Part shown: positions 1 to 64,000 of the stretch, piece after piece
How positions within the stretch are numbered: the stretch's first letter is position 1
Layout: the number at the start of each line of letters is the position of its first letter
Virus record (IMG/VR): IMGVR_UViG_3300034069_002177
Location: 64,001 to 128,000 of that record
Reading direction: 5' to 3' (one strand)
From: a virus
Lineage: Duplodnaviria > Caudoviricetes
Length of the DNA: 64,000 bases
Notes under the pieces: generated by a model
Told to the model about the DNA's origin: nothing
Databases searched by the model: none
What the model saw: the letters and a program-made list of their open reading frames with translations, nothing else
Made by a program: the position numbers and the translations under genes

Positions 1-1
1 T

Positions 2-289
2 GGCGAGAACGTTGGTCCGGCAGTGGAAGCGATGGACTATGCTGCTAAGAACGCACAGGAGAACTACGGTCAGCTTTTCAGGAACAAGATTGGTAGCGGC
101 TTGGAAGATGCGTTTACTGGTGGTGGCTATAAGTCTTCACCTAACCGCACCGTATGGCTCGCACTTGATGAGGATGCACCCATCATCTACACCTTGGATG
201 CAGACCGGGCACGAGATGCTGCCAAGATTTTGCGTCGCGGTTCTGATGAAGGTCAGAAGTTCACCAAGGTTGAAGTCAACCTTACGTAG
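2..289 (+). CDS. hypothetical protein, 5'-truncated at window edge
   Basis: Frame open from nt 2 to TAG at 287-289; phage-like codon usage; followed by a long inverted repeat. Confidence 0.6.
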   Translation, partial: GENVGPAVEAMDYAAKNAQENYGQLFRNKIGSGLEDAFTGGGYKSSPNRTVWLALDEDAPIIYTLDADRARDAAKILRRGSDEGQKFTKVEVNLT

Positions 290-298
290 TCGTGAGTC

Positions 299-340
299 AT
301 CATGGTCACATCCTTGATTTGGCGGGGATGTGACCATGAT
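299..340 (+). terminator. inverted repeat / probable terminator
   Basis: 15-bp perfect stem ATCATGGTCACATCC / GGATGTGACCATGAT just after the stop codon. Confidence 0.5.
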
Positions 341-727
341 GAGACTATGTGGTACCATTGATGTCAGTGGTCAGCACGACACTAGTAACAAGAGGCGAGA
401 GATAGCCTCTTCAAAGTTTCTTCGAAAAGTTTCTCGGAAAACTCGACAAATCGCTTTCGAGTGTGTATTCTCTAAACGTAGGGCAGCAAGCCCTACACCC
501 AAACTAGTCAAGAACCCTTGACGAAACCTAGGAGCAAACGTCACATGATGCGACAGCTATTTACGAACGGACACGCAGCTAAGCGTGCGTTCGATGCTGC
601 CGGAAAATGGCAGTCGCCCGTATGCTCAGATATTGAAACCCCAGCCTATAAGCTCGGTCAATTGAATAGCGGTTTCGTCGGAGGTGAACTCGACAAGTAG
701 ATCTAAACGTCTACCCCAGGCAATTTT

Positions 728-777
728 AAGCCGGGAGTCACCGAAGCGAAAGCAACGGGACTCTCGGCTTTTTGGTT
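728..777 (+). terminator. rho-independent terminator insulating the tRNA island
   Basis: AAGCCGGGAGTC...GACTCTCGGCTT stem followed by a T-tract. Confidence 0.6.
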
Positions 778-815
778 TGCCCCGAACAACACGAAAAAGA
801 AAATCAAGAAATAGT

Positions 816-844
816 TTGACAAAGGAAATACGGTCTGCTACATT
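816..844 (+). promoter_or_regulatory. sigma70/HrdB-type promoter at start of tRNA island
   Basis: TTGACA-17 nt-TACATT with TG extended -10, upstream of tRNA-Trp. Confidence 0.75.
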
Positions 845-898
845 AGAAATATAGTAACCGAGAACACAACAGCAAGATAGCAAGTCACAACACAATAT

Positions 899-971
<73 letters not shown>

Positions 972-1217
972 CAAAGCCTTTCATCGGAGGAAACGTTGAT
1001 GATGAAGGGTCCGCGAGTAGAAATACTCATTGGAAACTACACAGTGGATAAAGAAAGGGGATAGGTTGCCAAACCTATCCCACCCCTTGTCGTAAAAATC
1101 ACGAACTCTTCGGAGGTCGGGAGGAACAACAAGGTGTGATGAGGGCGGCAATCAACATGCCGTCGTATAGCCTCACGGCTCAAAACGAAGGACTTGATTG
1201 TCGTTCTCATCAGTAAT

Positions 1218-1299
1218 GGTAGTTTAGTCAAGTGGTCAACGACACCGCGCTGTAAACGCGACGGCTAAGCCTTCGGGAGTTCGAATCTCTCAACTACCA
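1218..1299 (+). tRNA. trnY: tRNA-Tyr(GTA)
   Basis: Cloverleaf with long variable arm; loop CT-GTA-AA. Confidence 0.93.
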
Positions 1300-1395
1300 C
1301 ATCTTTGCTAGTCACTCCAGTGGTGAGAAACTAGTCGTAGCGAACACTCGCGTCAAGGTTCGAAGTAGGTAAGGTCGCTCCTTATCTGCGTGCAT

Positions 1396-1478
1396 GGCGC
1401 ATTGCCCGAGTGGTCAAAGGGATCTGACTGTAAATCAGCCGCAAATATGCTACGGGAGTTCGAATCTCTCATGCGCCA
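1396..1478 (+). tRNA. trnY: tRNA-Tyr(GTA)
   Basis: Cloverleaf with long variable arm; loop CT-GTA-AA. Confidence 0.95.
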
Positions 1479-1520
1479 CAGTTCATAACGAACTAGTAGT
1501 AAGCAACACAGTTTCACCAT

Positions 1521-1592
1521 GCCTTTATAGCTGAGATGGTTTAGCAATCGGCTCTTAACCGATGGACGCGGGTTCGAATCCCTCTGGGGGCA
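1521..1592 (+). tRNA. trnK: tRNA-Lys(CTT)
   Basis: ATCGG-CT-CTT-AA-CCGAT; acceptor with 3 G-U pairs, one T-stem mismatch. Confidence 0.85.
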
Positions 1593-1718
1593 CATGTCGT
1601 TGTGGCGGGTAGCGCAAACCGAAGTACAAGGTAAGCGTCCAAAGCATGAAGGGTAACAGTCAAGCGCCGTGGCAAGGTGTGCTAGCAACCGTGAAGGTTG
1701 TAATGGCTTGACAAGCTT

Positions 1719-1792
1719 GGTTCTATAGCTCAGATGGTTAGAGCGCCGCCCTGTCACGGCGGAGGTCGCCGGTTCAAGTCCGGTTAGGATCG
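1719..1792 (+). tRNA. trnD: tRNA-Asp(GTC)
   Basis: Cloverleaf; CCGCC-CT-GTC-AC-GGCGG. Confidence 0.95.
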
Positions 1793-1889
1793 CGATGTAG
1801 CCGACAATATTCATCATCCTGCGAGACCTTTTATCGAAGGCGGTAGTGAGGCTTGAATGCGGACTTTCCTTCCGTACATCAAAGGATAT

Positions 1890-1962
1890 TCCTCTATAGC
1901 TCAATTGGCAGAGCATCTCACTGTTAATGAGACGGTTCGTGGTTCGAGTCCACGTGGGGGAG
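1890..1962 (+). tRNA. trnN: tRNA-Asn(GTT)
   Basis: Cloverleaf; U1-A72; loop CT-GTT-AA. Confidence 0.95.
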
Positions 1963-2064
1963 CAGTAATTCCGAGTCTGTGAGACTCGGGGTGAAACGAT
2001 GGTTAGGCTTTGGTATCGCTTCTCACAGGGGCGGTTGAAGGCTGTTCACATCCATAAAAAGAAC

Positions 2065-2135
2065 AGGGGTAATAGCTCAACGGTTAGAGCGCTCATCCGA
2101 GTGATGAGAGAAGCTGTTCAAATCAGCGAATCCTA
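2065..2135 (+). ncRNA. degenerate tRNA-like element (loop CC-GAG-TG)
   Basis: Canonical D arm TAGCTCAACGGTTAGAGC, AC stem CTCAT/ATGAG, T loop TTCAAAT; poor acceptor pairing; C33. Confidence 0.5.
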
Positions 2136-2308
2136 CAAAGCCTAAGATGGAAGGCGCTGCAAAGACTGTGCGGAGGTACCCCAAACAGAAACTAGCAATG
2201 TTGGAAGTTATGGCTTCGGGTTAGCATAAACCAGAATGCGGCGTGGGAGCGTGTATGGAACCGTGGTAGGTTCTACCCGATGTAAGAGGGAGGGAGAAAT
2301 CCTCACCC

Positions 2309-2380
2309 GACGAGATGGGCTAATTGGTCAGCCAGCGGACCTAATATCCGTGCATGGGAGTTCGAGCCTCCTTCTTGTCA
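2309..2380 (+). ncRNA. non-canonical tRNA (loop CC-TAA-TA, isotype undetermined)
   Basis: Fully paired acceptor GACGAGA/TCTTGTC, D stem GGCT/AGCC, AC stem GCGGA/TCCGT, T stem GGGAG/CTCCT; C33 and T37. Confidence 0.7.
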
Positions 2381-2386
2381 AAACAT

Positions 2387-2461
2387 GTCTGTGTAGCTCA
2401 GTCGGTTTAGAGTGCCACCCTGTCAAGGTGGAAGTCGCGGGTTCAAGTCCCGTCACAGTCG
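2387..2461 (+). tRNA. trnD: tRNA-Asp(GTC)
   Basis: Cloverleaf; loop CT-GTC-AA; one acceptor mismatch. Confidence 0.9.
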
Positions 2462-2844
2462 CAAGCAATTTGAAGGAGGTTAGCTTAGAAGTAGCAATCC
2501 TTTAAAGAGTGACGAGCGGCAATAAGCGTGATGGTGATAGCCGCACCCGATGCCTGAGTGAGAGTAAAGCTCAGGGGTTGCTAGAATAAGAACAAAGTCG
2601 AAATCCATCAGGAGTAGACGGAGTGAAGCGGGCGGTCCCTGCGTTCTGGATATACAAGGGTCAGAGTCTTTGGTGTAGTAACACACTTCTTTTTGCCTAA
2701 TGTTGTGGTATGAATTCCGACGACAAAACCTCGGATGGCAACTGAGTTCTAGACTCAGAGCAGTGATTCGAACACTGCACCACGACCCAACTTTACTGGT
2801 GTCAGTCCCAGTAAAAGGTCGCCGTAACCACTCGGTGACCATCT

Positions 2845-2918
2845 TCCCCGCTAGCACAATTGGCAGTTGCATCTGGTTCTGGACCAGAAGGTTCTAGGTT
2901 CGACTCCTAGGTGGGGAG
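2845..2918 (+). tRNA. trnQ: tRNA-Gln(CTG)
   Basis: Cloverleaf; U1-A72; loop TT-CTG-GA. Confidence 0.93.
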
Positions 2919-2954
2919 CAAAGGTCAATAATGACCCTCATCAGCAAATTTCAT

Positions 2955-3026
2955 TCCCCGATGGTGTAATTGGTAGCACGACTGGTTCTGGTCCAGTTAG
3001 TCTTGGTTCGAGTCCAGGTTGGGGAG
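2955..3026 (+). tRNA. trnQ: tRNA-Gln(CTG)
   Basis: Cloverleaf; loop TT-CTG-GT. Confidence 0.95.
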
Positions 3027-3101
3027 CGGGAGTGGTAGAAATTACCGCTTGTATCAACTTGCATACAGCAGTCAGATGTGCAAGAATCTAGACAGTAGTA
3101 A

Positions 3102-3172
3102 TCCCCTATAGTGTAATGGCAGCACGAGAGCCTTTGGAGCTTTTTGTTTTGGTTCGAATCCAGATGGGGGAA
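3102..3172 (+). tRNA. trnQ: tRNA-Gln(TTG)
   Basis: Cloverleaf; loop CT-TTG-GA. Confidence 0.92.
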
Positions 3173-3245
3173 CAAACGCGAAAGCGTCAAGCATTCCAGA
3201 ACGGTGACTACAACTCGCGCCGCTCCACGTTAGCATTCTGGATGC

Positions 3246-3317
<72 letters not shown>

Positions 3318-3421
3318 CAAGACACGTTCTCTACACCGAGGCGTCTTAGATACATCAAACAGCAGTGTGTAGTCAGGTTAGCTGGAATATGCAAGTTGCT
3401 CTATCAACTCAAACTGGGTAT

Positions 3422-3505
3422 GCGCACGTGGCGGAAATGGCAGACGCGCTAGCTTGAGGTGCTAGTGTTCGAAAGGACGTGAGGGTTCAAGTCCCTCCGC
3501 GCGCA
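3422..3505 (+). tRNA. trnL: tRNA-Leu(GAG)
   Basis: Long variable arm; loop TT-GAG-GT. Confidence 0.93.
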
Positions 3506-3573
3506 CACATGATTTGACAACATCGGTTTCGTTGGTGTACAGTTATGGAACAAGACAACAGAGAAAAAGATAT

Positions 3574-3655
3574 GCCCCTGTGGCGGAATTGGCAGACGCG
3601 CTCGACTCAAAATCGAGTTCTTCACGGAGTATCGGTTCAAGTCCGATTAGGGGTA
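3574..3655 (+). tRNA. trnL: tRNA-Leu(CAA)
   Basis: Long variable arm; loop CT-CAA-AA. Confidence 0.95.
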
Positions 3656-3699
3656 CAGGTTGTAGGCTGAAAATAACCAGCATAGTCAGAAGCCTATAT

Positions 3700-3773
3700 G
3701 CTCTCGTAGCCCAATCGGCAGAGGCGGTTGACTTAAAATCAATACAGTGTGGGTTCAAGTCCCACCGAGAGTA
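3700..3773 (+). tRNA. trnL: tRNA-Leu(TAA), short variable loop
   Basis: Loop CT-TAA-AA; short-arm form as in actinobacterial Leu(UAA). Confidence 0.92.
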
Positions 3774-3816
3774 CGCAACACAAGCAATAGAACAAATCCC
3801 ATTAATTAACACACCA

Positions 3817-3889
3817 CGGGGTGTGGCGCAGTTGGTAGCGCGCCCGTTTTGGGGGCGGGAGGTCGCAAGTTCGAATCTTGTCACCCCGA
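3817..3889 (+). tRNA. trnP: tRNA-Pro(TGG)
   Basis: C1-G72; loop TT-TGG-GG. Confidence 0.95.
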
Positions 3890-3942
3890 CGTAACAATGC
3901 ATTACACTAACAAGTAACGCAAGCAACAAAAGCAACACGTAT

Positions 3943-4015
3943 TCCTCGATAGCTCAATTGGCAGAGCATCGCACTGTTAATGCGACGGTTCTTGGTTCGA
4001 GTCCAAGTCGGGGAG
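3943..4015 (+). tRNA. trnN: tRNA-Asn(GTT)
   Basis: Cloverleaf; loop CT-GTT-AA. Confidence 0.95.
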
Positions 4016-4175
4016 CTAGGCGGTAGGGTCGCCTCTACACGTCGATTACGACAAACATCATGCAACAGTGCGTAGCACGCGCTTTCGCCCAATGGGCGGA
4101 CGACCGCCTCTACTAGCCGCATGGTCATAAAGTCGAAATCATTAGTACGGTGCATCCGCGCCTACCGCCCATGTT

Positions 4176-4342
4176 TTCCTTGAAGCACACTGGCAGTGCG
4201 CGCCTACATAGTAGGTCTTAAGAGATGGAGGTTCGAATCCTCCCAGCCGCCCTCGTGACGGCTGTAGTTCAATTCGTAGATTGGTAGAACAGACCGACAT
4301 AGCCGGTAACAAAGAATGTGGGTTCAAATCCCACCAAGGAAT
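4176..4342 (+). ncRNA. tandem double tRNA-like RNA with swapped acceptor strands
   Basis: Two D/AC/T-arm sets; TTCCTTG (4176-82) pairs with CAAGGAA (4335-41); CAGCCG (4244-49) pairs with CGGCTG (4259-64); both AC loops ACATAGY. Confidence 0.7.
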
Positions 4343-4524
4343 CGAAACAACATCTAGCAGCATGGTCAGGAAGATGACTTGGATGTTGTTGTATCGAGGT
4401 ATGAATGAACCCGCGTAGCGAACCATTCCCATCTTCACCTATTCTTTCCTCGTAAGAGGCGGTGTTTCCTAAATCCCTCGGGATGGACGGACTCAGGGCT
4501 TTCCGTAAAGTTTCGTCCACCAAA

Positions 4525-4913
4525 GGGGATGACTTGGATTCGACTGATTGATACAGGCGAAAAGAAGCGTGCCGTGGGTTGTCTGGCGACTACGTAAATT
4601 ACACCAGGCAAAAAGAAATGCAAACGCATCTCGCAACGACTTCGCACTCGCAGCCTAACCGCTACGAGGCTTAATGGAGTCTGTCTCAGCTTCCAATGCA
4701 GAATGATTCACGGCAGGAACTAGGCATCAGCAAAGAGGAATCCGATGCGTCACCTAACTACTGGGTGGCAAGCAGCGTAATCATGGTAGATAGACGATAA
4801 CGAGCCGGTGTCCATACCAACTCGTTGCAGTCGATAACCGCCCCAAATGGACTACGCACGTAGAAGGTTTCGGTTTATCAAGCAACACGCGGGTTCGATT
4901 CCCGCCATCTCCA
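4525..4913 (+). ncRNA. ssrA: tmRNA
   Basis: 5' GGGGATGACTTGGATTCGAC; 3' GCGGGTTCGATTCCCGCCATCTCCA with G3-U70; tag ORF 4620-4658 = ANASRNDFALAA*. Confidence 0.95.
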
Positions 4914-5109
4914 CGACCACTCACGAGAAGTACCGGCTCGATACCGGCATGATCCACCATATGGGTCATCTGCATGGCAACAGACTACGTGGGAGCACAT
5001 ATTTAGGTGAGAGTCCTTAGTCCAGACCGGGAGGGTATGACCGGGAGAGGGTGAAAGCCCCTAGGTGCCGCCTAACGTGGACGGCACCGCACAAACTTAC
5101 AAGTACGAG

Positions 5110-5139
5110 TTGACAGAAGCCATTTCTGCCTGTCATACT
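5110..5139 (+). promoter_or_regulatory. sigma70-type promoter
   Basis: TTGACA-18 nt-CATACT upstream of tRNA-Ser. Confidence 0.6.
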
Positions 5140-5160
5140 GAATGAACAGCAACACAATAT

Positions 5161-5249
5161 GGAGTGGTCGCATAGTCCGGCTTAGTGCAGCAGTCTTGAA
5201 AACTGCCGTGGCGTTAAAACCACCGTGGGTTCAAATCCCACCCGCTCCG
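5161..5249 (+). tRNA. trnS: tRNA-Ser(TGA)
   Basis: Long variable arm; loop CT-TGA-AA; G73. Confidence 0.95.
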
Positions 5250-5296
5250 CGAAGGTTATAGGGTAGACATACCCGTTCCCTTTCACAATCAAAAGA

Positions 5297-5453
5297 TGGC
5301 GTGTGGCGCAATTTGGCTGACGCAGTGGACTAGTACCTAACCCCTACGACTGGTGAGTTGTAATGGCATGGACGGAATCCACCGGAAATAGGGAGGCATT
5401 GGAAACGATGTCCCACCCGAGGTTCCTTGCAGGTTCGAGTCCTGTCACGTTGT
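5297..5453 (+). ncRNA. enlarged tRNA-like RNA with insertions in anticodon loop and variable arm
   Basis: Acceptor TGGCGTG/CACGTTG, D arm GCG/CGC, AC stem GTGGA/TCCAC enclosing ~48 nt, ~46 nt variable region, T arm GCAGG-TTCGAGT-CCTGT. Confidence 0.6.
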
Positions 5454-5469
5454 CTTCGATTGTGCCTTC

Positions 5470-5542
5470 GGGTTTTTAGCTCATCTGGTAGAGCGCTGCT
5501 TTTGCAAGGCAGAGGTGAGGGGTTCAAGTCCCCTAAGATCCA
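5470..5542 (+). tRNA. trnA: tRNA-Ala(TGC)
   Basis: G3-U70; loop TT-TGC-AA; unusual G48. Confidence 0.93.
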
Positions 5543-5568
5543 CGAGTCAAAGAAACTTCGGTTTTGAT

Positions 5569-5598
5569 TTGACTTAGATAGAAATTGTCTGGTAGTGT
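5569..5598 (+). promoter_or_regulatory. sigma70-type promoter
   Basis: TTGACT-18 nt-TAGTGT. Confidence 0.5.
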
Positions 5599-5670
5599 TG
5601 TGATAACAACAACGGAACTTGAAAAGACAACAGTGGAAATACAAGCTCAACGAAATTGGTTGAGCGAAAT

Positions 5671-5757
5671 GGAGCCGTCGCATAGTGGCCTAGTGCACCA
5701 CCCTGCTAAGGTGGAGTACCCGCAAGGGTACCGTGGGTTCAAATCCCACCGGCTCCG
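5671..5757 (+). tRNA. trnS: tRNA-Ser(GCT)
   Basis: Long variable arm; loop CT-GCT-AA. Confidence 0.96.
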
Positions 5758-5951
5758 CAAAGACCGAATGAGTAACCCCTGGTACGGGTAAAAATTCAGT
5801 CCTCGCTCAAATCAGCATCATCGATGCGGCTTCCAGCCGTGAAGTTGGAAAGTACATCGAGGGTGGTACCACTGAAACGAGCAATTGCCTTGGATGACTC
5901 AATAGGGGTGCGAAATGACATAAGTCATGAGCTTCACTGAATAGGCATTAT

Positions 5952-6038
5952 GGAACCGTCGCATAGTGGTCTAGTGCACCACCTTGGAAAGGTGGCATAC
6001 CTGCAAGGGTATCGAGAGTTCGAATCTCTCCGGTTCCG
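5952..6038 (+). tRNA. trnS: tRNA-Ser(GGA)
   Basis: Long variable arm; loop TT-GGA-AA. Confidence 0.96.
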
Positions 6039-6237
6039 CGTTGTCGTCTTCCAAGCGACAATCCCGACAAACCTGGGTGAAGGGTTGTTCAATGATGGCT
6101 AAGAACTAAAACCGAGCCATTGTGTATTTTCTTCATTCTTGCACTGACTAGAATGTTGCGGTTGATCCCGTTAGGAAATCTACGGAACGGCTTCGGTTGT
6201 TTCGGGTCGTTAGGGTTTGATCACCCTTTCGACGCAT

Positions 6238-6311
6238 GCCTCGCTAGCTCAATTGGCAGTAGCATCTGACTCTTAATCAGAGGGTTCCCGGTTCAAGTCC
6301 GGGGCGAGGCA
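6238..6311 (+). tRNA. trnK: tRNA-Lys(CTT)
   Basis: Cloverleaf; loop CT-CTT-AA. Confidence 0.95.
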
Positions 6312-6745
6312 CAAAGTATCTTCGGATACTTGCAGTAAGACAAGGCTTCCATGTACGCCGCAAGGTATGTAGAGAAATCGCTTCGCATGGGTGAGTCTTA
6401 CTGAGAACGTAGAGATGCGATTAGAGGCGTTCTTTCCACACTTGTACACCGGATCGGTCCTAGGAGCCTATCGTCACAGACGGCACATCCGAGGGAGGGG
6501 TTGATGAACCCTTGTACGTATACATCGTCGCTTCAAGCACAGCCTCTGTGAGGAACTGTTGCCAGTTCGGACGTAACCCGAACGCTCGTAAGTTCACAGC
6601 CTATGTAGAGGGGCTGGTGGGGCGCAATCCCATTGCGGTTATGAAAAGCCGAAAACTTGCAGCATTTTCGTCATGTGCGGGGTTCAATTCCCCAAGGGCG
6701 TCGGCTCAAACCCGGCGCGGTTGGATTCATTACCGTGGCGAATAT

Positions 6746-6819
6746 GGTGGGCGTAGCTCAGTTGGTAGAGCGCTGGCTTGTGGAGCCGGATGTCGCGGGT
6801 TCGAGCCCCGTCGTTCACC
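6746..6819 (+). tRNA. trnH: tRNA-His(GTG)
   Basis: Encoded G-1 opposite C73; loop TT-GTG-GA. Confidence 0.95.
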
Positions 6820-6994
6820 CGAATTACGTTCTGATTCAGATACCAAAAAGGAATCAGAAAGTCATCGAACAGCTTGGTATCTCTGTTGTGGATGGTGTGA
6901 AGTCGTATCGAGTCATCTTTTGCGTCGGCAGGCGTTGATGACAGGTGATGCATTCCGAAAGGAACTGCCCGTCGATAGCTTCACATAAGTTTTT

Positions 6995-7085
6995 GGAGGG
7001 GTCGCATAGTCCGGCTTAGTGCAGCAGTTTCGAAAGCTGCCGTAGGTGTCACATCCTACCGTGGGTTCAAATCCCACCCTCTCCG
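6995..7085 (+). tRNA. trnS: tRNA-Ser(CGA)
   Basis: Long variable arm; loop TT-CGA-AA. Confidence 0.95.
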
Positions 7086-7195
7086 CAATAGAGTTCAAGC
7101 AGCCCTGATTACCAGGAAGCATAAGATGACACTTGGACCTAGATTTCTTCATCGACTAGCAGATTCGTTCTGACTTGTCAGATGAAGTAAGTAAT

Positions 7196-7275
7196 GCCCG
7201 ATTGGTGGAATTGGCAGACACGCTGGCTTTAGGTGCCAGTGCTTAGGCGTGAGAGTTCAAGTCTCTCATCGGGTA
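7196..7275 (+). tRNA. trnL: tRNA-Leu(TAG)
   Basis: Loop TT-TAG-GT; Leu-type D arm. Confidence 0.94.
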
Positions 7276-7421
7276 CGCACGGATTCACAAGACGACTGGT
7301 GCAATGGTCGTTGCATAGTGCCTTGTTGTGATGATGTTGCCGGTTGGATCGGTATTGCACAATTGCCCCCCAACAAATCAGGTCCACCGAACGTCGTGAT
7401 GACAGTGCGGTGGGCTTCTGA

Positions 7422-7495
7422 CGCTCAGTAGCCAAGATGGTAAGGCGCACCGCTCATAACGGTGTTACGCGGTGGTTCGAGTCCACCCTGAGCGA
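7422..7495 (+). tRNA. trnM: tRNA-Met(CAT), elongator or Ile2
   Basis: Cloverleaf; CACCG-CT-CAT-AA-CGGTG. Confidence 0.88.
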
Positions 7496-7732
7496 CAAAG
7501 GTGATGAGGAAGGTCTTGACTACACTCATTATCTAACGGGACGACCCGGCAAGGTCGCTTTCGGTTCTCAGGTTTATCCCGTACACCCCTGAGACAGCAG
7601 TGTGAAACCTTTTGCCGAGGGTTGCTGCATTTTGAGACAGAAGAATGCATGTGATGTTATTGCCTCCGCGCTGACCTCTCCATGTTGGATATCTGTCGGA
7701 TCCTAAGTTGGTCACACTCGGCTTAGTTGTCT

Positions 7733-7806
7733 GGCGCGTTAGCACAATTGGTAGTTGCAGCACCCTTTCACGGTGCAGGTTACGGGTTCGAGCCCCGTAC
7801 GCGTCA
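7733..7806 (+). tRNA. trnE: tRNA-Glu(TTC)
   Basis: Loop CT-TTC-AC; 5-nt variable loop AGGTT. Confidence 0.92.
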
Positions 7807-7822
7807 CGTTTCTTGTTGGTAC

Positions 7823-7852
7823 TTGACAAGATAGGTAAGTCACCTGTAAGGT
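7823..7852 (+). promoter_or_regulatory. sigma70-type promoter
   Basis: TTGACA-18 nt-TAAGGT. Confidence 0.65.
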
Positions 7853-7867
7853 GATAGTAGTAAATAT

Positions 7868-7941
7868 GGCGCTGTAGCACAATTGGCAGTTGCATCGGTT
7901 TCTCAGACCGAAGGTTGCGGGTTCAAGTCCCGTCAGCGTCA
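7868..7941 (+). tRNA. trnE: tRNA-Glu(CTC)
   Basis: Loop TT-CTC-AG; 5-nt variable loop AGGTT. Confidence 0.9.
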
Positions 7942-8070
7942 CGATAACCCAAACGCTCCGAGGAATGTCGGAATCACTGGCGGGTTAGATAACTAACGAG
8001 AGACACTACGTAGCCTTCCTCAGGAGGTCTTTCGTCCAGAGTCGCCTACTGAGGCGGAAGCGACTACCAT

Positions 8071-8144
8071 GCCATCTTAGCTCAGTTGGAGAGAGCGACT
8101 GTTTGAAAAGCAGTAGGTCACCGGTTCGGCTCCGGTAGTTGGCA
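8071..8144 (+). tRNA. trnF: tRNA-Phe(GAA)
   Basis: Loop TT-GAA-AA; one acceptor mismatch. Confidence 0.88.
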
Positions 8145-8171
8145 CACTGGTTCCTTTTAGGACCACGTTAT

Positions 8172-8246
8172 ACCCTTGTAGTTCAGTAGAGATTAGGGCG
8201 CTTGTCGATGAGACAGGAGGCGGTGGTTCAAGTCCACCTGGGGGTA
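8172..8246 (+). ncRNA. non-canonical tRNA-like element (loop CG-ATG-AG)
   Basis: Acceptor ACCCTTG/TGGGGGT, AC stem CTTGT/ACAGG, perfect T arm GGTGG-TTCAAGT-CCACC; G33. Confidence 0.6.
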
Positions 8247-8363
8247 CGGTTGAGAGACTTTGCAAGGTCTCGATGCAAGTTCGGCGGGAATTGAACCCGT
8301 GCGGGGCGCAAGCTACGGTTGTCGTATGAGGAAGCTTACTCAGATAGTCTTCGCGTAGCACAT

Positions 8364-8436
<73 letters not shown>

Positions 8437-8517
8437 CAAACGGTGAGAGCCACTGGTTCTTAGCCGTCTTATCTCTACATCAACATCCAATCTATAGATA
8501 CGGCGTTGCTGTAGGGT

Positions 8518-8591
8518 TCCCTGTTGCGACTAATGGAATATGTCGTCTTCACAAGAACGAAGAGATGCCAGTTCGACTCTGGTACGGGGAG
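8518..8591 (+). ncRNA. non-canonical tRNA-like element with 8-nt anticodon loop (ACAAGAAC)
   Basis: Acceptor TCCCTGT/ACGGGGA, D stem CGAC/GTCG, AC stem TCTTC/GAAGA, T arm GCCAG-TTCGACT-CTGGT. Confidence 0.6.
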
Positions 8592-8731
8592 CTTAGTGGT
8601 ACCGGCACAGGGTGTACAACCATCGTCGGTGCGGTCGGGAGTGATATCCCCTGACCAGTCGTGCTTGGAAGGCTGCGTAATGTAGTACGGGGTTCGATCC
8701 CCGTCATGAGCCACTTATACTTCTTCAAGGG

Positions 8732-8761
8732 TTGACCGGAATCAAGATGCCGTGATACCAT
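8732..8761 (+). promoter_or_regulatory. sigma70-type promoter
   Basis: TTGACC-18 nt-TACCAT just upstream of tRNA-Met. Confidence 0.6.
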
Positions 8762-8772
8762 TGAAGGCATAA

Positions 8773-8847
8773 TGCGGGGTAGGGCAGTTCGGTAGCCCGC
8801 CAGGCTCATAATCTGGAAGTCGCGTGGTTCAAATCCCGCCCCCGCAA
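8773..8847 (+). tRNA. trnM: tRNA-Met(CAT), initiator-like scaffold
   Basis: fMet-like D arm and loop CT-CAT-AA, but paired U1-A72 and no run of three G-C pairs in AC stem. Confidence 0.85.
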
Positions 8848-9069
8848 CGTTACAACGAAGATACAAACATCGAAGGGTTCTTGTATCGGGATTACTAGAA
8901 AGCGCAACCTGCGTGTAACTGGGTTGTGTTAGGTGGGGACCGTAAGGTTCGTGCCGACACCGGCAAGAGAACGAGACCTAGCGTGAGAGCGAGAGGTCAG
9001 GTGAATTGGTACTTCGTACCGCGAGAAGCCCGAGCTTAGATGCACACGTTCCACTTGCCGGTTTTGTTT

Positions 9070-9142
9070 GGGTCGTTAGCTCATCTGGTAGAGCGCTGCT
9101 TTTGCAAGGCAGAGGTGAGGGGTTCAAGTCCCCTACGATCCA
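9070..9142 (+). tRNA. trnA: tRNA-Ala(TGC)
   Basis: Near-identical to 5470-5542 apart from the acceptor stem; G3-U70; G48. Confidence 0.94.
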
Positions 9143-9242
9143 CGCTTCCTCTCCAATCACCATTCTCGGCTCATTACCTTGGATGGCGGAGAGCCCCCAC
9201 TTCGATACCGGTTACGGGGTGGGGGATAGAAGCAACCAATAT

Positions 9243-9316
9243 AGGGGTATAGCTCAGATGGTTAGAGCGCTTCGCTGATAACGAAGAGGTCTTCGGTTCA
9301 ATTCCGAATATCCCTA
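9243..9316 (+). tRNA. trnI: tRNA-Ile(GAT)
   Basis: Cloverleaf; loop CT-GAT-AA. Confidence 0.95.
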
Positions 9317-9346
9317 CTGCTCATTGTCACTTCTAGAATCTGGCGG

Positions 9347-9376
9347 TTGACAAAGAGTTACGACACACGATAAAGT
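9347..9376 (+). promoter_or_regulatory. sigma70-type promoter
   Basis: TTGACA-18 nt-TAAAGT. Confidence 0.7.
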
Positions 9377-9424
9377 GGTGGTCGCGGTAAACAGTCCGCA
9401 CAGGCTCTCAACATTGAGGGTTCT

Positions 9425-9499
9425 GGCGCATTAGCACAATTGGTTAGTTGCATCGCCCTTTCACGGCGAAGGTTACGGGTTCAAGTCCCGTATGCGTCA
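9425..9499 (+). tRNA. trnE: tRNA-Glu(TTC)
   Basis: Loop CT-TTC-AC; 5-nt variable loop AGGTT. Confidence 0.93.
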
Positions 9500-9500
9500 C

Positions 9501-9577
<77 letters not shown>

Positions 9578-9602
9578 CTTCCAAACCAATATCAGTTTGG
9601 AC

Positions 9603-9632
9603 TTGACATCTACACAAAGTTGTTGCTAAGGT
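9603..9632 (+). promoter_or_regulatory. sigma70-type promoter
   Basis: TTGACA-18 nt-TAAGGT. Confidence 0.7.
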
Positions 9633-9701
9633 TGTTCTATAAGCAAGAAAGAACAACACTTGGTAACTCCATAGAGAAAGAAATGCCGCGCAAGCGGTTT
9701 T

Positions 9702-9774
9702 GGCTGTATAGCTCAGGGGTGAGAGCACTTCGCTGATAACGAAGGGGTCGGTGGTTCGATTCCACCTACAGCCA
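9702..9774 (+). tRNA. trnI: tRNA-Ile(GAT)
   Basis: Cloverleaf; loop CT-GAT-AA. Confidence 0.96.
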
Positions 9775-9973
9775 CTCGGAACACAACAACTCGCATACCT
9801 GCCGGACCAATCATCTGAGCAGCGCGGGGCGGAATGTTCGTCTCGAAAGAGAAATCGGCGGTATCTAGCGGTCCTTGGTTGCAAGGGTGCCGCAAGATGG
9901 ATGAGTACCGAGCGTTAACCTCATCAGATGATACGAAGCGAGATTGATTACCAAGCTTCTAAGTCGTCAACAT

Positions 9974-10046
9974 GCCCCTTTAGCTCAGTTGGTAGAGCGC
10001 TACGTTTACACCGTAGATGTCATCGGTTCGAGCCCGGTAGGGGGCA
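9974..10046 (+). tRNA. trnV: tRNA-Val(TAC)
   Basis: Cloverleaf; loop TT-TAC-AC. Confidence 0.95.
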
Positions 10047-10252
10047 CTGCACCAAGCGGTTATGCATGACTGACTATGGTGCTTGACACATACCAAGTGT
10101 CTAGGCGGGGTTCCTGAATGTGACCTAGTTGTCGGTTGGCTCCAAACCGTCCCTTATGGACTACGAGGTTACCGCGTGTCCCGTTTAGCGTTCTTGCGTG
10201 AAGAGCGTTGTGGGTGTCCGTCTCAGTGGTACGAGACGTAATCCCACAGAAT

Positions 10253-10325
10253 GCGCCCGTAGCTCAGGGGATAGAGCGGTTGACTACGGATCAACAGGTC
10301 GGGGGTTCGATTCCCTTCGGGCGCA
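10253..10325 (+). tRNA. trnR: tRNA-Arg(ACG)
   Basis: Cloverleaf; loop CT-ACG-GA. Confidence 0.96.
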
Positions 10326-10340
10326 CGCAACACAAAGATT

Positions 10341-10581
10341 TTCAACCAACTGGACTGTCGCGGGCGAAAGCTTGAGGAAAGTCCGGGCACTTGACCAACT
10401 ACCGTGTGGTAGATGAACTCCGCGTTCATCGCTCAAGAACCACTAAGCCCAACCTAAAAAGCAGGGTGCAGGATGTGTGCAACGCCAAACAGTCTGAGGG
10501 AGTTGGTCTCCTGTGAAAGACGGGTAGGCGGCTGAGACAGATGACAGTCTAAAACAGAACCCGGCTTACGGGTTGGTTGAA
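10341..10581 (+). ncRNA. rnpB: compact RNase P RNA
   Basis: GAGGAAAGTCC (10374-84) and ACAGAACCCGGCTTA (10554-68); P1 10341-51/10571-81; P2 GGACTGTC/GACAGTCT; P7-like GACCAACT/AGTTGGTC. Confidence 0.9.
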
Positions 10582-10586
10582 TTAAT

Positions 10587-10670
10587 GCCCGCATGGCGAA
10601 ATTGGCAGCCGCGTTGCGTTCAGAGCGCAATGACCGAATGGTCGTCCGAGTTCAAGTCTCGGTGTGGGCA
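10587..10670 (+). tRNA. trnL: tRNA-Leu(CAG)
   Basis: Long variable arm; loop TT-CAG-AG. Confidence 0.94.
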
Positions 10671-10761
10671 CTGCTGACCTAGGTCAGCCACTAATGAAAG
10701 GCTACACGAAATGATGGACTCCACCTAACCCTCCTTTGTTGACTATACAAAGGAGGTGAAA

Positions 10762-10941
10762 ATGAGAAAATTCACATACACAGACACCCGCGACTGGAAG
10801 GTCGCTGATGTCGATGGCAAGGCTATGACCTTGCTCGTGACGGATGCAAAGGGCAACAAAAGGAACGTCGAAAAGTTCGACGGCTTCCGCTCTGCATCCA
10901 GAGCAGCCAAGAAGCTTGGTGGTTTCGCCGTTAGGGCGTAA
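10762..10941 (+). CDS. small basic hypothetical protein (59 aa)
   Basis: Strong RBS AAGGAGG upstream of ATG; phage-like codon usage. Confidence 0.7.
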   Translation: MRKFTYTDTRDWKVADVDGKAMTLLVTDAKGNKRNVEKFDGFRSASRAAKKLGGFAVRA

Positions 10942-11057
10942 CTAGGCTTTCAGATTTCTCCGGTGTGCGGAGAATGAAATACCCAGTCGTGGACCTTGCA
11001 GAAACGAAGCGGCTGGCGAGTGGTAGGCATGTACTGCACTGTCCTACCACTCAAAAT

Positions 11058-11130
11058 GGCTCTGTAGCTCAGTTGGTAGAGCGTTCGACTGAAAATCGAA
11101 AGGTCACCGGATCGATGCCGGTCGGAGCCA
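11058..11130 (+). tRNA. trnF: tRNA-Phe(GAA)
   Basis: Loop CT-GAA-AA; T loop ATCGATG. Confidence 0.93.
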
Positions 11131-11280
11131 CGACCGATTCCATACAGTTTTTGCGGACTGCGATGGATCTCACTACTAGCCACGGGTACTTCGTTGCGTG
11201 CTGAGTAGGACATGAGGATTGGTGCCTCATCAATGAATAGACTGGTTGGGATACCGCAAAATTTCCAACTGGTCGCACTA

Positions 11281-11354
11281 GCCTCGCTAGCTCAATATGG
11301 CAGAGCATCAGACTTTTAATCTGCGGGTTCTCGGTTCAAGTCCGAGGCGGGGCA
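11281..11354 (+). tRNA. trnK: tRNA-Lys(TTT)
   Basis: Cloverleaf; loop CT-TTT-AA. Confidence 0.93.
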
Positions 11355-11379
11355 CACATCATTGGGATTCCAATGACTA

Positions 11380-11464
11380 GATAGTAGTGATGTAATTGGC
11401 AGCACGTCCGCCTTGTGTACAGAGGGCTAACGGAAGGAATCGACTCGAAATCGTTCTACTATCG
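11380..11464 (+). ncRNA. His-like degenerate tRNA with expanded anticodon arm
   Basis: 8-bp acceptor GATAGTAG/CTACTATC, D-arm motif TGTAATTGGCAGCAC, TCCG/CGGA enclosing 20 nt that include TT-GTG-TA; degenerate T loop CTCGAAA. Confidence 0.5.
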
Positions 11465-11590
11465 AAAACCGTGGCGTATGGTTTATTACGCAGTCACCGA
11501 AACATGGCGTAGGCGAAGCGCCCTAGAAGTTGGATTAGGTGAAAGGTGTCGGAAGCTCCCTCAGCAGGAGCCTAGTCTTGGTCACCATAT

Positions 11591-11663
11591 TCCTCTATAG
11601 CTCAATTGGCAGAGCAGTCGGCTGTTAACCGACAGGTTCGTGGTTCGAATCCACGTGGGGGAG
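11591..11663 (+). tRNA. trnN: tRNA-Asn(GTT)
   Basis: Cloverleaf; loop CT-GTT-AA. Confidence 0.95.
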
Positions 11664-11786
11664 CAATGCGAGTATCCGGTACGCAAGGTTGCAACGCTCG
11701 CAGAAGTCCTAACTTTCCCACAGCAGTCCGTGAGGGAAGTCAAGCAACGGAAATGAGAAATCATAGGGTTGGCGGTTAGGCAACAT

Positions 11787-11858
11787 GGCGATGTGGTGTG
11801 AGTGGTTAGCCGTTTCTCTGCAAAAGAAAATATGCCGGTTCGATTCCGGTCGTCGCCT
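11787..11858 (+). tRNA. trnC: tRNA-Cys(GCA)
   Basis: Loop CT-GCA-AA; U73. Confidence 0.9.
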
Positions 11859-11869
11859 CAATGCTCGAT

Positions 11870-11899
11870 TTGACTTTCACCGGTCAGTCGTTCTACCAT
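11870..11899 (+). promoter_or_regulatory. sigma70-type promoter (may also drive the downstream repeat array)
   Basis: TTGACT-18 nt-TACCAT. Confidence 0.65.
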
Positions 11900-11914
11900 G
11901 TTCTATATGAACAT

Positions 11915-11989
11915 GGGGTGATAGCCAAGCTGGTTAAGGCACCGAACTCATAATTCGACGATTCGTGGGTTCAAGTCCCACTCACCCCA
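11915..11989 (+). tRNA. tRNA-Ile2/Met(CAT)
   Basis: Cloverleaf; loop CT-CAT-AA; isotype (lysidine Ile2 vs elongator Met) not resolvable by eye. Confidence 0.88.
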
Positions 11990-12163
11990 CTCAACTTCAT
12001 CACTACTCCGATGAGGTAGGGTTCCGATAAGCACCATGTGTGCTAAGATTGGGGCTCGCAGAACCACCCGGTTCTGTTGTGTGCTGGATTCCGTGTTGTG
12101 CGCACGACGTGGAATTCATCGGTCGAAGTCCGACGTATGTAACCGACGAAACAGGTGCTACAT

Positions 12164-12236
12164 GCCCGTATAGCTCAGTTGGTAGAGCGCCAGCATGACT
12201 CGCTGGATGTCGGGGGTTCAAATCCCTCTACGAGCA
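12164..12236 (+). tRNA. trnV: tRNA-Val(GAC)
   Basis: CCAGC-AT-GAC-TC-GCTGG; atypical T37; one acceptor mismatch. Confidence 0.85.
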
Positions 12237-12252
12237 CTGCTTCTTGACACGA

Positions 12253-12519
12253 AGCTATTCCTGAGAAATCGGGATGTTCCGCCCTGACCTTCGCATTGTG
12301 AAGTTCCTTACCTCGGTTTGGATGAACCACTGCGACCCTTGGAGCCACCAAGTCCCTACTCCGGTAGGGATGAACCACCACGACCTTCGCGTCCACAATA
12401 TCCTCGCCTCGGCTTGGATGATCCTCCCCAACCTTCAGATTCATCACTTCCTCGCTCCGGCTTGGATGAACCGCGATGACCTCTACCGTGGGTACACTTT
12501 CGTTTCGACGGGAATTATG
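12253..12519 (+). CRISPR. delocalised degenerate type I-E-like array: 6 repeats, five 20-nt spacers
   Basis: GGATG at exact 48-nt period (12272, 12320, 12368, 12416, 12464); 28-nt units with 7-bp-stem/4-nt-loop geometry, e.g. CAAG-TCCCTAC-TCCG-GTAGGGA-TGAACC; degenerate terminal repeat ~12493-12519. Confidence 0.8.
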
Positions 12520-12528
12520 GAAATGGAC

Positions 12529-12558
12529 TTGACAGAGTATGGTCTGGTACTGTAAAGT
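12529..12558 (+). promoter_or_regulatory. sigma70-type promoter
   Basis: TTGACA-18 nt-TAAAGT. Confidence 0.7.
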
Positions 12559-12626
12559 GGTAAACGTCTTGTGAGAGCAAGACTTCGGAACTTCACAACA
12601 CAATAGCGTTTAGTAAGAAAGATTTT

Positions 12627-12700
12627 GCTTCTGTAGCTCAGATGGTTAGAGCGCCGCCCTGTCACGGCGGAGGTCGCCGGTTCAAGTCCGGTCAGGGGCG
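12627..12700 (+). tRNA. trnD: tRNA-Asp(GTC)
   Basis: Cloverleaf; loop CT-GTC-AC; core identical to 1719-1792. Confidence 0.95.
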
Positions 12701-12947
12701 CTATCAAAGGAACCGCGTTAGCGGGTTGCCTGCGATACAGCAAGACACCAGATACCGTCAAATATCTGGTACCCACACTTCTACCGTCGATGCGGTAGGT
12801 TCCGTTGACACGGAAGGATCGTTTCAAGTGAAGGTCTTGTACTTTGTTGGGCGTCGTCCTCCGGGACTGGCGCAGCCGATGGGTTCGGTTCCGTGACTCA
12901 TCTCCCTTTTATGCCGAGTGGTTGCAAACGCGAGGAAACGGAAATAT

Positions 12948-13020
12948 GGGGTCTTAACTCAGTTGGTAGAGTGCCTGCTTTGCAAGCAGGATGTCAGGAG
13001 TTCGATTCTCCTAGACTCCA
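12948..13020 (+). tRNA. trnA: tRNA-Ala(TGC)
   Basis: G3-U70; loop TT-TGC-AA. Confidence 0.95.
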
Positions 13021-13160
13021 CGTTGGTAGACGAAAGTCTTACCTTGGTAGATGAACACCTACCCTGCTCCAGTAATGGACAGGCTCCGAAGCAGAGATTC
13101 GGAATCCTACGTAAGACTGCTAGCGTCGCACATAGGAATATCGAGTCAAGTGTTCAACAT

Positions 13161-13231
13161 GGATTTTAGCTCAGTTGGTAGAGCACCTGCTTTCAAGCAG
13201 AATTTCGGGAGTTCGATTCCCCCATAATCCG
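13161..13231 (+). pseudogene. degenerate Ala-derived tRNA with 6-nt anticodon loop (TTTCAA)
   Basis: D arm and CTGC/GCAG stem resemble Ala(TGC) at 12948 but G35 is missing; mismatches in T and acceptor stems. Confidence 0.55.
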
Positions 13232-13375
13232 CGAACAAGAAGCTGTTGAAGTTTAGGGATTAACTACCCGAGTGCAGATACGTGTGTGTACTGTTTATAC
13301 CCTAGTCGCCGGTTAGGATGATGACTGCTTGGTAGTTCTTGCAGTGATTGTTCATGAATACGAGCTAGGCTCTGT

Positions 13376-13446
13376 GGGGATGTAGCTTAATGGTAAAGCC
13401 TTAGTCTTCCAAACTAATGACGCGGGTTCGATTCCCGTCATCCCCT
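13376..13446 (+). tRNA. trnG: tRNA-Gly(TCC)
   Basis: Loop CT-TCC-AA; U73. Confidence 0.94.
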
Positions 13447-13709
13447 CTGTGGCATCATCGAAATTACGGTGAAGGCTTCCTAACGCCTCTGTGTGAATCG
13501 CAGTGAAAAGTTAGGACTCTGCCGGAGTAGAGTGGTTGCATAGACTAAACCGGAAACAGGGCTTGCGGACCTGGGCGTGATACGGGATTCGGCTATCACA
13601 GACCTCTTTATGAGGCATATGGATGAAAGTTCCACAGTGAAGCATTTAGGAAATTCGAAGAATCCAAACGCGTTGGATGAAATCGTATAGACTAAGTGCA
13701 TCACGACAT

Positions 13710-13781
13710 GCGGATGTGGCGCAGTGGTAGCGCATAACCTTGCCAAGGTTAGGGTCGCGAGTTCGAATCTCGTCATCCGCT
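13710..13781 (+). tRNA. trnG: tRNA-Gly(GCC)
   Basis: Loop TT-GCC-AA; U73. Confidence 0.96.
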
Positions 13782-13949
13782 CGTAAGCAGCATTTGACTG
13801 CTAGGGCTTCTAGGATATCCATTGGGTATCCTTTTAGTCGAGATCCCGTCCAACCGCAAGGTTGGCGTAAGCGGTCGTTCAAATACACCTTCTCTAACTC
13901 CGGTTGGCATCGAAAGATGCGTTCTTGGGAAGCGTGTTAAACCGGATAT

Positions 13950-14021
13950 GCGGTCATAGCCTACGGGTATGGCAACTTGGCTTCCAGCCAAGAGTTGATG
14001 GTTCAAGTCCATCTGACCGCT
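13950..14021 (+). tRNA. trnG: tRNA-Gly(TCC)
   Basis: Loop CT-TCC-AG; U73. Confidence 0.9.
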
Positions 14022-14344
14022 CAAAGCCATCCAGAAGGCGGTATAAGCGAGTAACTAACGCCGATACCATCCGATGCTGGCTCATCCTTAGAATGGAACG
14101 TGGCGCTTGTGAGACTGTAGTGGTCAAGCACGTGTTACCGGAAATTCTCAGGCTCTGATTCTCGACTAGTAATCGGGAAGCGGGTTTGCTTCACCCGCCC
14201 TAGCTGCGACGAGTAGTGGCGAAGGAATAAGCACCTCAGCAATGCGAGGCTAAGCGTTGCCACTATTGGGTCACTGTTTACTAGACAAACCCTTTAGGAT
14301 TCGGTAAGCTAGAGACTAAGAAGCTTCCTAGCTTCCGAATACAT

Positions 14345-14439
14345 GGGACTGTAGCTCAAAAGTCACCCTCAAGGTGGCGGGTAGAGCAAGGAGCGGCGCG
14401 CGTTCCAGAAGGTTATCGGTTCGATCCCGATCAGTTCCA
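14345..14439 (+). ncRNA. Ala-like tRNA with hairpin inserted in D loop (loop GG-CGC-GC)
   Basis: Acceptor GGGACTG/CAGTTCC with G3-U70 and A73; D stem GCTC/GAGC enclosing GTCACC-CTCAA-GGTGGC; T arm ATCGG-TTCGATC-CCGAT. Confidence 0.65.
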
Positions 14440-14481
14440 CGGTCTTCTAGTCGTCCTTCGGGATGGCTAGAACTCCACCAT

Positions 14482-14556
14482 GCGAAAGTAACTCAGCGGT
14501 AGAGTTCCTCGTTGCCAACGAGGTTGTCGCGGGTTCGATCCCCGTCTTTCGCTCCA
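14482..14556 (+). tRNA. trnG: tRNA-Gly(GCC)
   Basis: Loop TT-GCC-AA; CCA encoded. Confidence 0.95.
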
Positions 14557-14641
14557 AGGTAGGAATTTGTCAAACGCAGCCCGGTGCCCTGACGACATCG
14601 ATGCTGTAGGGGTTCCTGCCTGTAACTTATTTTCATGATTT

Positions 14642-14714
14642 GCCCTCGTAGCTCAGGGGATAGAGCAGGAGCCTTCTAATCTCTTGGTCGCAGGTTCGAA
14701 TCCTGCCGAGGGCA
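14642..14714 (+). tRNA. trnR: tRNA-Arg(TCT)
   Basis: Loop CT-TCT-AA. Confidence 0.93.
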
Positions 14715-14815
14715 CAACGGTCGTCAATGGGCGTACACGACCGGGTTTACTTGGCGTCCAAAACAGGCGGCTTCCTATGAGTGTATGGAGGCTGATCCTC
14801 GACTCGACACTCACT

Positions 14816-14888
14816 GCGTTTGTAGCTCAGTGGATAGAGCAGTTGACTACGGATCAACAGGTCGGGGGTTCGAATCCCTCCAGGCGCA
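14816..14888 (+). tRNA. trnR: tRNA-Arg(ACG)
   Basis: Loop CT-ACG-GA. Confidence 0.95.
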
Positions 14889-14947
14889 CAGATTTGCATG
14901 GTAGCTGTCTAGCTGCTATGCTTTTCACGAGGGTAAAACCTTGAAAT

Positions 14948-15020
14948 GCCGACTTGGCGCAATTGGTAGCGCAACTGTCTTGTAAACAGTAGGTTGCGGG
15001 TTCAAGTCCCGCAGTTGGCT
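14948..15020 (+). tRNA. trnT: tRNA-Thr(TGT)
   Basis: Loop CT-TGT-AA. Confidence 0.95.
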
Positions 15021-15036
15021 CTCCGAAGGGATAATT

Positions 15037-15399
15037 ATGTACGACTTGTCATTCTCTGAATTTGACGACGAACCTCGCGCCCTCCCCATCGATGTAGCGC
15101 GTAATCGCATCGAGCCGTTGTTCCCGAATTTGAAGTTCACAAGTGCTGGCGGGTCAGTTCCCTTCCAAGCCGAGGGCTACTACATGGGTATCGCGGACTT
15201 TTACTTTCGGTTCCGACATGACTCGGCTAGTCTCACGATTGGTCGTCCTGGTCGGCACACCCCCGAAAATGATTTCGTCATCTACAAAGATGACGTGACT
15301 GGCGAGGATTACGCGGGAACGCTCGACGATGATGAATTTGTAGCGTTGTTCACGGAACTCATGGAGCGTATGCTTGCAGAGAAACCACTTCCTCGCTAA
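15037..15399 (+). CDS. hypothetical protein (120 aa, acidic)
   Basis: RBS GAAGGGA, protein-like composition, fills gap between tRNAs. Confidence 0.8.
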   Translation: MYDLSFSEFDDEPRALPIDVARNRIEPLFPNLKFTSAGGSVPFQAEGYYMGIADFYFRFRHDSASLTIGRPGRHTPENDFVIYKDDVTGEDYAGTLDDDEFVALFTELMERMLAEKPLPR

Positions 15400-15448
15400 G
15401 AAATAGACTGGTGATGGTCAGGTCAGAAATGAAGCAGCCATCATCTTT

Positions 15449-15521
15449 GCCCTTGTAGTTCAGCGGATAGAGCGTCATCTTCCGAAGGTGAATGTCGCTG
15501 GTTCGAATCCAGTCAAGGGCA
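15449..15521 (+). tRNA. trnR: tRNA-Arg(CCG)
   Basis: Loop TT-CCG-AA. Confidence 0.92.
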
Positions 15522-15757
15522 CAAGCAACACGAAGTGGCGATGGCAGGGTAAGTTGCAACGACTGTCACGCTCCCTATGCATGGGGTTGTGTTGTGAGGT
15601 GAAGGGAAATCACCAAATTCGTACTGGTCGTTCAAGTCAGGACTGCTTGTTAAAAGTGAGATGGGGGTATCGAATCCTTCCTAGTACGCCAAACTTCTTG
15701 TAACACGACCGGGTTCAGCCCAGTCGTGTGATATAGCCAGACACCGATGGTGTTTAT

Positions 15758-15829
15758 GCCACTTTAGCTCAGGGGTAGAGCAAACGCTTCGTAAGCGTTA
15801 GGTCGTCAGTTCAAATCTGACAAGTGGCT
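15758..15829 (+). tRNA. trnT: tRNA-Thr(CGT)
   Basis: Loop TT-CGT-AA. Confidence 0.95.
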
Positions 15830-16089
15830 CGGAATCGGGAACAAGGTCTCTCGGTAACGGACAGGTACAAAACGAGAACCCAGTGCACATGGACTCGCAC
15901 AAAATCCTGTTACCGTTTCGGTGTCCGTCTTCTTACGTTTTCGGGCACCGAACATTCTTCGAGGTTCAGCACTCGACGTATTTCATCTCAGGATACGGTA
16001 CGATACCAAAGGCTGGTCGGAGGTACACCGAAGGTAATCTGTTAGTGCAGATGATCAACCATGCACAGCGCGGAGTGATTCGCGTTTGT

Positions 16090-16161
<72 letters not shown>

Positions 16162-16197
16162 CGTAAAGACTGCTACGGTAGTTATTCACGAAAATAT

Positions 16198-16273
16198 GGG
16201 TTCTTAGCTCAGTTGGTAGAGCATCACGCTGGCAGCGTGAGGGTCAGGGGTTCGAATCCCCTAGGATCCACCA
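16198..16273 (+). tRNA. trnA: tRNA-Ala(GGC)
   Basis: G3-U70; loop CT-GGC-AG; CCA encoded. Confidence 0.95.
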
Positions 16274-16302
16274 TATAGACACCTTGACGAAACGGACCAA
16301 AG

Positions 16303-16776
16303 TTGACCGAGCTAGTAATCGCTCCAATGAATGTCGAAGATATTCAGTCCGTTATCGACCATGTAACCAATGTATCCCTAGCTTCGTCGCATCTCGACCA
16401 CCCCAATATCGGTGCATGGCTTGAAGGTGAATACAATCCTGCTGATGTACTCGCAAAGCTTGATTCGAGCATCTGTCTCATTGTGAGAGATAACGAGCAC
16501 ATTGTCGGTACCGGATTCATCGATACGACAACTGGCTACATTTCGGGTGTCTATGTCTCCAATAAGGGACACGGTACTGGTCGTTTGATTGTCGATAGGT
16601 TGCTTGAAGAAGCAGCAGCAGAGGCTGGTACGAAACACTTCACTGCGAGTGTTCATCCTGACTCGAAAGCCATGCAGCACATTCTTTCAACGTCTGGTTT
16701 CACGGCAACGCATGTGGACCCTCACGTTGTTTACTATGTTGGTACCGACTTCATGATTTGGGAAAAGTCGGTATAG
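16303..16776 (+). CDS. GNAT family N-acetyltransferase
   Basis: beta4/alpha3 acetyl-CoA motif VYVSNKGHGTGRLIVDRLL; C-terminal AMQHILSTSGF. Confidence 0.8.
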   Translation: MTELVIAPMNVEDIQSVIDHVTNVSLASSHLDHPNIGAWLEGEYNPADVLAKLDSSICLIVRDNEHIVGTGFIDTTTGYISGVYVSNKGHGTGRLIVDRLLEEAAAEAGTKHFTASVHPDSKAMQHILSTSGFTATHVDPHVVYYVGTDFMIWEKSV

Positions 16777-16782
16777 CAACAC

Positions 16783-16854
16783 GCCTCGTTAGTTCAGCGG
16801 AAGAATGCCTCTTTCCTAAAGAGTTGGTCGCTGGTTCGAATCCAGTACGGGGCA
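16783..16854 (+). tRNA. trnR: tRNA-Arg(CCT)
   Basis: Loop TT-CCT-AA. Confidence 0.9.
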
Positions 16855-17209
16855 CTGGGAAAACACCAACAGATTCGATTAGTCATCGAGGAACTAAGTT
16901 GGTGAGGGTGGTCGTTCACCGTGAAAAGAACGATGTCTGGTGATGTAGACGAGGTACCTAGCCTGAATCACAAGCGGATGAGACGGTTAGCTGGTTGGTG
17001 GACGCTCGATAAGGGTGGTTTCCGTACTCGCTGATTTGTGGGGTATAGATTCCGAATACTGCGACCCATCGTGGAAGACAACAAGCGGCTTGACTGGTCG
17101 CCCAAGTGACAAGTGTGGTGGAAATCCACTAGTAATCAAGAGCGTGGTACAGGGATCATAACCCTGCCTCCGTGAAGGTTTTAAGCCGGAGCGGCTTGGT
17201 TGCGATTTA

Positions 17210-17283
17210 CGGAGTATGGGAAAATTTGGCAATCCGCGCCGTTCGGGACGGCGAGAATGAGGGTTCAAATCCCTCTACTCCGA
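17210..17283 (+). tRNA. trnP: tRNA-Pro(CGG)
   Basis: C1-G72; loop TT-CGG-GA. Confidence 0.92.
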
Positions 17284-17377
17284 CATGGGGCGAGTGAGTC
17301 CGCGAAACCTTGGTGTTGACAACACAAGTAGACGTGGGCGCGGTCGCGTGTTTTCTCGACACCCTGTATCGTCAAAT

Positions 17378-17634
17378 GCAGTAGGGTTGAGGAACAGAAA
17401 TGCGGGCAGCAATGTGCCGCTACCGTAGGTCGAGACTACGGCGCTCCACCAAACTTTTGACACAGATTGGTCAACCCCGGCGCTTTAGGGGCTGAGAACG
17501 GCTCACAGAGCCAGTGGTCGTGGGCGAAGCGTGAAGGCATCCTGGGTAAGTCCTTCCGGCAAGCTACCAACGCGAATTCTGAGGTTCATGTCTTGGAAGT
17601 GCTGGGGACGTGGGTTCGATTCCCACCGACTGCA
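17378..17634 (+). ncRNA. large structured RNA closed by a tRNA/tmRNA-like acceptor and T arm
   Basis: GCAGTAG pairs (6/7) with CGACTGC-A after GGGGAC-GTGGG-TTCGATT-CCCAC; internal hairpins such as CCGTAG/CTACGG. Confidence 0.4.
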
Positions 17635-17660
17635 CAACGTCAGCAATGCGCTGACCGTAT

Positions 17661-17734
17661 GGTGTTCGTAGCTCAATTGGCAGAGCGGCAGGTCGTGAAC
17701 CTGTTCGTTGCGGGTTCAAGTCCCGTCGTCCACC
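17661..17734 (+). tRNA. atypical tRNA-His-like (loop TC-GTG-AA)
   Basis: G-1/C73, canonical D and T arms, C33, two acceptor mismatches. Confidence 0.65.
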
Positions 17735-17766
17735 TGAAACGATACCCTTATCGTCAAAAGGAATAA

Positions 17767-17840
17767 CAGGATGTAGCGCAGTTTGGTAGCGCGCCAGTTC
17801 GGGGAACTGGAGGTCGCGGGTTCAAACCCCGCCATCCTGA
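17767..17840 (+). tRNA. trnP: tRNA-Pro(GGG), C33 variant
   Basis: C1-G72; CCAGT-TC-GGG-GA-ACTGG. Confidence 0.85.
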
Positions 17841-18016
17841 CACTTATCGACATCCGTTAACGAATGACACCGTACTGTTTTATGGTATAAACACCCCAAT
17901 AGAGGGGTGGTTGTTCGATAGCGGGTACATTCCACATAAAAATGGCTTGACAGATGAGACAATTTCATACACGGCAAAATGGTTGCTGTATCTACATCCG
18001 AAAGCTCATCCCGACC

Positions 18017-19537
18017 ATGCTCCCAACTTCCCGCCAACTACTCGTTGGAGACTCCGCTGAAAACAGCATCATGCAGACAATTACGATTGCTGTTTCAGCA
18101 ATCCTTATTGCCGCTGGTCTTGTTACCGCTCCGGGTCTTATCAACAACGCCCGCGACAACAACGCCACTTCTGACTTGGCTAACGTAGCCTACGCTCAGG
18201 AAGGTGCGCTTGCTGTTGACGGCAAGTACCACTCTGACATCGATCCTAAGTCAACTGCTGATGATTCCCTCATCAAGACTGGCGGTGTCAAGTACACCTT
18301 CTCGGGCAAGACGACCAATCAGGCTGCATTGACTTGCGATACGCCAACCGCTGCCTACCTCATTCGCACAACCGCTGCTAATGGCAAGACTTTCTACCGC
18401 GCATCCGGTTCTGCTACGACTTCTACGGACCTTTCCAAGCTCACCATTGCAGATTGCATCAAGGCGCTTCCGGGATGGACCAGCTTCGAGATTCCTCAGC
18501 CCTCCGCTGGTGGCTCAACCACACCTTCTGCTGGTGCTTTCGTTGTCAAGAATCTCGCTAACCCCGGTCTTCGCTCCGCTGTTGCTAGCAACGGAAAAAT
18601 CTACGGTACGTTGAACTACGGCGCTCCTGACACTACTCAGTCGCCCGACCAAGACGGCAACCAGCCCGAACTTCCTCTAGATTTGCGAATTTCTTCTGAC
18701 AACGGTGCTACATGGTCAAGTGCAACTGGTCTACCTTCTAACCAGTTGATGGACAACATCCACGCTTCTGCGGATGGTCAAACCATCATCTTGACGCCTG
18801 GTGACAGCAACGGTCTCTACATCTCACACGATGCGGGCGCTTCATGGTCTCGCGTTGATGCCGCTGGAGAAAACAACTGGAATGGCGCGGTCACGTTGTC
18901 AGATGATGGCAAGACTATCGTCCTTTCTTCCCAGGATCAGAACAACTTTGATTATGGTACTGGACAGAACACTGTTGTTCCTGGTGGAGCAATGATCTCG
19001 CACGATGGTGGTGCTACCTTCACTACCAAGAACGTTGGGTCGGGAAACGACTTCCACGCATGGGCAACTTCTTCTGACGGAAGCGTCATTTACGGTAATG
19101 CAAATGACGGCACATTGTACAAGTCAACCAATGGTGGAAACACCTTCACTGCTCTATCTACGAGCACTCAAGGTGACTCTGCCATCAGCACCAATTCTGA
19201 TGGAAGCAGTGTCCTGCTTGTTGACGGAAACGATAGAGGAAACAACTTGTCGCTTTCTACAAATGGCGGTCAGTCCTTCAAAAACATCTCTCCGACAAAT
19301 GATCCTGATAATCGTAGATTCTGGTTCAAGTCGGATATGAGCGCCGATGGCAACACCATTGTTGTTGGTGATGGCAATGGTAACCCTGATTCATATATCT
19401 CAACCGATGCTGGTTCGACGTGGACCAAGGTTGACGGTACTTCTGGTCAGATCGGTTCAGTAAGTGTTTCTGCTGATGGTAAGACTTTCACAGTAACCGA
19501 TTCGAACAACCGCAGCACCGCAGTTGGTACCCGCTAG
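18017..19537 (+). CDS. type IV pilin-like N-terminus fused to BNR/Asp-box repeat (beta-propeller) domain
   Basis: Hydrophobic helix IMQTITIAVSAILIAAGLVTAPGL then SDLANVAYAQE; six S-x-D/N-x-G-x-T/S-W/F boxes; start codon uncertain. Confidence 0.7.
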   Translation: MLPTSRQLLVGDSAENSIMQTITIAVSAILIAAGLVTAPGLINNARDNNATSDLANVAYAQEGALAVDGKYHSDIDPKSTADDSLIKTGGVKYTFSGKTTNQAALTCDTPTAAYLIRTTAANGKTFYRASGSATTSTDLSKLTIADCIKALPGWTSFEIPQPSAGGSTTPSAGAFVVKNLANPGLRSAVASNGKIYGTLNYGAPDTTQSPDQDGNQPELPLDLRISSDNGATWSSATGLPSNQLMDNIHASADGQTIILTPGDSNGLYISHDAGASWSRVDAAGENNWNGAVTLSDDGKTIVLSSQDQNNFDYGTGQNTVVPGGAMISHDGGATFTTKNVGSGNDFHAWATSSDGSVIYGNANDGTLYKSTNGGNTFTALSTSTQGDSAISTNSDGSSVLLVDGNDRGNNLSLSTNGGQSFKNISPTNDPDNRRFWFKSDMSADGNTIVVGDGNGNPDSYISTDAGSTWTKVDGTSGQIGSVSVSADGKTFTVTDSNNRSTAVGTR

Positions 19538-19561
19538 AACCAATCTGCATCAACTAGCACC

Positions 19562-19600
19562 AGAAGCCGTGATACTCTCCCGATGAGTGTCACGGCTTCT
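19562..19600 (+). terminator. rho-independent terminator
   Basis: 16-bp stem AGAAGCCGTGATACTC/GAGTGTCACGGCTTCT. Confidence 0.7.
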
Positions 19601-19692
19601 GTCGTTCTTACTCCTAGATTTTTCTTTATCCGCTACGTAGAATTCAACTCCATAGCGTCACCTACAACCGAGCATAGAACAGGAGAAAACCA

Positions 19693-20190
19693 ATGACCGG
19701 TGTAATTGTACTGAATGCAAGTTATGAGCCCCTAGGCGTTGTTTCGCTCCACAAGGCGATGAAGAACATCATCCGTGGTCGTGTCGAAGTTGTACGTGCG
19801 CACGATTCTGATGTCATCCACACGTCTTCTGGTGTGCTCGCTGTGCCTATCGCTGTTCGTTTCACCAAGATGGTTCGGGTTCCTTACCGTAATGGTGAGA
19901 TGCAGCCGCACCTGAAGAAGGTTTTGATCCGTGACAACTACACGTGTGCCTACTGCGGTAAGCACGCTAAGACAGTTGACCACATCCAGCCTAAGTCCCG
20001 TGGTGGTAAGAACACGTGGATGAACCTCATTGCTGCTTGCCAGCCTTGTAACGGTAAGAAGGCGAACAAGACTCCTGAGGAAGCACACATGGTTCTTCAG
20101 TTCCAGCCGCACCCTGTCTACCAGCAGGATGTCCTGACGGCGAACATTGCCAAGACAGGCTTCAGCATGGATACTCTGTTCGACTTCTGA
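19693..20190 (+). CDS. HNH endonuclease
   Basis: RDNYTCAYCG...TVDHIQPKSRGG...NLIAACQPCNGKK; RBS AGGAGA. Confidence 0.92.
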   Translation: MTGVIVLNASYEPLGVVSLHKAMKNIIRGRVEVVRAHDSDVIHTSSGVLAVPIAVRFTKMVRVPYRNGEMQPHLKKVLIRDNYTCAYCGKHAKTVDHIQPKSRGGKNTWMNLIAACQPCNGKKANKTPEEAHMVLQFQPHPVYQQDVLTANIAKTGFSMDTLFDF

Positions 20191-20290
20191 ACGAACTAGC
20201 TACACCCTCGGGGACAACTATCTATGGGTGGTTGTCCCCGAGCCATTTGCGGAGTACGCTCCGCTTGTCAGTCAAGAGAAAGAGAAAAAG

Positions 20291-21493
20291 ATGAGTAACG
20301 AATTAGGATTCCCAATCGAGATGATTGGTACCAAGGCTCCGGTCCGAATGTGGGCTAATGAGTGGGAAGTAGAGCATGATGCGTTGAAGCAGCTACGGAA
20401 TATTGCTTCGATGCCTTGGGTTCACGGCGTCCGTGTGATGCCTGACGTGCATGTCGGCAAGGGCGCTACCGTTGGTTCGGTTATCGCTATGAAGCAAGCC
20501 GTATCTCCCAATGCTGTTGGTGTTGATATTGGCTGTGGAGTTGTAGCCGTTCGCACGAGCTTGCGCGAAGAAGATTTAGAGCGTTTGCCTCAGTTACGTG
20601 CGGCTATTGAGAACTCCATCCCTGTCGGTTTCCGTGGACATGACCGTGATGTGAATGTCCGCCAGCTTGGTCTTGAACGAGGCTGGGATAACTTCTGGGG
20701 CGACTACAAGAATTTGCACAAGGATGCCGATGCTATTGAGGGTAGAGCGCACTCTCAAATGGGTACATTAGGTGGCGGTAATCACTTCATCGAACTCTGT
20801 GTAGACGAAGCCGGTGATGTGTGGCTAACGCTGCACTCCGGTTCTCGTAACATCGGCAAGTCACTTGCGGAACGTCACATCGACATTGCGCAGAAGCTTG
20901 CTCACAATGACGGCTTGGTTGACCGAGACCTGGCGGTGTTCTTATCGGGTACGCCCGAAATGGATGCTTACCGTCACGACTTGATGTGGGCTCAGGAGTA
21001 TGCGCTACGTTCTCGCTCGATCATGATGGCGCTGTTCCGCAAGGCACTTCGTGATCACTACGGTGACAGCAAGACCGTCACCTTCGATGAAGAAATCAAT
21101 GTGCACCACAACTACGTCGCTGAGGAAATCATCGACGGCGAAGAGATGTTGGTTACCCGTAAGGGCGCTATTCGCGCAGGTCTTGGCGATGTTGCATTGA
21201 TTCCTGGTTCGATGGGTACCGGTTCGTATGTTGTTCGTGGTCTCGGAAACGATGCTTCGTTCCAGTCGGCATCTCACGGCGCTGGTCGTCGTATGAGCCG
21301 CAGCGCTGCAAAGCGGAAGTACACGGTCGAAGACTTGATTGCTCAGACAAAGGGTGTTGAGTCTCGTAAGGACCAGGGTGTTGTCGATGAGATTCCAGCG
21401 GCATACAAGGATTTGAAGCATGTCATGGATTCGCAGTCGGACTTGGTAGAAATCGTTCAGCACCTACGAACGGTTCTCTGCGTCAAGGGCTAG
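20291..21493 (+). CDS. rtcB: RtcB RNA ligase
   Basis: MPDVHVGKGATVG, VGVDIGCG, GTLGGGNHF, HSGSR, HHNY, RKGA, PGSMG, HGAGR, DEIPAAYK. Confidence 0.97.
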   Translation: MSNELGFPIEMIGTKAPVRMWANEWEVEHDALKQLRNIASMPWVHGVRVMPDVHVGKGATVGSVIAMKQAVSPNAVGVDIGCGVVAVRTSLREEDLERLPQLRAAIENSIPVGFRGHDRDVNVRQLGLERGWDNFWGDYKNLHKDADAIEGRAHSQMGTLGGGNHFIELCVDEAGDVWLTLHSGSRNIGKSLAERHIDIAQKLAHNDGLVDRDLAVFLSGTPEMDAYRHDLMWAQEYALRSRSIMMALFRKALRDHYGDSKTVTFDEEINVHHNYVAEEIIDGEEMLVTRKGAIRAGLGDVALIPGSMGTGSYVVRGLGNDASFQSASHGAGRRMSRSAAKRKYTVEDLIAQTKGVESRKDQGVVDEIPAAYKDLKHVMDSQSDLVEIVQHLRTVLCVKG

Positions 21494-21505
21494 ACGGTAT
21501 TGCTC

Positions 21506-21538
21506 AGAAGAGAGGCTCGAAAGGGTCTCTCTTCTTTG
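21506..21538 (+). terminator. rho-independent terminator
   Basis: AGAAGAGAGGCTC-GAAA-GGGTCTCTCTTCT then TT. Confidence 0.7.
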
Positions 21539-21592
21539 CGTAACCGCCTATGTCGGATGACTGCGTTAGACTTGTATCAACAAAGGAGATTC

Positions 21593-22201
21593 ATGTCCGA
21601 CCGCTCTCACCTCATTCGTGACACTACCGTCGATGTCAATGGACACCCTAAAACGGTGTATCGCAAACCGGGCGACCCCGCGCCAACGAACAACAGCCGC
21701 TCCGGTGGTATCGGCGCTCCGATTTCTTCACGACTTGTCAAGGTGGTTCCTGACCACTCGCAAGAGTTCCCTATCGCGGCAGATAAGTTCGATTCTCGTT
21801 GGGCTGAAACTAATCGTGTGAAGTACGCTGATGATTACATCAACGAATTCCAAGCGTGGAATGGCTGGAACGATTACAACCCAAACGGCACCCTCAACGC
21901 TCAGTCTGGTGATGATGGCATACTCTACTTCGTGGAGCCTCATACTGGCGATTTGGTTCTCACTGGTACGCCTGGTGAATTTTACATTGCAGCCATTTCA
22001 TCGCCACCAGTTGTCGAGCCCATCGAGTCCGGCTACAAGATCACGTACGTATCAACCGATTATGCAGAGGATGACAACCACCTCACCACCTTCAATATTG
22101 ACGCTAAGGGTGACTACACCGGAGAACCGGGTACGCTCGACACGTTCGGTAGTAACCTTGATGCAGAAAGCGCTCTCGGTGTTCTGCGTGGAGAGAACTA
22201 A
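21593..22201 (+). CDS. hypothetical protein, DKNG-motif family (divergent)
   Basis: RBS AAGGAGA; N-terminal TTVDVNGHPKTVYRK. Confidence 0.8.
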   Translation: MSDRSHLIRDTTVDVNGHPKTVYRKPGDPAPTNNSRSGGIGAPISSRLVKVVPDHSQEFPIAADKFDSRWAETNRVKYADDYINEFQAWNGWNDYNPNGTLNAQSGDDGILYFVEPHTGDLVLTGTPGEFYIAAISSPPVVEPIESGYKITYVSTDYAEDDNHLTTFNIDAKGDYTGEPGTLDTFGSNLDAESALGVLRGEN

Positions 22202-22316
22202 ACACATTTGATTGTGCTGAGAAGGGAAGTCTTTTACGGCTTCCCTTCTTGCATTTAACGGTCTCGTATGACTCGGGATGCTAACCTCTGTGTAGTCAAA
22301 ACGAGAGGCTCCTAGC

Positions 22317-22961
22317 GTGAGTATTGTCCAGAATCCCAAGTCCGATGTCACAGAAGACAACATTCAACTCACGGGTAAGAATGCCCTTTTGGCTTGGAAC
22401 CGTATTTCGACTGTACTTGCCGAGCATGGGGTCGATGATTCCACCGCTATTTCCAAGGCGGTCGCAAGGCGTCTAGTCGAGGACCACATCGTAGAAGGAG
22501 ATTTTTTCACACCCGGCTTGACTCATAACAGCAGCATTCGTGTTCGCAAGCTTGTGGATAATGCAGTTGTTCCTCATTTTGCTCACGTCACCGATGCCGG
22601 TGCTGACCTCATCAGCGTAGAAGATGTCGTGATTCCCGCTGGCGGACACAAGATGGTAGGTACTGGTATCGCTATCGAAATTCCTCTCGGTCGCGTTGGT
22701 CTTGTCCACCCTCGTTCCGGTCTTGCTGCGAAGCATGGCATCACCGTCTTGAACACCCCTGGCACTATTGACTCCGGTTACCGTGGTGAAGTCAAGGTAA
22801 TCCTCTACAACAGCACGAAAGAGGATTACGAAGTTGCTGTAGGTGACCGTATTGCTCAGTTGGTTATCCAAGAGCATGATTACCCGTTGTTCATCGAGGT
22901 CGAAGATCTCGCAACTTCCGACCGTGGTGAAAACGGTATCGGGTCCACAGGAAAGAACTGA
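22317..22961 (+). CDS. dut: trimeric dUTPase with N-terminal extension
   Basis: DAGADL, PRSGLA, GTIDSGYRGEVKV, RIAQLV, RGENGIGSTG. Confidence 0.95.
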   Translation: MSIVQNPKSDVTEDNIQLTGKNALLAWNRISTVLAEHGVDDSTAISKAVARRLVEDHIVEGDFFTPGLTHNSSIRVRKLVDNAVVPHFAHVTDAGADLISVEDVVIPAGGHKMVGTGIAIEIPLGRVGLVHPRSGLAAKHGITVLNTPGTIDSGYRGEVKVILYNSTKEDYEVAVGDRIAQLVIQEHDYPLFIEVEDLATSDRGENGIGSTGKN

Positions 22962-22966
22962 ACCAG

Positions 22967-23440
22967 ATGAAGAAAATCTTTGCCGTATCGGCATTGGTAA
23001 TGACCATTGGGCTGACGCTCGTTGGTTGTACTAACGCGAGCACAAACGGTGGCGGTACAGATGGTGTTCTTGCGCCGACGACCAAAGGTGATGATGTCAC
23101 TATCAGTCAGCTAAGCCAGGCAGAGACCGATAAACTTGTCGATGCTTCTGGTTCGAACTTCAGTGATTTCACGCCGGTTGCAAAGGGCAACAAGGTTACT
23201 TTTATTACGGTCGGTAGCAAGACGTGCAAGGAGACTCCTATTGCTGCCAAGGCAGAGAGCGATGCTACCAAGATCGCATTCAAGGTCTACGACCAGAAGA
23301 CGACCTGTTCCAATGATTTCGGCACTTACGGTTGGACCATCACATTCAAGAACACCACTCCTTTCGCTGGTGCTCCCTTCCTTCGTTGTGAGGGTGACAA
23401 ATGCTATAGCGATACCACAAACGACACCAAGGCTTGGTAA
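22967..23440 (+). CDS. lipoprotein
   Basis: MKK + hydrophobic stretch + lipobox LVGC. Confidence 0.8.
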   Translation: MKKIFAVSALVMTIGLTLVGCTNASTNGGGTDGVLAPTTKGDDVTISQLSQAETDKLVDASGSNFSDFTPVAKGNKVTFITVGSKTCKETPIAAKAESDATKIAFKVYDQKTTCSNDFGTYGWTITFKNTTPFAGAPFLRCEGDKCYSDTTNDTKAW

Positions 23441-23443
23441 CGA

Positions 23444-25075
23444 GTGAGTGATGGTGATTTCTCCGGTTTTGGTGCCGGGGTAGACAACAACGATAATTCG
23501 AAGAGGTCTTGGTATGACGGATTATCGCCAGAGGAACGTGCGCGTTATCAGGTAGAGGCTCAGAAGAAGCTACAGAACAGCAATCCGTCTTCTCGACCTC
23601 CTGTGCAACCAGTACGTCCGGTTCAGCCGGTTCGCCCTGTGCAGCCGGTTCGCCCTGTGCAGCCCATACGACCCGTCAACCCCACGCAGCAGCAAGTACC
23701 CGTATCTCGGGCTCGGTCGGCTCAGCCAGCCCCACAGCGCCCTGCGGCACCGGTTCAGGCAACCTCATACACATCTTCGCCGCCACCCACTCCGCAGCGT
23801 TCTTTACCCCCGGAAGCACCCTCAACACCTACTTCTTTTCTAAGCCCTTCTTCGACTCAGCAGCCTTCGGGAGATATTCAGCCGCCGCCGCCTGACCCGT
23901 ATCGCTATCTTCAGGCGGCACCTCAATCCTTCGAGGATCAGTCGCCGCCTTCGACTCCTAGGAATCCTTCATATCTTGATGACTTTGATGGCTTAGATAG
24001 ACAACAGCCGGTTCCTCCTATCGATCCTGCCGTTTTGCTGGATCCTTATGGTCGGGCTGCGATAACTCCACCCGAATTCCGCCCCTCTCCCCAAGGTCAA
24101 CCTGTTCCAGAATATCGCAACTATACGGAACCAACTCCCGGACAAACCCAGTATCGCCCCGCATTCAATCCGGTACCAAATTTCGCTCAGCAAGGACCGA
24201 CATACGCCCCACGCCCGCCTAGGCGTCGCAAAAAGTCTTTCATCCCCTTTACAATCGTCGCGGCATTTCTCGCGTTTGCCTTGGGAGCGGGAATCCCGTT
24301 AATTGGTCAGTACAGTGGTTCTGTGCAACAGTCAATAACTAACGCCGCCCCGAGTTCTCATGTAGGGACGGATGGCTCTATTGCCACTGTTACCGATCTC
24401 TCTACGACGTTGGCTGCGTCTGAGCAGATTCTCAAAGGGTCTGATGGTGTCAAGTCAGCCGCCGATTTAAAGGCAAAGATAGCGACCGCCACAAAGGTTG
24501 TAGCAGATAGCAAAAGCACCCCGGCAGAGCTTGGAAAGGCTCAGAACGAACTTGCTACAGTGACTGCCGATGTACGCCAGGAAGTACGCGTAGTTCAAGT
24601 GAATACTTACTCGGCAGCAGTAAAGACTAAACTTGCCAATGGCGAATTCCACCAAGGTGCTACTCGTAAAGACGATGTTCGCAACATGCTCGATACCCTC
24701 GGTGGTCAGGACATCGGGGTTATCTATGTTGACAGCCCTTGTGGTCTCACTAACGCCGCAGGTTGTGTCAAGAGCGAAGATCCTTCTGTCATGTACATCT
24801 CTCCCAAGATTTTGAACAAGGCTTACTACCAGGACTACATGTTGTTGCAGACTGTTGCCCACGAATACGGACATACTGTTCACTTCCGTACAGGCTACTA
24901 CCGTGTTTTCAATAACCCCGAAGTCAAGGCAGCTTTCGGCAAAGACCCAGAACATATTGCTGACTGCATGTCTCAGGACATTACGGGAGTGGTATTTACG
25001 ACCTATGGTTACACATGTGACGCTTCGCAACTCGCTGCTGCGAGAAAAATCTGGAATGATGACCTCGCATCTTGA
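23444..25075 (+). CDS. Pro-rich membrane protein with C-terminal HExxH metallopeptidase-like domain
   Basis: Pro/Gln-rich cytoplasmic N-terminus, one TM after RRRKK, TVAHEYGHTVH...EHIADC. Confidence 0.8.
   Translation: MSDGDFSGFGAGVDNNDNSKRSWYDGLSPEERARYQVEAQKKLQNSNPSSRPPVQPVRPVQPVRPVQPVRPVQPIRPVNPTQQQVPVSRARSAQPAPQRPAAPVQATSYTSSPPPTPQRSLPPEAPSTPTSFLSPSSTQQPSGDIQPPPPDPYRYLQAAPQSFEDQSPPSTPRNPSYLDDFDGLDRQQPVPPIDPAVLLDPYGRAAITPPEFRPSPQGQPVPEYRNYTEPTPGQTQYRPAFNPVPNFAQQGPTYAPRPPRRRKKSFIPFTIVAAFLAFALGAGIPLIGQYSGSVQQSITNAAPSSHVGTDGSIATVTDLSTTLAASEQILKGSDGVKSAADLKAKIATATKVVADSKSTPAELGKAQNELATVTADVRQEVRVVQVNTYSAAVKTKLANGEFHQGATRKDDVRNMLDTLGGQDIGVIYVDSPCGLTNAAGCVKSEDPSVMYISPKILNKAYYQDYMLLQTVAHEYGHTVHFRTGYYRVFNNPEVKAAFGKDPEHIADCMSQDITGVVFTTYGYTCDASQLAAARKIWNDDLAS
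23600..23671 (+). repeat. 18-bp coding tandem repeat (PVQPVR x4)
   Basis: CCTGTGCAACCAGTACGT-like unit repeated four times in frame. Confidence 0.8.
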
Positions 25076-25142
25076 CGTAGATCAATTTGTCTGGTAGATT
25101 AGGTCTGATCGGACAAAGTGTTCGGGACAAGCTAGTTGAGAG

Positions 25143-26063
25143 ATGAATGACAACCTACGCCGATATGACCTAATCCAAATCCACTTCGATACCCGTACCA
25201 TCAGCGGCAGTAAACCATTGTGCTACCTCGTAGCTGCCGTTGGGGACGGCTCTGGTGAATTTGAAGTCATAACCGATGAATTTGAACCCCGTGAGAATGC
25301 TCATGGGGAGCTTGCCGCGCGCATCGTCGATACCTGCATGAAGGTTGCTTCCAATAACCCACAGGCTCCGATTGAAGCCTTGGTTTACAATTCCGGTCCA
25401 CGCAAGAACATCTTGGCTATCGGAAGCGAATTCGGTCATGTGCGTTTCGCGCTACAGTCGGAGTTGAACAAGTCAAGTGCAGGCGGTCAGATAGTTACCG
25501 AAAAGACTCATAGTTGGGTAGTGGGTACCCCTGAGGTCGTTCAGGAAGATAGCGGTTCTGAACCAATGACTTTTGTGGCAACAGATGGAAGTCTGAACAA
25601 GTTCTACGCTGGTGGTTCCTACGGCTGGATTTCCTCTGACGGAGAGTTCGGTTACGGCGGTGTCGTACGTGGTGAAAGTTCACTTATCTGTGAACTTATT
25701 GCCATCAAAGAAATGCTTTCTTCGATGAAGCGAGACAATGTAAGGGTTCTGGTTGACAACCGATTAGCTATCAAGATTTCACGCGAGCCTGATTCGATGG
25801 GTGACAGCAAGCTTGTGAGCAAGCGTGCGCTTACGTTGGCTCGTAGCATCGCAGACCTAGTAAAGAAACGCAAGAATGTCGAGTTCCGTTGGATTAAGGG
25901 GCACAGCGGACATCCTTTGAATGAGGGTGCCGACCGTTTGGCGCGCAACGCTAGACTTGCTCAGTCATTCGATCAAGACAGCACGACAGTGAGCCAAATC
26001 GCACAGACCATTGCTGATGATATTACTGAGGAATACAACGCCTACGCCGAAACAGTACGCTGA
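25143..26063 (+). CDS. RNase HI-domain protein with N-terminal extension
   Basis: VATDGS, ELIAI, VLVDN, FRWIKGHSGHPLNEGADRLAR. Confidence 0.88.
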   Translation: MNDNLRRYDLIQIHFDTRTISGSKPLCYLVAAVGDGSGEFEVITDEFEPRENAHGELAARIVDTCMKVASNNPQAPIEALVYNSGPRKNILAIGSEFGHVRFALQSELNKSSAGGQIVTEKTHSWVVGTPEVVQEDSGSEPMTFVATDGSLNKFYAGGSYGWISSDGEFGYGGVVRGESSLICELIAIKEMLSSMKRDNVRVLVDNRLAIKISREPDSMGDSKLVSKRALTLARSIADLVKKRKNVEFRWIKGHSGHPLNEGADRLARNARLAQSFDQDSTTVSQIAQTIADDITEEYNAYAETVR

Positions 26064-26116
26064 CAACTTTCTCGCTGCTATCATCTGACGACGCCGCAAG
26101 ATAAGAATGAGTGTGC

Positions 26117-26824
26117 ATGTCTTTCCCTCCCAATACGCCTGATGAGGCAAGGAGTTCCACCGCTGGGTTCTTTGCGAAACTTGTTATCTTCATCCTCGTT
26201 GTAACTGCTGCGTTTGTTGTTCCTTATGTCGTGGTGAAGCAAAACGAAGCAAAAGGGTCCACGAGTACCGTTTCGCCGGAAGCAGTACATGGAGGTACAG
26301 CCACCCCGCATCCAGCAGTAAACGATCCCGGAACGGTGAAGACAAGCGCGGGTACTCTGCCCGATGAGTTGACGTTCGTAGCTGGAGATTCGTTGCCTTC
26401 GTCTGCAACATTAGCACTGGCTTCTCCTTCTGAAGCGGGCTGGGATCTCATCAGTCAGACTAATGGCGTGAATACCTATAAGTACCGTGCGTTGGGGTGC
26501 ACTATCACTTCGCAAATAGTCTCGATGAAGTTCACAGCGACTGGCGAAGGAGCAAGTACAGAACTACTCACTAACGAATTGAAACAGACCGTTTCTAGCA
26601 GTGATGTGACGGTAGCCAACCTCGAATACAACTTCCAACCATTCGATACTCAGTTCGTTGGAGTGGGTACGAGCGATGGTGGACTTTTCAAATGGAATTA
26701 CGGTCGTGCCTTCCCCACGATGAACAAGGGCGTTTATATCACTGCATCGTGCGGCACCAAGGATACGATGTTCCAAGCAGCGGATGAACTCCGCGCACAG
26801 TTCGGTGTATTGATTAAGGCGTAA
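26117..26824 (+). CDS. membrane-anchored exported protein
   Basis: N-terminal TM, Thr/Pro linker, DcrB/PsbP-like layout (not certain). Confidence 0.7.
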   Translation: MSFPPNTPDEARSSTAGFFAKLVIFILVVTAAFVVPYVVVKQNEAKGSTSTVSPEAVHGGTATPHPAVNDPGTVKTSAGTLPDELTFVAGDSLPSSATLALASPSEAGWDLISQTNGVNTYKYRALGCTITSQIVSMKFTATGEGASTELLTNELKQTVSSSDVTVANLEYNFQPFDTQFVGVGTSDGGLFKWNYGRAFPTMNKGVYITASCGTKDTMFQAADELRAQFGVLIKA

Positions 26825-27440
26825 GACCGAAACGATCTGGTTGAAGAACTCGCACGAGGGCGTATTCCTTACCCCATCGGGTGAACAGCTTGCGCTTCCT
26901 GAGATCAGCGATGTAAGCGTCTCGTTGGAGCTTGCGACCTGTTTCTTCGCCAAGACCAATAAGGAACTCATCGAAATCAGGTTCCAATACTTGCATATGA
27001 TCTGCGTCGTAAACAAATCTTGATGGGTAATACTCAGGAGCCTTTCGACGCTTGGCATAACGTGATTCTTCTATCATCGTGCCGATGTCTCGAATGAAGT
27101 CAGTGCGACGCTCACCCTCGATACGGGTGATGTGTTCCTGTGCACCCACGATAGCTAGCGGTCGGCTGATGTTGTCGTCAGGTGAGGTGTGGTTGTAGTC
27201 ATGATATAGAGCGGCTAAGGTTATCGCCAGCTTGTCGATAGTAGCGAAGCCGAACCACTCGGCACCTTCACTAGCGTATAGCGCTACGGTAATCCCATGC
27301 TGAGCATTGTGGTACGGCTTGTTGGCTGTAGGATTGGTCTCCGTGATAGCGGTGAGATGAGCCTGCGGGTCAGCAGATTTGAGCCTTGTGAGTGTTTCGA
27401 TAAGGCGTGAGATTCGACTTGCATTGACGGCTTGATCCAT
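26814..27440 (-). CDS. HD-domain phosphohydrolase
   Basis: PYHNAQHG, ALYHDYNH, YDADH. Confidence 0.85.
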   Translation of the reverse strand: MDQAVNASRISRLIETLTRLKSADPQAHLTAITETNPTANKPYHNAQHGITVALYASEGAEWFGFATIDKLAITLAALYHDYNHTSPDDNISRPLAIVGAQEHITRIEGERRTDFIRDIGTMIEESRYAKRRKAPEYYPSRFVYDADHMQVLEPDFDEFLIGLGEETGRKLQRDAYIADLRKRKLFTRWGKEYALVRVLQPDRFGLTP

Positions 27441-27457
27441 TGCCGAAGACTACCATC

Positions 27458-28201
27458 TCAGTCCGCAAACAAATCAAAAAGTTCTTTCGGAGCAATGTCA
27501 AGTTTGTTGGGAACATCATCGATATCTGAGATGAGCAGTCCATCAAGTTTCCGTTTGTATTCGACGATGGTCTTAGCCTTAGCCTTTTCGGCATCTGTTG
27601 CTTGTCGCCAGGACGACTCATACTTACTGGTCGGCTTCACGGGACGCTTAGTAGTCCATTTGGCATAGATGAGCTTTTTGTCGGTTTCGGCGCGAGTGTG
27701 TTGAGCCGTGAGTCCTCCTTTGTTGTGGACTTTGGTATTACCCTTCGTCTCACCGAGGTAGGTCCAATTGTCAGCCTTATAGAGTGCGCCCTTGCGAGTA
27801 TCGTTCTCTACAACGAATGTCTCGAAGCCGATAACCTTGACACCGTAGATGTCCTCCCACAATTGCGCGCACACTTTGCGCCAGAGCGCTAGAACTCGCG
27901 TGGCAAGGTTCTTCTCATGAAACTCTAAACGAAAGACTGTGTTATTGATGATTGCCGGTAGGTAGTAGCTCTGTTTGATCTCTTTGTCTTTGGGAATGCC
28001 GAAGAATGTATCTCTTGCACCTACGCCGTAGACCGATGATGCACCGGAGATGATACCTACGACTTTTCCGTTGTAGTGAATGATGAAGTGAAGTTGCTGA
28101 CCGTGCGTACCGTTGTTTTCGACGTAATGACGATTGCGAATTTCTTGATAGCGCTCGTCAGTTCGCTTGACGCATTCGAGCGCGATTTCTTCATTACTCA
28201 C
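27458..28201 (-). CDS. DUF4338/DruA-like (Mom-related GNAT fold) protein
   Basis: RHY..., NNTVFRL, LATRVL, W..IYG....FETFV, GALYKADNWTYLGETKG. Confidence 0.7.
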   Translation of the reverse strand: MSNEEIALECVKRTDERYQEIRNRHYVENNGTHGQQLHFIIHYNGKVVGIISGASSVYGVGARDTFFGIPKDKEIKQSYYLPAIINNTVFRLEFHEKNLATRVLALWRKVCAQLWEDIYGVKVIGFETFVVENDTRKGALYKADNWTYLGETKGNTKVHNKGGLTAQHTRAETDKKLIYAKWTTKRPVKPTSKYESSWRQATDAEKAKAKTIVEYKRKLDGLLISDIDDVPNKLDIAPKELFDLFAD

Positions 28202-28445
28202 TGGTACTCCTTAGGCGAAGAAATAGTAGCACGACGCATCTTAAATCACCAGAGCGAGATGTCGGAAGCATCATCTACAATCGAGTTATGCGAGGAAACT
28301 ACCGATTACGCAAACGTTGTTCTGGCGTCCTTTATGGCTGTGCTTATTCTGCGCAGCCATTTGCATTTAACAACTTGACAACCCAATTGGAATGCAATAG
28401 TATTGCTGTTGACGTAAGTGTTACCAGCCAAAAACGAAAGGAGGG

Positions 28446-28979
28446 ATGGTCATGCGCGGAGTAATTGTTTTGAACGGGAACAACGAGCCACTTGGTGTCG
28501 TGTCTGTCCGTCGTGCGGTCGGCTATGTTGTGGCTGATCGAGTTGATATCATCGAGGACACCGATGACGACTTCTTCCGCTCTGCTGGAAACAAGCTCGT
28601 GAAGGTACCTCGGGTAGTTCGCTTCAAGGACGCCGTGGATGTTCCTACACGGTTCAACGAAATGAACTGGTCTCGTACTAAGATGCTCGACCGCGACCTC
28701 TACACCTGTGGCTACTGCGGCAAGTGGGGTAACACCGTGGACCACATTATGCCTCAGTCTCGTGGCGGAAAGTACACCTGGATGAACACCATCACGGCGT
28801 GCCACAAGTGCAACAACCGCAAGGCTGACCGCACCCCTGAAGAGGCTGGTATGGAGCTTTTGTTCCAGCCCAAGCTTGTCTACCGAACCGACACTCTGCT
28901 GCTCGCTATGGCTGCGACAGGTGCCGACTTGGAGCGTTTGGGTTTTGACACCCCTACGCCTCGAATGGTGGAAGCCTAG
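28446..28979 (+). CDS. HNH endonuclease (paralog of 19693-20190)
   Basis: VIVLNGNNEPLG, RDLYTCGYCG, TVDHIMPQSRGG, CHKCNNRKADRTPEEA. Confidence 0.92.
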   Translation: MVMRGVIVLNGNNEPLGVVSVRRAVGYVVADRVDIIEDTDDDFFRSAGNKLVKVPRVVRFKDAVDVPTRFNEMNWSRTKMLDRDLYTCGYCGKWGNTVDHIMPQSRGGKYTWMNTITACHKCNNRKADRTPEEAGMELLFQPKLVYRTDTLLLAMAATGADLERLGFDTPTPRMVEA

Positions 28980-28997
28980 GAGGTTCCTGGCAACATA

Positions 28998-29038
28998 AGA
29001 AAGAGGTTGGGCTAATCGTCCAACCTCTTTCTGTTTCT
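28998..29038 (+). terminator. rho-independent terminator
   Basis: AGAAAGAGGTTGG...CCAACCTCTTTCT followed by T-rich run. Confidence 0.65.
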
Positions 29039-29094
29039 CTGACGATGTGACTATACTGGCGAAGTAAGTGTTTGACAGAAACGAAAGGTATCTC

Positions 29095-29568
29095 ATGTCA
29101 GCAGTTGTAAGTACCCCCATCGTAGATAAGAACGGTAAGCAGACTACGGTCAAAAAGAAGGTTGGTGAGGCTCCCAAGCCTTTCGCCCGTCCTATCCCAT
29201 TCCCTATCTCACGACCACAGCAGGCATCGCCTGAGCAAAGAAACAAGGACGCAGTACGAGATCTTCTTACCCGCCTTTCGGTAGGAGACAGCAGCACCAT
29301 CGCTGACTCGGATGTCAAGGAAGTAAGCACGAGTATTTACTCGGTCACCAGCGGCAAGACCAAGTTCGTTGCATTCGACAACATTCAGGTCTCTGATGAA
29401 ATCGTTTCCGGTATTGTCACCATTGACGACGGAAAAGTCGGTGGAAGCCTTTACCTCGGTAACGGTACCAGCAGCCAGACTGATTCGAGGGGTTACGCTC
29501 TTCGTTCTTCCAATGCCGCTGTTGAAACTCAGCTAGATGCAGCAAAGATTGCGTTGCCTTACCTCTAA
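29095..29568 (+). CDS. hypothetical protein, DKNG-motif family
   Basis: N-terminal TPIVDKNGKQTTVKKK; RBS GAAAGG. Confidence 0.8.
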   Translation: MSAVVSTPIVDKNGKQTTVKKKVGEAPKPFARPIPFPISRPQQASPEQRNKDAVRDLLTRLSVGDSSTIADSDVKEVSTSIYSVTSGKTKFVAFDNIQVSDEIVSGIVTIDDGKVGGSLYLGNGTSSQTDSRGYALRSSNAAVETQLDAAKIALPYL

Positions 29569-30098
29569 CGAGATTTGACTTCCAGCGAGAGTCGAAGTTC
29601 CTTCATCACAGCGAAGAGAACATCGACTCTCGCTTCTTTTCTGCCCTCTTCGATCTCGGTTACTCGAATGATCGGCACCTTGATTTTGGTTGCAACCTGC
29701 TTTCGGGTGAGCTTACGAGTCTCTCGTTGACGTTGAATCACCGAGCCTAGTTGTTCGAAGCTCGTGACTCCGCGATGCAATGAAGTTTCTTCAACAGCAA
29801 TAGGGGCATTGTGTCCGATGTGGAGGTTGTGACAGTAATCACAGCGGTATACATTTGAGGCTGGGTCGTCACGAAGCCTCTGCGGCACTTCTCCTTCGTA
29901 TTTGAAACGAGTTTTGAATCCCCACTGACCGTTCACGAGCCTTTTGCAACCGCGAGGTGCATCATCTACCTTATTGGACGGTGCGGGTACTTTGGCGCAT
30001 CGATACGAGCAATACATACCATCGACGACCGGAGTGCCATCCAAACCCTTGCGACAGTTCTTGCAGCGAGTACGGACGGGGTAAAGTGTTTCAGCCAT
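29565..30098 (-). CDS. Zn-finger plus XRE helix-turn-helix protein
   Basis: CxxC...CSYRC, CDYCHNLH; C-terminal LTRKQVATKIKVPIIRVTEIEEG. Confidence 0.8.
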   Translation of the reverse strand: MAETLYPVRTRCKNCRKGLDGTPVVDGMYCSYRCAKVPAPSNKVDDAPRGCKRLVNGQWGFKTRFKYEGEVPQRLRDDPASNVYRCDYCHNLHIGHNAPIAVEETSLHRGVTSFEQLGSVIQRQRETRKLTRKQVATKIKVPIIRVTEIEEGRKEARVDVLFAVMKELRLSLEVKSR

Positions 30099-30165
30099 GA
30101 TGGAGATACTACCATCTCGGTGTCGCCGCCTACGGCTATGATGGATACAGCCTTAAGGAGCAAAC

Positions 30166-31251
30166 ATGGTATCCACGAACACGCGACCAGAGTCCATTGT
30201 TGACAAAAACGGTGTCGCGACTACTCGACACAAGAAGCTAGACAATGGAACTTCTACTAAGCGCAGCGGTGGCGCACCCGCCCCCAAACTTGCTGCTGGA
30301 CAGAACTCCCGTCCGTTTGCTAACGACACTCCAGCCGAGGTTGATGTTCCGCTTGCTGAGATTTATGGAAAGATTGCTTCCGAACGTGGAGCAATCAACC
30401 ACGCCCGTTCCCAGATTGAAAATTATACGCGCCTTGTCGAAACCGAGATTGCCAAGGAAGCCAAGCGCGGTGTCGAAAATGGAAACGGTGGCTATTACGC
30501 TGATTCGTACCGTAACACCATCGGCAAGTTGCAACAAACCGTCAAAGAACATGAACCGCTTCTTGCCGAAGCTATCGAAGAAGCTGAGCCGTACGAAGAT
30601 GAATTTGCCGCTCGCGGAGGATGGAGTCGCTTCTATCAGGTAAGTAACTCAAATGGTCACGTTCACCGCAGTATGAATTGCTCGACGTGTTACCCCACGA
30701 CGGAGTTCTACTGGCATGCAGAGCGCTCCGGTTCTACTGACGCCGAAATTGTTGATGATGCCGGTGAGGACGCTTGTACCGTTTGCTTCCCCGACGCGCC
30801 CGTAGAAACACTATCCCGTCCTGGCAAGATGGAAACTCCTGATCGCACCAAGCAGCGTGAAGAGCGTGAAGCCCGCGCCGCGAAGAAGATCGCCGCAGAT
30901 GCTGCCAAGGTTGCTAAGTCCATCACCAACCCAGACGGCTCGCCTCTTCGTCTCGGTAAATATGACCTTATCAAGACAGAACGAGCAGCGGAAATGGATT
31001 TTGTTGATACAGCGCTCTACGCATACGCATACATCGACCCTGAAGAAGAAGGGTTCCGTAGAAACACCTGGCGCGATGAACAAGTCGAGAAGATGAGGCT
31101 TCTTTCGGCTGCGTTGGCTGCTAAGCGTGGAGTATCGCATGAAGAAATTTCTGAGTCCCTCAAGGCAAAGGCAGTCGGTAGGCTGAAGCGCGAGAACAAA
31201 GATCTCATTGAGAAGTTCGAGCGTAATTTCAAGCCTTCCGATTTCGAGTGA
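30166..31251 (+). CDS. hypothetical protein, DKNG-motif family, with Cys/His motif
   Basis: SIVDKNGVATTRHKK; GHVHRSMNCSTC...ACTVCFP. Confidence 0.85.
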   Translation: MVSTNTRPESIVDKNGVATTRHKKLDNGTSTKRSGGAPAPKLAAGQNSRPFANDTPAEVDVPLAEIYGKIASERGAINHARSQIENYTRLVETEIAKEAKRGVENGNGGYYADSYRNTIGKLQQTVKEHEPLLAEAIEEAEPYEDEFAARGGWSRFYQVSNSNGHVHRSMNCSTCYPTTEFYWHAERSGSTDAEIVDDAGEDACTVCFPDAPVETLSRPGKMETPDRTKQREEREARAAKKIAADAAKVAKSITNPDGSPLRLGKYDLIKTERAAEMDFVDTALYAYAYIDPEEEGFRRNTWRDEQVEKMRLLSAALAAKRGVSHEEISESLKAKAVGRLKRENKDLIEKFERNFKPSDFE

Positions 31252-31288
31252 TAGATTCATCTACAGACATAAGGGCTGACGCCTAGAA

Positions 31289-32080
31289 TTGGAGCACCAC
31301 TACATGGATGCCATCGGCTTTTTCGGTTTCGAAATTGACGGTGACGTAAAACTGGCTAACGTTGAGTCTTCATACGAAGCATTCGCACCCCACTATCTTG
31401 ACTGGATACGTGAGGCGAATCGTGAAGATCTGCTCCGCATGGTTACAACGTTACAGACCGTTCCAAATAATGCTGACGATGATGAGATCGCTCAGGCATT
31501 CGGCTACGCGAGTGCCGAAGACTTTTCCGAAAAGGTGGGAGCCTTCCCGGAAGGTGTACTTGACGAAGCATTGGGCAGCCCCAAGGATATGCTCTATAAC
31601 GGCGTTGTCTACGGTACAACCAAGCCATCTGATTTTCGTCATGCTGAGTATGGATATGTCGTCAACCTCACACAAGGAACTTTGGATTGCTACATCGGTA
31701 ATCAGCTAGCACCACATGATGAAGGTTTGTTCTTCATGGTTGCTCCGGTCACTGATTCAGGGACTATTGCGGAACACCACCACGTAGATTCAGTCGAAGT
31801 TTTTGCACCTCGCCTTTACGCTAGTTACGATTGGGATAACCTGCCGTCTAAAGCTGAGTTTCTTGCTAACCACTACCGAGCCTTGATGTTGCAAGAAGAC
31901 ATGAACAACTCTGCCATCACGAAAAGTAAGAAGACCAAGAAGAAACGTCATTCTCTTCTTGCGTTCGGAAGGAACAGGCCGGTCCTGGAAGATTCAGTCT
32001 GTGGCGCAATCGTAAAGTCGAATGGCAAGCCTTGTGTTCTTCGTGCAGGGCACGGAGGTAATCACCGATCTCGTATCTAG
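31289..32080 (+). CDS. hypothetical protein with C-terminal Cys2His2-type motif
   Basis: Long ORF; ends CGAIVKSNGKPCVLRAGHGGNHRSRI. Confidence 0.8.
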   Translation: MEHHYMDAIGFFGFEIDGDVKLANVESSYEAFAPHYLDWIREANREDLLRMVTTLQTVPNNADDDEIAQAFGYASAEDFSEKVGAFPEGVLDEALGSPKDMLYNGVVYGTTKPSDFRHAEYGYVVNLTQGTLDCYIGNQLAPHDEGLFFMVAPVTDSGTIAEHHHVDSVEVFAPRLYASYDWDNLPSKAEFLANHYRALMLQEDMNNSAITKSKKTKKKRHSLLAFGRNRPVLEDSVCGAIVKSNGKPCVLRAGHGGNHRSRI

Positions 32081-33438
32081 GCGGCTACAGGCTGCGCCGT
32101 AACGCCATTAGCATGGTTAGACACCCACGAGTCCATAGCGTCTTTCAAAGCCGTCCTGATTGATTCCTCGGTACTCTCAGAGGGTTTGATGGCTAGTGCT
32201 GCTGTATTGAGGAACATCATTAGCTCATCGACGCTACTACGAGCTTCGACCCATTTCTGCAAGTCGTGGGGGATGGTAATAACGATTCGGTTATCGTCTA
32301 CGGGCTTTTTCAAAGACTCCCGCGCAATCTCCGTTACTCGTTCCCAGAAACTTTCATTCTGACGAGTGGAACCGGAAGGTGCCTTGGTGAATGAGACCAT
32401 CGTCTTGTTTTTGAGAGCGGTTTCATAGTCAAGCCAATGACGAATTACTTTGGGCAGCTTCTCTATTTCTTCGACCTCGCCTGTCTTCTTGTCTTGGATG
32501 CCGAACTCCAAATTTCCCAATCGAACGATTTCTTGATTCTTAGCCAATGGTATGAAGAACTTAGACAGCTTGGGGTTGGCATTGATGAGCCGAAGGATGT
32601 CATGAGGGTTACGAACGTTGCCGTTGCCATCATCGTCGAGGTCACCATTTTCCTTGAACCACCCATTGTTGAACAGCGAACGAGGGAAACCGTGTTTGTA
32701 GGACTTGGTGAGGTAGCCGCTGACGACATTAGGGTCAAAAATTTCTTGCGCGGATATACCATTCTTACGGGTGGGGCGGGGGAGCTTTTCTGCTACGTGT
32801 GTGTCAATCCAGCATCTTGCAAAGATATCTTCGACCTTCTTCATAGTGATTGCGGGGACACGAGCGCTGTACAGAATTACGATATTGCTGTGTGGGTTGA
32901 TACCAGATTCGGTGTAGCTGATTTCTGGCATGTGGATAACGCCCGCAATGCTCAGGCGCGTCTTCTCGGCTTGGTTGAGCTTAGAAAGGAACTTAGAGTA
33001 TGCCTTGCCTTGTACCTTGATGAGTTCTTCATGGTCGAGGCGAGCGGCGCTACGGCTGGTAGCGACGATGAGTTGTGCTCGACCACCTTCCGCTTGCGTA
33101 TTCCTGATTAGAGCCTCTACCTGTCGCTCAGCGCGCATACCGTGCATCTGACCACAGTTGGGGCATGAAGAACGACCACACACGGACAGCTTGGAAAAGT
33201 TGGAACTGATGATCTCGCCGGAGGCAGAAAGTGTCACGGTCTGGTCCGAAGTGTTGCCGTTTGAATAACGCTGACAATTACGAATGCGGGTAGAGCTACT
33301 GATTCGTCTCAGAACTTTTCTGGACGCGCTAATCTCGCGCCTGTAATCGGCAAAGGCTACTTTTGGTAGCGAAAGTTGAATGCTCTCGTCCTGAGAATCC
33401 TCGGGTGTGGATGAAGATGTCATCGTTCTGTCGAGCAC
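32077..33438 (-). CDS. Rep_1-like rolling-circle (HUH) protein
   Basis: RIRNC...SVCGRSSCPNC, EIS....INPHSNIVI (motif II variant), GYLTK (motif III). Confidence 0.7.
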   Translation of the reverse strand: MLDRTMTSSSTPEDSQDESIQLSLPKVAFADYRREISASRKVLRRISSSTRIRNCQRYSNGNTSDQTVTLSASGEIISSNFSKLSVCGRSSCPNCGQMHGMRAERQVEALIRNTQAEGGRAQLIVATSRSAARLDHEELIKVQGKAYSKFLSKLNQAEKTRLSIAGVIHMPEISYTESGINPHSNIVILYSARVPAITMKKVEDIFARCWIDTHVAEKLPRPTRKNGISAQEIFDPNVVSGYLTKSYKHGFPRSLFNNGWFKENGDLDDDGNGNVRNPHDILRLINANPKLSKFFIPLAKNQEIVRLGNLEFGIQDKKTGEVEEIEKLPKVIRHWLDYETALKNKTMVSFTKAPSGSTRQNESFWERVTEIARESLKKPVDDNRIVITIPHDLQKWVEARSSVDELMMFLNTAALAIKPSESTEESIRTALKDAMDSWVSNHANGVTAQPVAA

Positions 33439-33582
33439 TCCCTTCGTAATCTGGTGTCGAAAACTAACCGTGGTTGGCGCTCTAAGCGACCTGTAACACG
33501 TTCGCCTTACGGTATCACCGAGAAGTCATTTCCGCTAGTTGATTTTCGTCCGAGTTTGGATGATTTTTCGGTCGTACCTGTG

Positions 33583-35103
33583 CTACGAAGACTGCTTTGT
33601 GAGACGGGTCTGAGCGAACTCGCGTTTTTCTTCGATGCTTTCCAGATCATCGAACGATTTAAGAACCGCTTGCTTGTCTTCTTGGCTCATTTCGGGAGTG
33701 AGAGACTCTTGGACCATCGACCACACCTTCCATTCAGGGGCTTTACCGGCAGATTCTACGTTCTTAACAGTGGGGCGAATGATAGAGGTCTGCTTGTCAT
33801 CATTGTAGGTACTGTGCTCTTTGATGGTGAGCTTGCTGATGTCGATAACTCCGCCTTCCCACACCTCCGGGGGATTGCTGGCACCCCATTTAATCAGATG
33901 GTTGTCTTCGTCTCGGAAAATCATTGTCGTTTTGTCACCGTAGTCGGTGGGATACGTTGCTCGGAACTCCAAAGTAAGCTTCATAGGCTTGATTATTTTG
34001 TCTCCCGGAGTACCAATCCATTCCTGATTGACTGGCGGCTTGCCTTCCTTGGCAATATCGGATGGCTTGTTGTTCTCGCGGTACCATGCAGAAACTGCGG
34101 AGGCAGCTATACCGACATGGCGTGCCTTTACCAACTCCATGTCCGTGTTGTTACCAGAACCAAAGACTGATTTGAGATTATCGATGTAGTCGCTACCGTT
34201 GTTTGAAGTGCTACGGACGTAAGCGATAACATCATCGACCTTTGCGGCGTCATACTTTTTGTCTTTTTCGCTCAGGGCGAGACTGACCTCATCAGCGGTC
34301 GCTTTGGTTGCCATCGTGCTGTTGGCGCGACTGATGTAATTGGCTCCATCATTGGTGAGGTTTAGAGCGACCCCGACAACATCACGAAGAGAGTAAGAAA
34401 CTCCCGAATTGCTTCCAAGTGAGGAAGATTCTAGGTCCGAAAGACTGTCTTCAATTTTAGTGTCATTGAGAGTCCAGAGACCTTCGGGTCGAACACCCAT
34501 GAACAATTGCAAGCAGTTGGATCCGATTTGCTTGGTATCACCCTCAGGGTTGGTCACGGTGTAGATCCGTTCGCGGCGGCGGTTGGTGTGGCATTGGTCG
34601 CAGTGTGCGTCTTCAGGAACTTCGAAGTCTGCACCCTTGCCGTAGTAGCTGAGCACATCACCAGCAGGAGTGAATTCGTGTGTAGCGGTGAAGGTCCACT
34701 CGCCGTTGGAAATCGTTGGCTTATTGAGAGTGGCTACGATAACCTCTCGCGAGGTACCATCATTCTCATTGTGAATCACTTTGGATTCGAAACCGTACTC
34801 GAATCGATCTTCGACACCAGCACGTTCAAGTCGATTATTTGCCATCTTGATAATGTGCTCGAACTTAGCCGAGTTATCTGCGGTGATCGTGTACTCCTGT
34901 ACAGGAAGACTTGCTCTATCAAGGTTTTCACCATCCGCGTCAAATGTTTGTTCTAGAACAGCTTCGGCAGCGCGGGGAGGGGTGGCGCTTTTGATACGGT
35001 TCTTGATGTCTTTCATGTTTGGCTTATCCGTGCTGCGGTGCACGGTGGTTGCCTTACCGTTTTTGTCAACGATAGGTGTGGGAACACGATTGGCGATAGA
35101 CAT
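33583..35103 (-). CDS. hypothetical protein, DKNG-motif family, with Zn-ribbon and OB-like C-terminus
   Basis: TPIVDKNGKATTVHRS; CDQCHTNRRR...IGSNCL; WIGTPGDK...TDYG. Confidence 0.85.
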   Translation of the reverse strand: MSIANRVPTPIVDKNGKATTVHRSTDKPNMKDIKNRIKSATPPRAAEAVLEQTFDADGENLDRASLPVQEYTITADNSAKFEHIIKMANNRLERAGVEDRFEYGFESKVIHNENDGTSREVIVATLNKPTISNGEWTFTATHEFTPAGDVLSYYGKGADFEVPEDAHCDQCHTNRRRERIYTVTNPEGDTKQIGSNCLQLFMGVRPEGLWTLNDTKIEDSLSDLESSSLGSNSGVSYSLRDVVGVALNLTNDGANYISRANSTMATKATADEVSLALSEKDKKYDAAKVDDVIAYVRSTSNNGSDYIDNLKSVFGSGNNTDMELVKARHVGIAASAVSAWYRENNKPSDIAKEGKPPVNQEWIGTPGDKIIKPMKLTLEFRATYPTDYGDKTTMIFRDEDNHLIKWGASNPPEVWEGGVIDISKLTIKEHSTYNDDKQTSIIRPTVKNVESAGKAPEWKVWSMVQESLTPEMSQEDKQAVLKSFDDLESIEEKREFAQTRLTKQSS

Positions 35104-35151
35104 AAGTGAGTCCTCCTAGGAATACCTCTAGGTTACTCCGTACTAGCGACA

Positions 35152-35757
35152 TCAGACCGCGTTGGATGCAAGACCGTTGAGTTCTGTTTTCAAAGTCAAA
35201 GTAATGTCGCTGAGCGCCACGTTCTGGCAATTCGCTGATGCGGCAATGAGAGCTAGGGAGGTAGTAGTGATGACTACCGCGTATTCGTATTCAGTAGATC
35301 CTAGTATGGTCGGATTGGCGAATTCTTTCACTTCTGTACCGACGAGGAAGGGAAGAACGCTTCCATTGATGAATGATTGAATATAGCGGGCGAAAGGCTC
35401 TGGTTCGATATCAGCAAGTCTTGCTATTGCTGGTGCGTTATGAACAATGAGACGTTTCGTTTCGTTCCAGACATCCATCTTGAAGTCATTGTGGGATTCA
35501 AAAGAACCGACAATACGTGTGCATAGCTTCACGCATGATGCGGCTAATACTCCCCACGGCATGACTTTGGTAACGAGACCGATGTTTGTTTGCACCATGT
35601 CGGAATAGCCCATGACATCGTATTCGATGTGCCCTTTGTCATCAGCGCAATGCAATACCAACTCGGCTAGACCCACAGCGGTACCATACGTCAACTCATT
35701 GACGGGGATACCCTCGGGCTTGGCGGACGGTGTGCCCGTGCCGGTTACCTGCTGCAT
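35152..35757 (-). CDS. hypothetical protein
   Basis: 201-aa ORF in tandem with downstream minus-strand gene. Confidence 0.65.
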   Translation of the reverse strand: MQQVTGTGTPSAKPEGIPVNELTYGTAVGLAELVLHCADDKGHIEYDVMGYSDMVQTNIGLVTKVMPWGVLAASCVKLCTRIVGSFESHNDFKMDVWNETKRLIVHNAPAIARLADIEPEPFARYIQSFINGSVLPFLVGTEVKEFANPTILGSTEYEYAVVITTTSLALIAASANCQNVALSDITLTLKTELNGLASNAV

Positions 35758-35860
35758 ATATGGAGGCTACACGAAACGGGCGGCGGCTGTCACAAAACAC
35801 AAAATCACCCAATGCGAGGAGAGAGCGCATTGGGTGATTTTGAGTATTCAGTTGTTAAAT

Positions 35861-36982
35861 TTATGCGGCGAGCTTCGGACGACCGACGCTACCACGACGC
35901 CAGTTCGGGAGTGCCTTGTCGAGCTTTGCCACCTTGTCAGACGACAGCTTGCCGTCCTTCAGGTACTTGCGGTTGCGAGTGATCCAGAATCCCATACGAC
36001 GAACGTCAGGGTCTTCCGAGGTCGTGGCGGGGAATGAACCGTTCTGCTTGTAGTATTCGGCAGAAGACACCAGAGTGTCTTCCCACGAAGAAACGTTCGT
36101 CGGAGCCTTGATGTCCGCCCAGTTGGGGAGCGTCGAGGTGAATTCCTCCGTACGGCTTTCGAGTTCGCCTGCCGCAGCCTTGCGCTTCTGCTCGAAGAAC
36201 CAGCGGGCGAGACGACGCTCGTCATCCTTTTCGGAGTTGACGGACGGAGCGTACTCGTTCTTCTCGAAGAATGCCTTGACGGCGGCGAGGTTGCGGCTCC
36301 ACTTGCCGTCGTTACGAGACAGGTCGTTCCATGCAGGAACAGCCTTGTTGAGGCTGGCGGCACGTTCCTCGGTCATCTGACCCTTTCGGAACATACGACG
36401 CTGGTTGTTGAGCCAAGCAGCGAGGCGACGCTCTTCGTCGGACTCACACTCGAAGACCGGCTTGAAGCCGTTGTTATCGAGGAACTTGACGAGAAGTGCG
36501 AGGTTCTCGTCCCATGTCGGGTAGTGCGAGGCACGCGTCTGCTTCTCACGCTGCCACTCGTTCCAGCCCGGAATCTTTTCGTCGAGGATGGCAATGGAAT
36601 CGAGAGAGGCTTCGCCGCGACGAGCCTGCGCCTTCTGGTTCGACATCCAGATGGCGAGTTTTCGCTCATCGTCATCATCAGACGATGAGACCGGAGTGCG
36701 GTCGCTCTTGGCGACGAATTCGAGATAGGCGGCGAGGTTGGTTCCGAAGCGGTCCGTCCGGCTACTCGTCTCGCGCCAGTGGGGAAGCTTTGCGTCGAGA
36801 AGGGCTGCACGGTCATCACGCATGTTGCCGGAGCGAAGTCGAACTCGCTGCATCGTGAACCACGACGCCAGGGTTGCTTCCTCGGGAATGGTGGATGACG
36901 GGTTGCGCCCGTTCTTATTGTAGAAATCGCTAACCTCAGCAAGACGATCCTGCCAAAGGTTTTCGCGCTCTTCGTTGTTCAT
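35861..36982 (-). CDS. stand-alone helicase-associated (HA) repeat protein, five repeats
   Basis: Five ~70-aa units W..l..l..F....G..P.....E..LA.W...QR...R.G.L...R...L....P.W. Confidence 0.85.
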   Translation of the reverse strand: MNNEERENLWQDRLAEVSDFYNKNGRNPSSTIPEEATLASWFTMQRVRLRSGNMRDDRAALLDAKLPHWRETSSRTDRFGTNLAAYLEFVAKSDRTPVSSSDDDDERKLAIWMSNQKAQARRGEASLDSIAILDEKIPGWNEWQREKQTRASHYPTWDENLALLVKFLDNNGFKPVFECESDEERRLAAWLNNQRRMFRKGQMTEERAASLNKAVPAWNDLSRNDGKWSRNLAAVKAFFEKNEYAPSVNSEKDDERRLARWFFEQKRKAAAGELESRTEEFTSTLPNWADIKAPTNVSSWEDTLVSSAEYYKQNGSFPATTSEDPDVRRMGFWITRNRKYLKDGKLSSDKVAKLDKALPNWRRGSVGRPKLAA

Positions 36983-37145
36983 GTGGTTTCTCCTATTTTT
37001 GTGTAGCTTGCGACTGAGCCTACACTAAAAGTGTGAGATGCGCAAGTTATCAGAAAGGTGGCGTTTATGACAAGTTTCTGACGTAGGAGCTACGATACAA
37101 GAAGAATCGCGGTTTTGTCAAGTCCCCTATTTCTGGGGACACAAA

Positions 37146-37580
37146 TTAACGAGTTCTGTGGTTGCCCGAGTGACCGCTTTTGAGGATGCAAGGGGCACCA
37201 ACACTGTCTACCATAGTGTTGCAGACAGACTTCTCAGTCGCAACGCCCCTGGTAGAGAAGGTAGGAAGCACAGTCTTGATATCAGGCTGCAAGAACTCAG
37301 GGGTTTCCATTGCCGCTTCAAGGCTATCGAAACTTTCTGAGTTGAATTCCCCCGAAGAATTCAAGCGACCCGACTGGTACTTGGCATTGAATTCGGAGGG
37401 GTGACGCGTTACAACGACATTGTACTGCATATCAGGAGAGTAGCTGAGACCAACTACCCGGTCGTCAACAACATCAGCCGTCTCGTAGAGGTACCGCTGT
37501 AACGCGGACCTTCTATTAGCAGGACAAGTGGTGCGGAGGTAGAATTCGGTATCGACATCGGTAAGAGTTGCGGTGGACAT
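37146..37580 (-). CDS. hypothetical protein with C-terminal Cys2His2-type motif
   Basis: Ends CNTMVDSVGAPCILKSGHSGNHRTR. Confidence 0.75.
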   Translation of the reverse strand: MSTATLTDVDTEFYLRTTCPANRRSALQRYLYETADVVDDRVVGLSYSPDMQYNVVVTRHPSEFNAKYQSGRLNSSGEFNSESFDSLEAAMETPEFLQPDIKTVLPTFSTRGVATEKSVCNTMVDSVGAPCILKSGHSGNHRTR

Positions 37581-37697
37581 GTTTGCATTCCTTCCCTATT
37601 GGGGTATGGACAACTACCGTATTAGGATAACACTCTTAAAGGCTGAAATTGCGCAATCCGCTATTTGCTGGTAGGGTTGAGATGAATCGAGGTTGAG

Positions 37698-38468
37698 ATG
37701 ACAACGCATTATGACACCCTAGGCGTTAGCCGTATGGCTACCAGCGCCGAGATTCGTAGCGCCTACCGTCACGAAATGCGTCTTCACCACCCCGACATGT
37801 CCAACAGCAATGGTGACCGCGCTGCTCAGATTACTCTTGCCTATGCTGTTCTTTCGGATGCAGCTAAGAAACGTTCTTACGATTACGATTTAGAGCGAAC
37901 ATCCCCCTACGCGCCCACCGTGTCAAATGCCAAGGCACCAGCTAGCCACCAGTACACAAGCGCCTCTACTAGCACAGCTAGTGCACCAAAGCGCACCGAT
38001 CCCGTCACTAATGTCGCGCCGCCGATGGAGTTTCATGATGCTACTCCGCCCAGTAAGCGCAAAAACAACAAGCGGGCTTCATTCTTTACTCGTGCATGGT
38101 CAACTATCGGCGGCAAGATAGCGTTGTCACTGACAATAGCTGGATTTATCACTTGGGTTGCATCTGCAAGTATCAGCCTCAGTTCACTTGCAGGCACTCC
38201 TGTCGGGTTATCTGGTCTCGTCTCCGGCATTCTCATTCTGACCGTACTGGTTTTCATCATCAACCCAGTACGACACCCGTGGCTATCAATAGTGATTTTC
38301 GCTCTTGCGTTGGCTATCCCAATCGATCACATTAACAAAAGTGATGTCCTGCCCAACTTCCTTGAAGGACTCAGTGACAAGACGACAATCGCAATTACCA
38401 TCACATATCTCGCAGCCCTGGGGACCAGGCTGTTCTTCGGACAGACTCGCCAAATCGCCAAGCGATAG
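37698..38468 (+). CDS. DnaJ (J-domain) membrane protein
   Basis: HYDTLGV...IRSAYR....HHPD...AYAVLSD..KKRSYD; C-terminal TM helices. Confidence 0.9.
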   Translation: MTTHYDTLGVSRMATSAEIRSAYRHEMRLHHPDMSNSNGDRAAQITLAYAVLSDAAKKRSYDYDLERTSPYAPTVSNAKAPASHQYTSASTSTASAPKRTDPVTNVAPPMEFHDATPPSKRKNNKRASFFTRAWSTIGGKIALSLTIAGFITWVASASISLSSLAGTPVGLSGLVSGILILTVLVFIINPVRHPWLSIVIFALALAIPIDHINKSDVLPNFLEGLSDKTTIAITITYLAALGTRLFFGQTRQIAKR

Positions 38469-38511
38469 AAGTTACTTGCCCTAGAATGGTCTTCCACAGG
38501 AAGGCTATGGC

Positions 38512-39060
38512 TTGTCAAAATCAAGGCACATAACCATCAACAACGTCTCCTTTGTAGTTGGTAGGACCATCGTCATTGCCTTCTTAGTGGGCGCATTTAC
38601 GTTATTCGCAGCTACATTTTTCGTACCCCGTTTCATTTTTCACGCCCAGAACTATGTTGTCGTATCCGGGTCAATGGTTCCTGAAATCAATATCGGTGAT
38701 ATCGTGATATCGGATACACATTACGATCCAGCGACCATCAAAGATGGCGACGTGGTGACCTATCTGACGAACGACCCCGATAACCCTTATGCTAATTCCA
38801 CTATTGTCCATCGAGTGATTAGCGCCCAGCATAACCAAGACGGAACGAAATACAAGTTCGTCACCAAGGGTGATGCAAACCTATCCTCAGATATACCGAT
38901 TACAGAACTCGATATCACAGGGAAAGTGCTGTACAAAGTTCCGTACATTGGACTCGTGACAAATTCAGCCTACTCCGGTGACATCCTGCTATTCATCGGG
39001 CTACTAATGGTAATGTTCGGGATAAGGCACGCTGAGCAAAGGAAAAGGCGCAAGAAATGA
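38512..39060 (+). CDS. signal peptidase I, SipW/S26B type
   Basis: VVVSGSMVPEINIGD, IVHRVI (Ser/His), TKGDAN, flanking TMs. Confidence 0.9.
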   Translation: MSKSRHITINNVSFVVGRTIVIAFLVGAFTLFAATFFVPRFIFHAQNYVVVSGSMVPEINIGDIVISDTHYDPATIKDGDVVTYLTNDPDNPYANSTIVHRVISAQHNQDGTKYKFVTKGDANLSSDIPITELDITGKVLYKVPYIGLVTNSAYSGDILLFIGLLMVMFGIRHAEQRKRRKK

Positions 39061-39158
39061 GAATGAGCAACAGGAAAAGACGAATCTTGGTAGGTGTCGT
39101 CGCAGCTATTGCAGGTGCCACGATGCTCGCCGGTACTTTGTCAACTTTTGTCCAATAG
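39057..39158 (+). CDS. 33-aa signal-peptide-like ORF
   Basis: ATGA overlap with peptidase stop; MRMSNRKRRILVGVVAAIAGATMLAGTLSTFVQ. Confidence 0.5.
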   Translation: MRMSNRKRRILVGVVAAIAGATMLAGTLSTFVQ

Positions 39159-39210
39159 CGAATCTTTCGCCACAATCGGCTGATAGGCTGCCATCAACAC
39201 AAGGAGAATC

Positions 39211-39720
39211 ATGACCAACGATTGGTATGCACTAGACACTATCTCGGAGACCGGATTTTATGCCGTCGTCGTCACTGCGCCTGAGGCTCTCGTACCCATC
39301 GCTTCCGGTTATGCCAAGACTATCTCGGCGGGGCTGCATAGTAGGTTCTCCGACCGTATTTACCTTGGAGTGAGGCTGGCTCAGGAAGGTAGCGGAGCGG
39401 AGGGCGAGATTACCCCTGCCGAAGCTGATATCGTGACCAACTGGGTTGAAGGTGTCAAGCGACCACGTAGGTCTGGTAACAAGCCTCCCAAAAGCGCCAT
39501 CATCTACGTTGAACGTTTCGACAGACTCCCGGAAGAACTGGTAACTCTACTTACTCAGGAAAGTGGTGGCGATTTGAATGTTATCCTTGTAGGAGCAGTA
39601 GACGTATCCACCCCTCCTAGCCCTGATTCACTTGCTCCTTTTGACGCGGTGCGCATCATCAATATTCCTTCCGAAGATGGCGACATCATTTCCACTGCTG
39701 AGGTTCAGCGAAAGGCTTAA
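39211..39720 (+). CDS. hypothetical protein
   Basis: RBS AAGGAGA; 169 aa. Confidence 0.75.
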   Translation: MTNDWYALDTISETGFYAVVVTAPEALVPIASGYAKTISAGLHSRFSDRIYLGVRLAQEGSGAEGEITPAEADIVTNWVEGVKRPRRSGNKPPKSAIIYVERFDRLPEELVTLLTQESGGDLNVILVGAVDVSTPPSPDSLAPFDAVRIINIPSEDGDIISTAEVQRKA

Positions 39721-39757
39721 TCGCTACATCTAGCAAGAACTAAAGAAGGGCAAGGCG

Positions 39758-40027
39758 TTGAATACAGTCACTGACAGTGCCGCCGATGCCACCGTTTGGT
39801 CGGAGTCGGCAGGAATGATGGTGGACTTAGGTGGTCTACTCATCATTATGCTAGGTATCTATCTGCTAGCCAAGGGCGCGTTTCTCTTTTCCGCCGAGAA
39901 ACGTCATGACAAGAATTTCATTGAAGAATACGGGTCTAAGAAGCGAACACCGTTCTTCTTTTTGACGTTTGGCGTAGCGCTTATCGTGTCAGGAATCATC
40001 GTCGTTTTCGTTCCTTTTACAAGCTAA
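39758..40027 (+). CDS. small membrane protein
   Basis: Two hydrophobic segments. Confidence 0.65.
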   Translation: MNTVTDSAADATVWSESAGMMVDLGGLLIIMLGIYLLAKGAFLFSAEKRHDKNFIEEYGSKKRTPFFFLTFGVALIVSGIIVVFVPFTS

Positions 40028-40177
40028 CCAGCTAACTACCAAACTAGCAGATTGTGACTTTTTAGCAATACATCGCAAACCGTTTACGGTGTCATTTGGT
40101 TGTGACAAGATAGACCTCACAACAAAGCCGAGGGGTAATACCGCTCTCGGCTCCCACGAAAGTTCTAAGGAGAGTTT

Positions 40178-40447
40178 ATGAGTTTGGTACTAGATAAGAT
40201 TGCAGAAGTTAAGGTGATTACTCGTCCGAGTTGCCAGCCTTGTAAAGCGACTATTCGTAAGTTCGGCTCATATGATCTCACCATCATCGACAGCGCAATC
40301 GAACGTGAAGAAGCCCTCGCTCTCGCCGCCGAGGTTGGTTACTTGGCAGCACCTATCGTAGTCGTTTACGCCGAGGATGGAACGATCATTGATCACTGGA
40401 CAGGATTCAACCCTGACCGTATCAATGCCGTTGTCGGTGCTAACTAG
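40178..40447 (+). CDS. nrdH: NrdH-like glutaredoxin
   Basis: CQPC, GYLAAPIVVV, HWTGFNPDRI; RBS AAGGAGA. Confidence 0.9.
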   Translation: MSLVLDKIAEVKVITRPSCQPCKATIRKFGSYDLTIIDSAIEREEALALAAEVGYLAAPIVVVYAEDGTIIDHWTGFNPDRINAVVGAN

Positions 40448-40574
40448 GAGGTGATCCCTGTATCTCGGTTGCGGGTTTAGTAGTACCTGCGATAAACAGG
40501 GAAGCACAGCTAGACCCGCAACTGTCAGGGTTCACCTTCTAGTCCACGATTCACCACTCATATAGGAGTAATAA

Positions 40575-41054
40575 TTGCCAAGACGACCAATTGCACAACC
40601 ACATTCCGTATCGCGCCGCGAACATCTGAAAATGGAACAGATAGGACTGAAAAGGTCTTTCCAATCAGGCGGGCGAAATCTGACGGAGGTTGAGTATGTC
40701 GGCTTGCACACTTTCCGCAAAATGCTTGCCAACCGTAACAAGAACCTCGGTGTTGCTGGTAGGCAGGTTTTGCGTGAACAAGCGGAGAGAAGCCGCAGTT
40801 TTGGAATTACGGAATTCGATTGCGCTGCTTGGTATGTTCTTTTCGGCGGTAATGAAACTCGCTACGAGAACGTACTTAATTCCGATATCGCGTTGATTCC
40901 TTTCGTAAAGTACCAGTCTGCTGGCGTCATGGATGACGACATCATTATCGAGTCACTCATCATCGGTCGTTCTGTTGAAGATGCCATTGCTGAGTTCAAA
41001 AAGCAGCACAACATCGTTCAGGATGAAGATTTCCTTTACGCCGAAACTGCTTGA
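40575..41054 (+). CDS. hypothetical protein
   Basis: 159-aa ORF after RBS AGGAG; overlaps next gene. Confidence 0.7.
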   Translation: MPRRPIAQPHSVSRREHLKMEQIGLKRSFQSGGRNLTEVEYVGLHTFRKMLANRNKNLGVAGRQVLREQAERSRSFGITEFDCAAWYVLFGGNETRYENVLNSDIALIPFVKYQSAGVMDDDIIIESLIIGRSVEDAIAEFKKQHNIVQDEDFLYAETA

Positions 41055-41419
41055 TGTCTGCATCAGAGATGCCCTCCCAAAAAGTATCCACTTTATTGCT
41101 CACCAAGGCTCTAAGCTCGGCGTTCCTATTCGTTGGTGTGGGTGCATTCGTACTCGCCTCGATGGCTTCTGCGTTCGTCGCTTCTTCGCTTGGAATTGGC
41201 GCTATAGGAATATTCCTACGCACTTATACGGCAGTGGAAGTATCAGCGGTTCCGCTTTTGCTTATCGTCGCTCTACTTGCAGCAGCCTTGAACACGGGTA
41301 GAAAAGATTCGAAGGGCTTCAAGCAAAATTTTGGGACAATGACCGAATCCACCCTTAGTTCGTTGTTCTGCGCCCCTCTCGTAGCCGCACTTGTAATCTA
41401 TTTGGTACTTAGCCGCTGA
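41051..41419 (+). CDS. membrane protein
   Basis: Three hydrophobic segments. Confidence 0.7.
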   Translation: MMSASEMPSQKVSTLLLTKALSSAFLFVGVGAFVLASMASAFVASSLGIGAIGIFLRTYTAVEVSAVPLLLIVALLAAALNTGRKDSKGFKQNFGTMTESTLSSLFCAPLVAALVIYLVLSR

Positions 41420-41482
41420 TTTTCTTTTGCACAAAGTCGGACGGATGTGCTAATGTATCCCAAAGTACAGGAAGGTACGAAG

Positions 41483-41905
41483 ATGACTCTGCTAGTCAAT
41501 ACCAATGAACCGACCGGTCAGGCGGATGTTCTCCACCAAAGCCGTGAAAACGATGAAACATCAGTAATGGTGCGAGTCATGGTCCCCGTCAGGCGCGCAA
41601 GCCGCTTCTGGCAGATGCTTCGCGATGAGTCGCTAAGCCAGTTCGCCCCATTCGGAACCTATGAGTCAGAGGATTTCCCCTCGCACCGACTCATGGTTGT
41701 TGAATTCACCGGCAAGCCTCAGGCGGTGAACACCGACCTCGACATGTTCACGAAGTACCACTTCACACCTAAGGTCGTCAGTAATGACTCCGATGCCGTC
41801 GCAATTCCGTCCATCAGCTTCTCCAAAACAAACAAGCTCGACTTCTCGGACCCTGAGTTGGATTTCAACAAGAAAACCAAAGGCTCTTCGAGCGCATTTA
41901 GCTAA
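41483..41905 (+). CDS. hypothetical protein (paralog of 57921-58325)
   Basis: Shared motif RFWQM(L/I)RDE...GTY...(L)MVV. Confidence 0.8.
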   Translation: MTLLVNTNEPTGQADVLHQSRENDETSVMVRVMVPVRRASRFWQMLRDESLSQFAPFGTYESEDFPSHRLMVVEFTGKPQAVNTDLDMFTKYHFTPKVVSNDSDAVAIPSISFSKTNKLDFSDPELDFNKKTKGSSSAFS

Positions 41906-41910
41906 GTAGC

Positions 41911-41956
41911 AAGAAAACAGCCCTCGGTGTATCAGCGCCGAGGGCTGTTTTCTTTT
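41911..41956 (+). terminator. rho-independent terminator
   Basis: 17-bp stem AAGAAAACAGCCCTCGG/CCGAGGGCTGTTTTCTT plus TT. Confidence 0.75.
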
Positions 41957-42034
41957 AACCAGAAATTTCGCATTACGTTCTGAGCGTCGTGAGGTGTGGC
42001 TAGGATTGTCTATAAGCACCGAAAGGCAATCTTG

Positions 42035-42493
42035 ATGTCCGTTGTACAACCAGTTGAAATCATCGATAAGAATGGCAAACGAAACACTGTTCGCAAAAGA
42101 CTGGACTCGTCAACCTCCGGTAGCAAAAGAAATACCACTGTTACTAGCTCTACCAGGGAGGAAGAAAGCTTCGACCACCCCTTCTTCCCCGATGCGGAGG
42201 ACAAGAAAACCGTCAAGCTCATTCGCAAAGTTTTCAAAGGAGCATCTGAGTTTCGATTCGAGTTCGAAGTAGAACGCGGCTCGCTGTATGTCATGAATAG
42301 GTCGGTTGTTTTAGAAAGCGGCGACGTGCATTCGGATGATGACAATGACGAAAGCAATCTTTCGCGACTTGATGAGGTTTCGGATCGCTTAGCGGAAATG
42401 TACTACTCATTGGGTGCATTCGGTTCACAACGTCGCGTACGGGTTGTGAACCAAGAAAGCGAGAGCAGATACATCGCCATCAGACTTGACTGA
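42035..42493 (+). CDS. hypothetical protein, DKNG-motif family
   Basis: EIIDKNGKRNTVRKR. Confidence 0.8.
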   Translation: MSVVQPVEIIDKNGKRNTVRKRLDSSTSGSKRNTTVTSSTREEESFDHPFFPDAEDKKTVKLIRKVFKGASEFRFEFEVERGSLYVMNRSVVLESGDVHSDDDNDESNLSRLDEVSDRLAEMYYSLGAFGSQRRVRVVNQESESRYIAIRLD

Positions 42494-42500
42494 TGGCATA

Positions 42501-42540
42501 GAGAAAGGGCGACGGAAAATGTATCCGTCGCCCTTTCCTT
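42501..42540. terminator. bidirectional terminator between convergent genes
   Basis: GAAAGGGCGACGGA...TCCGTCGCCCTTTC. Confidence 0.7.
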
Positions 42541-42545
42541 GCCGC

Positions 42546-43262
42546 TTAGAGGAACACGTCCGAGTCTGGCTTCTCCGGGTCGATGGTTCCCACCTCAGGT
42601 ACGTGAGGCTTGATAGCTCCGCGCCAGGTGTCACCAATCTGCGCCAAGTAAATCTTGGCAGCGTGGTCACCACGGTAAAGGCGCAGGAACTGCTTGCGTC
42701 GCTTAGCGACTGCGAGAACCTGCCCAAGGGCAGGAGTCCATACCGTAAGCGCTCCATCTTCCGCCTCGACACTGTTCTTGTCCTTGGGCGTATTACGTGA
42801 CGTTTCTCCGGTGACCCACTTCTTCAGTCCTTCGAGAGGAAAGTCATTTTCTTCGACCGGGAACAGGAACTCGGTTGGCTCATCAGCGGTCTCTTCGACA
42901 ATGGTGACAAATCCGTCCTTGACGACAATGGTGATGTGGTGCGGGTCGTCAGCCTTTTCCTTGTCGTGCTTTTTCGCAAGTGGGGTGAAGACGTACTTGA
43001 TGTTTTTGACGTTCACGGTGGACCAGAAGCCCGCCTCGACCTCACCGATACCAGGAACCCATGTATTGCCTACTACCTCGCCGTTGGCAGAGATACCGAC
43101 AAGCAGGTCTACATCGCCTGGTTCTTCATTCCACGGTCCGCGAGACGAACTGACATGAATACCGTTGAAGGTGGTGTCATCGGGCAGCGAGCCTGCGGTG
43201 ATGAGAAGATCGTCAAGGAAGCCGAGGAACTTCCTCGTTTGGATGGTGAAGCGACTAGACAT
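42546..43262 (-). CDS. hypothetical protein (possibly sliding-clamp-like fold)
   Basis: RBS GAAAGG; alternating alpha/beta pattern only loosely reminiscent of beta-clamp-like phage proteins. Confidence 0.7.
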   Translation of the reverse strand: MSSRFTIQTRKFLGFLDDLLITAGSLPDDTTFNGIHVSSSRGPWNEEPGDVDLLVGISANGEVVGNTWVPGIGEVEAGFWSTVNVKNIKYVFTPLAKKHDKEKADDPHHITIVVKDGFVTIVEETADEPTEFLFPVEENDFPLEGLKKWVTGETSRNTPKDKNSVEAEDGALTVWTPALGQVLAVAKRRKQFLRLYRGDHAAKIYLAQIGDTWRGAIKPHVPEVGTIDPEKPDSDVFL

Positions 43263-43372
43263 AGGCAAACCTTTCATGTGTGATTTGTCGTCATGCTAGC
43301 ACGGGATTTCTACCTAAACGGAACATCGAGAATCTCCGAGTGCTATCGTTCCGAAACGAGAAGCAAGGGTGA

Positions 43373-44605
43373 ATGGTGATGACTGAGTTCTATCGAGATG
43401 ACAGGTCTATTGTCCTGCACGGCACTGCATTAGAAGCCTTAAAAGGTATGCCAGATAACTCCGTTGATGCCGTTGTTACAGACCCTCCATACGCCTTGAC
43501 TGATTTGGATAGCAAGAAAGTCGTTGCGGCACTGACTTCGTGGACAGTCGGAGATAGGTCGTACGTTCCTGATTCCGGTAAAGGTTTCCGAGGAATGGAC
43601 TGGGATAAGTTCGTACCTCCGCCCAGTCTTTGGGATGAATGCATTCGCGTTTTGAAGCCAGGGGGATACTTGCTTGCCTTCGCTGGTGCACGGACACAGG
43701 ATCTCATGGGTATATCCATCCGCATCTCGGGGTTTGACATCAAAGATGGTATCGGCTGGGTATCCAGTCAGGGATTCCCGAAATCATTGGATGTAGGGAA
43801 GGCGGTTGATAAACATGTAAGCTCTGTGAGCCCATCTGAGGCGTTAGATGTTGTTGGCTCATCAGAGGAAGCAGTAATAGCCTCAGAGCCGCAGGTAGCG
43901 TCCTGGGATGGTTACGGTACGGCTATGAAGCCTAGCTTCGAGCCAATTATTGTTGCTCAGAAACCAATTGGTGAACGTAGTATCGTTGCCAATGTTCTTC
44001 GACATGGAACTGGTGCCTTGAACATTAACGCCACCCGAGTCGGCGGTTCTACAAAAGAAGACGCAGTGAGTCATCTCGGTAGATGGACCCCTAATTTTGT
44101 TCTTTCGCATTCTGAAGAATGCTTCCAGTCAGGGGCAGCGCCCGATTTCTTCGTCCGCAATAAGACGGAACAGTGGACGGGTTTTGGTCAGAAAGAAAGA
44201 CCCGGTTACAGTAGTGAATCAATCAGCTTCTCGACACCGACATACCATTGTGTCGAAGGATGTCCTGTGAGACTCCTTGCCGAAGAATCAAATAGTCATG
44301 CAGCTAAGGTTCCTGGTGAGGGTGTTACGTCCAAATACTTCCCCGCCTTCCTTTATCACAAGAAAGCTTCGAAGCAAGAAAAGCCAGTGTCCGCCGATGG
44401 GAAAACACACGTATCTGTCAAGCCGCTCGAACTGATGCAATGGCTCGTTCGACTCGTCACGCCCCAGGGTGGGGTTGTTCTAGATCCCTTCCTGGGATCG
44501 GGAACAACAGTCGAGGCAGCACGTCGAGAAGGTATTCTTTCCATAGGTGTTGAAGGGCATCAGCCCTACCTCGAACTAATTTCACAAAGACTCCAAAGGT
44601 CTTGA
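43373..44605 (+). CDS. amino-DNA methyltransferase (N6A/N4C, beta class)
   Basis: VVTDPPY near N-terminus; HVSVKPLELMQWLVRL; DPFLGSGTT near C-terminus. Confidence 0.93.
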   Translation: MVMTEFYRDDRSIVLHGTALEALKGMPDNSVDAVVTDPPYALTDLDSKKVVAALTSWTVGDRSYVPDSGKGFRGMDWDKFVPPPSLWDECIRVLKPGGYLLAFAGARTQDLMGISIRISGFDIKDGIGWVSSQGFPKSLDVGKAVDKHVSSVSPSEALDVVGSSEEAVIASEPQVASWDGYGTAMKPSFEPIIVAQKPIGERSIVANVLRHGTGALNINATRVGGSTKEDAVSHLGRWTPNFVLSHSEECFQSGAAPDFFVRNKTEQWTGFGQKERPGYSSESISFSTPTYHCVEGCPVRLLAEESNSHAAKVPGEGVTSKYFPAFLYHKKASKQEKPVSADGKTHVSVKPLELMQWLVRLVTPQGGVVLDPFLGSGTTVEAARREGILSIGVEGHQPYLELISQRLQRS

Positions 44606-44672
44606 CAACAGCGTCCAAATAAGGTCTAATTCGTGGTACGTTACCTCGACAGATAGAAACTGAAAGAAGACA

Positions 44673-45029
44673 ATGGCTACTCCTGACAACATCATCGCCG
44701 CAATCGACTTGTTCGTGTGCTCACAGATTCCCGAGGCGTCAGAGGCGACCTTCTCGTATCAGCCAACTTTAGATCCTACAGGGGTTCCGTACAAGGTGCA
44801 GCTTCTCTTTGTCTACGACAACGCATCTGTCGATGCTGTAGCGACTCGTAACGAGCTTCACACGGGCGGTGTAGCCAAGATGGAGGATTACCTCAGCAGT
44901 AATCTTTCCGACGTGCTAAAAAGTCAATTCGTTGAAAATCTTCGTCTTGATGATGGCGCGGGAAAGTTCGGCGTAGCTCTACGCAACTCCCAAGACCGTA
45001 TCGAGCGCGAGCAGCCTTCTTACTACTGA
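44673..45029 (+). CDS. hypothetical protein
   Basis: 118-aa ORF followed by terminator. Confidence 0.75.
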   Translation: MATPDNIIAAIDLFVCSQIPEASEATFSYQPTLDPTGVPYKVQLLFVYDNASVDAVATRNELHTGGVAKMEDYLSSNLSDVLKSQFVENLRLDDGAGKFGVALRNSQDRIEREQPSYY

Positions 45030-45040
45030 GCAACACCAAT

Positions 45041-45078
45041 AAGAACGCCCCCGCTATTGATTTAGCGGGGGCGTTCTT
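45041..45078. terminator. bidirectional terminator
   Basis: AAGAACGCCCCCGCTA-TTGATT-TAGCGGGGGCGTTCTT. Confidence 0.8.
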
Positions 45079-45087
45079 CGTATCAAC

Positions 45088-45768
45088 TCATGTCATCTTT
45101 TGAAGCAGTTCTAACTTCGCAATGAGGTACTTTTCTCGTTCGATAGCTCCATCAGCAAACTGCGCATCTAGCGCAACGACCTGATCGGCAAGAATGTCAT
45201 TTGCCCTGATTTGATACTCGGGCTTGGGAAGGTTTTGAATGAGCAAGCTCATCTCATACTGATCTCGGGTGACGTTGTTCATCCTGCTGGTGATTCTTGT
45301 AACCGCCTCCACGAACGCTTTGCCTACAGGGCTCCACACTCCAGTGAATTTGACACTTGCTGTTGTGCCATAGATGTAGATCCTCATGCGTCCTTGAACG
45401 ATTCCGCCTAACCAGCGCATTTTCGATATGAGGCGGTAGTCGTAAATCAGTGTTGTTTTGTTGACCCAGCCGTGAAAGATGAACAAGATACGAGAGTTGG
45501 TGGCAACCAACAGACCTCGCTCATCTTTATGTGTAGTCGGTACCATTGCAAGCACGCGCTCATCAGGCATCAGATGGGTTTCGAGTTCACGAATTTCACG
45601 TTTGACGCGGAAAATTATTCCTGCCTGATCGGCAGCATCTTGAATGTCCGGGCGGTATTTAGCTCGTGAAATTTCCCTTTTTGCTTCGGATACGGGCACA
45701 ACGGTATAAGGTCCGTTGCTGCCTGACCAAATCAATACTTCTTGGTCTTTCTCGTTCTTGGTCCACAT
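45088..45768 (-). CDS. bacterial PH-domain protein
   Basis: LMPDERVL...GLLVATNSRILFI...IYDYRLISKM. Confidence 0.75.
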   Translation of the reverse strand: MWTKNEKDQEVLIWSGSNGPYTVVPVSEAKREISRAKYRPDIQDAADQAGIIFRVKREIRELETHLMPDERVLAMVPTTHKDERGLLVATNSRILFIFHGWVNKTTLIYDYRLISKMRWLGGIVQGRMRIYIYGTTASVKFTGVWSPVGKAFVEAVTRITSRMNNVTRDQYEMSLLIQNLPKPEYQIRANDILADQVVALDAQFADGAIEREKYLIAKLELLQKMT

Positions 45769-45832
45769 GCCGTCTATCTACCCCTGGTTCACGGTTAGCC
45801 TACACAACTCACCTGATGAAAAGCTGTGTATC

Positions 45833-47047
45833 TCACTGATTGTCGCAGAGGCTAAATAGACCCTCACAATTAGAGCTTTTAGGTGTGTCGGAAGTGGGTG
45901 GCGTAGTTGCTACAGGTGCTTCAGAGGTAGCGGTAGGATTGGGTTCTGCCGTAGCGGGCGTGCTAGGGGTAGCAGAGGGACTCACTGTGGGCTCGCTTGC
46001 TACCTTGACAACAATAGGAGAGCCGCCATTTCCAAAAGTAGCCATCTTGATGTCGGTAACAACGGTGTTGACTGGTACGTCGAAGTAAACCGTTCCAGTG
46101 ACTGATTCATCCGCAGCCAACTTGGAAATGACGTTGGAACCGCCCACGTCACCATACTGAGAATTTCCGTTATAGCTCTTGTTTGCTTCCGAGATGATGG
46201 AAAACCGCTGTGTTGATAGCGTCAAGATGGAACCAGAAACATTTTTGGCGGTGAAGTCGAGTTGGCACCATGCGCCATTAGAAGCCTTGACAGATGCACC
46301 ATTCATATCCTTTGCCGCGACATCACACTTGATGCTTTGTGCTGTCATTTGCATCCCGTCCACTGTCGTTCCAAATTTGCCTACACTAGTTGTCAGCAGC
46401 GGGGTCCAGTCTGCTGCGACCGTGGATTTAGAAGGTTTAGGAGCGCTACTTTTAGATGGCTGAGAGGTCGTTACCGTGGGCTTGTCAGGTGCCTTATCTT
46501 TGGAACCGCCTGTGATGGAACCAATGACGCTGACGATAATAATGATGACAATGATGAGGAGTGCGATGGAGGCACCGCCAACAAGAATCTTTTTCTTCTT
46601 GTCCAGTTCCATGAACTGTGTTTTCAGGGCATTGAACTGATACTTCTCGGGTAACGAGAAACGAGATTTTGGCTTATCGCCGCTATCGTCCATAACATCA
46701 TCGTCATCAAGCATTTCTTCGTCACTATCGACTTCATCGAAGGTAGGCTCGGGTCTTCCACCTCGACGCCTGTCGCGAGGATCGGGGTTGCGGGAATCAT
46801 CTTCGCCCCTATCCATCCGATTTTGCTGTGGACGCCGAGGTCGTTCTTCTACCGGTTCTTGATTAGCATAGTTATCTCTCCTGTTTCGATTAGGAACCTC
46901 GGTGGCATTCAAATCCCATTCAGGATCCTCTGGACCACTTTCCGCCTCGGGCGCGTTTTTGGGCAGCGAACTAAGGTCTATCTCGTATTGATTAGACTTA
47001 CCTTTACCCACGGCGGGATCCGCGAATAGATCTTCATCTCTTGCCAT
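45833..47047 (-). CDS. membrane protein with DUF4352-like extracellular domain
   Basis: Acidic N-terminus, single TM, LDFTAKNVSG...LAADESVTGTVYFDVP. Confidence 0.75.
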   Translation of the reverse strand: MARDEDLFADPAVGKGKSNQYEIDLSSLPKNAPEAESGPEDPEWDLNATEVPNRNRRDNYANQEPVEERPRRPQQNRMDRGEDDSRNPDPRDRRRGGRPEPTFDEVDSDEEMLDDDDVMDDSGDKPKSRFSLPEKYQFNALKTQFMELDKKKKILVGGASIALLIIVIIIIVSVIGSITGGSKDKAPDKPTVTTSQPSKSSAPKPSKSTVAADWTPLLTTSVGKFGTTVDGMQMTAQSIKCDVAAKDMNGASVKASNGAWCQLDFTAKNVSGSILTLSTQRFSIISEANKSYNGNSQYGDVGGSNVISKLAADESVTGTVYFDVPVNTVVTDIKMATFGNGGSPIVVKVASEPTVSPSATPSTPATAEPNPTATSEAPVATTPPTSDTPKSSNCEGLFSLCDNQ

Positions 47048-47137
47048 TAACCTTCTCGATTCTTACCTGCGGAGTATATCCAGTCGCAACAATACAGTGC
47101 GATTTTATCGAAATGACACTAATCGGGTTGTACTATC

Positions 47138-47641
47138 ATGGATATGAATGCAGTAGCCAAGTTCAACACCAGGGTGTCCATCGAATCGAAGGTGCCCGCT
47201 ACTGCTCTGTTCAGCAAACTCCGAGAAATTCTCAGAATCAACCCTGCACTAGAAGCCGTTACTTACGCGACTGAACTCTATTTCGATCCAGATGATGATT
47301 TCATTGTTCAAGTGAACATGGAATTCGGTGAAGAAGATGGTCGCAAGCCGTTATTCGAAGATGGCGAAGACGAAGACTACGTTGACGAACATACACCCTA
47401 TGCTGAGATTACCCTTTCGACAGATACCGACTACAAAACCAAGTTGGGCGGAGCACCGAAAGACCTTCATTCTCTTGTTTTGTCGGAACTTTCCGAGTGG
47501 CTCGATGATCACAGCATTGAATGGGGATACTATTCCGACGCTGACAAAATGGGTCGCTGGATTTCTGGCGAGTTCCCTGTCAGATTTGGAAATCCAGACA
47601 AGGCTGACCTTGACGAGCTAGCTGTCGGCGGCATCAGTTAG
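47138..47641 (+). CDS. hypothetical acidic protein
   Basis: 167-aa ORF. Confidence 0.75.
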   Translation: MDMNAVAKFNTRVSIESKVPATALFSKLREILRINPALEAVTYATELYFDPDDDFIVQVNMEFGEEDGRKPLFEDGEDEDYVDEHTPYAEITLSTDTDYKTKLGGAPKDLHSLVLSELSEWLDDHSIEWGYYSDADKMGRWISGEFPVRFGNPDKADLDELAVGGIS

Positions 47642-47663
47642 TATTTAGAGTAGGAGGTCGTCA

Positions 47664-48578
47664 ATGAACGCCAAAGTACCTACCCCTATTGTCGATAAGA
47701 ACGGCAAGCGCACTACCGTCCACAAACGCACAGATGATGGCAAAAGTGGTCAAGGTCGCGCCGGTTCTGTAGCTGCTCCAAAACAGACTGTCGTAGAGCC
47801 AGAACGCAGTGAGTATGTAGCGCCGAACAGGGCTTCCTTGCAGAAACTCATTCGCTACAAAGGTGAAGTGATGACCTGGGGACAGCTTCTCGAAGAGCTT
47901 CAGCCTGTTGGTATCAGAAGGACTTTGGTTGGCGATGAGGCGCGACCTTCATGGGGTGCTGTACATTCCGATGACGAGAGCATCAGCACGGGAATCACCG
48001 CTCAGATAGCCAAGGATAGTGGTCTCGAAGATATCACCGAGCCCATAGATAGAGTGCGTGACGATCTCGCTGTTGCTCAGCGCAAGCTAGACAACGCGAC
48101 ATACGGCTTCAACATAAGGCGAACTCCTGACGAAATCAAGTACCGCGAACAAGTCAACAATTTGACTGCCGAACTTTTGGTTTTTGAACGTGATTCGGCA
48201 AAGGACAAGCTTGAAGGTATGGACTCTTCTGAGAAGATCGGCTACATGCTGAATTCCATTTGGGCGCAATCAAATTCGATGGCTCAGGTACTTGCTGAAG
48301 ATGAAGACATCGAAGTAGTAAGGGCACTAGCAGCATCAGATGCACGTAATTACCTTGATGTCGATTACCGCAAAAACCTCATCAACCACCCAGATGAGAA
48401 GGTACGGGAGAACTACATGACGGGTAATAACGGTCTTCCTGTAAACAAAATCTTCGACGTTGTTGAAAAAGACTCATCCCAGCTAGTTCGTGACGCTGCT
48501 CAGCAGCAGATTACCAGCAGAGGCTATGAAGTATACCGCGACGAGGGCGGCATGCTTCATATGAACACTCTGAAGTAA
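47664..48578 (+). CDS. hypothetical protein, DKNG-motif family, helical C-terminus
   Basis: RBS AGGAGG; TPIVDKNGKRTTVHKR. Confidence 0.85.
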   Translation: MNAKVPTPIVDKNGKRTTVHKRTDDGKSGQGRAGSVAAPKQTVVEPERSEYVAPNRASLQKLIRYKGEVMTWGQLLEELQPVGIRRTLVGDEARPSWGAVHSDDESISTGITAQIAKDSGLEDITEPIDRVRDDLAVAQRKLDNATYGFNIRRTPDEIKYREQVNNLTAELLVFERDSAKDKLEGMDSSEKIGYMLNSIWAQSNSMAQVLAEDEDIEVVRALAASDARNYLDVDYRKNLINHPDEKVRENYMTGNNGLPVNKIFDVVEKDSSQLVRDAAQQQITSRGYEVYRDEGGMLHMNTLK

Positions 48579-48580
48579 CC

Positions 48581-49297
48581 CTACAGAAGACCTTGCAGTG
48601 CAGAGTTGGCACGTGTGAGGTCTTCTTGGAAGTCCACTTCCATAGCCCCGATACCCATACGGGAGATATCCAACGGTAGGTAGTTGGAATCTCCTGTTTC
48701 GATAGCAAGTTCAATGCCTCGCTCGAAGTAGTCATTATCATCAACGACTTTCAGCTTCTGCATCAATGTCACCTTATTTCGCGGTGACACATAGTTGATT
48801 CCGACAGCTTCCCCCAGAGCCTGATTGATGCGTACCTTTTTGGATAGTTTGTGGATAAAACCGTATTCGTCTACCGTGTACTTTACTTCTTCGTCAGAAA
48901 CACTAGACGTATTGACGGCGACAAAAGATTGCTCTTCCATGATGAGGTGCCGAATGCGACTAAGTAGCGTCTCATCGAATACCACGTCGCCATTTAACCA
49001 AAGAACACCATTCTTGCGAGGGATAGCCTGAAGGGCACGGAAAAGAGACTTGGACGTGTTCGTCTGATCGTAACGCTCGTTGTAGATGAAACGCTCGGTC
49101 GGGAATGTTTCGACAATTTTTTCAAACTGGAAGCCGACTACGACATCAACCGCTTTCGGACCGAATTCGTCGTGAATGTTCTTCAGAGCACGACCCATGA
49201 TAGTGCTGCCATCTACTAATGGAGTAAGGGGTTTGGGAAATGGCATACCAAGACGTGTGCCATTGCCTGCCGCGAGAATAACGATTGATGTGCTCAT
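48581..49297 (-). CDS. sugar/choline-phosphate nucleotidyltransferase (NTP transferase)
   Basis: IVILAAGNGTRLGMPFPKPL, VVVGF, NTSKSL, LWLNGDV, EVDFQED. Confidence 0.9.
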   Translation of the reverse strand: MSTSIVILAAGNGTRLGMPFPKPLTPLVDGSTIMGRALKNIHDEFGPKAVDVVVGFQFEKIVETFPTERFIYNERYDQTNTSKSLFRALQAIPRKNGVLWLNGDVVFDETLLSRIRHLIMEEQSFVAVNTSSVSDEEVKYTVDEYGFIHKLSKKVRINQALGEAVGINYVSPRNKVTLMQKLKVVDDNDYFERGIELAIETGDSNYLPLDISRMGIGAMEVDFQEDLTRANSALQGLL

Positions 49298-49409
49298 GCC
49301 TCATCTTAGCAAGAAAACAATGGTCATGCTAGGCGGTAGTGTAGAGTGATACAAAACTGTGACCGTTACGAAAACAGACCTTATATGTAACGGTACGAGG
49401 GTGAAATTG

Positions 49410-50231
49410 ATGGCTAGCTGGCTCAAAAGATTCAAGTTCTCGATGCGGAGCGACCGTGCCGAGAACTCGATCATGCAAACAATCACTGTTGCTGTATCCG
49501 CAATTCTCATTGCAGCAGGTACATTGACCGCTCCTGGGCTCATTAACGGTCAGAAGGAAAACAACCTTCGCACCGAACTTGGCGACATGGCATTTGCCCA
49601 AACCGCTTGGGTTGCCGCGAAAGGTTCAGTCAACCAGAACTTCATTCCTAGCAATGGCGGCTCTGACAACTTAGCTCGCTGGAAGTACCCTTACGACTTC
49701 GATAAGACCGCCTTTAAGGAAAATCCTACGGTTCAATGGTGTTACAAAAACGAGTATGTAGTCAAGGCTACGACTAAAACCGGCAAGCAGTACGCAATCA
49801 CGTCTTCTAAGCCAGAAGCAGTACCGATCTCTCAGCTTGTGTTGCCCACAACTTGTAAGCCGGGTTACGTACCACCGGCTGATGTCACCCCGTCCGTACC
49901 TGACAAGATTACCGCTCCTACAGCTATTGCCAAAAACCTCGCCTTCTACAACGGCATTCAAAATCTTACGTGGACTGGTGTAGCATGCACTACTAATGTC
50001 ACCACTCCTGCCTACCAGATTCGCGTCAAGTTTGGAACCAACACCACTCTCGTAACGAACGCGTGGTCGAGCGCTACTAATCAGTCATTGGATTTCCTTG
50101 ATGACAACAACACTGTCTCGAACACAAAGACAACCTACTATGTTGCCTCAAAGTGCCGTTCTAACGATACTGGTGATCTTTCGGACAAGGAAACTGTCAG
50201 CACTCAGGTACTCACCTATACCGCTCCTTGA
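49410..50231 (+). CDS. type IV pilin-like N-terminus protein (paralog of 18017-19537)
   Basis: AENSIMQTITVAVSAILIAAGTLTAPGLIN shared N-terminus; different C-terminal domain. Confidence 0.7.
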   Translation: MASWLKRFKFSMRSDRAENSIMQTITVAVSAILIAAGTLTAPGLINGQKENNLRTELGDMAFAQTAWVAAKGSVNQNFIPSNGGSDNLARWKYPYDFDKTAFKENPTVQWCYKNEYVVKATTKTGKQYAITSSKPEAVPISQLVLPTTCKPGYVPPADVTPSVPDKITAPTAIAKNLAFYNGIQNLTWTGVACTTNVTTPAYQIRVKFGTNTTLVTNAWSSATNQSLDFLDDNNTVSNTKTTYYVASKCRSNDTGDLSDKETVSTQVLTYTAP

Positions 50232-50276
50232 CCAGGAATTGCTTTTTGACTCGAATGGGTTTACTATTGTCACCTG

Positions 50277-53210
50277 ATGATGGTATCCACACACGAGAAG
50301 CACGCTCTCCGAGTTGCGCGTAAGGCAGAAGACCTGTCTTACGCCGCGCGTTCGGTTTGGGGTAAGACCCAGCGTGGTAAAGATACGACCTTCTGGATGC
50401 CTCTTTACCGGCACTTGGCTGATACTGCACTCGTATCTGCGCGCCTTTACGATGAATACCTGCCGGATGCCGCCAAGCGAGATATTGCTCTTGCTCTGAA
50501 CAGCGAAGATGATGCGCGGACACTAGCTATTTTCCTTGCTGGAATTCACGACCTCGGTAAGTCATCGCCTGTTTTCCTTGCATCAGAAGATGATTACGTC
50601 AATGAACTCAATGATGCATTCATGGGCAAAAATGGTCTTCACGTGCCACGAGGTCTTGATAGATCTCTAATTCGACATGAAGTAATCTCAGCTATTCTCA
50701 TCAAGCGCTTCCTTCTCGAAGAAGGTGTCTCTGAGGCTGTAGCTGATTCTTGCGCAATCGTAGTCGGTAGTCATCACGGCAACCCCCTCTCTCACGAGCT
50801 TCTTGCGTCTTGTATCGGTCGAGAAGACATCATCGGAACTTCTGACCCAGCCTGGCTCGCCGTTCAGCGCGAAATCTTTGACTATGCCGCTGTCATCTCC
50901 GGGGCTAACAAGAGCTTCATTAATTGGCGAGACATGGAGATGTCACGTTCAGCAGAAACCATTCTTATGGGTTTCGTTGTAGCTGCTGACTGGGGTGCCT
51001 CTCAGGGTTTTGGCTGCAATATGTCTTTGAAATCCAAGACCCTCGACATCGACGTAAAGAAAGACACCAGCCGAGCGGTGGTTGCGCTCAACGCACTGCC
51101 TATTCCATCCAAGTGGACACCCTCTGTACCGCCCAACGCAGGGAGTGAATTCTTCCATACGAGATTTGGCTTCCCACCACGACCTGTACAGAAGGCTGCG
51201 CTTGATGCTGTTCGTCCAATGACAGACAGTGGGCTAATAATCATCGAAGCCCCAATGGGTGAAGGCAAAACGGAAGCCGCGCTCGCTGTTGCTGAGGTAA
51301 TGGCTCAGCAAACTGGTGCGTCAGGAGTATTTGTTGCACTACCCACCATTGCTACCTCAGACGCCATATTCAGCCGCGCCCGAAGCTGGGTTAGCAACCT
51401 TCCCGGAAGCCGCAGTGGCATGTCGATGTATCTTTCGCATTCCCGTTCCGGTCTCAACGGTAACTTCGCTGAACTACTAGATGCGGCTCGTGAAGAAGGC
51501 GTCGATGGTGGACACGTCAATAGGTGGCTGTCACAGGGAACCAAGCTGGGTCCGCTATCGAACTTCGTAGTCGGGACTATCGACCAAGTGCTTGTTTCGG
51601 CATTGGCATCAAGGCATGTCACGTTGCGACATCTAGCGCTCGCCAACAAGGTTGTAATTCTCGATGAGGTGCATGCATATGATGCGTATATGAACGTATT
51701 CCTGGCACGAGCGTTGCAATGGTTGGGTTATTACGGCGTTCCCGTCGTGCTTCTTTCGGCTACTTTGCCGACCGATATCCGCAAGGATCTGGTGGTGGCA
51801 TATAACGACGGCTTGAATTCGCGTCGGACGATGAGTGCACCTGTCAAGGAACTTCCTCTTACTTTGGACATCACTAAGATTGCAAAGTCCAAGCAGTCAC
51901 GTAATGACATTGGCGGTATTGACCTGAAGCCGTTGACAACTATTCGGTACCCTTTGATTTCCGTTCTGGACAAGAAAGGTGTGCATGTTCATCACACCGA
52001 AGGTGCATCGAGCAAGAATCCGCTCGCTCTGAATGTGCTTCCTGGCGGTGGTAACGACGAGACGCTCGCGAAGCGTCTTTCTGACCGACTCATCCACGGC
52101 GGGTGTATCGGAATCTTCCGTAATACGGTCGCTCGTTCTCAGCAGACCTATGACGCCATGAAGGCATACTTTGCGGAGCAAGAAATTCCTGTCGAGGTTC
52201 TTCTACTCCACTCGCGATTCATCGGGCTTGATCGCGCCGTCAAAGAACAGCGGCTCAACAACTATCTCGGCAAGGAATTTGCCAAACGACCTAAGCGGCT
52301 CATTGTAGTCGGAACACAGGTGATGGAACAGTCGCTTGATATCGATTTCGATGAAAGCATTTCGGACATTGCTCCTATTGACTCGCTGTTGCAGCGCGCG
52401 GGACGAACCCATCGCCACAACATCCCCAATCGTCCGCGCGTATTCACGGAACCAAGACTTTACATCGCTGGAGTCTCTAACTGGGATGAAGAAGAAGGTG
52501 GGGTGCCTGGTGTCAACCATGCCGCAGAAGCGATTTATCCACTCAAAACACTGTACCGAGCCGTTCACGCCCTGCGCCCTTACGCCCTAGATGACGAGAA
52601 GCGACTACAACTCCCTCGTGATATTTCTGCCTTGGTACGTCGTGGTTATGGCGACCGTGTTCGTCCGCCTGAAAGCTGGAAGGACGAATGGAAGGTAGCC
52701 GAGAAAGAATGGCGCGATCTCATCAAGGATAAACGGGATAAGGCTGACAGTAACTATCTCCTTCCCGCGCCTGAGACCGACATCCTTGACTGGCAAAGCC
52801 ATATCAGCAAGGGTGTTGGAGATAGCGAATCCAAAGCACTCGCGTCTGTCCGAGACATCGATGATGAGGAAGAGATCATCTTGCTCAAGTCGAATGGAAA
52901 GGGTCAGATCCAAACTCTCGATGGAGAGTTTGCTGGTGCTGGTCTCGCAGTTGATTTCGAGAGTAAACCTAATCACGAAACTGCACTTGCTATTGCGGCA
53001 AGCATGTTGCGTCTCCGGGCAAAAGAATTTGCTGCCCTTGACGCTGAGTCGGTTCTATTCGACACCGATCTGATTGGTGAATGGAAAGCGATTCCGATTC
53101 TACGTCACAAGAAAATTCTGGTGCTGCGAGAGAACATGGTTATCAACGGCAAGGGTTTTGCTGTGCAGTACAGCCATGACCGGGGTTTGGAAATGAAGGT
53201 GGTTAAGTGA
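50277..53210 (+). CDS. cas3: CRISPR-associated helicase/nuclease Cas3
   Basis: HD domain (HLADT, IHDLGK, HEVIS, SHHG, AADW); APMGEGKTE, DEVH, SAT, QRAGR. Confidence 0.96.
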   Translation: MMVSTHEKHALRVARKAEDLSYAARSVWGKTQRGKDTTFWMPLYRHLADTALVSARLYDEYLPDAAKRDIALALNSEDDARTLAIFLAGIHDLGKSSPVFLASEDDYVNELNDAFMGKNGLHVPRGLDRSLIRHEVISAILIKRFLLEEGVSEAVADSCAIVVGSHHGNPLSHELLASCIGREDIIGTSDPAWLAVQREIFDYAAVISGANKSFINWRDMEMSRSAETILMGFVVAADWGASQGFGCNMSLKSKTLDIDVKKDTSRAVVALNALPIPSKWTPSVPPNAGSEFFHTRFGFPPRPVQKAALDAVRPMTDSGLIIIEAPMGEGKTEAALAVAEVMAQQTGASGVFVALPTIATSDAIFSRARSWVSNLPGSRSGMSMYLSHSRSGLNGNFAELLDAAREEGVDGGHVNRWLSQGTKLGPLSNFVVGTIDQVLVSALASRHVTLRHLALANKVVILDEVHAYDAYMNVFLARALQWLGYYGVPVVLLSATLPTDIRKDLVVAYNDGLNSRRTMSAPVKELPLTLDITKIAKSKQSRNDIGGIDLKPLTTIRYPLISVLDKKGVHVHHTEGASSKNPLALNVLPGGGNDETLAKRLSDRLIHGGCIGIFRNTVARSQQTYDAMKAYFAEQEIPVEVLLLHSRFIGLDRAVKEQRLNNYLGKEFAKRPKRLIVVGTQVMEQSLDIDFDESISDIAPIDSLLQRAGRTHRHNIPNRPRVFTEPRLYIAGVSNWDEEEGGVPGVNHAAEAIYPLKTLYRAVHALRPYALDDEKRLQLPRDISALVRRGYGDRVRPPESWKDEWKVAEKEWRDLIKDKRDKADSNYLLPAPETDILDWQSHISKGVGDSESKALASVRDIDDEEEIILLKSNGKGQIQTLDGEFAGAGLAVDFESKPNHETALAIAASMLRLRAKEFAALDAESVLFDTDLIGEWKAIPILRHKKILVLRENMVINGKGFAVQYSHDRGLEMKVVK

Positions 53211-55261
53211 CATCGTTCAACCTTGTTGATGAGCCTTGGATTCCAGTCAATCTGATTAGCGGTGAGGGTGTTGACGTTTCACTAAGAGATCTCTTTGCCC
53301 GCTCTCGTGATATTCGCTCTATCGAGTGTGACAACCCGATGCAGACCGCAGCGGTGGTGAGACTGGTACTTGCTGTAATGTACCGGGCTCTTACGCCTTT
53401 GTTTCTGGCGCAGAAGAATCACGCTAAAAACGCCGATGTCACTCTCTGGAAAATGCTGTGGGACGACGAGACGGGCACACTTGCCAACACAATCGACAGC
53501 TATCTCGAAACATGGAAGAATCGCTTCGATCTATTCGATGCCAAGCGCCCTTTCTACCAAATCGCTGACTTGGAATACAGCAGCGCCGATGAAAGCAATC
53601 GAGGCGAAATCAAGCGCAGCCTTGGAAAGATGATGCCTGACGGTGACATCATCAGCGTTTTCAAGAACAGCGATTTTGCTGCTAAGGTGAGTTATGCAGA
53701 AGCGGCGCGTATTCTCATTGGCTACCATTCGTGGTCAACTCTCGCTCCACTCAGTCCTGTGGTGGGTATTTACCCGGATGACGAGCTAGCTATTTCACGA
53801 CTGTATCCCAAAGGTCATCGCGGTTGGTGTTCTTCAATCGGGATCACCCTCATGGTAGGTCGCAATTTCTATGAGACGGCGATGCTCAACTTCGTCCCCA
53901 GCCAACTCAATTTCAAAGATGTACCTTTCTGGGAAGAGGCTAAGGCTCGAAAAGTGCCGATCCTCTATGAAATGCCAGATGGTCTCGCCAAGCCCATCCT
54001 CAAATCTCGCAATGCCAAACCTGTTGGTCAGGTACAGCTTTTCGTTTGGTTCGCTAAGAGCGTTCGACTAATTCCCGAAAACGGTAAAGTCGTTGCGGCT
54101 ATTTCATCCGAGCACGATTCACTGAGTTCCCGAAGCTCCAATGTACACATGGCTCGACACCATGAAACTCAAACTGCTTGGCGCGAAACGGAGAAAGGTG
54201 AGATGGCGGCGTATCACTTTGTCAGCGACTCGGTTTGGCAGAACATTCCCGCAGTGCTTCCCAAGACTCGTGATGGATTCCTTGCCCCACTCAACGTTAC
54301 ATGGTCGGCAAAGGTCGTCAACTTACTCGGTATTCGGCTACCCGCACGAATTCGCATTATCGGAGCGAGTACCGATGATCGTGCGCAAACATTTCGAGGC
54401 GTTATTGACAAGAGCGTTACCATCTCGTCTTTGTCCAAACTGGATAATCCCGTTGTCACAGCCCGTATTGCAGATACTGCCGAAACGTTGACGAAAATGG
54501 TTAGGACTTACTACTACGGCTTTGCACGCGATGTCCTCTCTACCAAGTACGGGGAGGTGTCCAGCATCCTTTTAGATGCCCTTATGTCGCCAGCTAACGT
54601 TGTCTTGGACAAGTCCTTCGTCTCTTTGTTCCGGCTCGCTACAGACCCGAATGAGCCGAACGTTGATACTGTTATCGATGGCTTGGTCGAACACTTGATC
54701 GAGCTATCTCAGGAAGTAGCCAATGATTCAAACGGAACTGACTTGCTGGGAAAATGGCACCACATCAACGGAGAAAACAAGCTTCTTTCGATTGCTGCCT
54801 CACGCGCAAGATTGTTACGGGGAATTCAGCCCGAACGCAAGAAATCGTTTGGAAAACTGACCGAAGATGCTGGGTTTGTAAGGTGGGCGATCAATAAGAA
54901 CCTCGCCAGCAAAAAGCTGAGCCCCGAAGAGTCCGACTTGGATGAGTTCGTGTTGGGGTTCTGGTCTGGGCGGAAAAATCTACCCAGCGGTGCTCCCGTC
55001 CATATCGTCGAGAAGACTCCTTATGACTCTTTTTCGGTATTGCGCAAGAGTGATGGCGCAGCCTTCGATGAGAGAGTTTCTGACCTTTTCGATGCCAAAG
55101 ATGATGCAACCATCAAGGAGTCCTTACGTCGTCTGGCGGGTGTGGCTAATTCGCAGGGTTATCCGATGGATTTCGGAACTCTCGCGGCTATTGGGAAGTC
55201 GATTCACAATCCCGAACTACGTCTAGAAATCGCGCAAGATATAGCAGACCGCCGTAAGTGA
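53207..55261 (+). CDS. cas8e: type I-E Cas8e (Cse1/CasA) with C-terminal Cas11 (Cse2)-like extension
   Basis: FNLVDEPWIPV...SLRDLF, RFDLFDAKRPFYQ; final ~140 aa ending ERVSDLFDAKDD..IKESLRRLAG....QGYPMDFGTLA; no separate cse2 ORF. Confidence 0.88.
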   Translation: MTSFNLVDEPWIPVNLISGEGVDVSLRDLFARSRDIRSIECDNPMQTAAVVRLVLAVMYRALTPLFLAQKNHAKNADVTLWKMLWDDETGTLANTIDSYLETWKNRFDLFDAKRPFYQIADLEYSSADESNRGEIKRSLGKMMPDGDIISVFKNSDFAAKVSYAEAARILIGYHSWSTLAPLSPVVGIYPDDELAISRLYPKGHRGWCSSIGITLMVGRNFYETAMLNFVPSQLNFKDVPFWEEAKARKVPILYEMPDGLAKPILKSRNAKPVGQVQLFVWFAKSVRLIPENGKVVAAISSEHDSLSSRSSNVHMARHHETQTAWRETEKGEMAAYHFVSDSVWQNIPAVLPKTRDGFLAPLNVTWSAKVVNLLGIRLPARIRIIGASTDDRAQTFRGVIDKSVTISSLSKLDNPVVTARIADTAETLTKMVRTYYYGFARDVLSTKYGEVSSILLDALMSPANVVLDKSFVSLFRLATDPNEPNVDTVIDGLVEHLIELSQEVANDSNGTDLLGKWHHINGENKLLSIAASRARLLRGIQPERKKSFGKLTEDAGFVRWAINKNLASKKLSPEESDLDEFVLGFWSGRKNLPSGAPVHIVEKTPYDSFSVLRKSDGAAFDERVSDLFDAKDDATIKESLRRLAGVANSQGYPMDFGTLAAIGKSIHNPELRLEIAQDIADRRK

Positions 55262-55310
55262 TTTGACACGACGACTACACTCAGATACCCTTCCGTCAGG
55301 AGAACCATCA

Positions 55311-56381
55311 ATGACAACTTTCATCAACATCCACGCCATTCAAAGCCTTCCTCCATCGTCGCTTAACCGTGATGACAGCGGAGTTCCTAAGAAGGCACTG
55401 TTCGGCGGTACAGAACGCGTTCGGGTTTCTTCTCAGTCATGGAAGTTCGCTATTCGAAAGTTCTTTTCTGATAACTACGACTCCAGCTATATTGGGTGTC
55501 GGACGACTCAGCTTCCTGTGGAGTTCGAAAAGGCTCTACGGTCAATCCGACCCGAAGCCGATGATGCACTGGTGAAAAAGCTGACGAAGACAGTTTTGGG
55601 AGTAGCCGAGAAAACCGAAGAAGACGGGGCGGGATTCGAGCCTGGTTCGGTTGCGGGTTCTAAGATGATTGTCTTCTATAGCCCCGCGCAGTTAGAGGCG
55701 CTCGTTACCATCGCCATCGAGGTGGTTGACGGAAAACGAAAAGGTGTCACTGTTTCTGAGATCAAAGAAGCATTGGTTGGCAAGAACACTGTCGATATCG
55801 CCCTGTTTGGGAGAATGATGACGGCTCAGGCGGAACTAAGTGTTGATGCTGCGGCAAATGTTGCTCACGTCATCGGAGTTGATAAATATGAGTCGCAACG
55901 TGACTCCTTTGTGGGTTTAGACGACAACCTCGGTAAGGCAAAAATCCTGGGCTCCATTGACTTCGTATCTTCGGTCGTCTACCGATACGCATGTATCGAT
56001 GCTGATTCACTCACCAAGAACCTTGATGGTGACAAGACGTTCTCGGCGGAGGCGGCTGGTGCATTTATCAATGCATTCATTCGGTCCATGCCATCGGGTA
56101 AGCAGTCTAGCTTCGCGGCTCATACCCTCCCCAGTTTCGTTCTCGTAACACTTTCAGATAATCAGCCACTCTCGCTTGCTAGTGCCTTCACTCGGGTAAT
56201 TAGCGGCGACGACATTGAAAACGACGCTATTGACGCCCTGGTGGAGAATGCGATGATGATCTCCGATAACTATGGGGAACCGATTGCTGCATTCACGTTG
56301 CATGATGGAACGCATGATATTCCTTTTGCGAAGAAGGTTTCGCTGCCCGACCTAGTTGACTCTGTGAAGAAAGCTTACTAA
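55311..56381 (+). CDS. cas7: type I-E Cas7 (CasC/Cse4)
   Basis: INIHAIQSLPPSSLNRDDSGVPK...RVRVSSQSWK, DIALFGRM, DAAANVAH, SSVVYRY, PSGKQSSFAAH. Confidence 0.96.
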   Translation: MTTFINIHAIQSLPPSSLNRDDSGVPKKALFGGTERVRVSSQSWKFAIRKFFSDNYDSSYIGCRTTQLPVEFEKALRSIRPEADDALVKKLTKTVLGVAEKTEEDGAGFEPGSVAGSKMIVFYSPAQLEALVTIAIEVVDGKRKGVTVSEIKEALVGKNTVDIALFGRMMTAQAELSVDAAANVAHVIGVDKYESQRDSFVGLDDNLGKAKILGSIDFVSSVVYRYACIDADSLTKNLDGDKTFSAEAAGAFINAFIRSMPSGKQSSFAAHTLPSFVLVTLSDNQPLSLASAFTRVISGDDIENDAIDALVENAMMISDNYGEPIAAFTLHDGTHDIPFAKKVSLPDLVDSVKKAY

Positions 56382-56384
56382 GTC

Positions 56385-57128
56385 ATGTCATCCGTCGTTC
56401 TTGTCCTTTCTGGTGTACTCCAATCATGGGGTACTACCACTATCGGTCATGCCCGAGCAACAAACAGCTACCCAACCAAGAGCGCCATCGTTGGTCTTGT
56501 TGCAAATGCGCTCGGTAGAGAACGCACTGATACCATTTCGGATTTGGCGAAACTTTCGTTCGGAGTTCGTATCGATATGGCGGGCGTAGTGCAACGTGAT
56601 TATCACACGGTCAGCATTATCACTCAGCCGACTAAAGGTGACAGAGTGAATCGCATCACTGAACGCTATTACTTAGCCGATGCTGTTTTCGTGGTCGTGC
56701 TTAGTGGTACTGATAATGAGCTAATCAAGCAAATCGGAGAAGCATTACAGCGCCCCGCACGACCTTTGTTCCTGGGACGCAAGTCATGCCCTCCTATCAG
56801 ACCAACTTTTCATAGCTACTCAGATCTTGGCGTTCAAGAAACACTGGCTGCTGTTGCTTGGCAGGCTGATATTGCTACGCAGGAATCATTCATCGGTTCT
56901 CATCTCGAATTAGATGTTTACCGAGACCCTACCGATGACATCGAGGGTTTTGACTCTGATGTCATCAATGACCAGCCGAAGAGTTTTGATCCTCATGCTC
57001 GTAGGTATGCATCACGAGGCGTTTACCGCGATGTCGTAAAGATCGAGTTTCCTATTCAGCAGTCAAGAACGACTCCTATTTCTGGTTTCTTTGCGCTGGC
57101 ACAAAAGGTTGCGGAGGCAGCATCATGA
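56385..57128 (+). CDS. cas5: type I-E Cas5 (CasD)
   Basis: LSGVLQSWG...PTKSAIVGLVANALG, RDYHTV, RYYLADAVF, LFLGRKSCPP. Confidence 0.96.
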   Translation: MSSVVLVLSGVLQSWGTTTIGHARATNSYPTKSAIVGLVANALGRERTDTISDLAKLSFGVRIDMAGVVQRDYHTVSIITQPTKGDRVNRITERYYLADAVFVVVLSGTDNELIKQIGEALQRPARPLFLGRKSCPPIRPTFHSYSDLGVQETLAAVAWQADIATQESFIGSHLELDVYRDPTDDIEGFDSDVINDQPKSFDPHARRYASRGVYRDVVKIEFPIQQSRTTPISGFFALAQKVAEAAS

Positions 57129-57760
57129 CGTATCTCACCGTCGTTCCTCTGAATGCTTACAGGGCGTCCACTAAGAAGATGCTGTCTTCTCGTCAAGTTG
57201 CTCACGCAACAGTGATGCAGTCATTCGCGCCCAATCAAAATCTCAATGACGCCGATTCAAGAGTTCTTTGGTCGCTTGATGTTTCGGGTCGAGACGTGCA
57301 ACTGACCATTCTGAGTCCAGAGCGGGCTTCTGTAGAGCACATTGTGGAGACCTGCGGATGGACAGCAGCGGGAGATTCTAGCTTCCAGCAAGTTGAATAC
57401 ACCCCGTTGGTTTCGAGTGTTGCAACAGGAAGTCAGTATTCATTTTCTGTCACAGTCAATCCTGTTATTTCGGTCACAGGAAGTTCCAAACGCATAGCGG
57501 TTTCCGAGAAAGACGTAGCTGCATGGGTTGCTTCTAAATTCGGGCGGGAAGGTATGAGAATTATCACCTCAGAAGTAATCTCGTATCGTATTGAATCCTT
57601 CAAACGAGGAAACGGCAAGGTCACTCTGGCGTTGGCTACCGTCACTGGGACATTCCGGGTTGAGGATGCATCAGCCACGCAAAAAGCTCTCGTTGCTGGG
57701 ATTGGTCGTGCCAAAGGATATGGCTGTGGTCTCATCTCACTCAACGAGCAATTAGTCTGA
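57125..57760 (+). CDS. cas6e: type I-E Cas6e (CasE/Cse3)
   Basis: HATVMQSF, RVLW, VNPV, C-terminal GIGRAKGYGCGLISL. Confidence 0.95.
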   Translation: MTYLTVVPLNAYRASTKKMLSSRQVAHATVMQSFAPNQNLNDADSRVLWSLDVSGRDVQLTILSPERASVEHIVETCGWTAAGDSSFQQVEYTPLVSSVATGSQYSFSVTVNPVISVTGSSKRIAVSEKDVAAWVASKFGREGMRIITSEVISYRIESFKRGNGKVTLALATVTGTFRVEDASATQKALVAGIGRAKGYGCGLISLNEQLV

Positions 57761-57765
57761 TTGGG

Positions 57766-57838
57766 GTGCTCCCAGTGATGGGATGTTCCTCCGTGATACC
57801 GACGTGACAAGAATTCCCCGGCACGCCGGGGTTGCACT
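57766..57838 (+). CRISPR. single-spacer mini-array with atypical repeats and a 21-nt spacer
   Basis: GTGC-TCCCA-GTGA-TGGGA-TGTTCC (24 nt), spacer 57790-57810, GAAT-TCCCCGG-CACG-CCGGGGT-TGCACT (28 nt), 5 nt after cas6e stop. Confidence 0.8.
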
Positions 57839-57857
57839 CCAATCAGATTCACTCAGT

Positions 57858-57886
57858 TTGACTTTCGGGCATAATTGAACTACCGT
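57858..57886 (+). promoter_or_regulatory. sigma70-type promoter
   Basis: TTGACT-17 nt-TACCGT upstream of 57921. Confidence 0.55.
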
Positions 57887-57920
57887 AGATGTTGTAGTAA
57901 GAACCAGAAAGGACTACAAC

Positions 57921-58325
57921 ATGGCTGTCACTCTAGATTCAATGCCGAACGAGGTCAATGTCAAGGACGCACCTCCCGCTCCTAATCTCGTCAAGGTCGC
58001 AACTCTCCGAGCGGTCACCACTCGCCGTCGTCTGGATCGTTTCTGGCAGATGATTCGCGATGAGGCTCCCACCAGCTATCCCGTTGGCACCTACAGCATC
58101 CCTGGTGAAGAGGATCTGAAGCTCGTGGTGGTCGATGTCATGAAGCCCGCATCAAGCGCAGAGCTTACCGATGACGACACAGCAGTCTTCCCGAAATACC
58201 GTTTCGGTGCAAAGGTCGTCTCTGCCGATTCGATTGCTACCGATCTCGGTGAAATCGGAGTTGCCACTCCTTACGACTACGTAGCTCCCAAGCCCAAGAA
58301 CACTCCCGGTGACGGATTCGTTTGA
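57921..58325 (+). CDS. hypothetical protein (paralog of 41483-41905)
   Basis: RBS GAAAGGA; RFWQMIRDE...GTY. Confidence 0.85.
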   Translation: MAVTLDSMPNEVNVKDAPPAPNLVKVATLRAVTTRRRLDRFWQMIRDEAPTSYPVGTYSIPGEEDLKLVVVDVMKPASSAELTDDDTAVFPKYRFGAKVVSADSIATDLGEIGVATPYDYVAPKPKNTPGDGFV

Positions 58326-58675
58326 TGTATTCCTGCGAACCAGATGAGGTAAATCCGAGCGTCCAGATGCCGGATATCGCTCATGAGATTCTTCGGCTCC
58401 AAAGCGAGCTTGGGGATCTTTGGCAGGAATACATCGAGGTAGCGGAACTCAGCGGTTTTGTTGACTCAGAAAAGCCTCATGAAGAAAATTTCGCCATCTT
58501 GGAATCGACAATGATGGCTGTGGCAGAACGTGGTCCTTATAGTGCCCTCCGTACGCAATCAGAAGGTGTGAACTGGGCAGATGAAAATGGTCTTCCTCAA
58601 CGAATGCATTACCGGAAAGATGGTGTTGTCGAGTACACTTACGATTCGGGCGAGACCTTTCTTTCAAACGAGTGA
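58322..58675 (+). CDS. hypothetical protein
   Basis: Overlaps upstream stop; 117 aa acidic. Confidence 0.7.
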   Translation: MMYSCEPDEVNPSVQMPDIAHEILRLQSELGDLWQEYIEVAELSGFVDSEKPHEENFAILESTMMAVAERGPYSALRTQSEGVNWADENGLPQRMHYRKDGVVEYTYDSGETFLSNE

Positions 58676-58706
58676 GAGGGTTCGTTGTTTGCGTTACGAT
58701 GAACCA

Positions 58707-59012
58707 ATGAACGTACAGCCGCCAAAACCAGATTTGCTCGTCACCTTCCCTGATGGAGCAATAGCTGGATGGCATGACGGTTATTTCTTCGGTGACGATT
58801 CCAAAGCTGCTATGGCTATTCTGAGATGTGAAGCACTGTTCTTTTTTGAATCGGAGCTTGGGCTGTCTGTAGCCAACCAATACTCTATCGAAGGAGCACT
58901 TGTCGCTCTTATTGGTAGTAAGCCCCGAAGTCAATTCATCATCGTACCGGAACAACCAATCAACAACGTCCCAATGGTTTTAGCAGCCGGAATAGGTGCT
59001 TGGCATGAGTGA
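58707..59012 (+). CDS. hypothetical protein
   Basis: ORF filling the gap; start uncertain. Confidence 0.6.
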   Translation: MNVQPPKPDLLVTFPDGAIAGWHDGYFFGDDSKAAMAILRCEALFFFESELGLSVANQYSIEGALVALIGSKPRSQFIIVPEQPINNVPMVLAAGIGAWHE

Positions 59013-59430
59013 TACTTTTATCACCAAAGAAATCTTGGACAAAAACGGCAACCCTAAAACCATTCAAGTCAAGGTCGCAGGTGATGCGTACCGTCCCAAC
59101 CCTAGTTGGCGCGGCATCGAGTACGGCTGGACAATTGATGACGTAGCACCTGAGTCCATTGATGGGAATTGGCGTCAGGACATTGCTGACTGGGTGGTAT
59201 CACACGGTGGCGTTGTGGTTGCTAGACGAGTTGATATCGACAACGAAGAAGTTCCTTTGGTTTATACAGCAAACCACAGCCTGTTATTCGTTGTATTTGA
59301 CAAAGAACCCGAGCCAAAACATTGGCAGCAATGGAGTCAAGACTCTGGCATTGATAAAGAGCAAGTGCTGCTTCACAGAGTCATTCACGACGGCAATTCG
59401 GTTCGCCATAAGTTTTCGTTGATGTCGTAA
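59005..59430 (+). CDS. hypothetical protein, DKNG-motif family
   Basis: EILDKNGNPKTIQVK. Confidence 0.75.
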   Translation: MSDTFITKEILDKNGNPKTIQVKVAGDAYRPNPSWRGIEYGWTIDDVAPESIDGNWRQDIADWVVSHGGVVVARRVDIDNEEVPLVYTANHSLLFVVFDKEPEPKHWQQWSQDSGIDKEQVLLHRVIHDGNSVRHKFSLMS

Positions 59431-59479
59431 CCAGTTGCTAAGATGAGTACATCAGCAATCATCTCTCAAAGGACATGAC

Positions 59480-60523
59480 GTGAGTGAACTCATCGCAACA
59501 CCAGTCACAGACAAGAACGGCAAGCAGACCACCGTTCATAAAAAGCCCGTTACTTCGGGTACCGGTGCCAAGCGTGCATCGAAGGTAGCTCCTAAGAGCG
59601 CCGCCGTCAAAAAGACCTACGAGAAAAAGGGTCCAACTCTTACGGAAAAGCTGGAAGGCTACAAGGAGGAACTCAAGAGCCGCGTTACGGCACTTGCTGA
59701 TGACGCCAATTGGAATCATTACCTCACTTCGATGAGTAAGTTCCATAACTACTCATGGAACAATCAGATCCTCATTGATATCCAAACCAAAGGGCAGGCA
59801 ACTCATGTTGCAGGCTACAAGACATGGCAGTCCTTGGGTCGCACGGTTAATGGCGGCGAGAAGGCTATCGCTATCATTGGATTTCGAAAGATCAAAGTAG
59901 ATGCTACCGACCGTAATGGCAACAAGATTATGGGAGCGGATGGCAAGCCCGAGAAAAAGGAGATTCCCAACTTCTTCGGCACAGGTGTTTTCGACATTGC
60001 ACAGACTTCCGGTGACGCACTACCCGAGGCACACGCCAAGATGACAGCAGAACCCCCTGTTGGTCTCACTAACGACCTTGAAGCAACCATTAAGGCAAAA
60101 GGCTTCTCAGTTGAATACGTAGACAACTTACGTGGAGCTAAGGGCAGCACTTCCACCGATCCGAATCGCAAGGTTGTGCAGATTCTCAGCAGCTTGAACG
60201 ATGGCGAACGAGCCAAGACTCTTGCACACGAACTGTTCCATATCGCCTCTGGTCACATCGAACGTGCCGATGAGTACCACACCGGTCATGGTGGGCAACG
60301 TAACGCTATGGAAGTGGAAGCGGAGTCCGGTGCATACGTTCTTCTGCGTGCTAACGGTATGGACGAGCATGCAGATACCTCAGCGACCTATGTTGCCGGA
60401 TGGGCTGGCGTTCGTGGCGGTAACGACCGTGAGAAAATGGTTGCTAATGCCGCAGAAAATGTTGCCAAAACAACTCGTTCACTTCTTACCGATTTCGAGT
60501 GGCAAAACTCCGACTTAGTGTAG
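59480..60523 (+). CDS. ardC: ArdC-like ssDNA-binding plus zincin metallopeptidase protein with DKNG N-terminus
   Basis: FHNYSWNNQILI..Q...ATHVAGYKTWQSLGRTVNGGEKAI; TLAHELFH; EVEAESGAY. Confidence 0.8.
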   Translation: MSELIATPVTDKNGKQTTVHKKPVTSGTGAKRASKVAPKSAAVKKTYEKKGPTLTEKLEGYKEELKSRVTALADDANWNHYLTSMSKFHNYSWNNQILIDIQTKGQATHVAGYKTWQSLGRTVNGGEKAIAIIGFRKIKVDATDRNGNKIMGADGKPEKKEIPNFFGTGVFDIAQTSGDALPEAHAKMTAEPPVGLTNDLEATIKAKGFSVEYVDNLRGAKGSTSTDPNRKVVQILSSLNDGERAKTLAHELFHIASGHIERADEYHTGHGGQRNAMEVEAESGAYVLLRANGMDEHADTSATYVAGWAGVRGGNDREKMVANAAENVAKTTRSLLTDFEWQNSDLV

Positions 60524-60553
60524 CCTGTACAAAATTTCCACCCGGAGGCTCTC

Positions 60554-60718
60554 ATGGCTACAGCAATCATCGAAATCGTAGACGAAGGTAACGACCTTGT
60601 TTATGTGTTCACTCACGAAGACGACCTGCAAGCAGCACTTGACGAATCTGATGGTGATGTAGCTAACTTTGCTGACATCGAGTGGGTAGAAAGCCGCCCT
60701 CGCACCACAAACGATTGA
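60554..60718 (+). CDS. small highly acidic protein (54 aa)
   Basis: RBS GGAGG; not in ORF track (<60 aa); 15 D/E vs 2 R. Confidence 0.75.
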   Translation: MATAIIEIVDEGNDLVYVFTHEDDLQAALDESDGDVANFADIEWVESRPRTTND

Positions 60719-60785
60719 TCTAAACTGACTGTAGCCAGAATGATTGGTGATAGTGTTATGTCAATCTTTAGGCGGGTCGTGACAG

Positions 60786-61829
60786 ATGATGACGGACATT
60801 CCTTTCGGCATTGCTGAAATCGAAGGCGAAGCGGTAACCATAGCGGAATTGAATTTCGCGGAAGTCGCCGCCTTTACCGCGTTCATCCCTAACCACGAAC
60901 TTCTTTTTGCCCTGATTCGCTCGCTTGACTTCTCGGGTCACACCCCGCCAATTCTTGCGCAAACGGATGAAGAACGGCAGTTTGTCGAGCATACAATGCA
61001 GGGGAACTACATTCCTACTTCGGAAGATGTTGGGATGGCGAGCGAAGTATTCGGAAGATGGGTGAACGACGTAGCTCCCCTAGGCATTCAGTCTCTCGTG
61101 GAAAAGGGTCTGCTTATCCCCGCTGAGAACAACAGCTTCAAAACGCATCGGTCGCTCGACAACATCATTCGTACGTTACGGATGCCTGTGGAGCATATGT
61201 CTTACCGCACCACTCAGGTACCAACAAAAGATCCTTTAGGAGCACCAATTCTGCGATCTGCACTTTACGGAGTACAGAGCTATGCGGGGGATTGGGTTAT
61301 CGCTGAACACTTCCAGTCTCACGAGTACATCAGGTTCGTTGGTATTGCGGGAGGCACTCAGTTGGCTTCTAAGGTCGGAGAAGTCCTCAGCGCAGGTGTG
61401 GCTCATTCCATCTCGAATCCGCTTGTGTCGGGCAATGGGTCGGAGTTCAGACCATACTCAGTAATCATCTCGCGCACCAACGAGCATGGTGCGAGCATAA
61501 TCACATCAGCCCAAGCAACAGGGGTGGGAAAAGATGCGTTGTGGTATACACCGTATCCTGAGGCGGGCGACAACAAACTGCTCGGGAGTCACGTCAAAAA
61601 GTTCGGTAATGTCTTCTCGTCTGAGCCGGGAGTTGCCCAAATGGCTTCGGCACCGTATACTCAGATGGATATAAGGAATGGTATCGAAGGATGGTCTCTA
61701 ATTGGAGACAATGATCAGTTCGTTCGTGAAGTCTCGCACCTCACCGAATTGACGTTGCACTCACAAGCCGACCATCTACCAGACACGATACCTGAATACT
61801 TCTTCGACGAAAACAAGGGAAACGATTGA
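60786..61829 (+). CDS. hypothetical protein, possibly EspG-like (paralog 1)
   Basis: ELNFAEV... QSLVEKGLL...; first of three coupled ORFs. Confidence 0.7.
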   Translation: MMTDIPFGIAEIEGEAVTIAELNFAEVAAFTAFIPNHELLFALIRSLDFSGHTPPILAQTDEERQFVEHTMQGNYIPTSEDVGMASEVFGRWVNDVAPLGIQSLVEKGLLIPAENNSFKTHRSLDNIIRTLRMPVEHMSYRTTQVPTKDPLGAPILRSALYGVQSYAGDWVIAEHFQSHEYIRFVGIAGGTQLASKVGEVLSAGVAHSISNPLVSGNGSEFRPYSVIISRTNEHGASIITSAQATGVGKDALWYTPYPEAGDNKLLGSHVKKFGNVFSSEPGVAQMASAPYTQMDIRNGIEGWSLIGDNDQFVREVSHLTELTLHSQADHLPDTIPEYFFDENKGND

Positions 61830-62809
61830 GCACGCACGCATCAGTAATTGATTTGGATATCACCGAATTAGCAGCCATTCTGCTTACTAAGGGTGGACCC
61901 GGAACAGCGGCAGCCATCAGCATCATCGATGAGTCATTATCTGCGCTTGGACCGGTGGCTAACGTCCTCGTGCAGAATGCAATGACGTACGATGAGCGCA
62001 CAAGCGATTACACACTCCCTCGCAACTACACTGGAAAGATTCTTGCCAACAAGCTCATTGCTGAGAAAGTGACTCGGCTTGGTCTAGAAATCCTCTCAGA
62101 CCGAGGTCTTGTTGATGACGCCGGATTCACTAATCCTGTCATCGAACCTATCATGCAGATTCTGACTAATCCCAACCGTGTCATTCACAACTTCACGATG
62201 CTTGCGGAGTACGACCGTCGTGAGTTCGTAGCTCGCTTGGGTCAGCGACTAGGTAAGGATGCCGCTGAGAACGCCGTGCCTCAGACTCCGCCCAACGGAA
62301 TCTCCTACCCCGTCACCGCTTATGCCGCCACCATCATCTCGACTGAGCATGGTGGGGTTGTTATCGCCCCGAATGATTTCAACTCGATGCTGTTCGATTT
62401 GCAGTTGATCGCTTCCGGCTCTGTTTCCGGTTTCATCAAGGAACTCTCAGTGGTTGCGGAAGATGTGACACCTAAGTCTATCCCCCGAACAATTGTCTAC
62501 GGCATCAAGATTCCAGGTGGAACCGAAATTAATTCTGCCGTATTCGCAGACGAAAAGGGTAATTGGAGCGCTGCCTTCTCGACTCCCGAAGACGACATTC
62601 AGTACCTCCCTCTTTCTAACGCCGATGGCTCAGTGGTCTCTAACGAGTTCGTTGTCGCGTCGAACAAGACAGACCTTCTTGTCGCAAGCGCACTTCGGGA
62701 CAGTGTATCGCTCGCAAATCTTGATTCTGCTGGCGATTACATCGCTAAACTTTCAGATGTACCTCTCGCCAAGCGCAACGAGACGACCAAAGAGAACCTA
62801 GAGGACTAA
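61826..62809 (+). CDS. hypothetical protein, possibly EspG-like (paralog 2)
   Basis: DLDITELAAIL... ILSDRGLV...; overlaps upstream stop. Confidence 0.7.
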   Translation: MSTHASVIDLDITELAAILLTKGGPGTAAAISIIDESLSALGPVANVLVQNAMTYDERTSDYTLPRNYTGKILANKLIAEKVTRLGLEILSDRGLVDDAGFTNPVIEPIMQILTNPNRVIHNFTMLAEYDRREFVARLGQRLGKDAAENAVPQTPPNGISYPVTAYAATIISTEHGGVVIAPNDFNSMLFDLQLIASGSVSGFIKELSVVAEDVTPKSIPRTIVYGIKIPGGTEINSAVFADEKGNWSAAFSTPEDDIQYLPLSNADGSVVSNEFVVASNKTDLLVASALRDSVSLANLDSAGDYIAKLSDVPLAKRNETTKENLED

Positions 62810-62811
62810 AC

Positions 62812-63606
62812 GTGAGCGTCACCCCATTTAGACTGAGCGGTAATGAGCTTGTTGCTCTCCTTGTCAGCATCGTGCCCGAGAAGACTCTATGGTCATCATT
62901 GCGCATCATGGGTCTACTGAGTGATGTCGAGGGCTACGAGAAAATCTCAGACAGCTACCCGCCCTCTGAAGAAGTTGTTATTAGGGGAACGCAGTCACTC
63001 ATCGACAGAGGGCTGCTTCACTTTGTAGAAGGTGTAGCTCACGCCAATACGGAAATTGAAGCTATAGGACTCGCATTCGCCCAGCCTGAAGCTGTCTTGA
63101 CGTACCAGTCGATCTCCGAAGAAGTTGAATTCACGTCGGTCATTGTTGACACCAGTAGTGGCTATCGAGTTGTTCTGGACTTTGCAACAGGTTCTAGTTA
63201 CGAAGCCACTTTGGTCCATAAAGAAGATTCTGATATCACTACATTCTTTTCCACTATTGCGGCAGCTATCGCAACAGCGTTCAAGAGCTATCTCTTTGAC
63301 ATTGCTTACTACACCAATTCGGATGATGTGCTTACTGCTTACGTTGTGTGCACTCCTGAAGCTCCCGACGAAGCGCTATCTTCTATGTCTTTGGAACGAG
63401 GCGGGTACTGGGTTGTTAGCGCTGATGTTCCCTATACCGGTGATGACATCAAGGTCTATCAGATTAACGGAGAAAGCGAAGAGATCCCGATTTTCCGTCG
63501 AGAATTCTCTTCGCTTCCTGATGCTCTCAGCAACCTAAAGGATAGGCTCCTTGCAGAGGCTACCGAGAGTGAAGACGATTATGATGAATCGTCTGTACTA
63601 ATTTAG
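62812..63606 (+). CDS. hypothetical protein, possibly EspG-like (paralog 3)
   Basis: RLSGNELVALL... QSLIDRGLL...AFAQP. Confidence 0.7.
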   Translation: MSVTPFRLSGNELVALLVSIVPEKTLWSSLRIMGLLSDVEGYEKISDSYPPSEEVVIRGTQSLIDRGLLHFVEGVAHANTEIEAIGLAFAQPEAVLTYQSISEEVEFTSVIVDTSSGYRVVLDFATGSSYEATLVHKEDSDITTFFSTIAAAIATAFKSYLFDIAYYTNSDDVLTAYVVCTPEAPDEALSSMSLERGGYWVVSADVPYTGDDIKVYQINGESEEIPIFRREFSSLPDALSNLKDRLLAEATESEDDYDESSVLI

Positions 63607-63998
63607 GCGACCTGATATCCGCGTGCGTTGCGCACGGTGAAGATACTGGGCGCGAGCTTGATGACAGGCTCGTCATCGGAATCGTAAGACCGAGTGACAT
63701 TTCCCGAACCGGTGATAGTGTCGTTTGCCTGCACCTTGGCGAATCGCGACGGAATCATGTGCACGATGGTGCTCACGAATCCATCATTGTCGGGCATCTC
63801 TACACGAATGAGCACGGAACTACCATCGTCCAGCTTCTGGACGATTTTACCCGTGAAACGAACTCCCTTAGCGGAGCCCATCATTGCCCGAATACTCGGG
63901 TCTGAGGCATACTTTCGAAGTGTCATGATTGGTCCTTTCTTTCCTAAGTTCACTTTATCAGAGGTATCAAAATTTGTCAAACATCTCTTTAGGAACAC
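63603..63998 (-). CDS. hypothetical protein, possible OB fold
   Basis: VRFTGKIVQ...IRV...NDTITGSGNV; start uncertain, near window end. Confidence 0.6.
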   Translation of the reverse strand: MFLKRCLTNFDTSDKVNLGKKGPIMTLRKYASDPSIRAMMGSAKGVRFTGKIVQKLDDGSSVLIRVEMPDNDGFVSTIVHMIPSRFAKVQANDTITGSGNVTRSYDSDDEPVIKLAPSIFTVRNARGYQVA

Positions 63999-64000
63999 AC

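Follow-up and report, generated by a model that had tools for sequence, protein, structure and literature searches.

A conserved N-terminal hairpin tag on unrelated small proteins of a giant actinobacterial mobile element, and its association with PafBC-type promoter boxes

The window analyzed here is a stretch of 64,000 nt, positions 64,001-128,000 of the 202.7-kb record IMGVR_UViG_3300034069_002177, and it harbors eight ORFs whose products share an N-terminal motif, hereafter the tag. The record, labeled as a provirus by IMG/VR, covers 202.7 kb of a 654-kb parent contig. Six-frame translation of the window yields nine occurrences of D[KR]NG, seven of which belong to the ORFs starting at 29095, 30166, 35103 (minus strand), 42035, 47664, 59005 and 59480. 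The ORF at 21593 carries the variant T-V-D-V-N-G-H-P-K-T-V-Y-R-K, and the copy at 59005 departs from the canonical form as well, reading I-L-D-K-N-G-N-P-K-T-I-Q-V-K. In all eight the motif lies 7-11 residues after the start codon, with a distance of 8-10 residues in the seven D[KR]NG-bearing ORFs. An HMM trained on 16 copies was run on the six-frame translation of the whole record, each copy scoring between E 1e-10 and 1e-17; it contributes three weaker copies outside the window, for a record total of 19, and the parent contig probably holds at least 30. Translation and HMM together confirm the eight-member set that the original prediction had read from the letters.

The first tagged gene, P0001 (202 aa, 21593..22201, plus strand), shows the variant tag TVDVNGHPKTVYRK and a cargo without recognised family, and a PafBC/RecA-NDp-type promoter box (TGTCGG-N10-TAGACT, 21551..21572, plus strand) stands 20 nt 5' of its start. 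P0002 (157 aa, 29095..29568, plus strand) has a canonical tag and a cargo without family match, with no strict box upstream. The box TGTCGC-N10-TATGAT (30121..30142, plus strand), 23 nt 5' of the start, precedes P0003 (361 aa, 30166..31251, plus strand), whose tagged cargo belongs to phrog_15500/phrog_2433, a family often met in actinophages, whose members lack the tag. P0004 (506 aa, 33583..35103, minus strand) carries a phrog_2319 cargo behind its tag and has the box TGTCGC-N10-TAACCT (35130..35151, minus strand) 26 nt 5' of its start. For P0005 (152 aa, 42035..42493, plus strand), the box at 41985..42006 (plus strand, 28 nt 5' of the start) is a variant, CGTCG, that retains the GTC triplet; the cargo has no family match, and the orthologue in a 536-kb relative (L040:4246) is tagged too. 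P0006 (304 aa, 47664..48578, plus strand), tagged and likewise with unmatched cargo, lies 19 nt 3' of the box TGTCGG-N10-TAGTAT (47623..47644, plus strand), which also precedes its orthologue P0032 in the same relative. P0006 is located upstream of Cas3-Cascade genes, an arrangement also seen in that relative. P0007 (141 aa, 59005..59430, plus strand) shows the variant tag ILDKNGNPKTIQVK and a cargo without family match. Finally, P0008 (347 aa, 59480..60523, plus strand), with a GTG start 35 nt downstream of the box TGTCGT-N10-TAAGAT (59423..59444, plus strand), consists of tag, linker, an ArdC-N ssDNA-binding domain (PF08401, E 2.6e-10, 41 bits against a cut-off of 22.6) and a zincin metallopeptidase. 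The latter scores 23.6 bits as MPTase-PolyVal, below the 27.5 cut-off, and shows the HExxH motif (HELFH); the protein matches phrog_7245 'anti-restriction protein' with E 1.4e-18. From these domain matches P0008 is classed as the ArdC-like member that the original prediction had noted. The low-complexity linker followed by differing C-terminal domains holds as well, with a Pfam assignment on P0008 only, different PHROG families on P0003 and P0004, and the rest unmatched.

The tag spans ~45 residues and is built from four parts: a 22-residue N-terminal beta-hairpin, a spacer of ~9 residues, a second motif R..[AV][AV][AP]P (or R-x-x-x-[VA]-[AG]-[AP]-P), and a disordered linker of Ala/Pro/Ser composition. 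This second motif and a conserved (M)SNLxPTP preceding the hairpin had been overlooked at first, and the hairpin itself had been anticipated: AlphaFold2, from an alignment of 149 sequences, predicts strands at 4-10 and 16-22 with pLDDT 85-93. D, N and G are invariant in 148 diverse proteins, and the D of DKNG falls at residue 10-13 in 198 of 220 proteins. The hairpin is basic, and its K12 and K21 are strictly Lys (97% K/0% R and 90% K/3% R). Among identical residues of the tag 52% of codon pairs differ, and the tag core shows 66% nucleotide versus 70% amino-acid identity; since synonymous sites vary this freely, the tag is under selection at the peptide level and not at the DNA level. A tag profile of 47 positions retrieves 658 protein clusters, and in 148 of the best 150 of these the tag is N-terminal, at residues 1-48. 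In a few proteins (P0124, P0222) the hairpin is internal, P0124 having internal hairpin repeats. No cellular protein appears among the profile matches, no true N-terminal copy was found in GTDB species genomes, and comparison with Pfam, NCBIfam and the PDB gave no match. The tag is a previously undescribed module on unrelated small proteins, and tagged genes make up as much as a third of the genes locally.

Concerning the cargo, at least 105 unrelated, BLAST-separable families stand behind the tag, which bears out the idea of a portable module. The proteins are small (median 236 aa), mostly with one cargo domain each. Those recognised by Pfam comprise ArdA, ArdC-N with MPTase, SprT, GmrSD_N, NUDIX, Arr ADP-ribosyltransferase, Tox-PLDMTX (a papain-like toxin) and LRV, while LPD29 cargo is present in L015. 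This recognisable part is anti-restriction or effector-like, in line with the anti-defence cargo originally proposed, and its domain vocabulary is that of proteins delivered with DNA (PMC5512222). The closest parallel in content are the polyvalent proteins of Iyer, Burroughs, Anand, de Souza and Aravind (2017; PMC5512222), which are believed to accompany the DNA into a new host; their N-terminal module, the ArdC-N 'header', has been proposed as the link between cargo and delivery apparatus. ArdC-N, MPTase, ArdA, ADP-ribosyltransferase, papain-like peptidase and LPD29 are common to both sets. However, a polyvalent polypeptide has a single header followed by two to fifteen effector domains, a layout that the tagged proteins do not show, each small effector having its own tag instead; moreover, the tag is not ArdC-N, and the ArdC protein itself carries it.

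The promoter boxes were counted with the pattern GTC[GA]-N11-TAnnnT up to 70 bp 5' of ORF starts. In the record they precede 13 of the 19 tagged ORFs and 3 of 210 untagged ones (p=2.6e-14), and at seven other loci 12 of 25 tagged against 2 of 180 untagged (p=5e-11). The total number of boxes in the record is at shuffle level (49 vs 46), while their placement at tagged genes is non-random. Of the three untagged genes with a box, one heads the VirB4 cluster described below and another lies within the pilus cluster. The published PafBC/RecA-NDp consensus, tGTCgg(N10)tA(N3)T, is 22 nt long and lacks a -35; its GTC core lies at -23 to -28 and is combined with a canonical -10 (PMC8635444), and the geometry of the element boxes is identical to it. 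As in the known regulon (PMC8635444, PMC11804915), the promoter is a 22-nt bipartite element with a GTC core at ~-26 and a -10 box at identical spacing; the known members are chromosomal DNA-repair genes, whereas here the boxes are on a mobile element. Several of them have their 3' end 6 nt from the start codon, which implies leaderless mRNAs. The mycobacterial PafBC promoter fires upon binding of ssDNA to PafBC. No WYL-domain gene is present in the record, so a host factor is implied. Judging from the boxes, the tagged genes may thus form one co-switched, effector-like set under a putative host DNA-damage promoter. We found no paper that describes PafBC boxes on a mobile element, near-exclusive to tagged effector-like genes, and the association of tag and PafBC promoter is new here.

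The AlphaFold2 model of the ORF at G000:146395-149157 resembles full-length TrwK/VirB4 of R388 (8rtd, 7o43) over ~900 columns (Foldseek E 3.5e-22, TM 0.51/0.56) and also matches the VirB4 C-terminal domain (4ag5/4ag6); Pfam assigns AAA_10 to the same ORF (E 1.6e-12). By this predicted fold the element encodes VirB4, the signature ATPase of a type IV secretion system (T4SS). Adjacent to it are a 12-TM protein and an ATPase of 921 aa; the latter has transmembrane segments and a Walker A motif and accompanies VirB4 on the same contigs. The element also encodes an FtsK-like ATPase, together with PilB, PilT and PilC. In a distant relative (L049), VirB4 is directly preceded by five tagged genes that share its orientation, with 0-112 nt between genes. 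Among the scanned ORFs we saw none belonging to a T6SS, a T7SS or a contractile sheath. The element, giant and uncultured, is a mobile element of the conjugation type from actinobacteria, and the tag marks effector-like accessory proteins in a clade of such giant (0.2-0.8 Mb) T4SS-encoding elements.

One conserved N-terminal element in front of many swappable C-terminal effectors is also the logic of MIX/RIX in T6SS, LXG in T7SS and the N-terminal packaging signal of PVC/eCIS; the tag has no sequence or fold relation to these markers. The tag that these proteins share probably serves as an address or as a label for handling, and docking to a putative shared partner is the most likely general reading. 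As to the partner, we tentatively place it in the element's own T4SS, at rather less than even chances, with the tag as recruitment signal for protein delivery. The tagged set would be made in one burst once ssDNA arises, be it from damage to the donor's DNA or from the DNA processing of conjugation; one receptor of the VirB4-type transfer machine would recruit the small proteins by the hairpin, their common handle, and they would reach the recipient together with the DNA or before it and neutralise the defences there. Each effector would then bring its own 'header', in place of a fusion of many effectors in a single polyvalent protein. Conjugative T4SSs do carry many plasmid proteins into recipients (PMC8406263, PMC11288057), and the pED208/F 'conjutome' is comparable in that the machine takes along many element-encoded helpers; here too a VirB4 T4SS is encoded and the tagged cargo includes anti-restriction proteins. 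Known T4SS signals, however, are C-terminal or internal, charged or hydrophobic, and loosely defined in sequence (PMC11288057), while the tag is a putative signal at the N-terminus of hundreds of families, and so sharply conserved a hairpin there would be unprecedented for a conjugative T4SS. Further points weigh against delivery. No receptor was identified, and relaxase and oriT were not found; the reading is limited to 202 of the 654 kb, with capsid genes possible elsewhere on the contig. The PafBC promoter would equally fit expression in the recipient just after entry, which makes a delivery tag needless; the two strict lysines hint at lysine chemistry, e.g. modification, over plain docking; a third of the local genes would be a very large secreted repertoire; and the hairpin is not always terminal. 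The complete picture for giant actinobacterial conjugative elements, a PafBC-fired burst from dozens of individually promoted effector genes, each product sorted by its hairpin into T4SS cell-to-cell delivery, is a possibility that we regard as slightly more doubtful.

The tag might instead act as a timer. As a degron, its exposed Lys-rich hairpin and the disordered linker would give a putative host Pup-proteasome system, or an AAA+ protease, a handle that renders the ssDNA-induced set short-lived, so that establishment or anti-defence proteins of potential toxicity are cleared as soon as PafBC is off. The near-coincidence of tag and promoter suits this proposal, as do the absence of Arg swaps at K12 and K21, expected of a modification site, the disorder after the hairpin, and a cargo (nucleases, peptidases, ADP-ribosyltransferases, a toxin domain) that ought to be active for a short time. 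A two-part motif of 45 residues is nevertheless elaborate for a degron, and members of the host PafBC regulon do without it, as seen from the lack of cellular matches. Nor is a sequence motif for pupylation known. On balance we consider a degron unlikely.

Less probable again is a role confined to the producing cell, in which the hairpin would tether proteins to ssDNA, to nucleoprotein (incoming strand, SSB, RecA filaments) or to the site of DNA entry or exit, and concentrate effectors where the element's DNA is vulnerable. The link of expression to an ssDNA sensor and the basic hairpin are consistent with tethering; ArdC-N, the proposed DNA-riding 'header', is itself a nested beta-hairpin binder of ssDNA (PMC5512222), and the repeats within P0124 resemble a binding module that needs no free N-terminus. 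On the other hand, simple nucleic-acid binding would not usually forbid exchange of Lys for Arg at two positions, nor does it need a fixed N-terminal distance, and P0008 keeps the tag although it already has ssDNA-binding ArdC-N.

The original prediction proposed loading into a phage head for injection, as with T4 internal proteins IPI-III and Alt, where a short N-terminal peptide also marks unrelated, partly anti-defence cargo. The provirus label of the 202.7-kb stretch and the occurrence of some cargo families in phages would fit. We judge it very improbable, because in the 202.7-kb record Terminase_6N, TerL_ATPase, Phage_portal and HK97 Phage_capsid (PF03237, PF03354, PF04860, PF05065) all go unmatched, yet a full-length VirB4 fold is encoded. 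In addition, ten large ORFs from what was taken for the structural region gave no hit to PHROG structural families, and true-phage homologues of tagged cargo lack the tag. The T4 capsid targeting signal is a helix of ~10-20 residues, cut off by the prohead protease inside the capsid, whereas the tag is a 22-residue predicted hairpin plus a second motif, not a short amphipathic helix. That the tag has no protein function at all, being an expression cassette (promoter plus first codons for leaderless or short-leader translation) or the trace of a recent duplication, is hardly credible: promoter and tag do travel as a pair and the 6-nt boxes would suit it, but the free synonymous variation largely refutes it, and the invariant D, N and G and the confident hairpin prediction also contradict it.

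The tag can be used as a search key, since its profile yields, beside ArdA and ArdC, mostly small proteins of unknown function; the 658 clusters are a catalogue of candidate anti-defence or host-takeover proteins from uncultured giant elements. The PafBC link supplies a host phylum and a trigger, ssDNA, both of which can be addressed experimentally in model actinobacteria. Should the tag prove to be a delivery signal, no N-terminal secretion tag of a conjugation system would have been so sharply defined before; it would serve more than 650 effector families and provide a portable means of moving proteins from one Gram-positive cell to another. Should it prove to be a degron, it would be the first portable tag for pupylation or proteolysis. 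In both cases, a mobile element would be borrowing the DNA-damage activator of its host to time its accessory proteome.

The window covers positions 64001-128000 of a 202,737-bp IMG/VR 'provirus' record, itself cut from a 654,127-bp plant metagenome contig. The original prediction held that eight ORFs of the window (starts 21593 to 59480) share an N-terminal DKNG motif, proposed to be a portable beta-hairpin tag for packaging or injecting cargo or for docking to a shared partner. Six-frame translation recovers the DKNG core in seven of the eight, 8-10 residues past the start codon, while the ORF at 21593 carries a variant (T-V-D-V-N-G-H-P-K-T-V-Y-R-K). Start codons of tagged ORFs are preceded by a Shine-Dalgarno-like AGGAG or, immediately before them, by a -10 box. 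The whole record contains 16 strong and 3 weak copies of the tag, all N-terminal, and in the proposed HMM scan of the genome a model built from the remaining copies scored each one at E values of 1e-10 to 1e-17, which excludes chance.

The tag has no model in Pfam, PHROGs or NCBIfam, and neither a sequence-profile search of the PDB (E up to 10) nor the ESM Atlas returned anything usable. A strict DNA pattern for VDKNGKxTTV, run on 185,579 species genomes and IMG/VR, gave no true N-terminal tag, just internal chance matches in unrelated proteins, and the literature on the string DKNGK yielded irrelevant papers only. Known motifs were compared by eye: the EF-hand loop (DKDGDG...E) was rejected since the tag lacks its sixth-position Gly and twelfth-position Glu, the Lsr2 N-terminal strand because of a different turn length, and the clamp-binding motif, AT-hook and double-glycine leader do not match.

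A profile built from 16 copies and searched against 1.84 billion representative proteins matches 658 clusters at E<=1e-3. Among the best 150 of these the match lies at residues 1-48 in 148; the two exceptions, P0124 and P0222, bear extra internal hairpins, P0124 having an N-terminal one as well. Internal, repeated copies of the hairpin (motif 1 only) occur in a few long Lys/Glu-rich proteins, namely P0124 (770 aa), P0222 (990 aa) and the ORF at L038:4327-7410(-), none of which has a Pfam domain; one internal-hairpin protein, on a 70-kb IMG/VR contig, adjoins a 5-hmdU DNA kinase gene. Basic hairpins of mobile-element proteins may form a wider class that includes this one.

Anchored on 220 tagged proteins, the consensus reads M-S-N-L-x-P-T-P-I-V-D-K-N-G-K-x-T-T-V-H-K-K, followed by about nine variable residues, a conserved Arg, [AV][AV][AP]P and an Ala/Pro/Ser-rich linker. 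The D, N and G of DKNG are invariant, the D falling at residue 10-13 in 198 of the 220. Two lysines are strictly Lys (97% K and 0% R; 90% K and 3% R), whereas a neighbouring basic position takes Arg freely. From an alignment of 149 sequences, AlphaFold2 models the two strands 4-10 and 16-22 as a hairpin (pLDDT 85-93), with coil after it. Strand 1 has prolines at alternate positions, which would make its outer edge unavailable, so that a partner could pair with the open T-T-V-H-K strand. With this predicted hairpin at the N-terminus of many unrelated cargos, the portable beta-hairpin of the original prediction is supported. Codon analysis places the conservation at the peptide level: 52% of same-residue codon pairs within the tag differ, so the peptide is what selection acts on, rather than DNA or mRNA, and recent duplication does not account for the copies; an mRNA-level or duplication origin of the shared start is thereby rejected.

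When the regions beyond the tag are compared by BLAST, the 220 proteins, with a median length of 236 aa, form 105 groups. Few cargos are known to Pfam, and these are effector-like or anti-restriction in kind: GmrSD_N, SprT-like, Tox-PLDMTX, NUDIX, ArdC-N with MPTase, LRV, Arr-ms ADP-ribosyltransferase, ArdA and DUF2510, as well as LPD29 in locus L015. Such domains are used by the 'polyvalent proteins' of phages and conjugative elements, thought to be sent in with the DNA (PMC5512222). The cargo family of P0003, one of the eight ORFs, is common in cultured actinophages, where it starts without the tag. A tagged 869-aa ResIII/SNF2-type helicase, with the tag about 13 residues from the start (L050:979-3588, in a distant relative), indicates that large enzymes can be cargo too. 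Five loci (about 94 kb), taken from elsewhere on this element or from related ones, hold about 24 tagged ORFs, with as many as nine inside 20 kb and up to five in a tandem run, a density from which the 654-kb contig probably carries at least 30 tags.

Concerning the element itself, no match to Terminase_6N, TerL_ATPase, Phage_portal or HK97 Phage_capsid was found in the 202,737-bp record of the 654-kb contig, and the ten large ORFs of the 24-54-kb region gave no structural PHROG. The record encodes PilB-, PilT- and PilC-like proteins; the genes, PilB/GspE-, PilT- and PilC/GspF-like (G000:C1:24574-29879; L007:6574-11879), each have extensions of 200-265 residues and are followed by small ORFs and several large ones without any family, such as 38307-41087 (926 aa, N-terminal hydrophobic segment). 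Since tagged proteins have no signal peptide, a type IV pilus is unlikely to export them. Also encoded are an FtsK-like 1030-aa membrane ATPase and a replisome and repair set (Pol III alpha, DnaX, DnaB, gyrase, NAD ligase, ribonucleotide reductase and SbcC). At window positions 50277-57760, five co-directional ORFs (977, 684, 372, 247 and 211 aa) have the size and order of Cas3, Cse1, Cas7, Cas5 and Cas6, annotated by Pfam in the syntenic 536-kb relative L040, and in both elements they are preceded directly by the tagged gene P0006.

Outside the window, a 920-aa AAA_10 protein (G000:C1:146395-149157; L011:2395-5157) was modelled with AlphaFold2 at pTM 0.73. Across about 900 columns the model lines up with TrwK/VirB4 from the type IV secretion system (T4SS) of R388 (E 3.5e-22), and, as modelled, the protein folds as a full-length VirB4/TrwK T4SS ATPase. 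It is surrounded by a bitopic 437-aa, a 2-TM 208-aa and a 12-TM 1297-aa protein and by a 921-aa ATPase (transmembrane segments, Walker A motif) present on the same contigs as VirB4; synteny of the 1297-, 208- and 921-aa proteins is kept in the related loci L049 and L050. Some distant homologues (P0246) contain intein-type Hom_end/LAGLIDADG domains. We read the genes, over 202,737 bp of the 654-kb contig, as those of a giant plasmid-like element with a conjugative T4SS.

Upstream of tagged genes lies TGTCG-N11-TAnnAT, which by sequence definition is the PafBC/RecA-NDp promoter motif published for Actinobacteria, tGTCgg(N10)tA(N3)T, a 22-nt element in which PafB reads the -26 element and which has a normal -10 and no -35 (PMC8635444). 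This promoter class, responsive to single-stranded DNA (ssDNA), is almost confined to tagged genes: a box lies within 70 bp of 13/19 tagged ORFs vs 3/210 untagged ones in the record (Fisher p=2.6e-14), and at 12/25 vs 2/180 in seven further loci (p=5e-11). Boxes total 49 in the record and 46 in shuffles, with no overall excess; what is special is their placement. Tagged genes without a box often come next after a boxed tagged gene (L016, L015), and at L016:6658-10738 a single box precedes the first of five tagged genes in tandem. The three untagged boxed genes encode the 926-aa protein of the pilus cluster, the first protein of the VirB4 cluster and a 381-aa protein whose gene (G000:C1:187793-188980, L013) is flanked by those of a DinG-like helicase and of an SbcC-like ATPase, the last with a perfect box, TGTCGG-N10-TATGAT; the PafBC regulon may also take in repair genes of the element itself. 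No WYL-domain gene is present in the record, which implies a host activator. In several tagged genes (G000:C1:63242-63270 and 8389; L043:10001; L045:10001, 12560 and 20199) the start codon comes 6 nt after the end of the -10 box, implying leaderless mRNAs. These are an actinobacterial trait and fit an actinobacterial host.

As to function, we tentatively favour a recruitment signal that would bring small proteins to the transfer machine, the recruited proteins then entering the recipient together with the DNA. Cargo types, the co-boxed VirB4 cluster, the F 'conjutome' as a precedent (PMC8406263, PMC11288057) and the array of L049, a distant relative in which five tagged genes (L049:1135-7969; 300-410 aa) run straight into the VirB4 gene, argue for it; against it, known T4SS signals are C-terminal or internal, whereas the DKNG tag is N-terminal. 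Several members of that array have a degenerate hairpin, R-A-D-K-T-G-K-L-V-T-R-H-V. A timer or degron is rather unlikely, though two points speak for it: mycobacteria clear the PafBC regulon through the Pup-proteasome system, and a modification site would match the strict conservation of the lysines. Still more doubtful is a tether by which tagged proteins would stay attached to ssDNA or nucleoprotein within the same cell. Capsid targeting and, even less credible, an expression-cassette artefact are both poorly supported and highly improbable, and the probability left over belongs to something else.

The tag works in the manner of the N-terminal markers that effectors of other delivery systems share, but none of the criteria that define those markers places it among them; in concept it stands nearest to the 'header' proposed for ArdC-N (PMC5512222). 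Literature on PafBC with conjugative elements or plasmids yielded no paper linking PafBC boxes to mobile-element effectors. What is new is the tag itself, absent from every library, and the finding that on a mobile element it goes nearly one to one with a DNA-damage promoter of the host.

Follow-up and report, generated by a model that had tools for sequence, protein, structure and literature searches.

The DNA studied here (the window, 64,000 nucleotides of a virus record of 202,737 bp that CheckV rates 96% complete) encodes a type I-E CRISPR effector with an intact Cas3 and no acquisition genes, accompanied by short, fixed guides that match actinobacterial tRNA genes. For these reasons, the system looks not like an immune system but like a weapon aimed at the chromosome or the tRNA supply of the host. 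Its bearer would be a lytic huge phage with a probably actinobacterial host, and it is proposed with moderate confidence that a hard-wired mini-Cascade containing four Cas7 subunits recruits Cas3 to host tRNA loci. The features on which this proposal is built are collected in Table 1.

Table 1. Coordinates in the window of the cas genes, the guide-bearing RNA units and the tRNA bank.
Feature	Position	Strand	Description
cas3	50277-53210	+	977 aa; HD nuclease, SF2 helicase and Cas3 C-terminal domain; Pfam Cas3_HD (1.2e-38), Cas3-like_C_2, Cas3_C
cas8e-cas11 fusion	53207-55261	+	684 aa; Pfam Cse1 (1.1e-60), residues 5-451
cas7e	55263-56381	+	372 aa; Pfam Cas_CT1975 (2e-86); TIGR01869 (2.3e-72)
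cas5e	56385-57128	+	247 aa; TIGR01868 (5.9e-42)
cas6e	57125-57760	+	211 aa; Pfam CRISPR_assoc (9.5e-39); TIGR01907 (8.2e-16)
Outer helix bracketing the crRNA unit	57759-57844	+	arms 57759-57768 and 57835-57844; RNAalifold consensus of 5 relatives
Repeat 1	57770-57790	+	stem-loop TCCCA-GTGA-TGGGA (57770-57783), then 8-nt 5' handle ATGTTCCT (57783-57790)
Guide Scas	57791-57810	+	20 nt; antisense to tRNA-Glu positions 33-52
Repeat 2	57811-57831	+	3' handle GAATT plus CCCCGG-CACG-CCGGGG hairpin
Second array	12253-12515	+	in the phage tRNA bank; period 48 nt (TRF); five hairpin repeats and a degenerate sixth
Phage tRNA bank	899-17841	+	64 tRNA genes and a tmRNA (ARAGORN, Rfam)

The original prediction of a cas3-cas8e-cas7-cas5-cas6e operon names five real genes, each of which exceeds the curated Pfam or NCBIfam cut-off of at least one model, including the type I-E signature genes Cse1/Cas8e, Cas7e, Cas5e and Cas6e. 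They form a tight operon (window 50277-57760) with junctions of -4, +1, +3 and -4 nt. Cas3 combines the HD nuclease and SF2 helicase expected of type I-E, can be aligned to the solved I-E Cas3 structures 4q2c and 4qqw, and contains the complete set of motifs HD, GxGKT, DEVH, SAT, QSxD and QRxGR. The HD and helicase motifs had been predicted to be intact, and they are also invariant in 8 relatives. Cas3 is the best-conserved protein of the operon, with an identity to relatives of 72-86% (catalytic motifs unchanged in 7-8 relatives), compared with 44-62% for Cas8e.

The initially proposed gene list was correct for the genes it named and omitted cas11, which is located at the C-terminus of Cas8e. 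There is no separate cse2/cas11 gene between cas8e and cas7, which are 1 nt apart. Residues ~1-548 of Cas8e correspond to Cse1, and residues 552-684 (window 54860-55261) to a Cse2/Cas11-like domain, for which the profile match is weak (E 0.002, window 55058-55192). In an AF2 model of Cas8e (pLDDT 82), residues 403-548 resemble T. fusca Cse1 (VIA Z 11.7) and residues 552-684 resemble the CasB/Cse2 structures 4h79, 2zca and 3wa8 (VIA Z 10.8, 8.5 and 8.2, respectively). No start codon with a ribosome-binding site able to yield free Cas11 was seen inside cas8e. Cas11 is present as a fusion to the Cas8e C-terminus, and one covalently joined Cas11 may stand in for two free Cse2 subunits.

Downstream of cas6e, with no + strand terminator in between, lies the unit that had been described as a one-spacer array. 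A single unit is indeed present, although its two repeats are not identical and its 20-nt guide is not a normal 32-nt spacer. Several base pairs of the outer helix around the unit are retained through two-sided changes among the relatives, and single-sequence folds concur. In repeat 1, the stem differs in sequence among five relatives with compensating changes, GGGATGTTCC is invariant, and the handle resembles that of E. coli (AUAAACCG) at positions 1, 2, 6 and 7. Repeat 2 has no conserved handle downstream, and no further copy of either repeat occurs in the genome with up to 8 mismatches allowed. The guide, Scas, is nearly unchanged in five relatives, and its length is exactly 12 nt, or two Cas7 steps, below that of canonical I-E. 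The distance from the end of the handle to the repeat 2 stem is 25 nt, compared with 36-37 nt in E. coli I-E; over the five relatives and all array units, it ranges from 24 to 25 nt. Across these syntenic huge-phage relatives, the handle, guide and spacing are kept and the hairpin stems covary.

The second array carries five further 20-nt guides, S1-S5 (starting at 12282, 12330, 12378, 12426 and 12474), whose handles are, in order, ATGTTCCG, ATGAACCA, ATGAACCA, ATGATCCT and ATGAACCG. Its repeats, 28-29 nt in length, have only their structure and a GGATGWWCC core in common, and none of the Rfam CRISPR-DR families was matched. In place of the identical ~29-nt repeats and ~32-nt spacers of type I-E, this array therefore has 20-nt spacers at a 48-nt period. 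When metagenomes were scanned for sets of three repeats spaced 48 nt apart, most of the matches were simple tandem repeats, and only L126, L142 and L180 were CRISPR-like. At the read positions, each of the phage's own tRNAs differs from every one of the six guides by 4 or more mismatches. Large tRNA banks are also found in relatives of the phage.

The guides are antisense to tRNA positions 33-52, and actinobacterial tRNA genes match at all positions read by Cascade, with AAC as the PAM. The tRNA nucleotides G53-T54-T55 are universally conserved, and this part of the T-loop supplies the AAC on the opposite strand. The targeting of tRNA genes in the original prediction is thus supported by the target matches; it is invisible in the stretch containing the operon alone, and needs the guide together with the array at 12253-12515. 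Against actinobacterial tRNA-Glu(UUC) genes, Scas has mismatches only at positions 6, 12, 18 and 20, and its target with PAM AAC is present in 36 of the 61 genomes of one actinobacterial family; its 17-nt core, searched without the PAM, had a tRNA-Glu match in 7 of 251 genomes drawn from the whole phylum. S1 matches tRNA-Ala(CGC), with mismatches at 12 and 18, and S5 matches tRNA-Val(CAC), with mismatches at 12, 18 and 20. Plain-guide searches allowing up to 3 mismatches anywhere recovered only these two targets, and the controls were empty. An assignment of S1 to tRNA-Val was rejected in favor of Ala(CGC), because the middle anticodon base falls on the unread guide position 18. S4 is near-cognate to tRNA-Arg(ACG) and S2 to tRNA-Pro(GGG); in the genomes tested, each of the two has a single genuine mismatch at a read position. 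For S3, a tRNA target was found in none of ~360 actinobacterial genomes, and no single genome among those searched matches all six guides; both results count against the proposal. The sets in which S3 had no tRNA match comprise 251 Actinomycetota, 61 genomes from the Arsenicicoccus family, 51 from the Microbacterium family and 21 from another order. A guide from the array of a relative matches tRNA-Thr(CGT), likewise with PAM AAC. When 12 guides were placed in the fixed register abutting the T-loop, a register and PAM that Scas shares with the five array guides, they had a mean of 13.5/20 matches to tRNAs, compared with 9.7 +/- 0.35 for shuffled guides.

All five relatives have A at guide positions 6 and 12, though it is unpaired with the target. 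This constancy is not accounted for by simple neutral drift of unread positions and counts against the proposal. In a comparison of source-sample contigs with a tRNA-Glu gene, no variant that pairs with A at these two positions was found. An exact Scas scan of 185,579 species genomes returned just 20 scattered chance matches; its pattern fixed position 18 as Y, and was therefore blind to tRNA-Glu. A recurrent non-tRNA match of a degenerate pattern (L038, L040) was dropped, having the wrong PAM and no Rfam family.

In the proposed mechanism, Cas6e would cut the two-hairpin unit and the 48-nt-period array into crRNAs of a predicted ~49 nt, consisting of an 8-nt handle, a 20-nt guide and a 21-nt hairpin. 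The resulting Cascade would be shortened, as a guide 12 nt below the canonical length fits four Cas7 subunits, not six. On host tRNA genes, each guide would base-pair with the sense strand, running from position 52 down to 33, with the AAC PAM opposite, and the bound complex would recruit the HD-helicase Cas3 on a 20-bp R-loop. Starting at several tRNA loci scattered over the host chromosome, Cas3 would then nick and degrade the chromosome; the targeted tRNA genes would be blocked in any case. The 64 tRNAs of the phage, divergent in the guide-matched stretch, would be spared and could substitute for the targeted host tRNAs. A fuller version is put forward more tentatively: by means of a mini-Cascade with tethered Cas11, fixed 20-nt guides and the T-loop as a universal PAM, the phage may erase host tRNA genes, shred the chromosome from many loci and supply a complete, guide-resistant tRNA set. 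In this version, the constant A at position 6 and the systematic mismatches at 12 and 18 would be selected design in guides kept up without adaptation, rather than drift.

If true, a shortened type I-E effector would be known from nature for the first time, and such a compact Cascade might be of use as a tool; its guides would be CRISPR guides maintained long-term by selection alone. The target-divergent guide positions would provide an evolutionary read-out of the six-base periodicity of Cascade, and the near-complete tRNA sets of huge phages would gain a reason, those of the host perhaps being destroyed or silenced. As the candidate hosts are culturable actinobacteria (such as Microbacterium and relatives of Arsenicicoccus), the idea is directly testable.

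The absence of cas1 and cas2 from the window, part of the original prediction, extends to the entire 202.7-kb record: Cas1 has no match there, and the sole match to Cas2 is below threshold and lies within a 440-aa ORF, leaving no credible Cas2. Next to the operon, cas1 and cas2 are also absent in 7 relatives, and syntenic operon copies are found on relatives' contigs of 229 kb and 495 kb. A phage genome above 200 kb without Cas1, Cas2 and Cas4 conforms to the adaptation-less systems of huge phages. Close relatives were found in neither INPHARED nor IMG/VR, whether by Cas7 protein or by handle-plus-guide pattern, and no RNA sequencing run was found to contain this DNA. IMG/VR labels the record as a 'provirus', which is odd for a host-killing device, yet no integrase was found.

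Tn7-like CASTs (I-F3 and V-K) have delocalised homing crRNAs, diverged repeats and sites at tRNA genes; V-K CASTs home to tRNA genes by short delocalised guides, and I-F3 is known for atypical repeats with sixth-position mismatches. Atypical guides, diverged repeats and sites at tRNA genes are common to CASTs and the phage system. However, Cas3 is missing from CASTs, which encode TnsA/B/C and TniQ, whereas the phage system has an intact Cas3 and no transposition gene was found; the CAST hallmark of a TnsB-type rve transposase and TniQ with loss of Cas3 is thus not seen. A search for tns and integrase genes, proposed along with the original prediction, was run on the whole 202.7-kb record and revealed no tns, TniQ, rve, tyrosine-integrase, serine-recombinase/resolvase or transposase gene, and a CAST-like homing role is therefore not supported. 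In addition, unlike CAST guides, those of the phage lie inside the tRNA body and have the T-loop as their PAM.

It is unlikely, though worth serious consideration, that the system only silences, with the mini-Cascade blocking transcription of host tRNAs and the 20-bp R-loop too short for Cas3, which would serve otherwise or rarely. The target does lie within the transcribed tRNA gene, and cr-like RNAs reportedly repress without cleavage via partial pairing. In E. coli, very short spacers bind and interfere poorly (PMC5159557). Silencing alone would nevertheless be at odds with the conservation of Cas3, which exceeds that of every other protein of the operon and extends to all nuclease and helicase motifs in 8 relatives, and with the 4-nt overlap between its gene and cas8e within one operon; moreover, pairing spans the whole guide, beyond a seed. 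Still less probable is competition among mobile elements, in which the guides would be aimed not at the host chromosome but at tRNA genes or tRNA-derived attachment sites of rival phages, satellites and integrative elements. This reading gains from the 3' tRNA-gene segments present in many integrative elements and from the big tRNA banks of the phage's relatives. Viral mini-arrays mostly target related viruses (PMC11656645). However, the guides and the tRNAs of the one relative with a recovered bank, compared in both directions, have at least 3 read-position mismatches, and a BLAST search of the array against 50,697 phage records returned only chance matches in coding sequence. Rival-phage tRNA banks as targets were tested on L126 and INPHARED, where nothing was found. 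The perfect read-position matches lie in chromosomal tRNA genes, which would likewise be cut.

Very little probability is assigned to autoregulation or addiction, in which the mini-array by cas6e would be a cr-like RNA of the CreR/CreA type and, via partial pairing, would repress a toxin gene or a phage promoter. The degenerate, non-identical repeats directly beside the cas genes and the conserved guide would suit such a role, and an AAG plus 9-nt seed match occurs at window 19564-19575. This match, however, is close to what chance would produce and falls within the palindrome of a terminator hairpin. With up to 5 mismatches, Scas has no site in the 203-kb genome, including near the cas or neighbouring promoters, so that of the CreR/CreA arrangement only the degenerate mini-array is present. 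Instead, Scas pairs over its full length with tRNA-Glu genes, in the register and with the PAM common to the five array guides. Slimmest of all is the chance of action on RNA, with the antisense guides pairing directly with tRNA molecules, either free or as part of Cascade. Any guide complementary to the sense strand of a tRNA gene is also complementary to its transcript, but type I Cascade is a PAM-dependent binder of double-stranded DNA. The register of every guide puts the invariant T-loop exactly at the PAM position, arguing for DNA recognition, and a mismatch at each sixth base would weaken a free RNA duplex.

Cas3 recruitment to host tRNA loci by a mini-Cascade, the preferred reading, can be set against known systems. 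Canonical type I-E systems (E. coli, T. fusca and S. thermophilus) have homologous Cas3, Cse1, Cas7e, Cas5e and Cas6e, the same layout of stem-loop and 8-nt handle, and the Cse2 fold. Unlike these, the phage system lacks cas1 and cas2, has Cse2 fused to Cse1, and combines guides of 20 rather than 32 nt, repeats conserved in structure but not in sequence, a predicted AAC PAM, and fixed guides against cellular tRNA genes. In E. coli, Cascade forms with fewer Cas7 subunits when the crRNA is 12 nt shorter, and interference persists with spacers of more than 20 nt (PMC5159557). A length of 20 nt is at the lower edge of the range that supports interference in E. coli, which counts against the preferred reading. 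These engineered Cascades thus likewise act on targets with 12-nt-shorter crRNAs and fewer Cas7, but they are laboratory constructs with reduced affinity, whereas the phage system would be natural and conserved, with a matchingly changed Cas11 (Kuznedelov et al., 2016; PMC5159557).

Among phage-borne systems, those of huge phages are described as likewise lacking Cas1 and Cas2, with some of their spacers matching host transcription or translation genes of which the phage encodes its own copy (Al-Shayeb et al., 2020; PMC7162821). In the examined passages of that paper, no type I-E system is described that has Cas8e fused to Cas11, guides of 20 nt or targets in tRNA genes. The type I-F system of Vibrio phage ICP1 is similarly a phage-encoded type I system with a Cas3-type nuclease and an offensive use. 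However, it retains adaptation genes and normal spacers and targets the satellite PLE, whereas the guides described here target host tRNA genes.

The cas operon lies on a single 202,737-bp contig that is classed as viral, with a CheckV completeness of 96%; the window spans its bases 64001-128000. As originally predicted, its five genes, cas3-cas8e-cas7e-cas5e-cas6e, were identified by Pfam and NCBIfam profiles, and they are tightly packed, with successive junctions of -4, +1, +3 and -4 nt. The predicted integrity of Cas3 was borne out on alignment to solved I-E Cas3 proteins, in which the HD motifs, GEGKT, DEVH, SAT, QSLD and QRAGR were each found. These motifs are unchanged in all of eight relatives, among which Cas3 identity is 72-86%, while that of Cas8e is far lower at 44-62%. 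Together, the invariant motifs and this difference in identity argue that Cas3 is under strong purifying selection. The lack of cas1 and cas2 seen in the window extends to the whole record, which holds no Cas1 and no credible match to Cas2. Additionally, Cas8e homologues led to seven syntenic loci, of which two lie on contigs of 229 kb and 495 kb. Each of the seven has cas3-cas8e-cas7, as well as cas5-cas6e where the contig extends far enough, and lacks cas1, cas2 and cse2. The original prediction had left integration by an associated transposase as a competing function; tyrosine integrase, rve transposase, TniQ and serine recombinase were not found in the whole record. A few genes downstream of the operon lies an ArdC-like anti-restriction/zincin metallopeptidase gene (window 59480-60523), which is kept in relatives.

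Coordinates of the features, in the window unless a contig is named
Feature	Position	Strand	Basis or description
cas3	50277-53210		Pfam and NCBIfam
cas8e	53207-55261		Pfam and NCBIfam
cas7e	55263-56381		Pfam and NCBIfam
cas5e	56385-57128		Pfam and NCBIfam
cas6e	57125-57760		Pfam and NCBIfam
Phage tmRNA	4525-4914		encoded tag ANASRNDFALAA
Second array	12253-12515		period 48 nt (TRF); five 20-nt guides
Array on L142	880-1025	-	I-E-like, on an unrelated contig
Array on L180 (IMGVR_UViG_3300045988_157337)	2026-2220	-	I-E-like, on an unrelated contig

Cas8e is 684 aa in length, its close homologues are all 664-693 aa, and the Cse1 profile spans just residues 5-451. Across the genome, Cse2 was matched just once, weakly, within the C-terminus of cas8e. 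Residues 400-684 were modelled with AlphaFold (pLDDT 82) and matched to known structures: residues 403-548 resemble the four-helix bundle of Cse1 (Z 11.7, 11.1 and 11.0), and residues 552-684 resemble CasB/Cse2 of T. fusca, T. thermophilus and M. ruber (Z 10.8, 8.5 and 8.2). For helical bundles such Z values are modest, but the specificity of the matches, with every one of the best eight being Cse1 or Cse2, agrees with the sequence hint of a Cse2 domain. The weak sequence match and the modelled fold of this Cse2-like domain indicate that cas11 is not missing. Ahead of the Cas11-like domain, no in-frame start codon served by a ribosome-binding site was found, and the model indicates that Cas11 is fused to Cas8e.

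Downstream of cas6e, a first hairpin (TCCCA-GTGA-TGGGA) is followed by ATGTTCCT, and a second, unlike it in sequence, consists of GAATT and CCCCGG-CACG-CCGGGG. No further copy of either was found in the genome with up to eight mismatches allowed. The predicted one-spacer array is a single guide of 20 nt flanked by two differing hairpins. By analogy with E. coli repeats, Cas6e would be expected to cut 3' of the first stem, leaving the 8-nt handle AUGUUCCU, compared with AUAAACCG in E. coli repeats. In every relative, 24-25 nt separate the handle from the stem that follows, in contrast to 36-37 nt in E. coli I-E, thus giving a 20-nt guide that is exactly two Cas7 steps shorter. This crRNA unit was found in five of six relatives whose loci cover the region downstream of cas6e; its stems vary in sequence yet still pair, and GGGATGTTCC(T/G) with the following ~19 nt is nearly invariant. 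One locus, L006 (7992-8063), has the full cas operon, yet a 70-nt gap without the unit follows cas6e. Furthermore, an outer 10-bp helix encloses the whole unit (57759-57768 pairing with 57835-57844), beginning inside the cas6e stop codon. It covaries among relatives, being preserved via compensating changes in loci L001, L004 and, in a different register, L008, and may serve in processing or folding. Between cas6e and the unit no plus-strand terminator was found; downstream of the unit comes a conserved promoter-like element.

In a search for the handle, GGGATGTTCC recurred once, at window 12271, within a bank of 64 tRNA genes and a tmRNA that lies in the first 18 kb of the window, the rest of the genome holding none. 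The second array found there has five hairpins with GGATG(A/T)(A/T)CC ends, a degenerate sixth, and guides S1-S5. A relative with 21 tRNAs (L126, from the same metagenome as L005) carries a related array within its tRNA bank. The arrays of L142 and L180, which are metagenomic or viral contigs, have a 48-49-nt period, stems differing between repeats and spacers of ~19-20 nt; short-spacer I-E arrays may therefore be more widespread among phages.

The targets identified for these guides lie in tRNA genes. When positions 6 and 12 were set to N, the cas6e-adjacent guide pattern matched 13 of 251 sampled Actinomycetota genomes, compared with ~1 for controls, and seven of the 13 matches are tRNA-Glu(TTC) genes, although patterns with N at unread positions bias such matches, a bias lifted by plain-guide searches for S1 and S5 only. 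The suggested tRNA-Glu mismatches at 6, 12 and 18 are seen in real genomes, with position 20 differing too and no other position. The protospacer is preceded 5' by AAC, the complement of G53-T54-T55. One such genome is Arsenicicoccus dermatophilus (exact protein look-up), and in its family the target occurs in 36 of 61 genomes, one copy each. A 19-mer search with this guide returned some chance matches as well. When the array guides were searched as plain 20-mers with up to three mismatches at any position in five of these actinobacterial genomes, the sole matches of S1 were tRNA-Ala(CGC) of A. dermatophilus and G170 (mismatches 12, 18), and that of S5 was tRNA-Val(CAC) of a Microbacterium, G209 (mismatches 12, 18, 20). 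All have the PAM AAC, and controls gave zero matches. One guide of L126 matches tRNA-Thr(CGT) of the Microbacterium genome, again with AAC. S4 is near-cognate to tRNA-Arg(ACG) (true mismatch 4, wobble 16, unread 12, 18, 20) and S2 to tRNA-Pro(GGG) (wobble 10, mismatch 15, unread 12, 18, 20), and S3 has no tRNA target in the actinobacterial genomes searched. In a fixed register beside the T-loop, 12 guides averaged 13.5/20 matches to 81 phage tRNAs, compared with 9.7 +/- 0.35 for shuffled guides.

In Cascade, every sixth base of the guide is flipped out. All five guides for which targets were identified mismatch them at positions 12 and 18, and cognate pairs have zero differences at read positions; because of this flipping, the pattern fits guides that selection for target pairing has maintained by itself over a long time, with no re-acquisition. 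Two read positions that vary in relatives' guides (A to G at 8; C to T at 10) would still permit G-T or U-G wobble with tRNA-Glu. In the cas6e-adjacent guide, whose positions 6, 12 and 18 lie at window 57796, 57802 and 57808, all five relatives have A at 6 and 12 though these bases are unpaired, and each of the six phage guides has A at 6. This constancy exceeds the neutral-drift expectation for unread positions; no tRNA-Glu variant able to pair with A at 6/12 was found in contigs from the source sample.

The most economical reading of these sequences is that a mini-Cascade of Cas8e-Cas11, four Cas7, Cas5 and Cas6e would carry fixed guides directed at host tRNA genes, with a PAM present in every tRNA gene, and would recruit the conserved Cas3. 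In A. dermatophilus the targets lie near 0.20, 0.49, 0.70 and 1.75 Mb, and this spread around the chromosome would suit multi-site degradation. Rival explanations are silencing without cleavage, competition with other elements, RNA-level action and autoregulation. The cas6e-adjacent guide has no match in the phage genome at up to five mismatches. Against every guide, the phage's own tRNAs and those of the relative L126 differ at 3-4 read positions or more. The variable loop is 5 nt in phage tRNA-Glu genes, compared with 4 nt in the tRNA-Glu target. Two precedents bear on this reading: E. coli crRNAs shortened by 12 nt form complexes with fewer Cas7, and spacers of >20 nt interfere (PMC5159557), and huge phages direct CRISPR at translation genes of the host for which they carry a copy themselves (PMC7162821). 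Full-text literature searches turned up no account of a phage I-E system in which Cas8e and Cas11 are fused, guides are naturally 20 nt or tRNA genes are targeted.

The source of the DNA is a plant metagenome, small shares being found in food metagenomes as well, and the nearest relatives of its DnaE-type polymerase are Streptomyces phage enzymes (37% identity). The tag of the phage tmRNA is of a style that we take to be like that of actinobacterial tmRNAs. IMG/VR labels the whole record 'provirus', though integrase, recombinase and transposase families were not found; possibly the tRNA bank was mistaken for host DNA. At window 19562-19601, AAG and 9 nt that match the beginning of the cas6e-adjacent guide lie in a palindromic, terminator-like hairpin after a 527-aa ORF, probably by chance (expectation about 0.02-0.1 per genome). 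Directly upstream of the tmRNA gene (window 4380-4470), a hairpin is followed by ATGAACCC and, ~35 nt further, by a CCTC-GTAA-GAGG hairpin; this arrangement may be a further solo cr-like unit, its spacer being of normal length, or may be due to chance.

Follow-up and report, generated by a model that had tools for sequence, protein, structure and literature searches.

A conserved one-spacer cassette beside a compact type I-E cas operon on a giant mobile element carries a 20-nt guide matching bacterial tRNA-Glu genes

Canonical type I-E CRISPR-Cas systems, as known from Escherichia coli and Thermobifida fusca, combine ~29-nt near-identical repeats with 32-33-nt spacers and an AAG PAM. The locus that we describe here shares with them the usual gene order (cas3, cas8e, cas7e, cas5e, cas6e), a repeat stem-loop with a handle like AUAAACCG (here AUGWWCCN), and an unread sixth guide base, which is visible here in the match statistics. 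It differs from them in that cas1 and cas2 were not found, Cas11 is fused to Cas8e, degenerate repeats flank guides of 20 nt at a period of 48 nt, the predicted PAM is AAC, and the guides, which are fixed and conserved among relatives, appear to be aimed at cellular tRNA genes, all of this on a giant mobile element. Shorter guides have been engineered: for E. coli Cascades with shortened spacers, two reports (Kuznedelov et al. 2016, PMC5159557; Songailiene et al. 2019, PMC6859484) likewise describe a shorter guide, fewer Cas7 subunits, and interference above ~20 nt. Those complexes are, however, laboratory constructs, whereas the short format reported here is natural, conserved, and joined to a Cas8e-Cas11 fusion.

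Germline-fixed guides are known from CRISPR-associated transposons (especially types V-K and I-F3; PMC11406308), whose homing crRNAs likewise have diverged repeats and a truncated spacer, lie apart from the adaptive array, and address a conserved chromosomal target that is often a tRNA gene. These transposons have usually lost Cas3, rely on TniQ and a TnsB-type DDE transposase, and direct their guide beside the insertion site, whereas here Cas3 is intact, neither of the other two was found, and the guide match lies inside the tRNA gene. Because TniQ and a DDE transposase (rve domain) were absent from the 202.7-kb source record in a domain search, and no tyrosine integrase was recognized in it, the element is not a CRISPR-associated transposon. 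The CRISPR systems of huge phages (Al-Shayeb et al. 2020, PMC7162821) likewise have a compact array and no adaptation genes, and that study reports spacers that target host sigma-70 or GlyRS, the phage having a copy of its own in the case of sigma-70; in its CRISPR section, we found no tRNA-gene targets, type I-E mini-Cascade, 20-nt guides, or universal T-loop PAM. The type I-F system of Vibrio phage ICP1, used offensively against the PLE satellite, is likewise a phage-borne type I system with a Cas3-type nuclease, but has adaptation genes, ordinary spacers, and an island as its target (reviewed in PMC11656645). One spacer and a degenerate repeat beside cas genes are likewise seen in regulatory mini-arrays and cr-like RNAs (Shmakov et al. 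2023, bioRxiv 10.1101/2023.03.03.530964), but these recognize a partial, PAM-flanked self-target, whereas here no self-target in the 202.7-kb record rises above the shuffled level and a foreign gene is matched at all read positions. Already known are adaptation-less phage CRISPR systems directed against host translation or transcription genes (PMC7162821), truncated fixed guides to tRNA genes (PMC11406308), and regulatory mini-arrays. Neither a natural type I-E system that combines 20-nt guides with a Cas8e-Cas11 fusion nor Cas3-linked guides against tRNA genes with the T-loop as PAM turned up in the literature searched.

The stretch of DNA analyzed here (64,000 nt, hereafter the window) spans positions 64001-128000 of a record of 202.7 kb, listed in IMG/VR among the viruses, cut as a 'provirus', and rated 96% complete by CheckV. 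The element has a G+C content of 51%, and 64 tRNA genes plus a tmRNA lie at window positions 899-17841. Its NrdE is ~80% identical to those of many Microbacteriaceae (among them Salinibacterium, Frondihabitans, Mycetocola, Microbacterium, Agrococcus, Leifsonia, and Plantibacter), which, together with the presence of the element's DNA in plant and food metagenomes, makes this family the likely host on grounds of protein similarity and habitat; against this assignment stands the G+C content of Microbacteriaceae genomes, which is much higher than 51%. The element's NrdE is also listed on a 654-kb contig, and the contigs of relatives measure 229, 231, 495, and 805 kb. The Pfam families Phage_capsid, TerL_ATPase, and Terminase_6N had no match in the 202.7-kb record, and a PHROGs search with 40 ORFs (most of the largest) of this 'provirus' cut found no virion gene. 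Since the record is such a cut and the NrdE recurs on a 654-kb contig, virion genes may sit beyond it. Because capsid, terminase, and integrase were not recognized in the record, the lytic lifestyle that would make an attack on the host chromosome sensible is only putative. When two large ORFs were compared with phages by tblastn, one of them gave at most a match to a PilB-like ATPase and there was nothing else, and megablast against GenBank phages returned no relatives. The record encodes a bacterial-style replisome (a DnaE-like polymerase, clamp, clamp loader, and helicases), as well as a gyrase-like topoisomerase II, SbcC, an FtsK/SpoIIIE-like protein, and a PilB-like ATPase. The element may be a megaphage, a concatemer, or a giant plasmid.

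The type I-E operon occupies window positions 50277-57760, with the following genes:

50277-53210, plus strand: cas3 (HD nuclease and SF2 helicase), 977 aa; Pfam Cas3_HD (1.2e-38), Cas3-like_C_2, and Cas3_C; NCBIfam cas3_core
53207-55261, plus strand: cas8e (Cse1) with a C-terminal Cas11/Cse2 domain, 684 aa; Pfam CRISPR_Cse1 over residues 5-451 (1.1e-60); Cse1 matches in the PDB
55263-56381, plus strand: cas7e; Pfam Cas_CT1975 (2e-86); NCBIfam casC_Cse4 (2.3e-72)
56385-57128, plus strand: cas5e; Pfam Cas_Cas5d (8.8e-39); NCBIfam casD_Cas5e (5.9e-42)
57125-57760, plus strand: cas6e; Pfam CRISPR_assoc (9.5e-39); NCBIfam casE_Cse3 (8.2e-16)

The HD residues of Cas3 and its helicase motifs I (APMGEGKTEAA) and II (DEVHAYD) align with those of the solved Cas3 4q2c; the motifs are intact and, judged by them, the enzyme looks active. 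According to the structural model, Cas11 (Cse2) is a domain fused to the C-terminus of Cas8e, without a gene of its own: In an AlphaFold model of Cas8e residues 440-684 (pLDDT 79.7), the part from ~551 to 684 superposed on T. fusca CasB 4h79 with a Z score of 11.0 and an rmsd of 3.2 Å over 131 aligned residues, and the ten best structural matches were all Cse2/Cas11, with unrelated ones scoring 5.0 or less. The fusion is common to seven relatives (664-693 aa). For E. coli, one of the above reports (PMC5159557) states that Cascades with shortened spacers hold fewer Cas7 subunits and keep interference if the spacer exceeds 20 nt; a guide of 20 nt is thus at the lower edge there, which counts against the reading favored below. 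By analogy, the Cascade encoded here probably has four Cas7; four Cas7 and one Cas11, instead of six and two, would fit because a 20-nt guide equals 32 minus 12 nt, and the fusion to Cas8e would supply the single Cas11. Cas1 was not found in the 202.7-kb record, where Cas2 was represented by one sub-threshold match inside a 440-aa ORF, and in relatives cas1 and cas2 were not found within 10 kb of the cas loci.

Directly 3' of the cas6e stop codon, we find a one-spacer cassette made of a repeat (R1), a 20-nt spacer, and a different repeat (R2). The flanks of the guide are type I-E-like, with a degenerate repeat that ends in GGGATGTTCCT and is followed by GAATTCCCCGGCACGCCGGGGTT. Its parts are:

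57755-57769, plus strand: 5' arm of the outer clamp stem, overlapping the cas6e stop codon and pairing with 57834-57848
57763-57790, plus strand: degenerate repeat R1, with a hairpin at 57770-57783 (TCCCAGTGATGGGA) and a predicted 8-nt 5' handle ATGTTCCT at 57783-57790
57791-57810, plus strand: 20-nt guide CCGTGATACCGACGTGACAA, antisense to tRNA-Glu positions 52 to 32
57811-57839, plus strand: repeat R2 (GAATTCCCCGGCACGCCGGGGTTGCACTC), with a hairpin at 57816-57831; predicted 21-nt 3' handle at 57811-57831
57834-57848, plus strand: 3' arm of the outer clamp stem, pairing with 57755-57769

A preliminary description of this DNA had placed the spacer at 57790-57810; its 5' boundary shifts by one, since base 57790 is part of the 8-nt handle, and the spacer is 57791-57810 (20 nt). 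The Cas6e cut site was placed as in E. coli, and its position here is accordingly a prediction. The R1 element GGGATGTTCC is found again in the first repeat of a second array and is kept in relatives, while R2 is single copy in the 202.7-kb record, with relatives keeping its hairpin despite base changes. The cassette is closed by a 15-bp outer stem (MFE fold z = -3.5), and both repeat hairpins and the outer stem are preserved, with differing sequences, in all eight relatives folded. Across the window cassette and the loci L121, L124, L125, L128, L190, L192, and L198, the outer stem measures 10-15 bp and varies in sequence; in L125, L128, L190, and L198, the 5' handle GUUCCU(C) pairs also with (G)AGGAA 3' of the second repeat. 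The outer clamp and the handle pairing may be a processing or stability device. The guide itself can fold a small internal hairpin (G5-C18, U4-A19, and G3-C20), possibly another reason for the bases at positions 18 and 20. Canonical CRISPR arrays and further repeat copies were not found in the 202.7-kb record, an Rfam search of the cas region returned no family, and a scan for the handle motif gave the two mini-arrays and chance sites only (for example, at window 20018). Past the cassette (window 57860-57920), all relatives share a conserved TTGACTTT box, likely the -35 element in the promoter of the next gene (57921-58325), which has no assigned function.

The reverse complement of the guide (TTGTCACGTCGGTATCACGG) is unique in the window. 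Compared with the commonest bacterial tRNA-Glu (CTTTCACGGCGGTAACACGG followed by GTTC), the guide mismatches at positions 6, 12, 18, and 20, exactly as first described. All three positions that a type I-E Cascade would flip out fall among these four mismatches (Fisher p = 0.0035), and compared with tRNA-Glu genes that have T32 the mismatches are confined to 6, 12, and 18; the mismatch of position 20 to the commonest form counts against the reading that we favor below. We searched one genome per species (185,579 species) with the pattern AAC plus CCGTGNTACCGNCGTGANA, in which guide positions 6, 12, and 18 are masked, position 20 is free, and AAC is the flank given by G53-T54-T55. The pattern occurred in at least 120 genomes, against ~4.3 expected by chance. 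Among the 123 matches listed, ARAGORN recognized 113 as tRNA-Glu (94 UUC and 19 CUC), all in one register, and 78 of the 123 read CTTTCACGGCGGTAACACGG and then GTTC; a match in a Geotalea coding sequence is due to chance. The masked guide matched 24 of 61 sampled Microbacteriaceae genomes versus 18 of 401 phylum-wide, and the reversed pattern had no match in either set.

These data support the original proposal that a Cascade guide is directed at tRNA-Glu genes with its differences at unread positions, a proposal also borne out by the guide variants of relatives and by the guides of the second array. With positions 6, 12, and 18 masked, the Glu genes of the candidate hosts show no read-position mismatch in those 24 Microbacteriaceae genomes. 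The target had been compared with a tRNA-Glu consensus as in Bacillus, but the relevant targets are of the Microbacteriaceae type (variable loop TAGC or CAGC) and not of a specifically Bacillus one. The idea that one guide could cover both Glu(UUC) and Glu(CUC) is true of a minority of genomes, the CUC gene being matched as well in ~7 of 61; in four other genomes, examined singly, where it was seen, the Glu(CUC) gene has a seed mismatch at position 2 or 4. The GTC triplet invites an 'Asp' reading, which is ruled out by the tRNA-Glu-type 4-nt variable loop and by position 18 being unread. Anticodon-like triplets in the guides are misleading because, with a 5-nt variable loop, position 18 is the middle anticodon base; despite such triplets, the Glu identity of the cas6e-adjacent guide is right.

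Relatives of the locus allowed the guide to be compared with its variants. Homologues of Cas8e (664-693 aa, with 44-62% identity) are encoded within syntenic operons running from cas3 to cas6e, the contigs being up to 229 and 495 kb long, and a metagenome pattern scan gave further cassette copies, bringing the copies from distinct relatives to eight overall; 8 of the 14 metagenome pattern matches were chance and were set aside. A search of the viral_contigs collection by Cas7 and by the DNA pattern found no relatives, a match in a recA-like gene being due to chance. One further locus, L123, has the same cas operon with the cassette missing, leaving only ~70 nt from cas6e to the next gene (L123:7992-8063). 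The guide is conserved in the eight relatives and differs only at positions 8 (A/G), 10 (C/T), 15 (T to A, once), 18 (C/T), 19 (A to G, once), and 20. In five non-matching Microbacteriaceae genomes that we examined, tRNA-Glu(UUC) is off at one read position, with the protospacer carrying G at 8 or T at 10. The guide haplotypes of the relatives at positions 7-11 (TACCG, TGCCG, and TACTG) are exactly the three tRNA-Glu(UUC) haplotypes of the family, and a pattern with R at 8 and Y at 10 matched 51 of the 61 Microbacteriaceae genomes. No other single finding argues as strongly for a guide in use as this co-variation with the target. Three observations on the relatives count against the reading favored below. 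First, L123 lacks the cassette. Second, the guide of L125 has a mismatch at read position 15. Third, A6 and A12 (window 57796 and 57802) are invariant in eight of eight relatives while never matching the target, which is at odds with unread positions that drift freely. In the element itself, each of the six guides carries A at 6 and a purine at 12. Both adenines could be kept by a base preference of the Cas7 pocket or by selection against annealing to mature tRNA.

The other five guides of the element lie in a second mini-array within the tRNA cluster:

12253-12519, plus strand: second mini-array with a 48-nt period, consisting of 28-nt degenerate repeats ending in ATGWWCCN and five 20-nt guides

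We compared all six guides with the 45 distinct tRNA genes (46 Rfam matches) of one Microbacterium genome. For five of the six, the best match occurred in one register, with guide position 1 opposite tRNA position 52 and GTTC next:

cas6e-adjacent guide, tRNA-Glu(UUC): mismatches at 6, 12, 18, and 20
array guide 1, tRNA-Ala(CGC): mismatches at 10, 11, 12, and 18
array guide 2, tRNA-Pro(GGG): mismatches at 10, 12, 15, 18, and 20
array guide 4, tRNA-Arg(ACG): mismatches at 12, 16, 18, and 20
array guide 5, tRNA-Val(CAC): mismatches at 1, 12, 18, and 20

Array guide 3 (12378-12397, CCACGACCTTCGCGTCCACA) had no convincing target in this Microbacterium genome (6 mismatches) or in five actinobacterial genomes. 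For four of the five matched guides, 0-1 of 300 shuffled versions did equally well; for the tRNA-Pro guide, 10 of 300 did. Taken together, the five matched guides agree with their targets at 75 of 85 read positions versus 4 of 15 flipped ones (Fisher p = 2.2e-6), the latter being the random level. Put the other way, mismatches occupy 11 of the 15 positions at 6, 12, and 18 and 10 of the 85 elsewhere, and no other 6-nt phase shows the effect. These match statistics point to a guide that would be read five bases at a time, each sixth base being flipped out, and AAC (from G53-T54-T55) fits all matched guides as the predicted PAM. All specified positions of the Val guide (read positions 1-19 plus AAC) are matched in 27 of the 61 Microbacteriaceae genomes.

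The element's own tRNA-Glu genes depart strongly from the guide:

7733-7807, plus strand: own tRNA-Glu(UUC), with one extra base in the variable loop; 11 in-register mismatches to the guide, many of which fall in the seed
7868-7942, plus strand: own tRNA-Glu(CUC); 15 mismatches to the guide
9425-9500, plus strand: own second tRNA-Glu(UUC); 12 mismatches to the guide

All three have a variable loop one base longer than both Microbacterium tRNA-Glu genes and than the 113 pattern-recovered tRNA-Glu genes, the latter being a set selected by the guide match itself. The extra base shifts the register and thereby produces the 11-15 mismatches. The absence of base 47 has been reported as a GluRS identity feature in E. 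coli, and given this feature the charging of the element's longer-loop tRNA-Glu deserves attention. The nearest thing to a self-target is the element's own tRNA-Val UAC (window 9974-10047), which the Val guide matches at positions 1-7 with AAC beside them and from which it differs at 8, 14, 18, 19, and 20.

From these comparisons of sequence, we consider it rather probable that the cassette encodes a germline guide by which a compact Cascade-Cas3 of type I-E is directed to the DNA of host tRNA genes, which Cas3 would then attack. The cassette would be the single germline-encoded guide of a one-spacer mini-array, transcribed together with the cas operon. Cas6e would cut at the bases of the two unequal hairpins and release a ~49-nt crRNA (8-nt handle AUGUUCCU, 20-nt guide, and 21-nt hairpin), and this crRNA would load a compact Cascade made up of Cas5, Cas6e, the Cas8e-Cas11 fusion, and probably four Cas7 subunits. 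Its target would be the host gene for tRNA-Glu(UUC), recognized as double-stranded DNA: The guide would pair with positions 52 to 32 of the sense strand, the AAC PAM on the opposite strand would come from the invariant G53-T54-T55, and bases 6, 12, and 18 would be flipped out and unread. Cas3, once recruited, would nick and shred the host chromosome from the tRNA-Glu site; tRNA-Ala, Pro, Arg, and Val sites would be attacked too by way of the second-array guides, and the element's own recoded tRNA set would be spared. Recognition of double-stranded DNA is favored because every matched guide keeps the same register beside G53-T54-T55, and degradation by a cas3 that is intact and always adjacent. 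A bolder form of this reading, which we offer as tentative and hold to be on the doubtful side, extends it to a whole clade of giant elements infecting Microbacteriaceae: These would pair Cas3 with a mini-Cascade that naturally has four Cas7, aim at five or more tRNA genes of the host, for all of which the invariant T-loop (G53-T54-T55) would be the PAM, and so destroy the host chromosome, while their own tRNAs would be immune (tRNA-Glu through its extra variable-loop base) and A6 and A12 would be kept against annealing to the abundant mature tRNA.

The same guide and the same DNA target could also serve stable binding, with Cascade acting as a roadblock that silences tRNA-Glu and the other targeted tRNA genes or stalls replication, and so shifts translation to the element's tRNAs; we regard this as unlikely, if the most serious of the alternatives. 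It draws on the observation that all matched guides pair with the coding (non-template) strand of the tRNA gene, on reports that short or partly matched guides bind without cleavage in several systems (bioRxiv 10.1101/2023.03.03.530964), and on the borderline status of 20 nt for interference in E. coli (PMC5159557). The lytic hallmark genes not found in the record are compatible with a resident lifestyle, and huge phages are reported to target host sigma-70 and GlyRS genes, once with a nuclease-dead effector (PMC7162821). What speaks for cleavage instead is that cas3 adjoins the Cascade genes in every relative locus that extends that far and that the catalytic motifs of the window copy are intact; mature tRNAs, moreover, are long-lived, so that shutting off their genes would act slowly.

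Should Cascade-Cas3 cut DNA as we propose, its main targets might be rival mobile elements with a host-like tRNA-Glu, either competing phages with host-type tRNA genes or integrative elements in whose attachment sites the 3' part of a tRNA gene is copied, in a competition between elements. An attachment site running from the anticodon loop onward would include both protospacer and PAM. Intact host tRNA genes match equally well, however, so the host chromosome would be hit anyway, and the matches in the collections searched, although not by a dedicated search, included no such target; we give this alternative a low probability. Lower still, and in our view very improbable, is an RNA target, in which the crRNA, free or within Cascade, would anneal to tRNA-Glu of the host or to the precursor of this tRNA, thereby sequestering or marking it, the element's own tRNAs being spared. 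The guide is complementary to the tRNA itself, a Cascade-bound RNA would be expected to give the same read/unread pattern, and the conserved, non-pairing A6 and A12 could tune RNA-RNA pairing. Yet all matched guides end at position 52 with G53-T54-T55 in the place of a PAM, and reading a PAM is a trait of double-stranded DNA recognition; type I Cascades are not known as RNA-targeting effectors, tRNA positions 32-52 are buried in the folded and modified tRNA, and the intact Cas3 would be left without a role. An autoregulatory mini-array (CreR/CreA-like), a decaying array relic, or a chance resemblance is scarcely credible: A one-spacer array with a degenerate repeat beside cas genes is the usual anatomy of cr-like RNAs (bioRxiv 10.1101/2023.03.03.530964), but the best self-site in the 202.7-kb record has 4 read-position mismatches, no better than the 3-4 of shuffled guides, the cassette is kept in eight relatives whose Cas8e is only 44-62% identical, and chance is excluded by the match statistics (at least 120 genomes versus 4.3 expected; periodicity p = 2.2e-6).

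If the preferred reading, DNA attack by a compact Cascade-Cas3, is true, the locus would provide a natural type I-E effector that is compact, uses 20-nt guides, and has its small subunit fused, which could serve as a small Cascade scaffold, and evidence that the length of Cascade is set by the crRNA. Its guides would be inherited rather than acquired, and their evolution could be read directly against that of the target, since the guide variants track the host tRNA-Glu variants. Host takeover would consist of an attack on host tRNA genes together with an immune replacement set, which would help explain the near-complete tRNA repertoires of huge phages; the three features are otherwise found separately or in engineered form in the literature searched. 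A near-universal T-loop as PAM would let a few fixed guides serve many hosts, and the read/unread pattern would be a natural readout, from sequence only, of the 6-nt periodicity of Cascade.

Several further genes of the element concern tRNA. The tRNA cluster is closely followed by an RtcB tRNA ligase, and another part of the record encodes a CCA-adding enzyme, the encoded CCA being missing from most of the element's tRNA genes. A nicotinamide phosphoribosyltransferase is encoded as well (coordinates of the set: window 20147-21493, L131:8389-10065, and L131:12709-14253), and the three make up a tRNA repair and maturation kit. The cluster also contains odd members recognized by ARAGORN, at window 13161-13232 and 8172-8247, namely one tRNA whose anticodon has just two bases (tc) and one tRNA-His whose anticodon is ATG.
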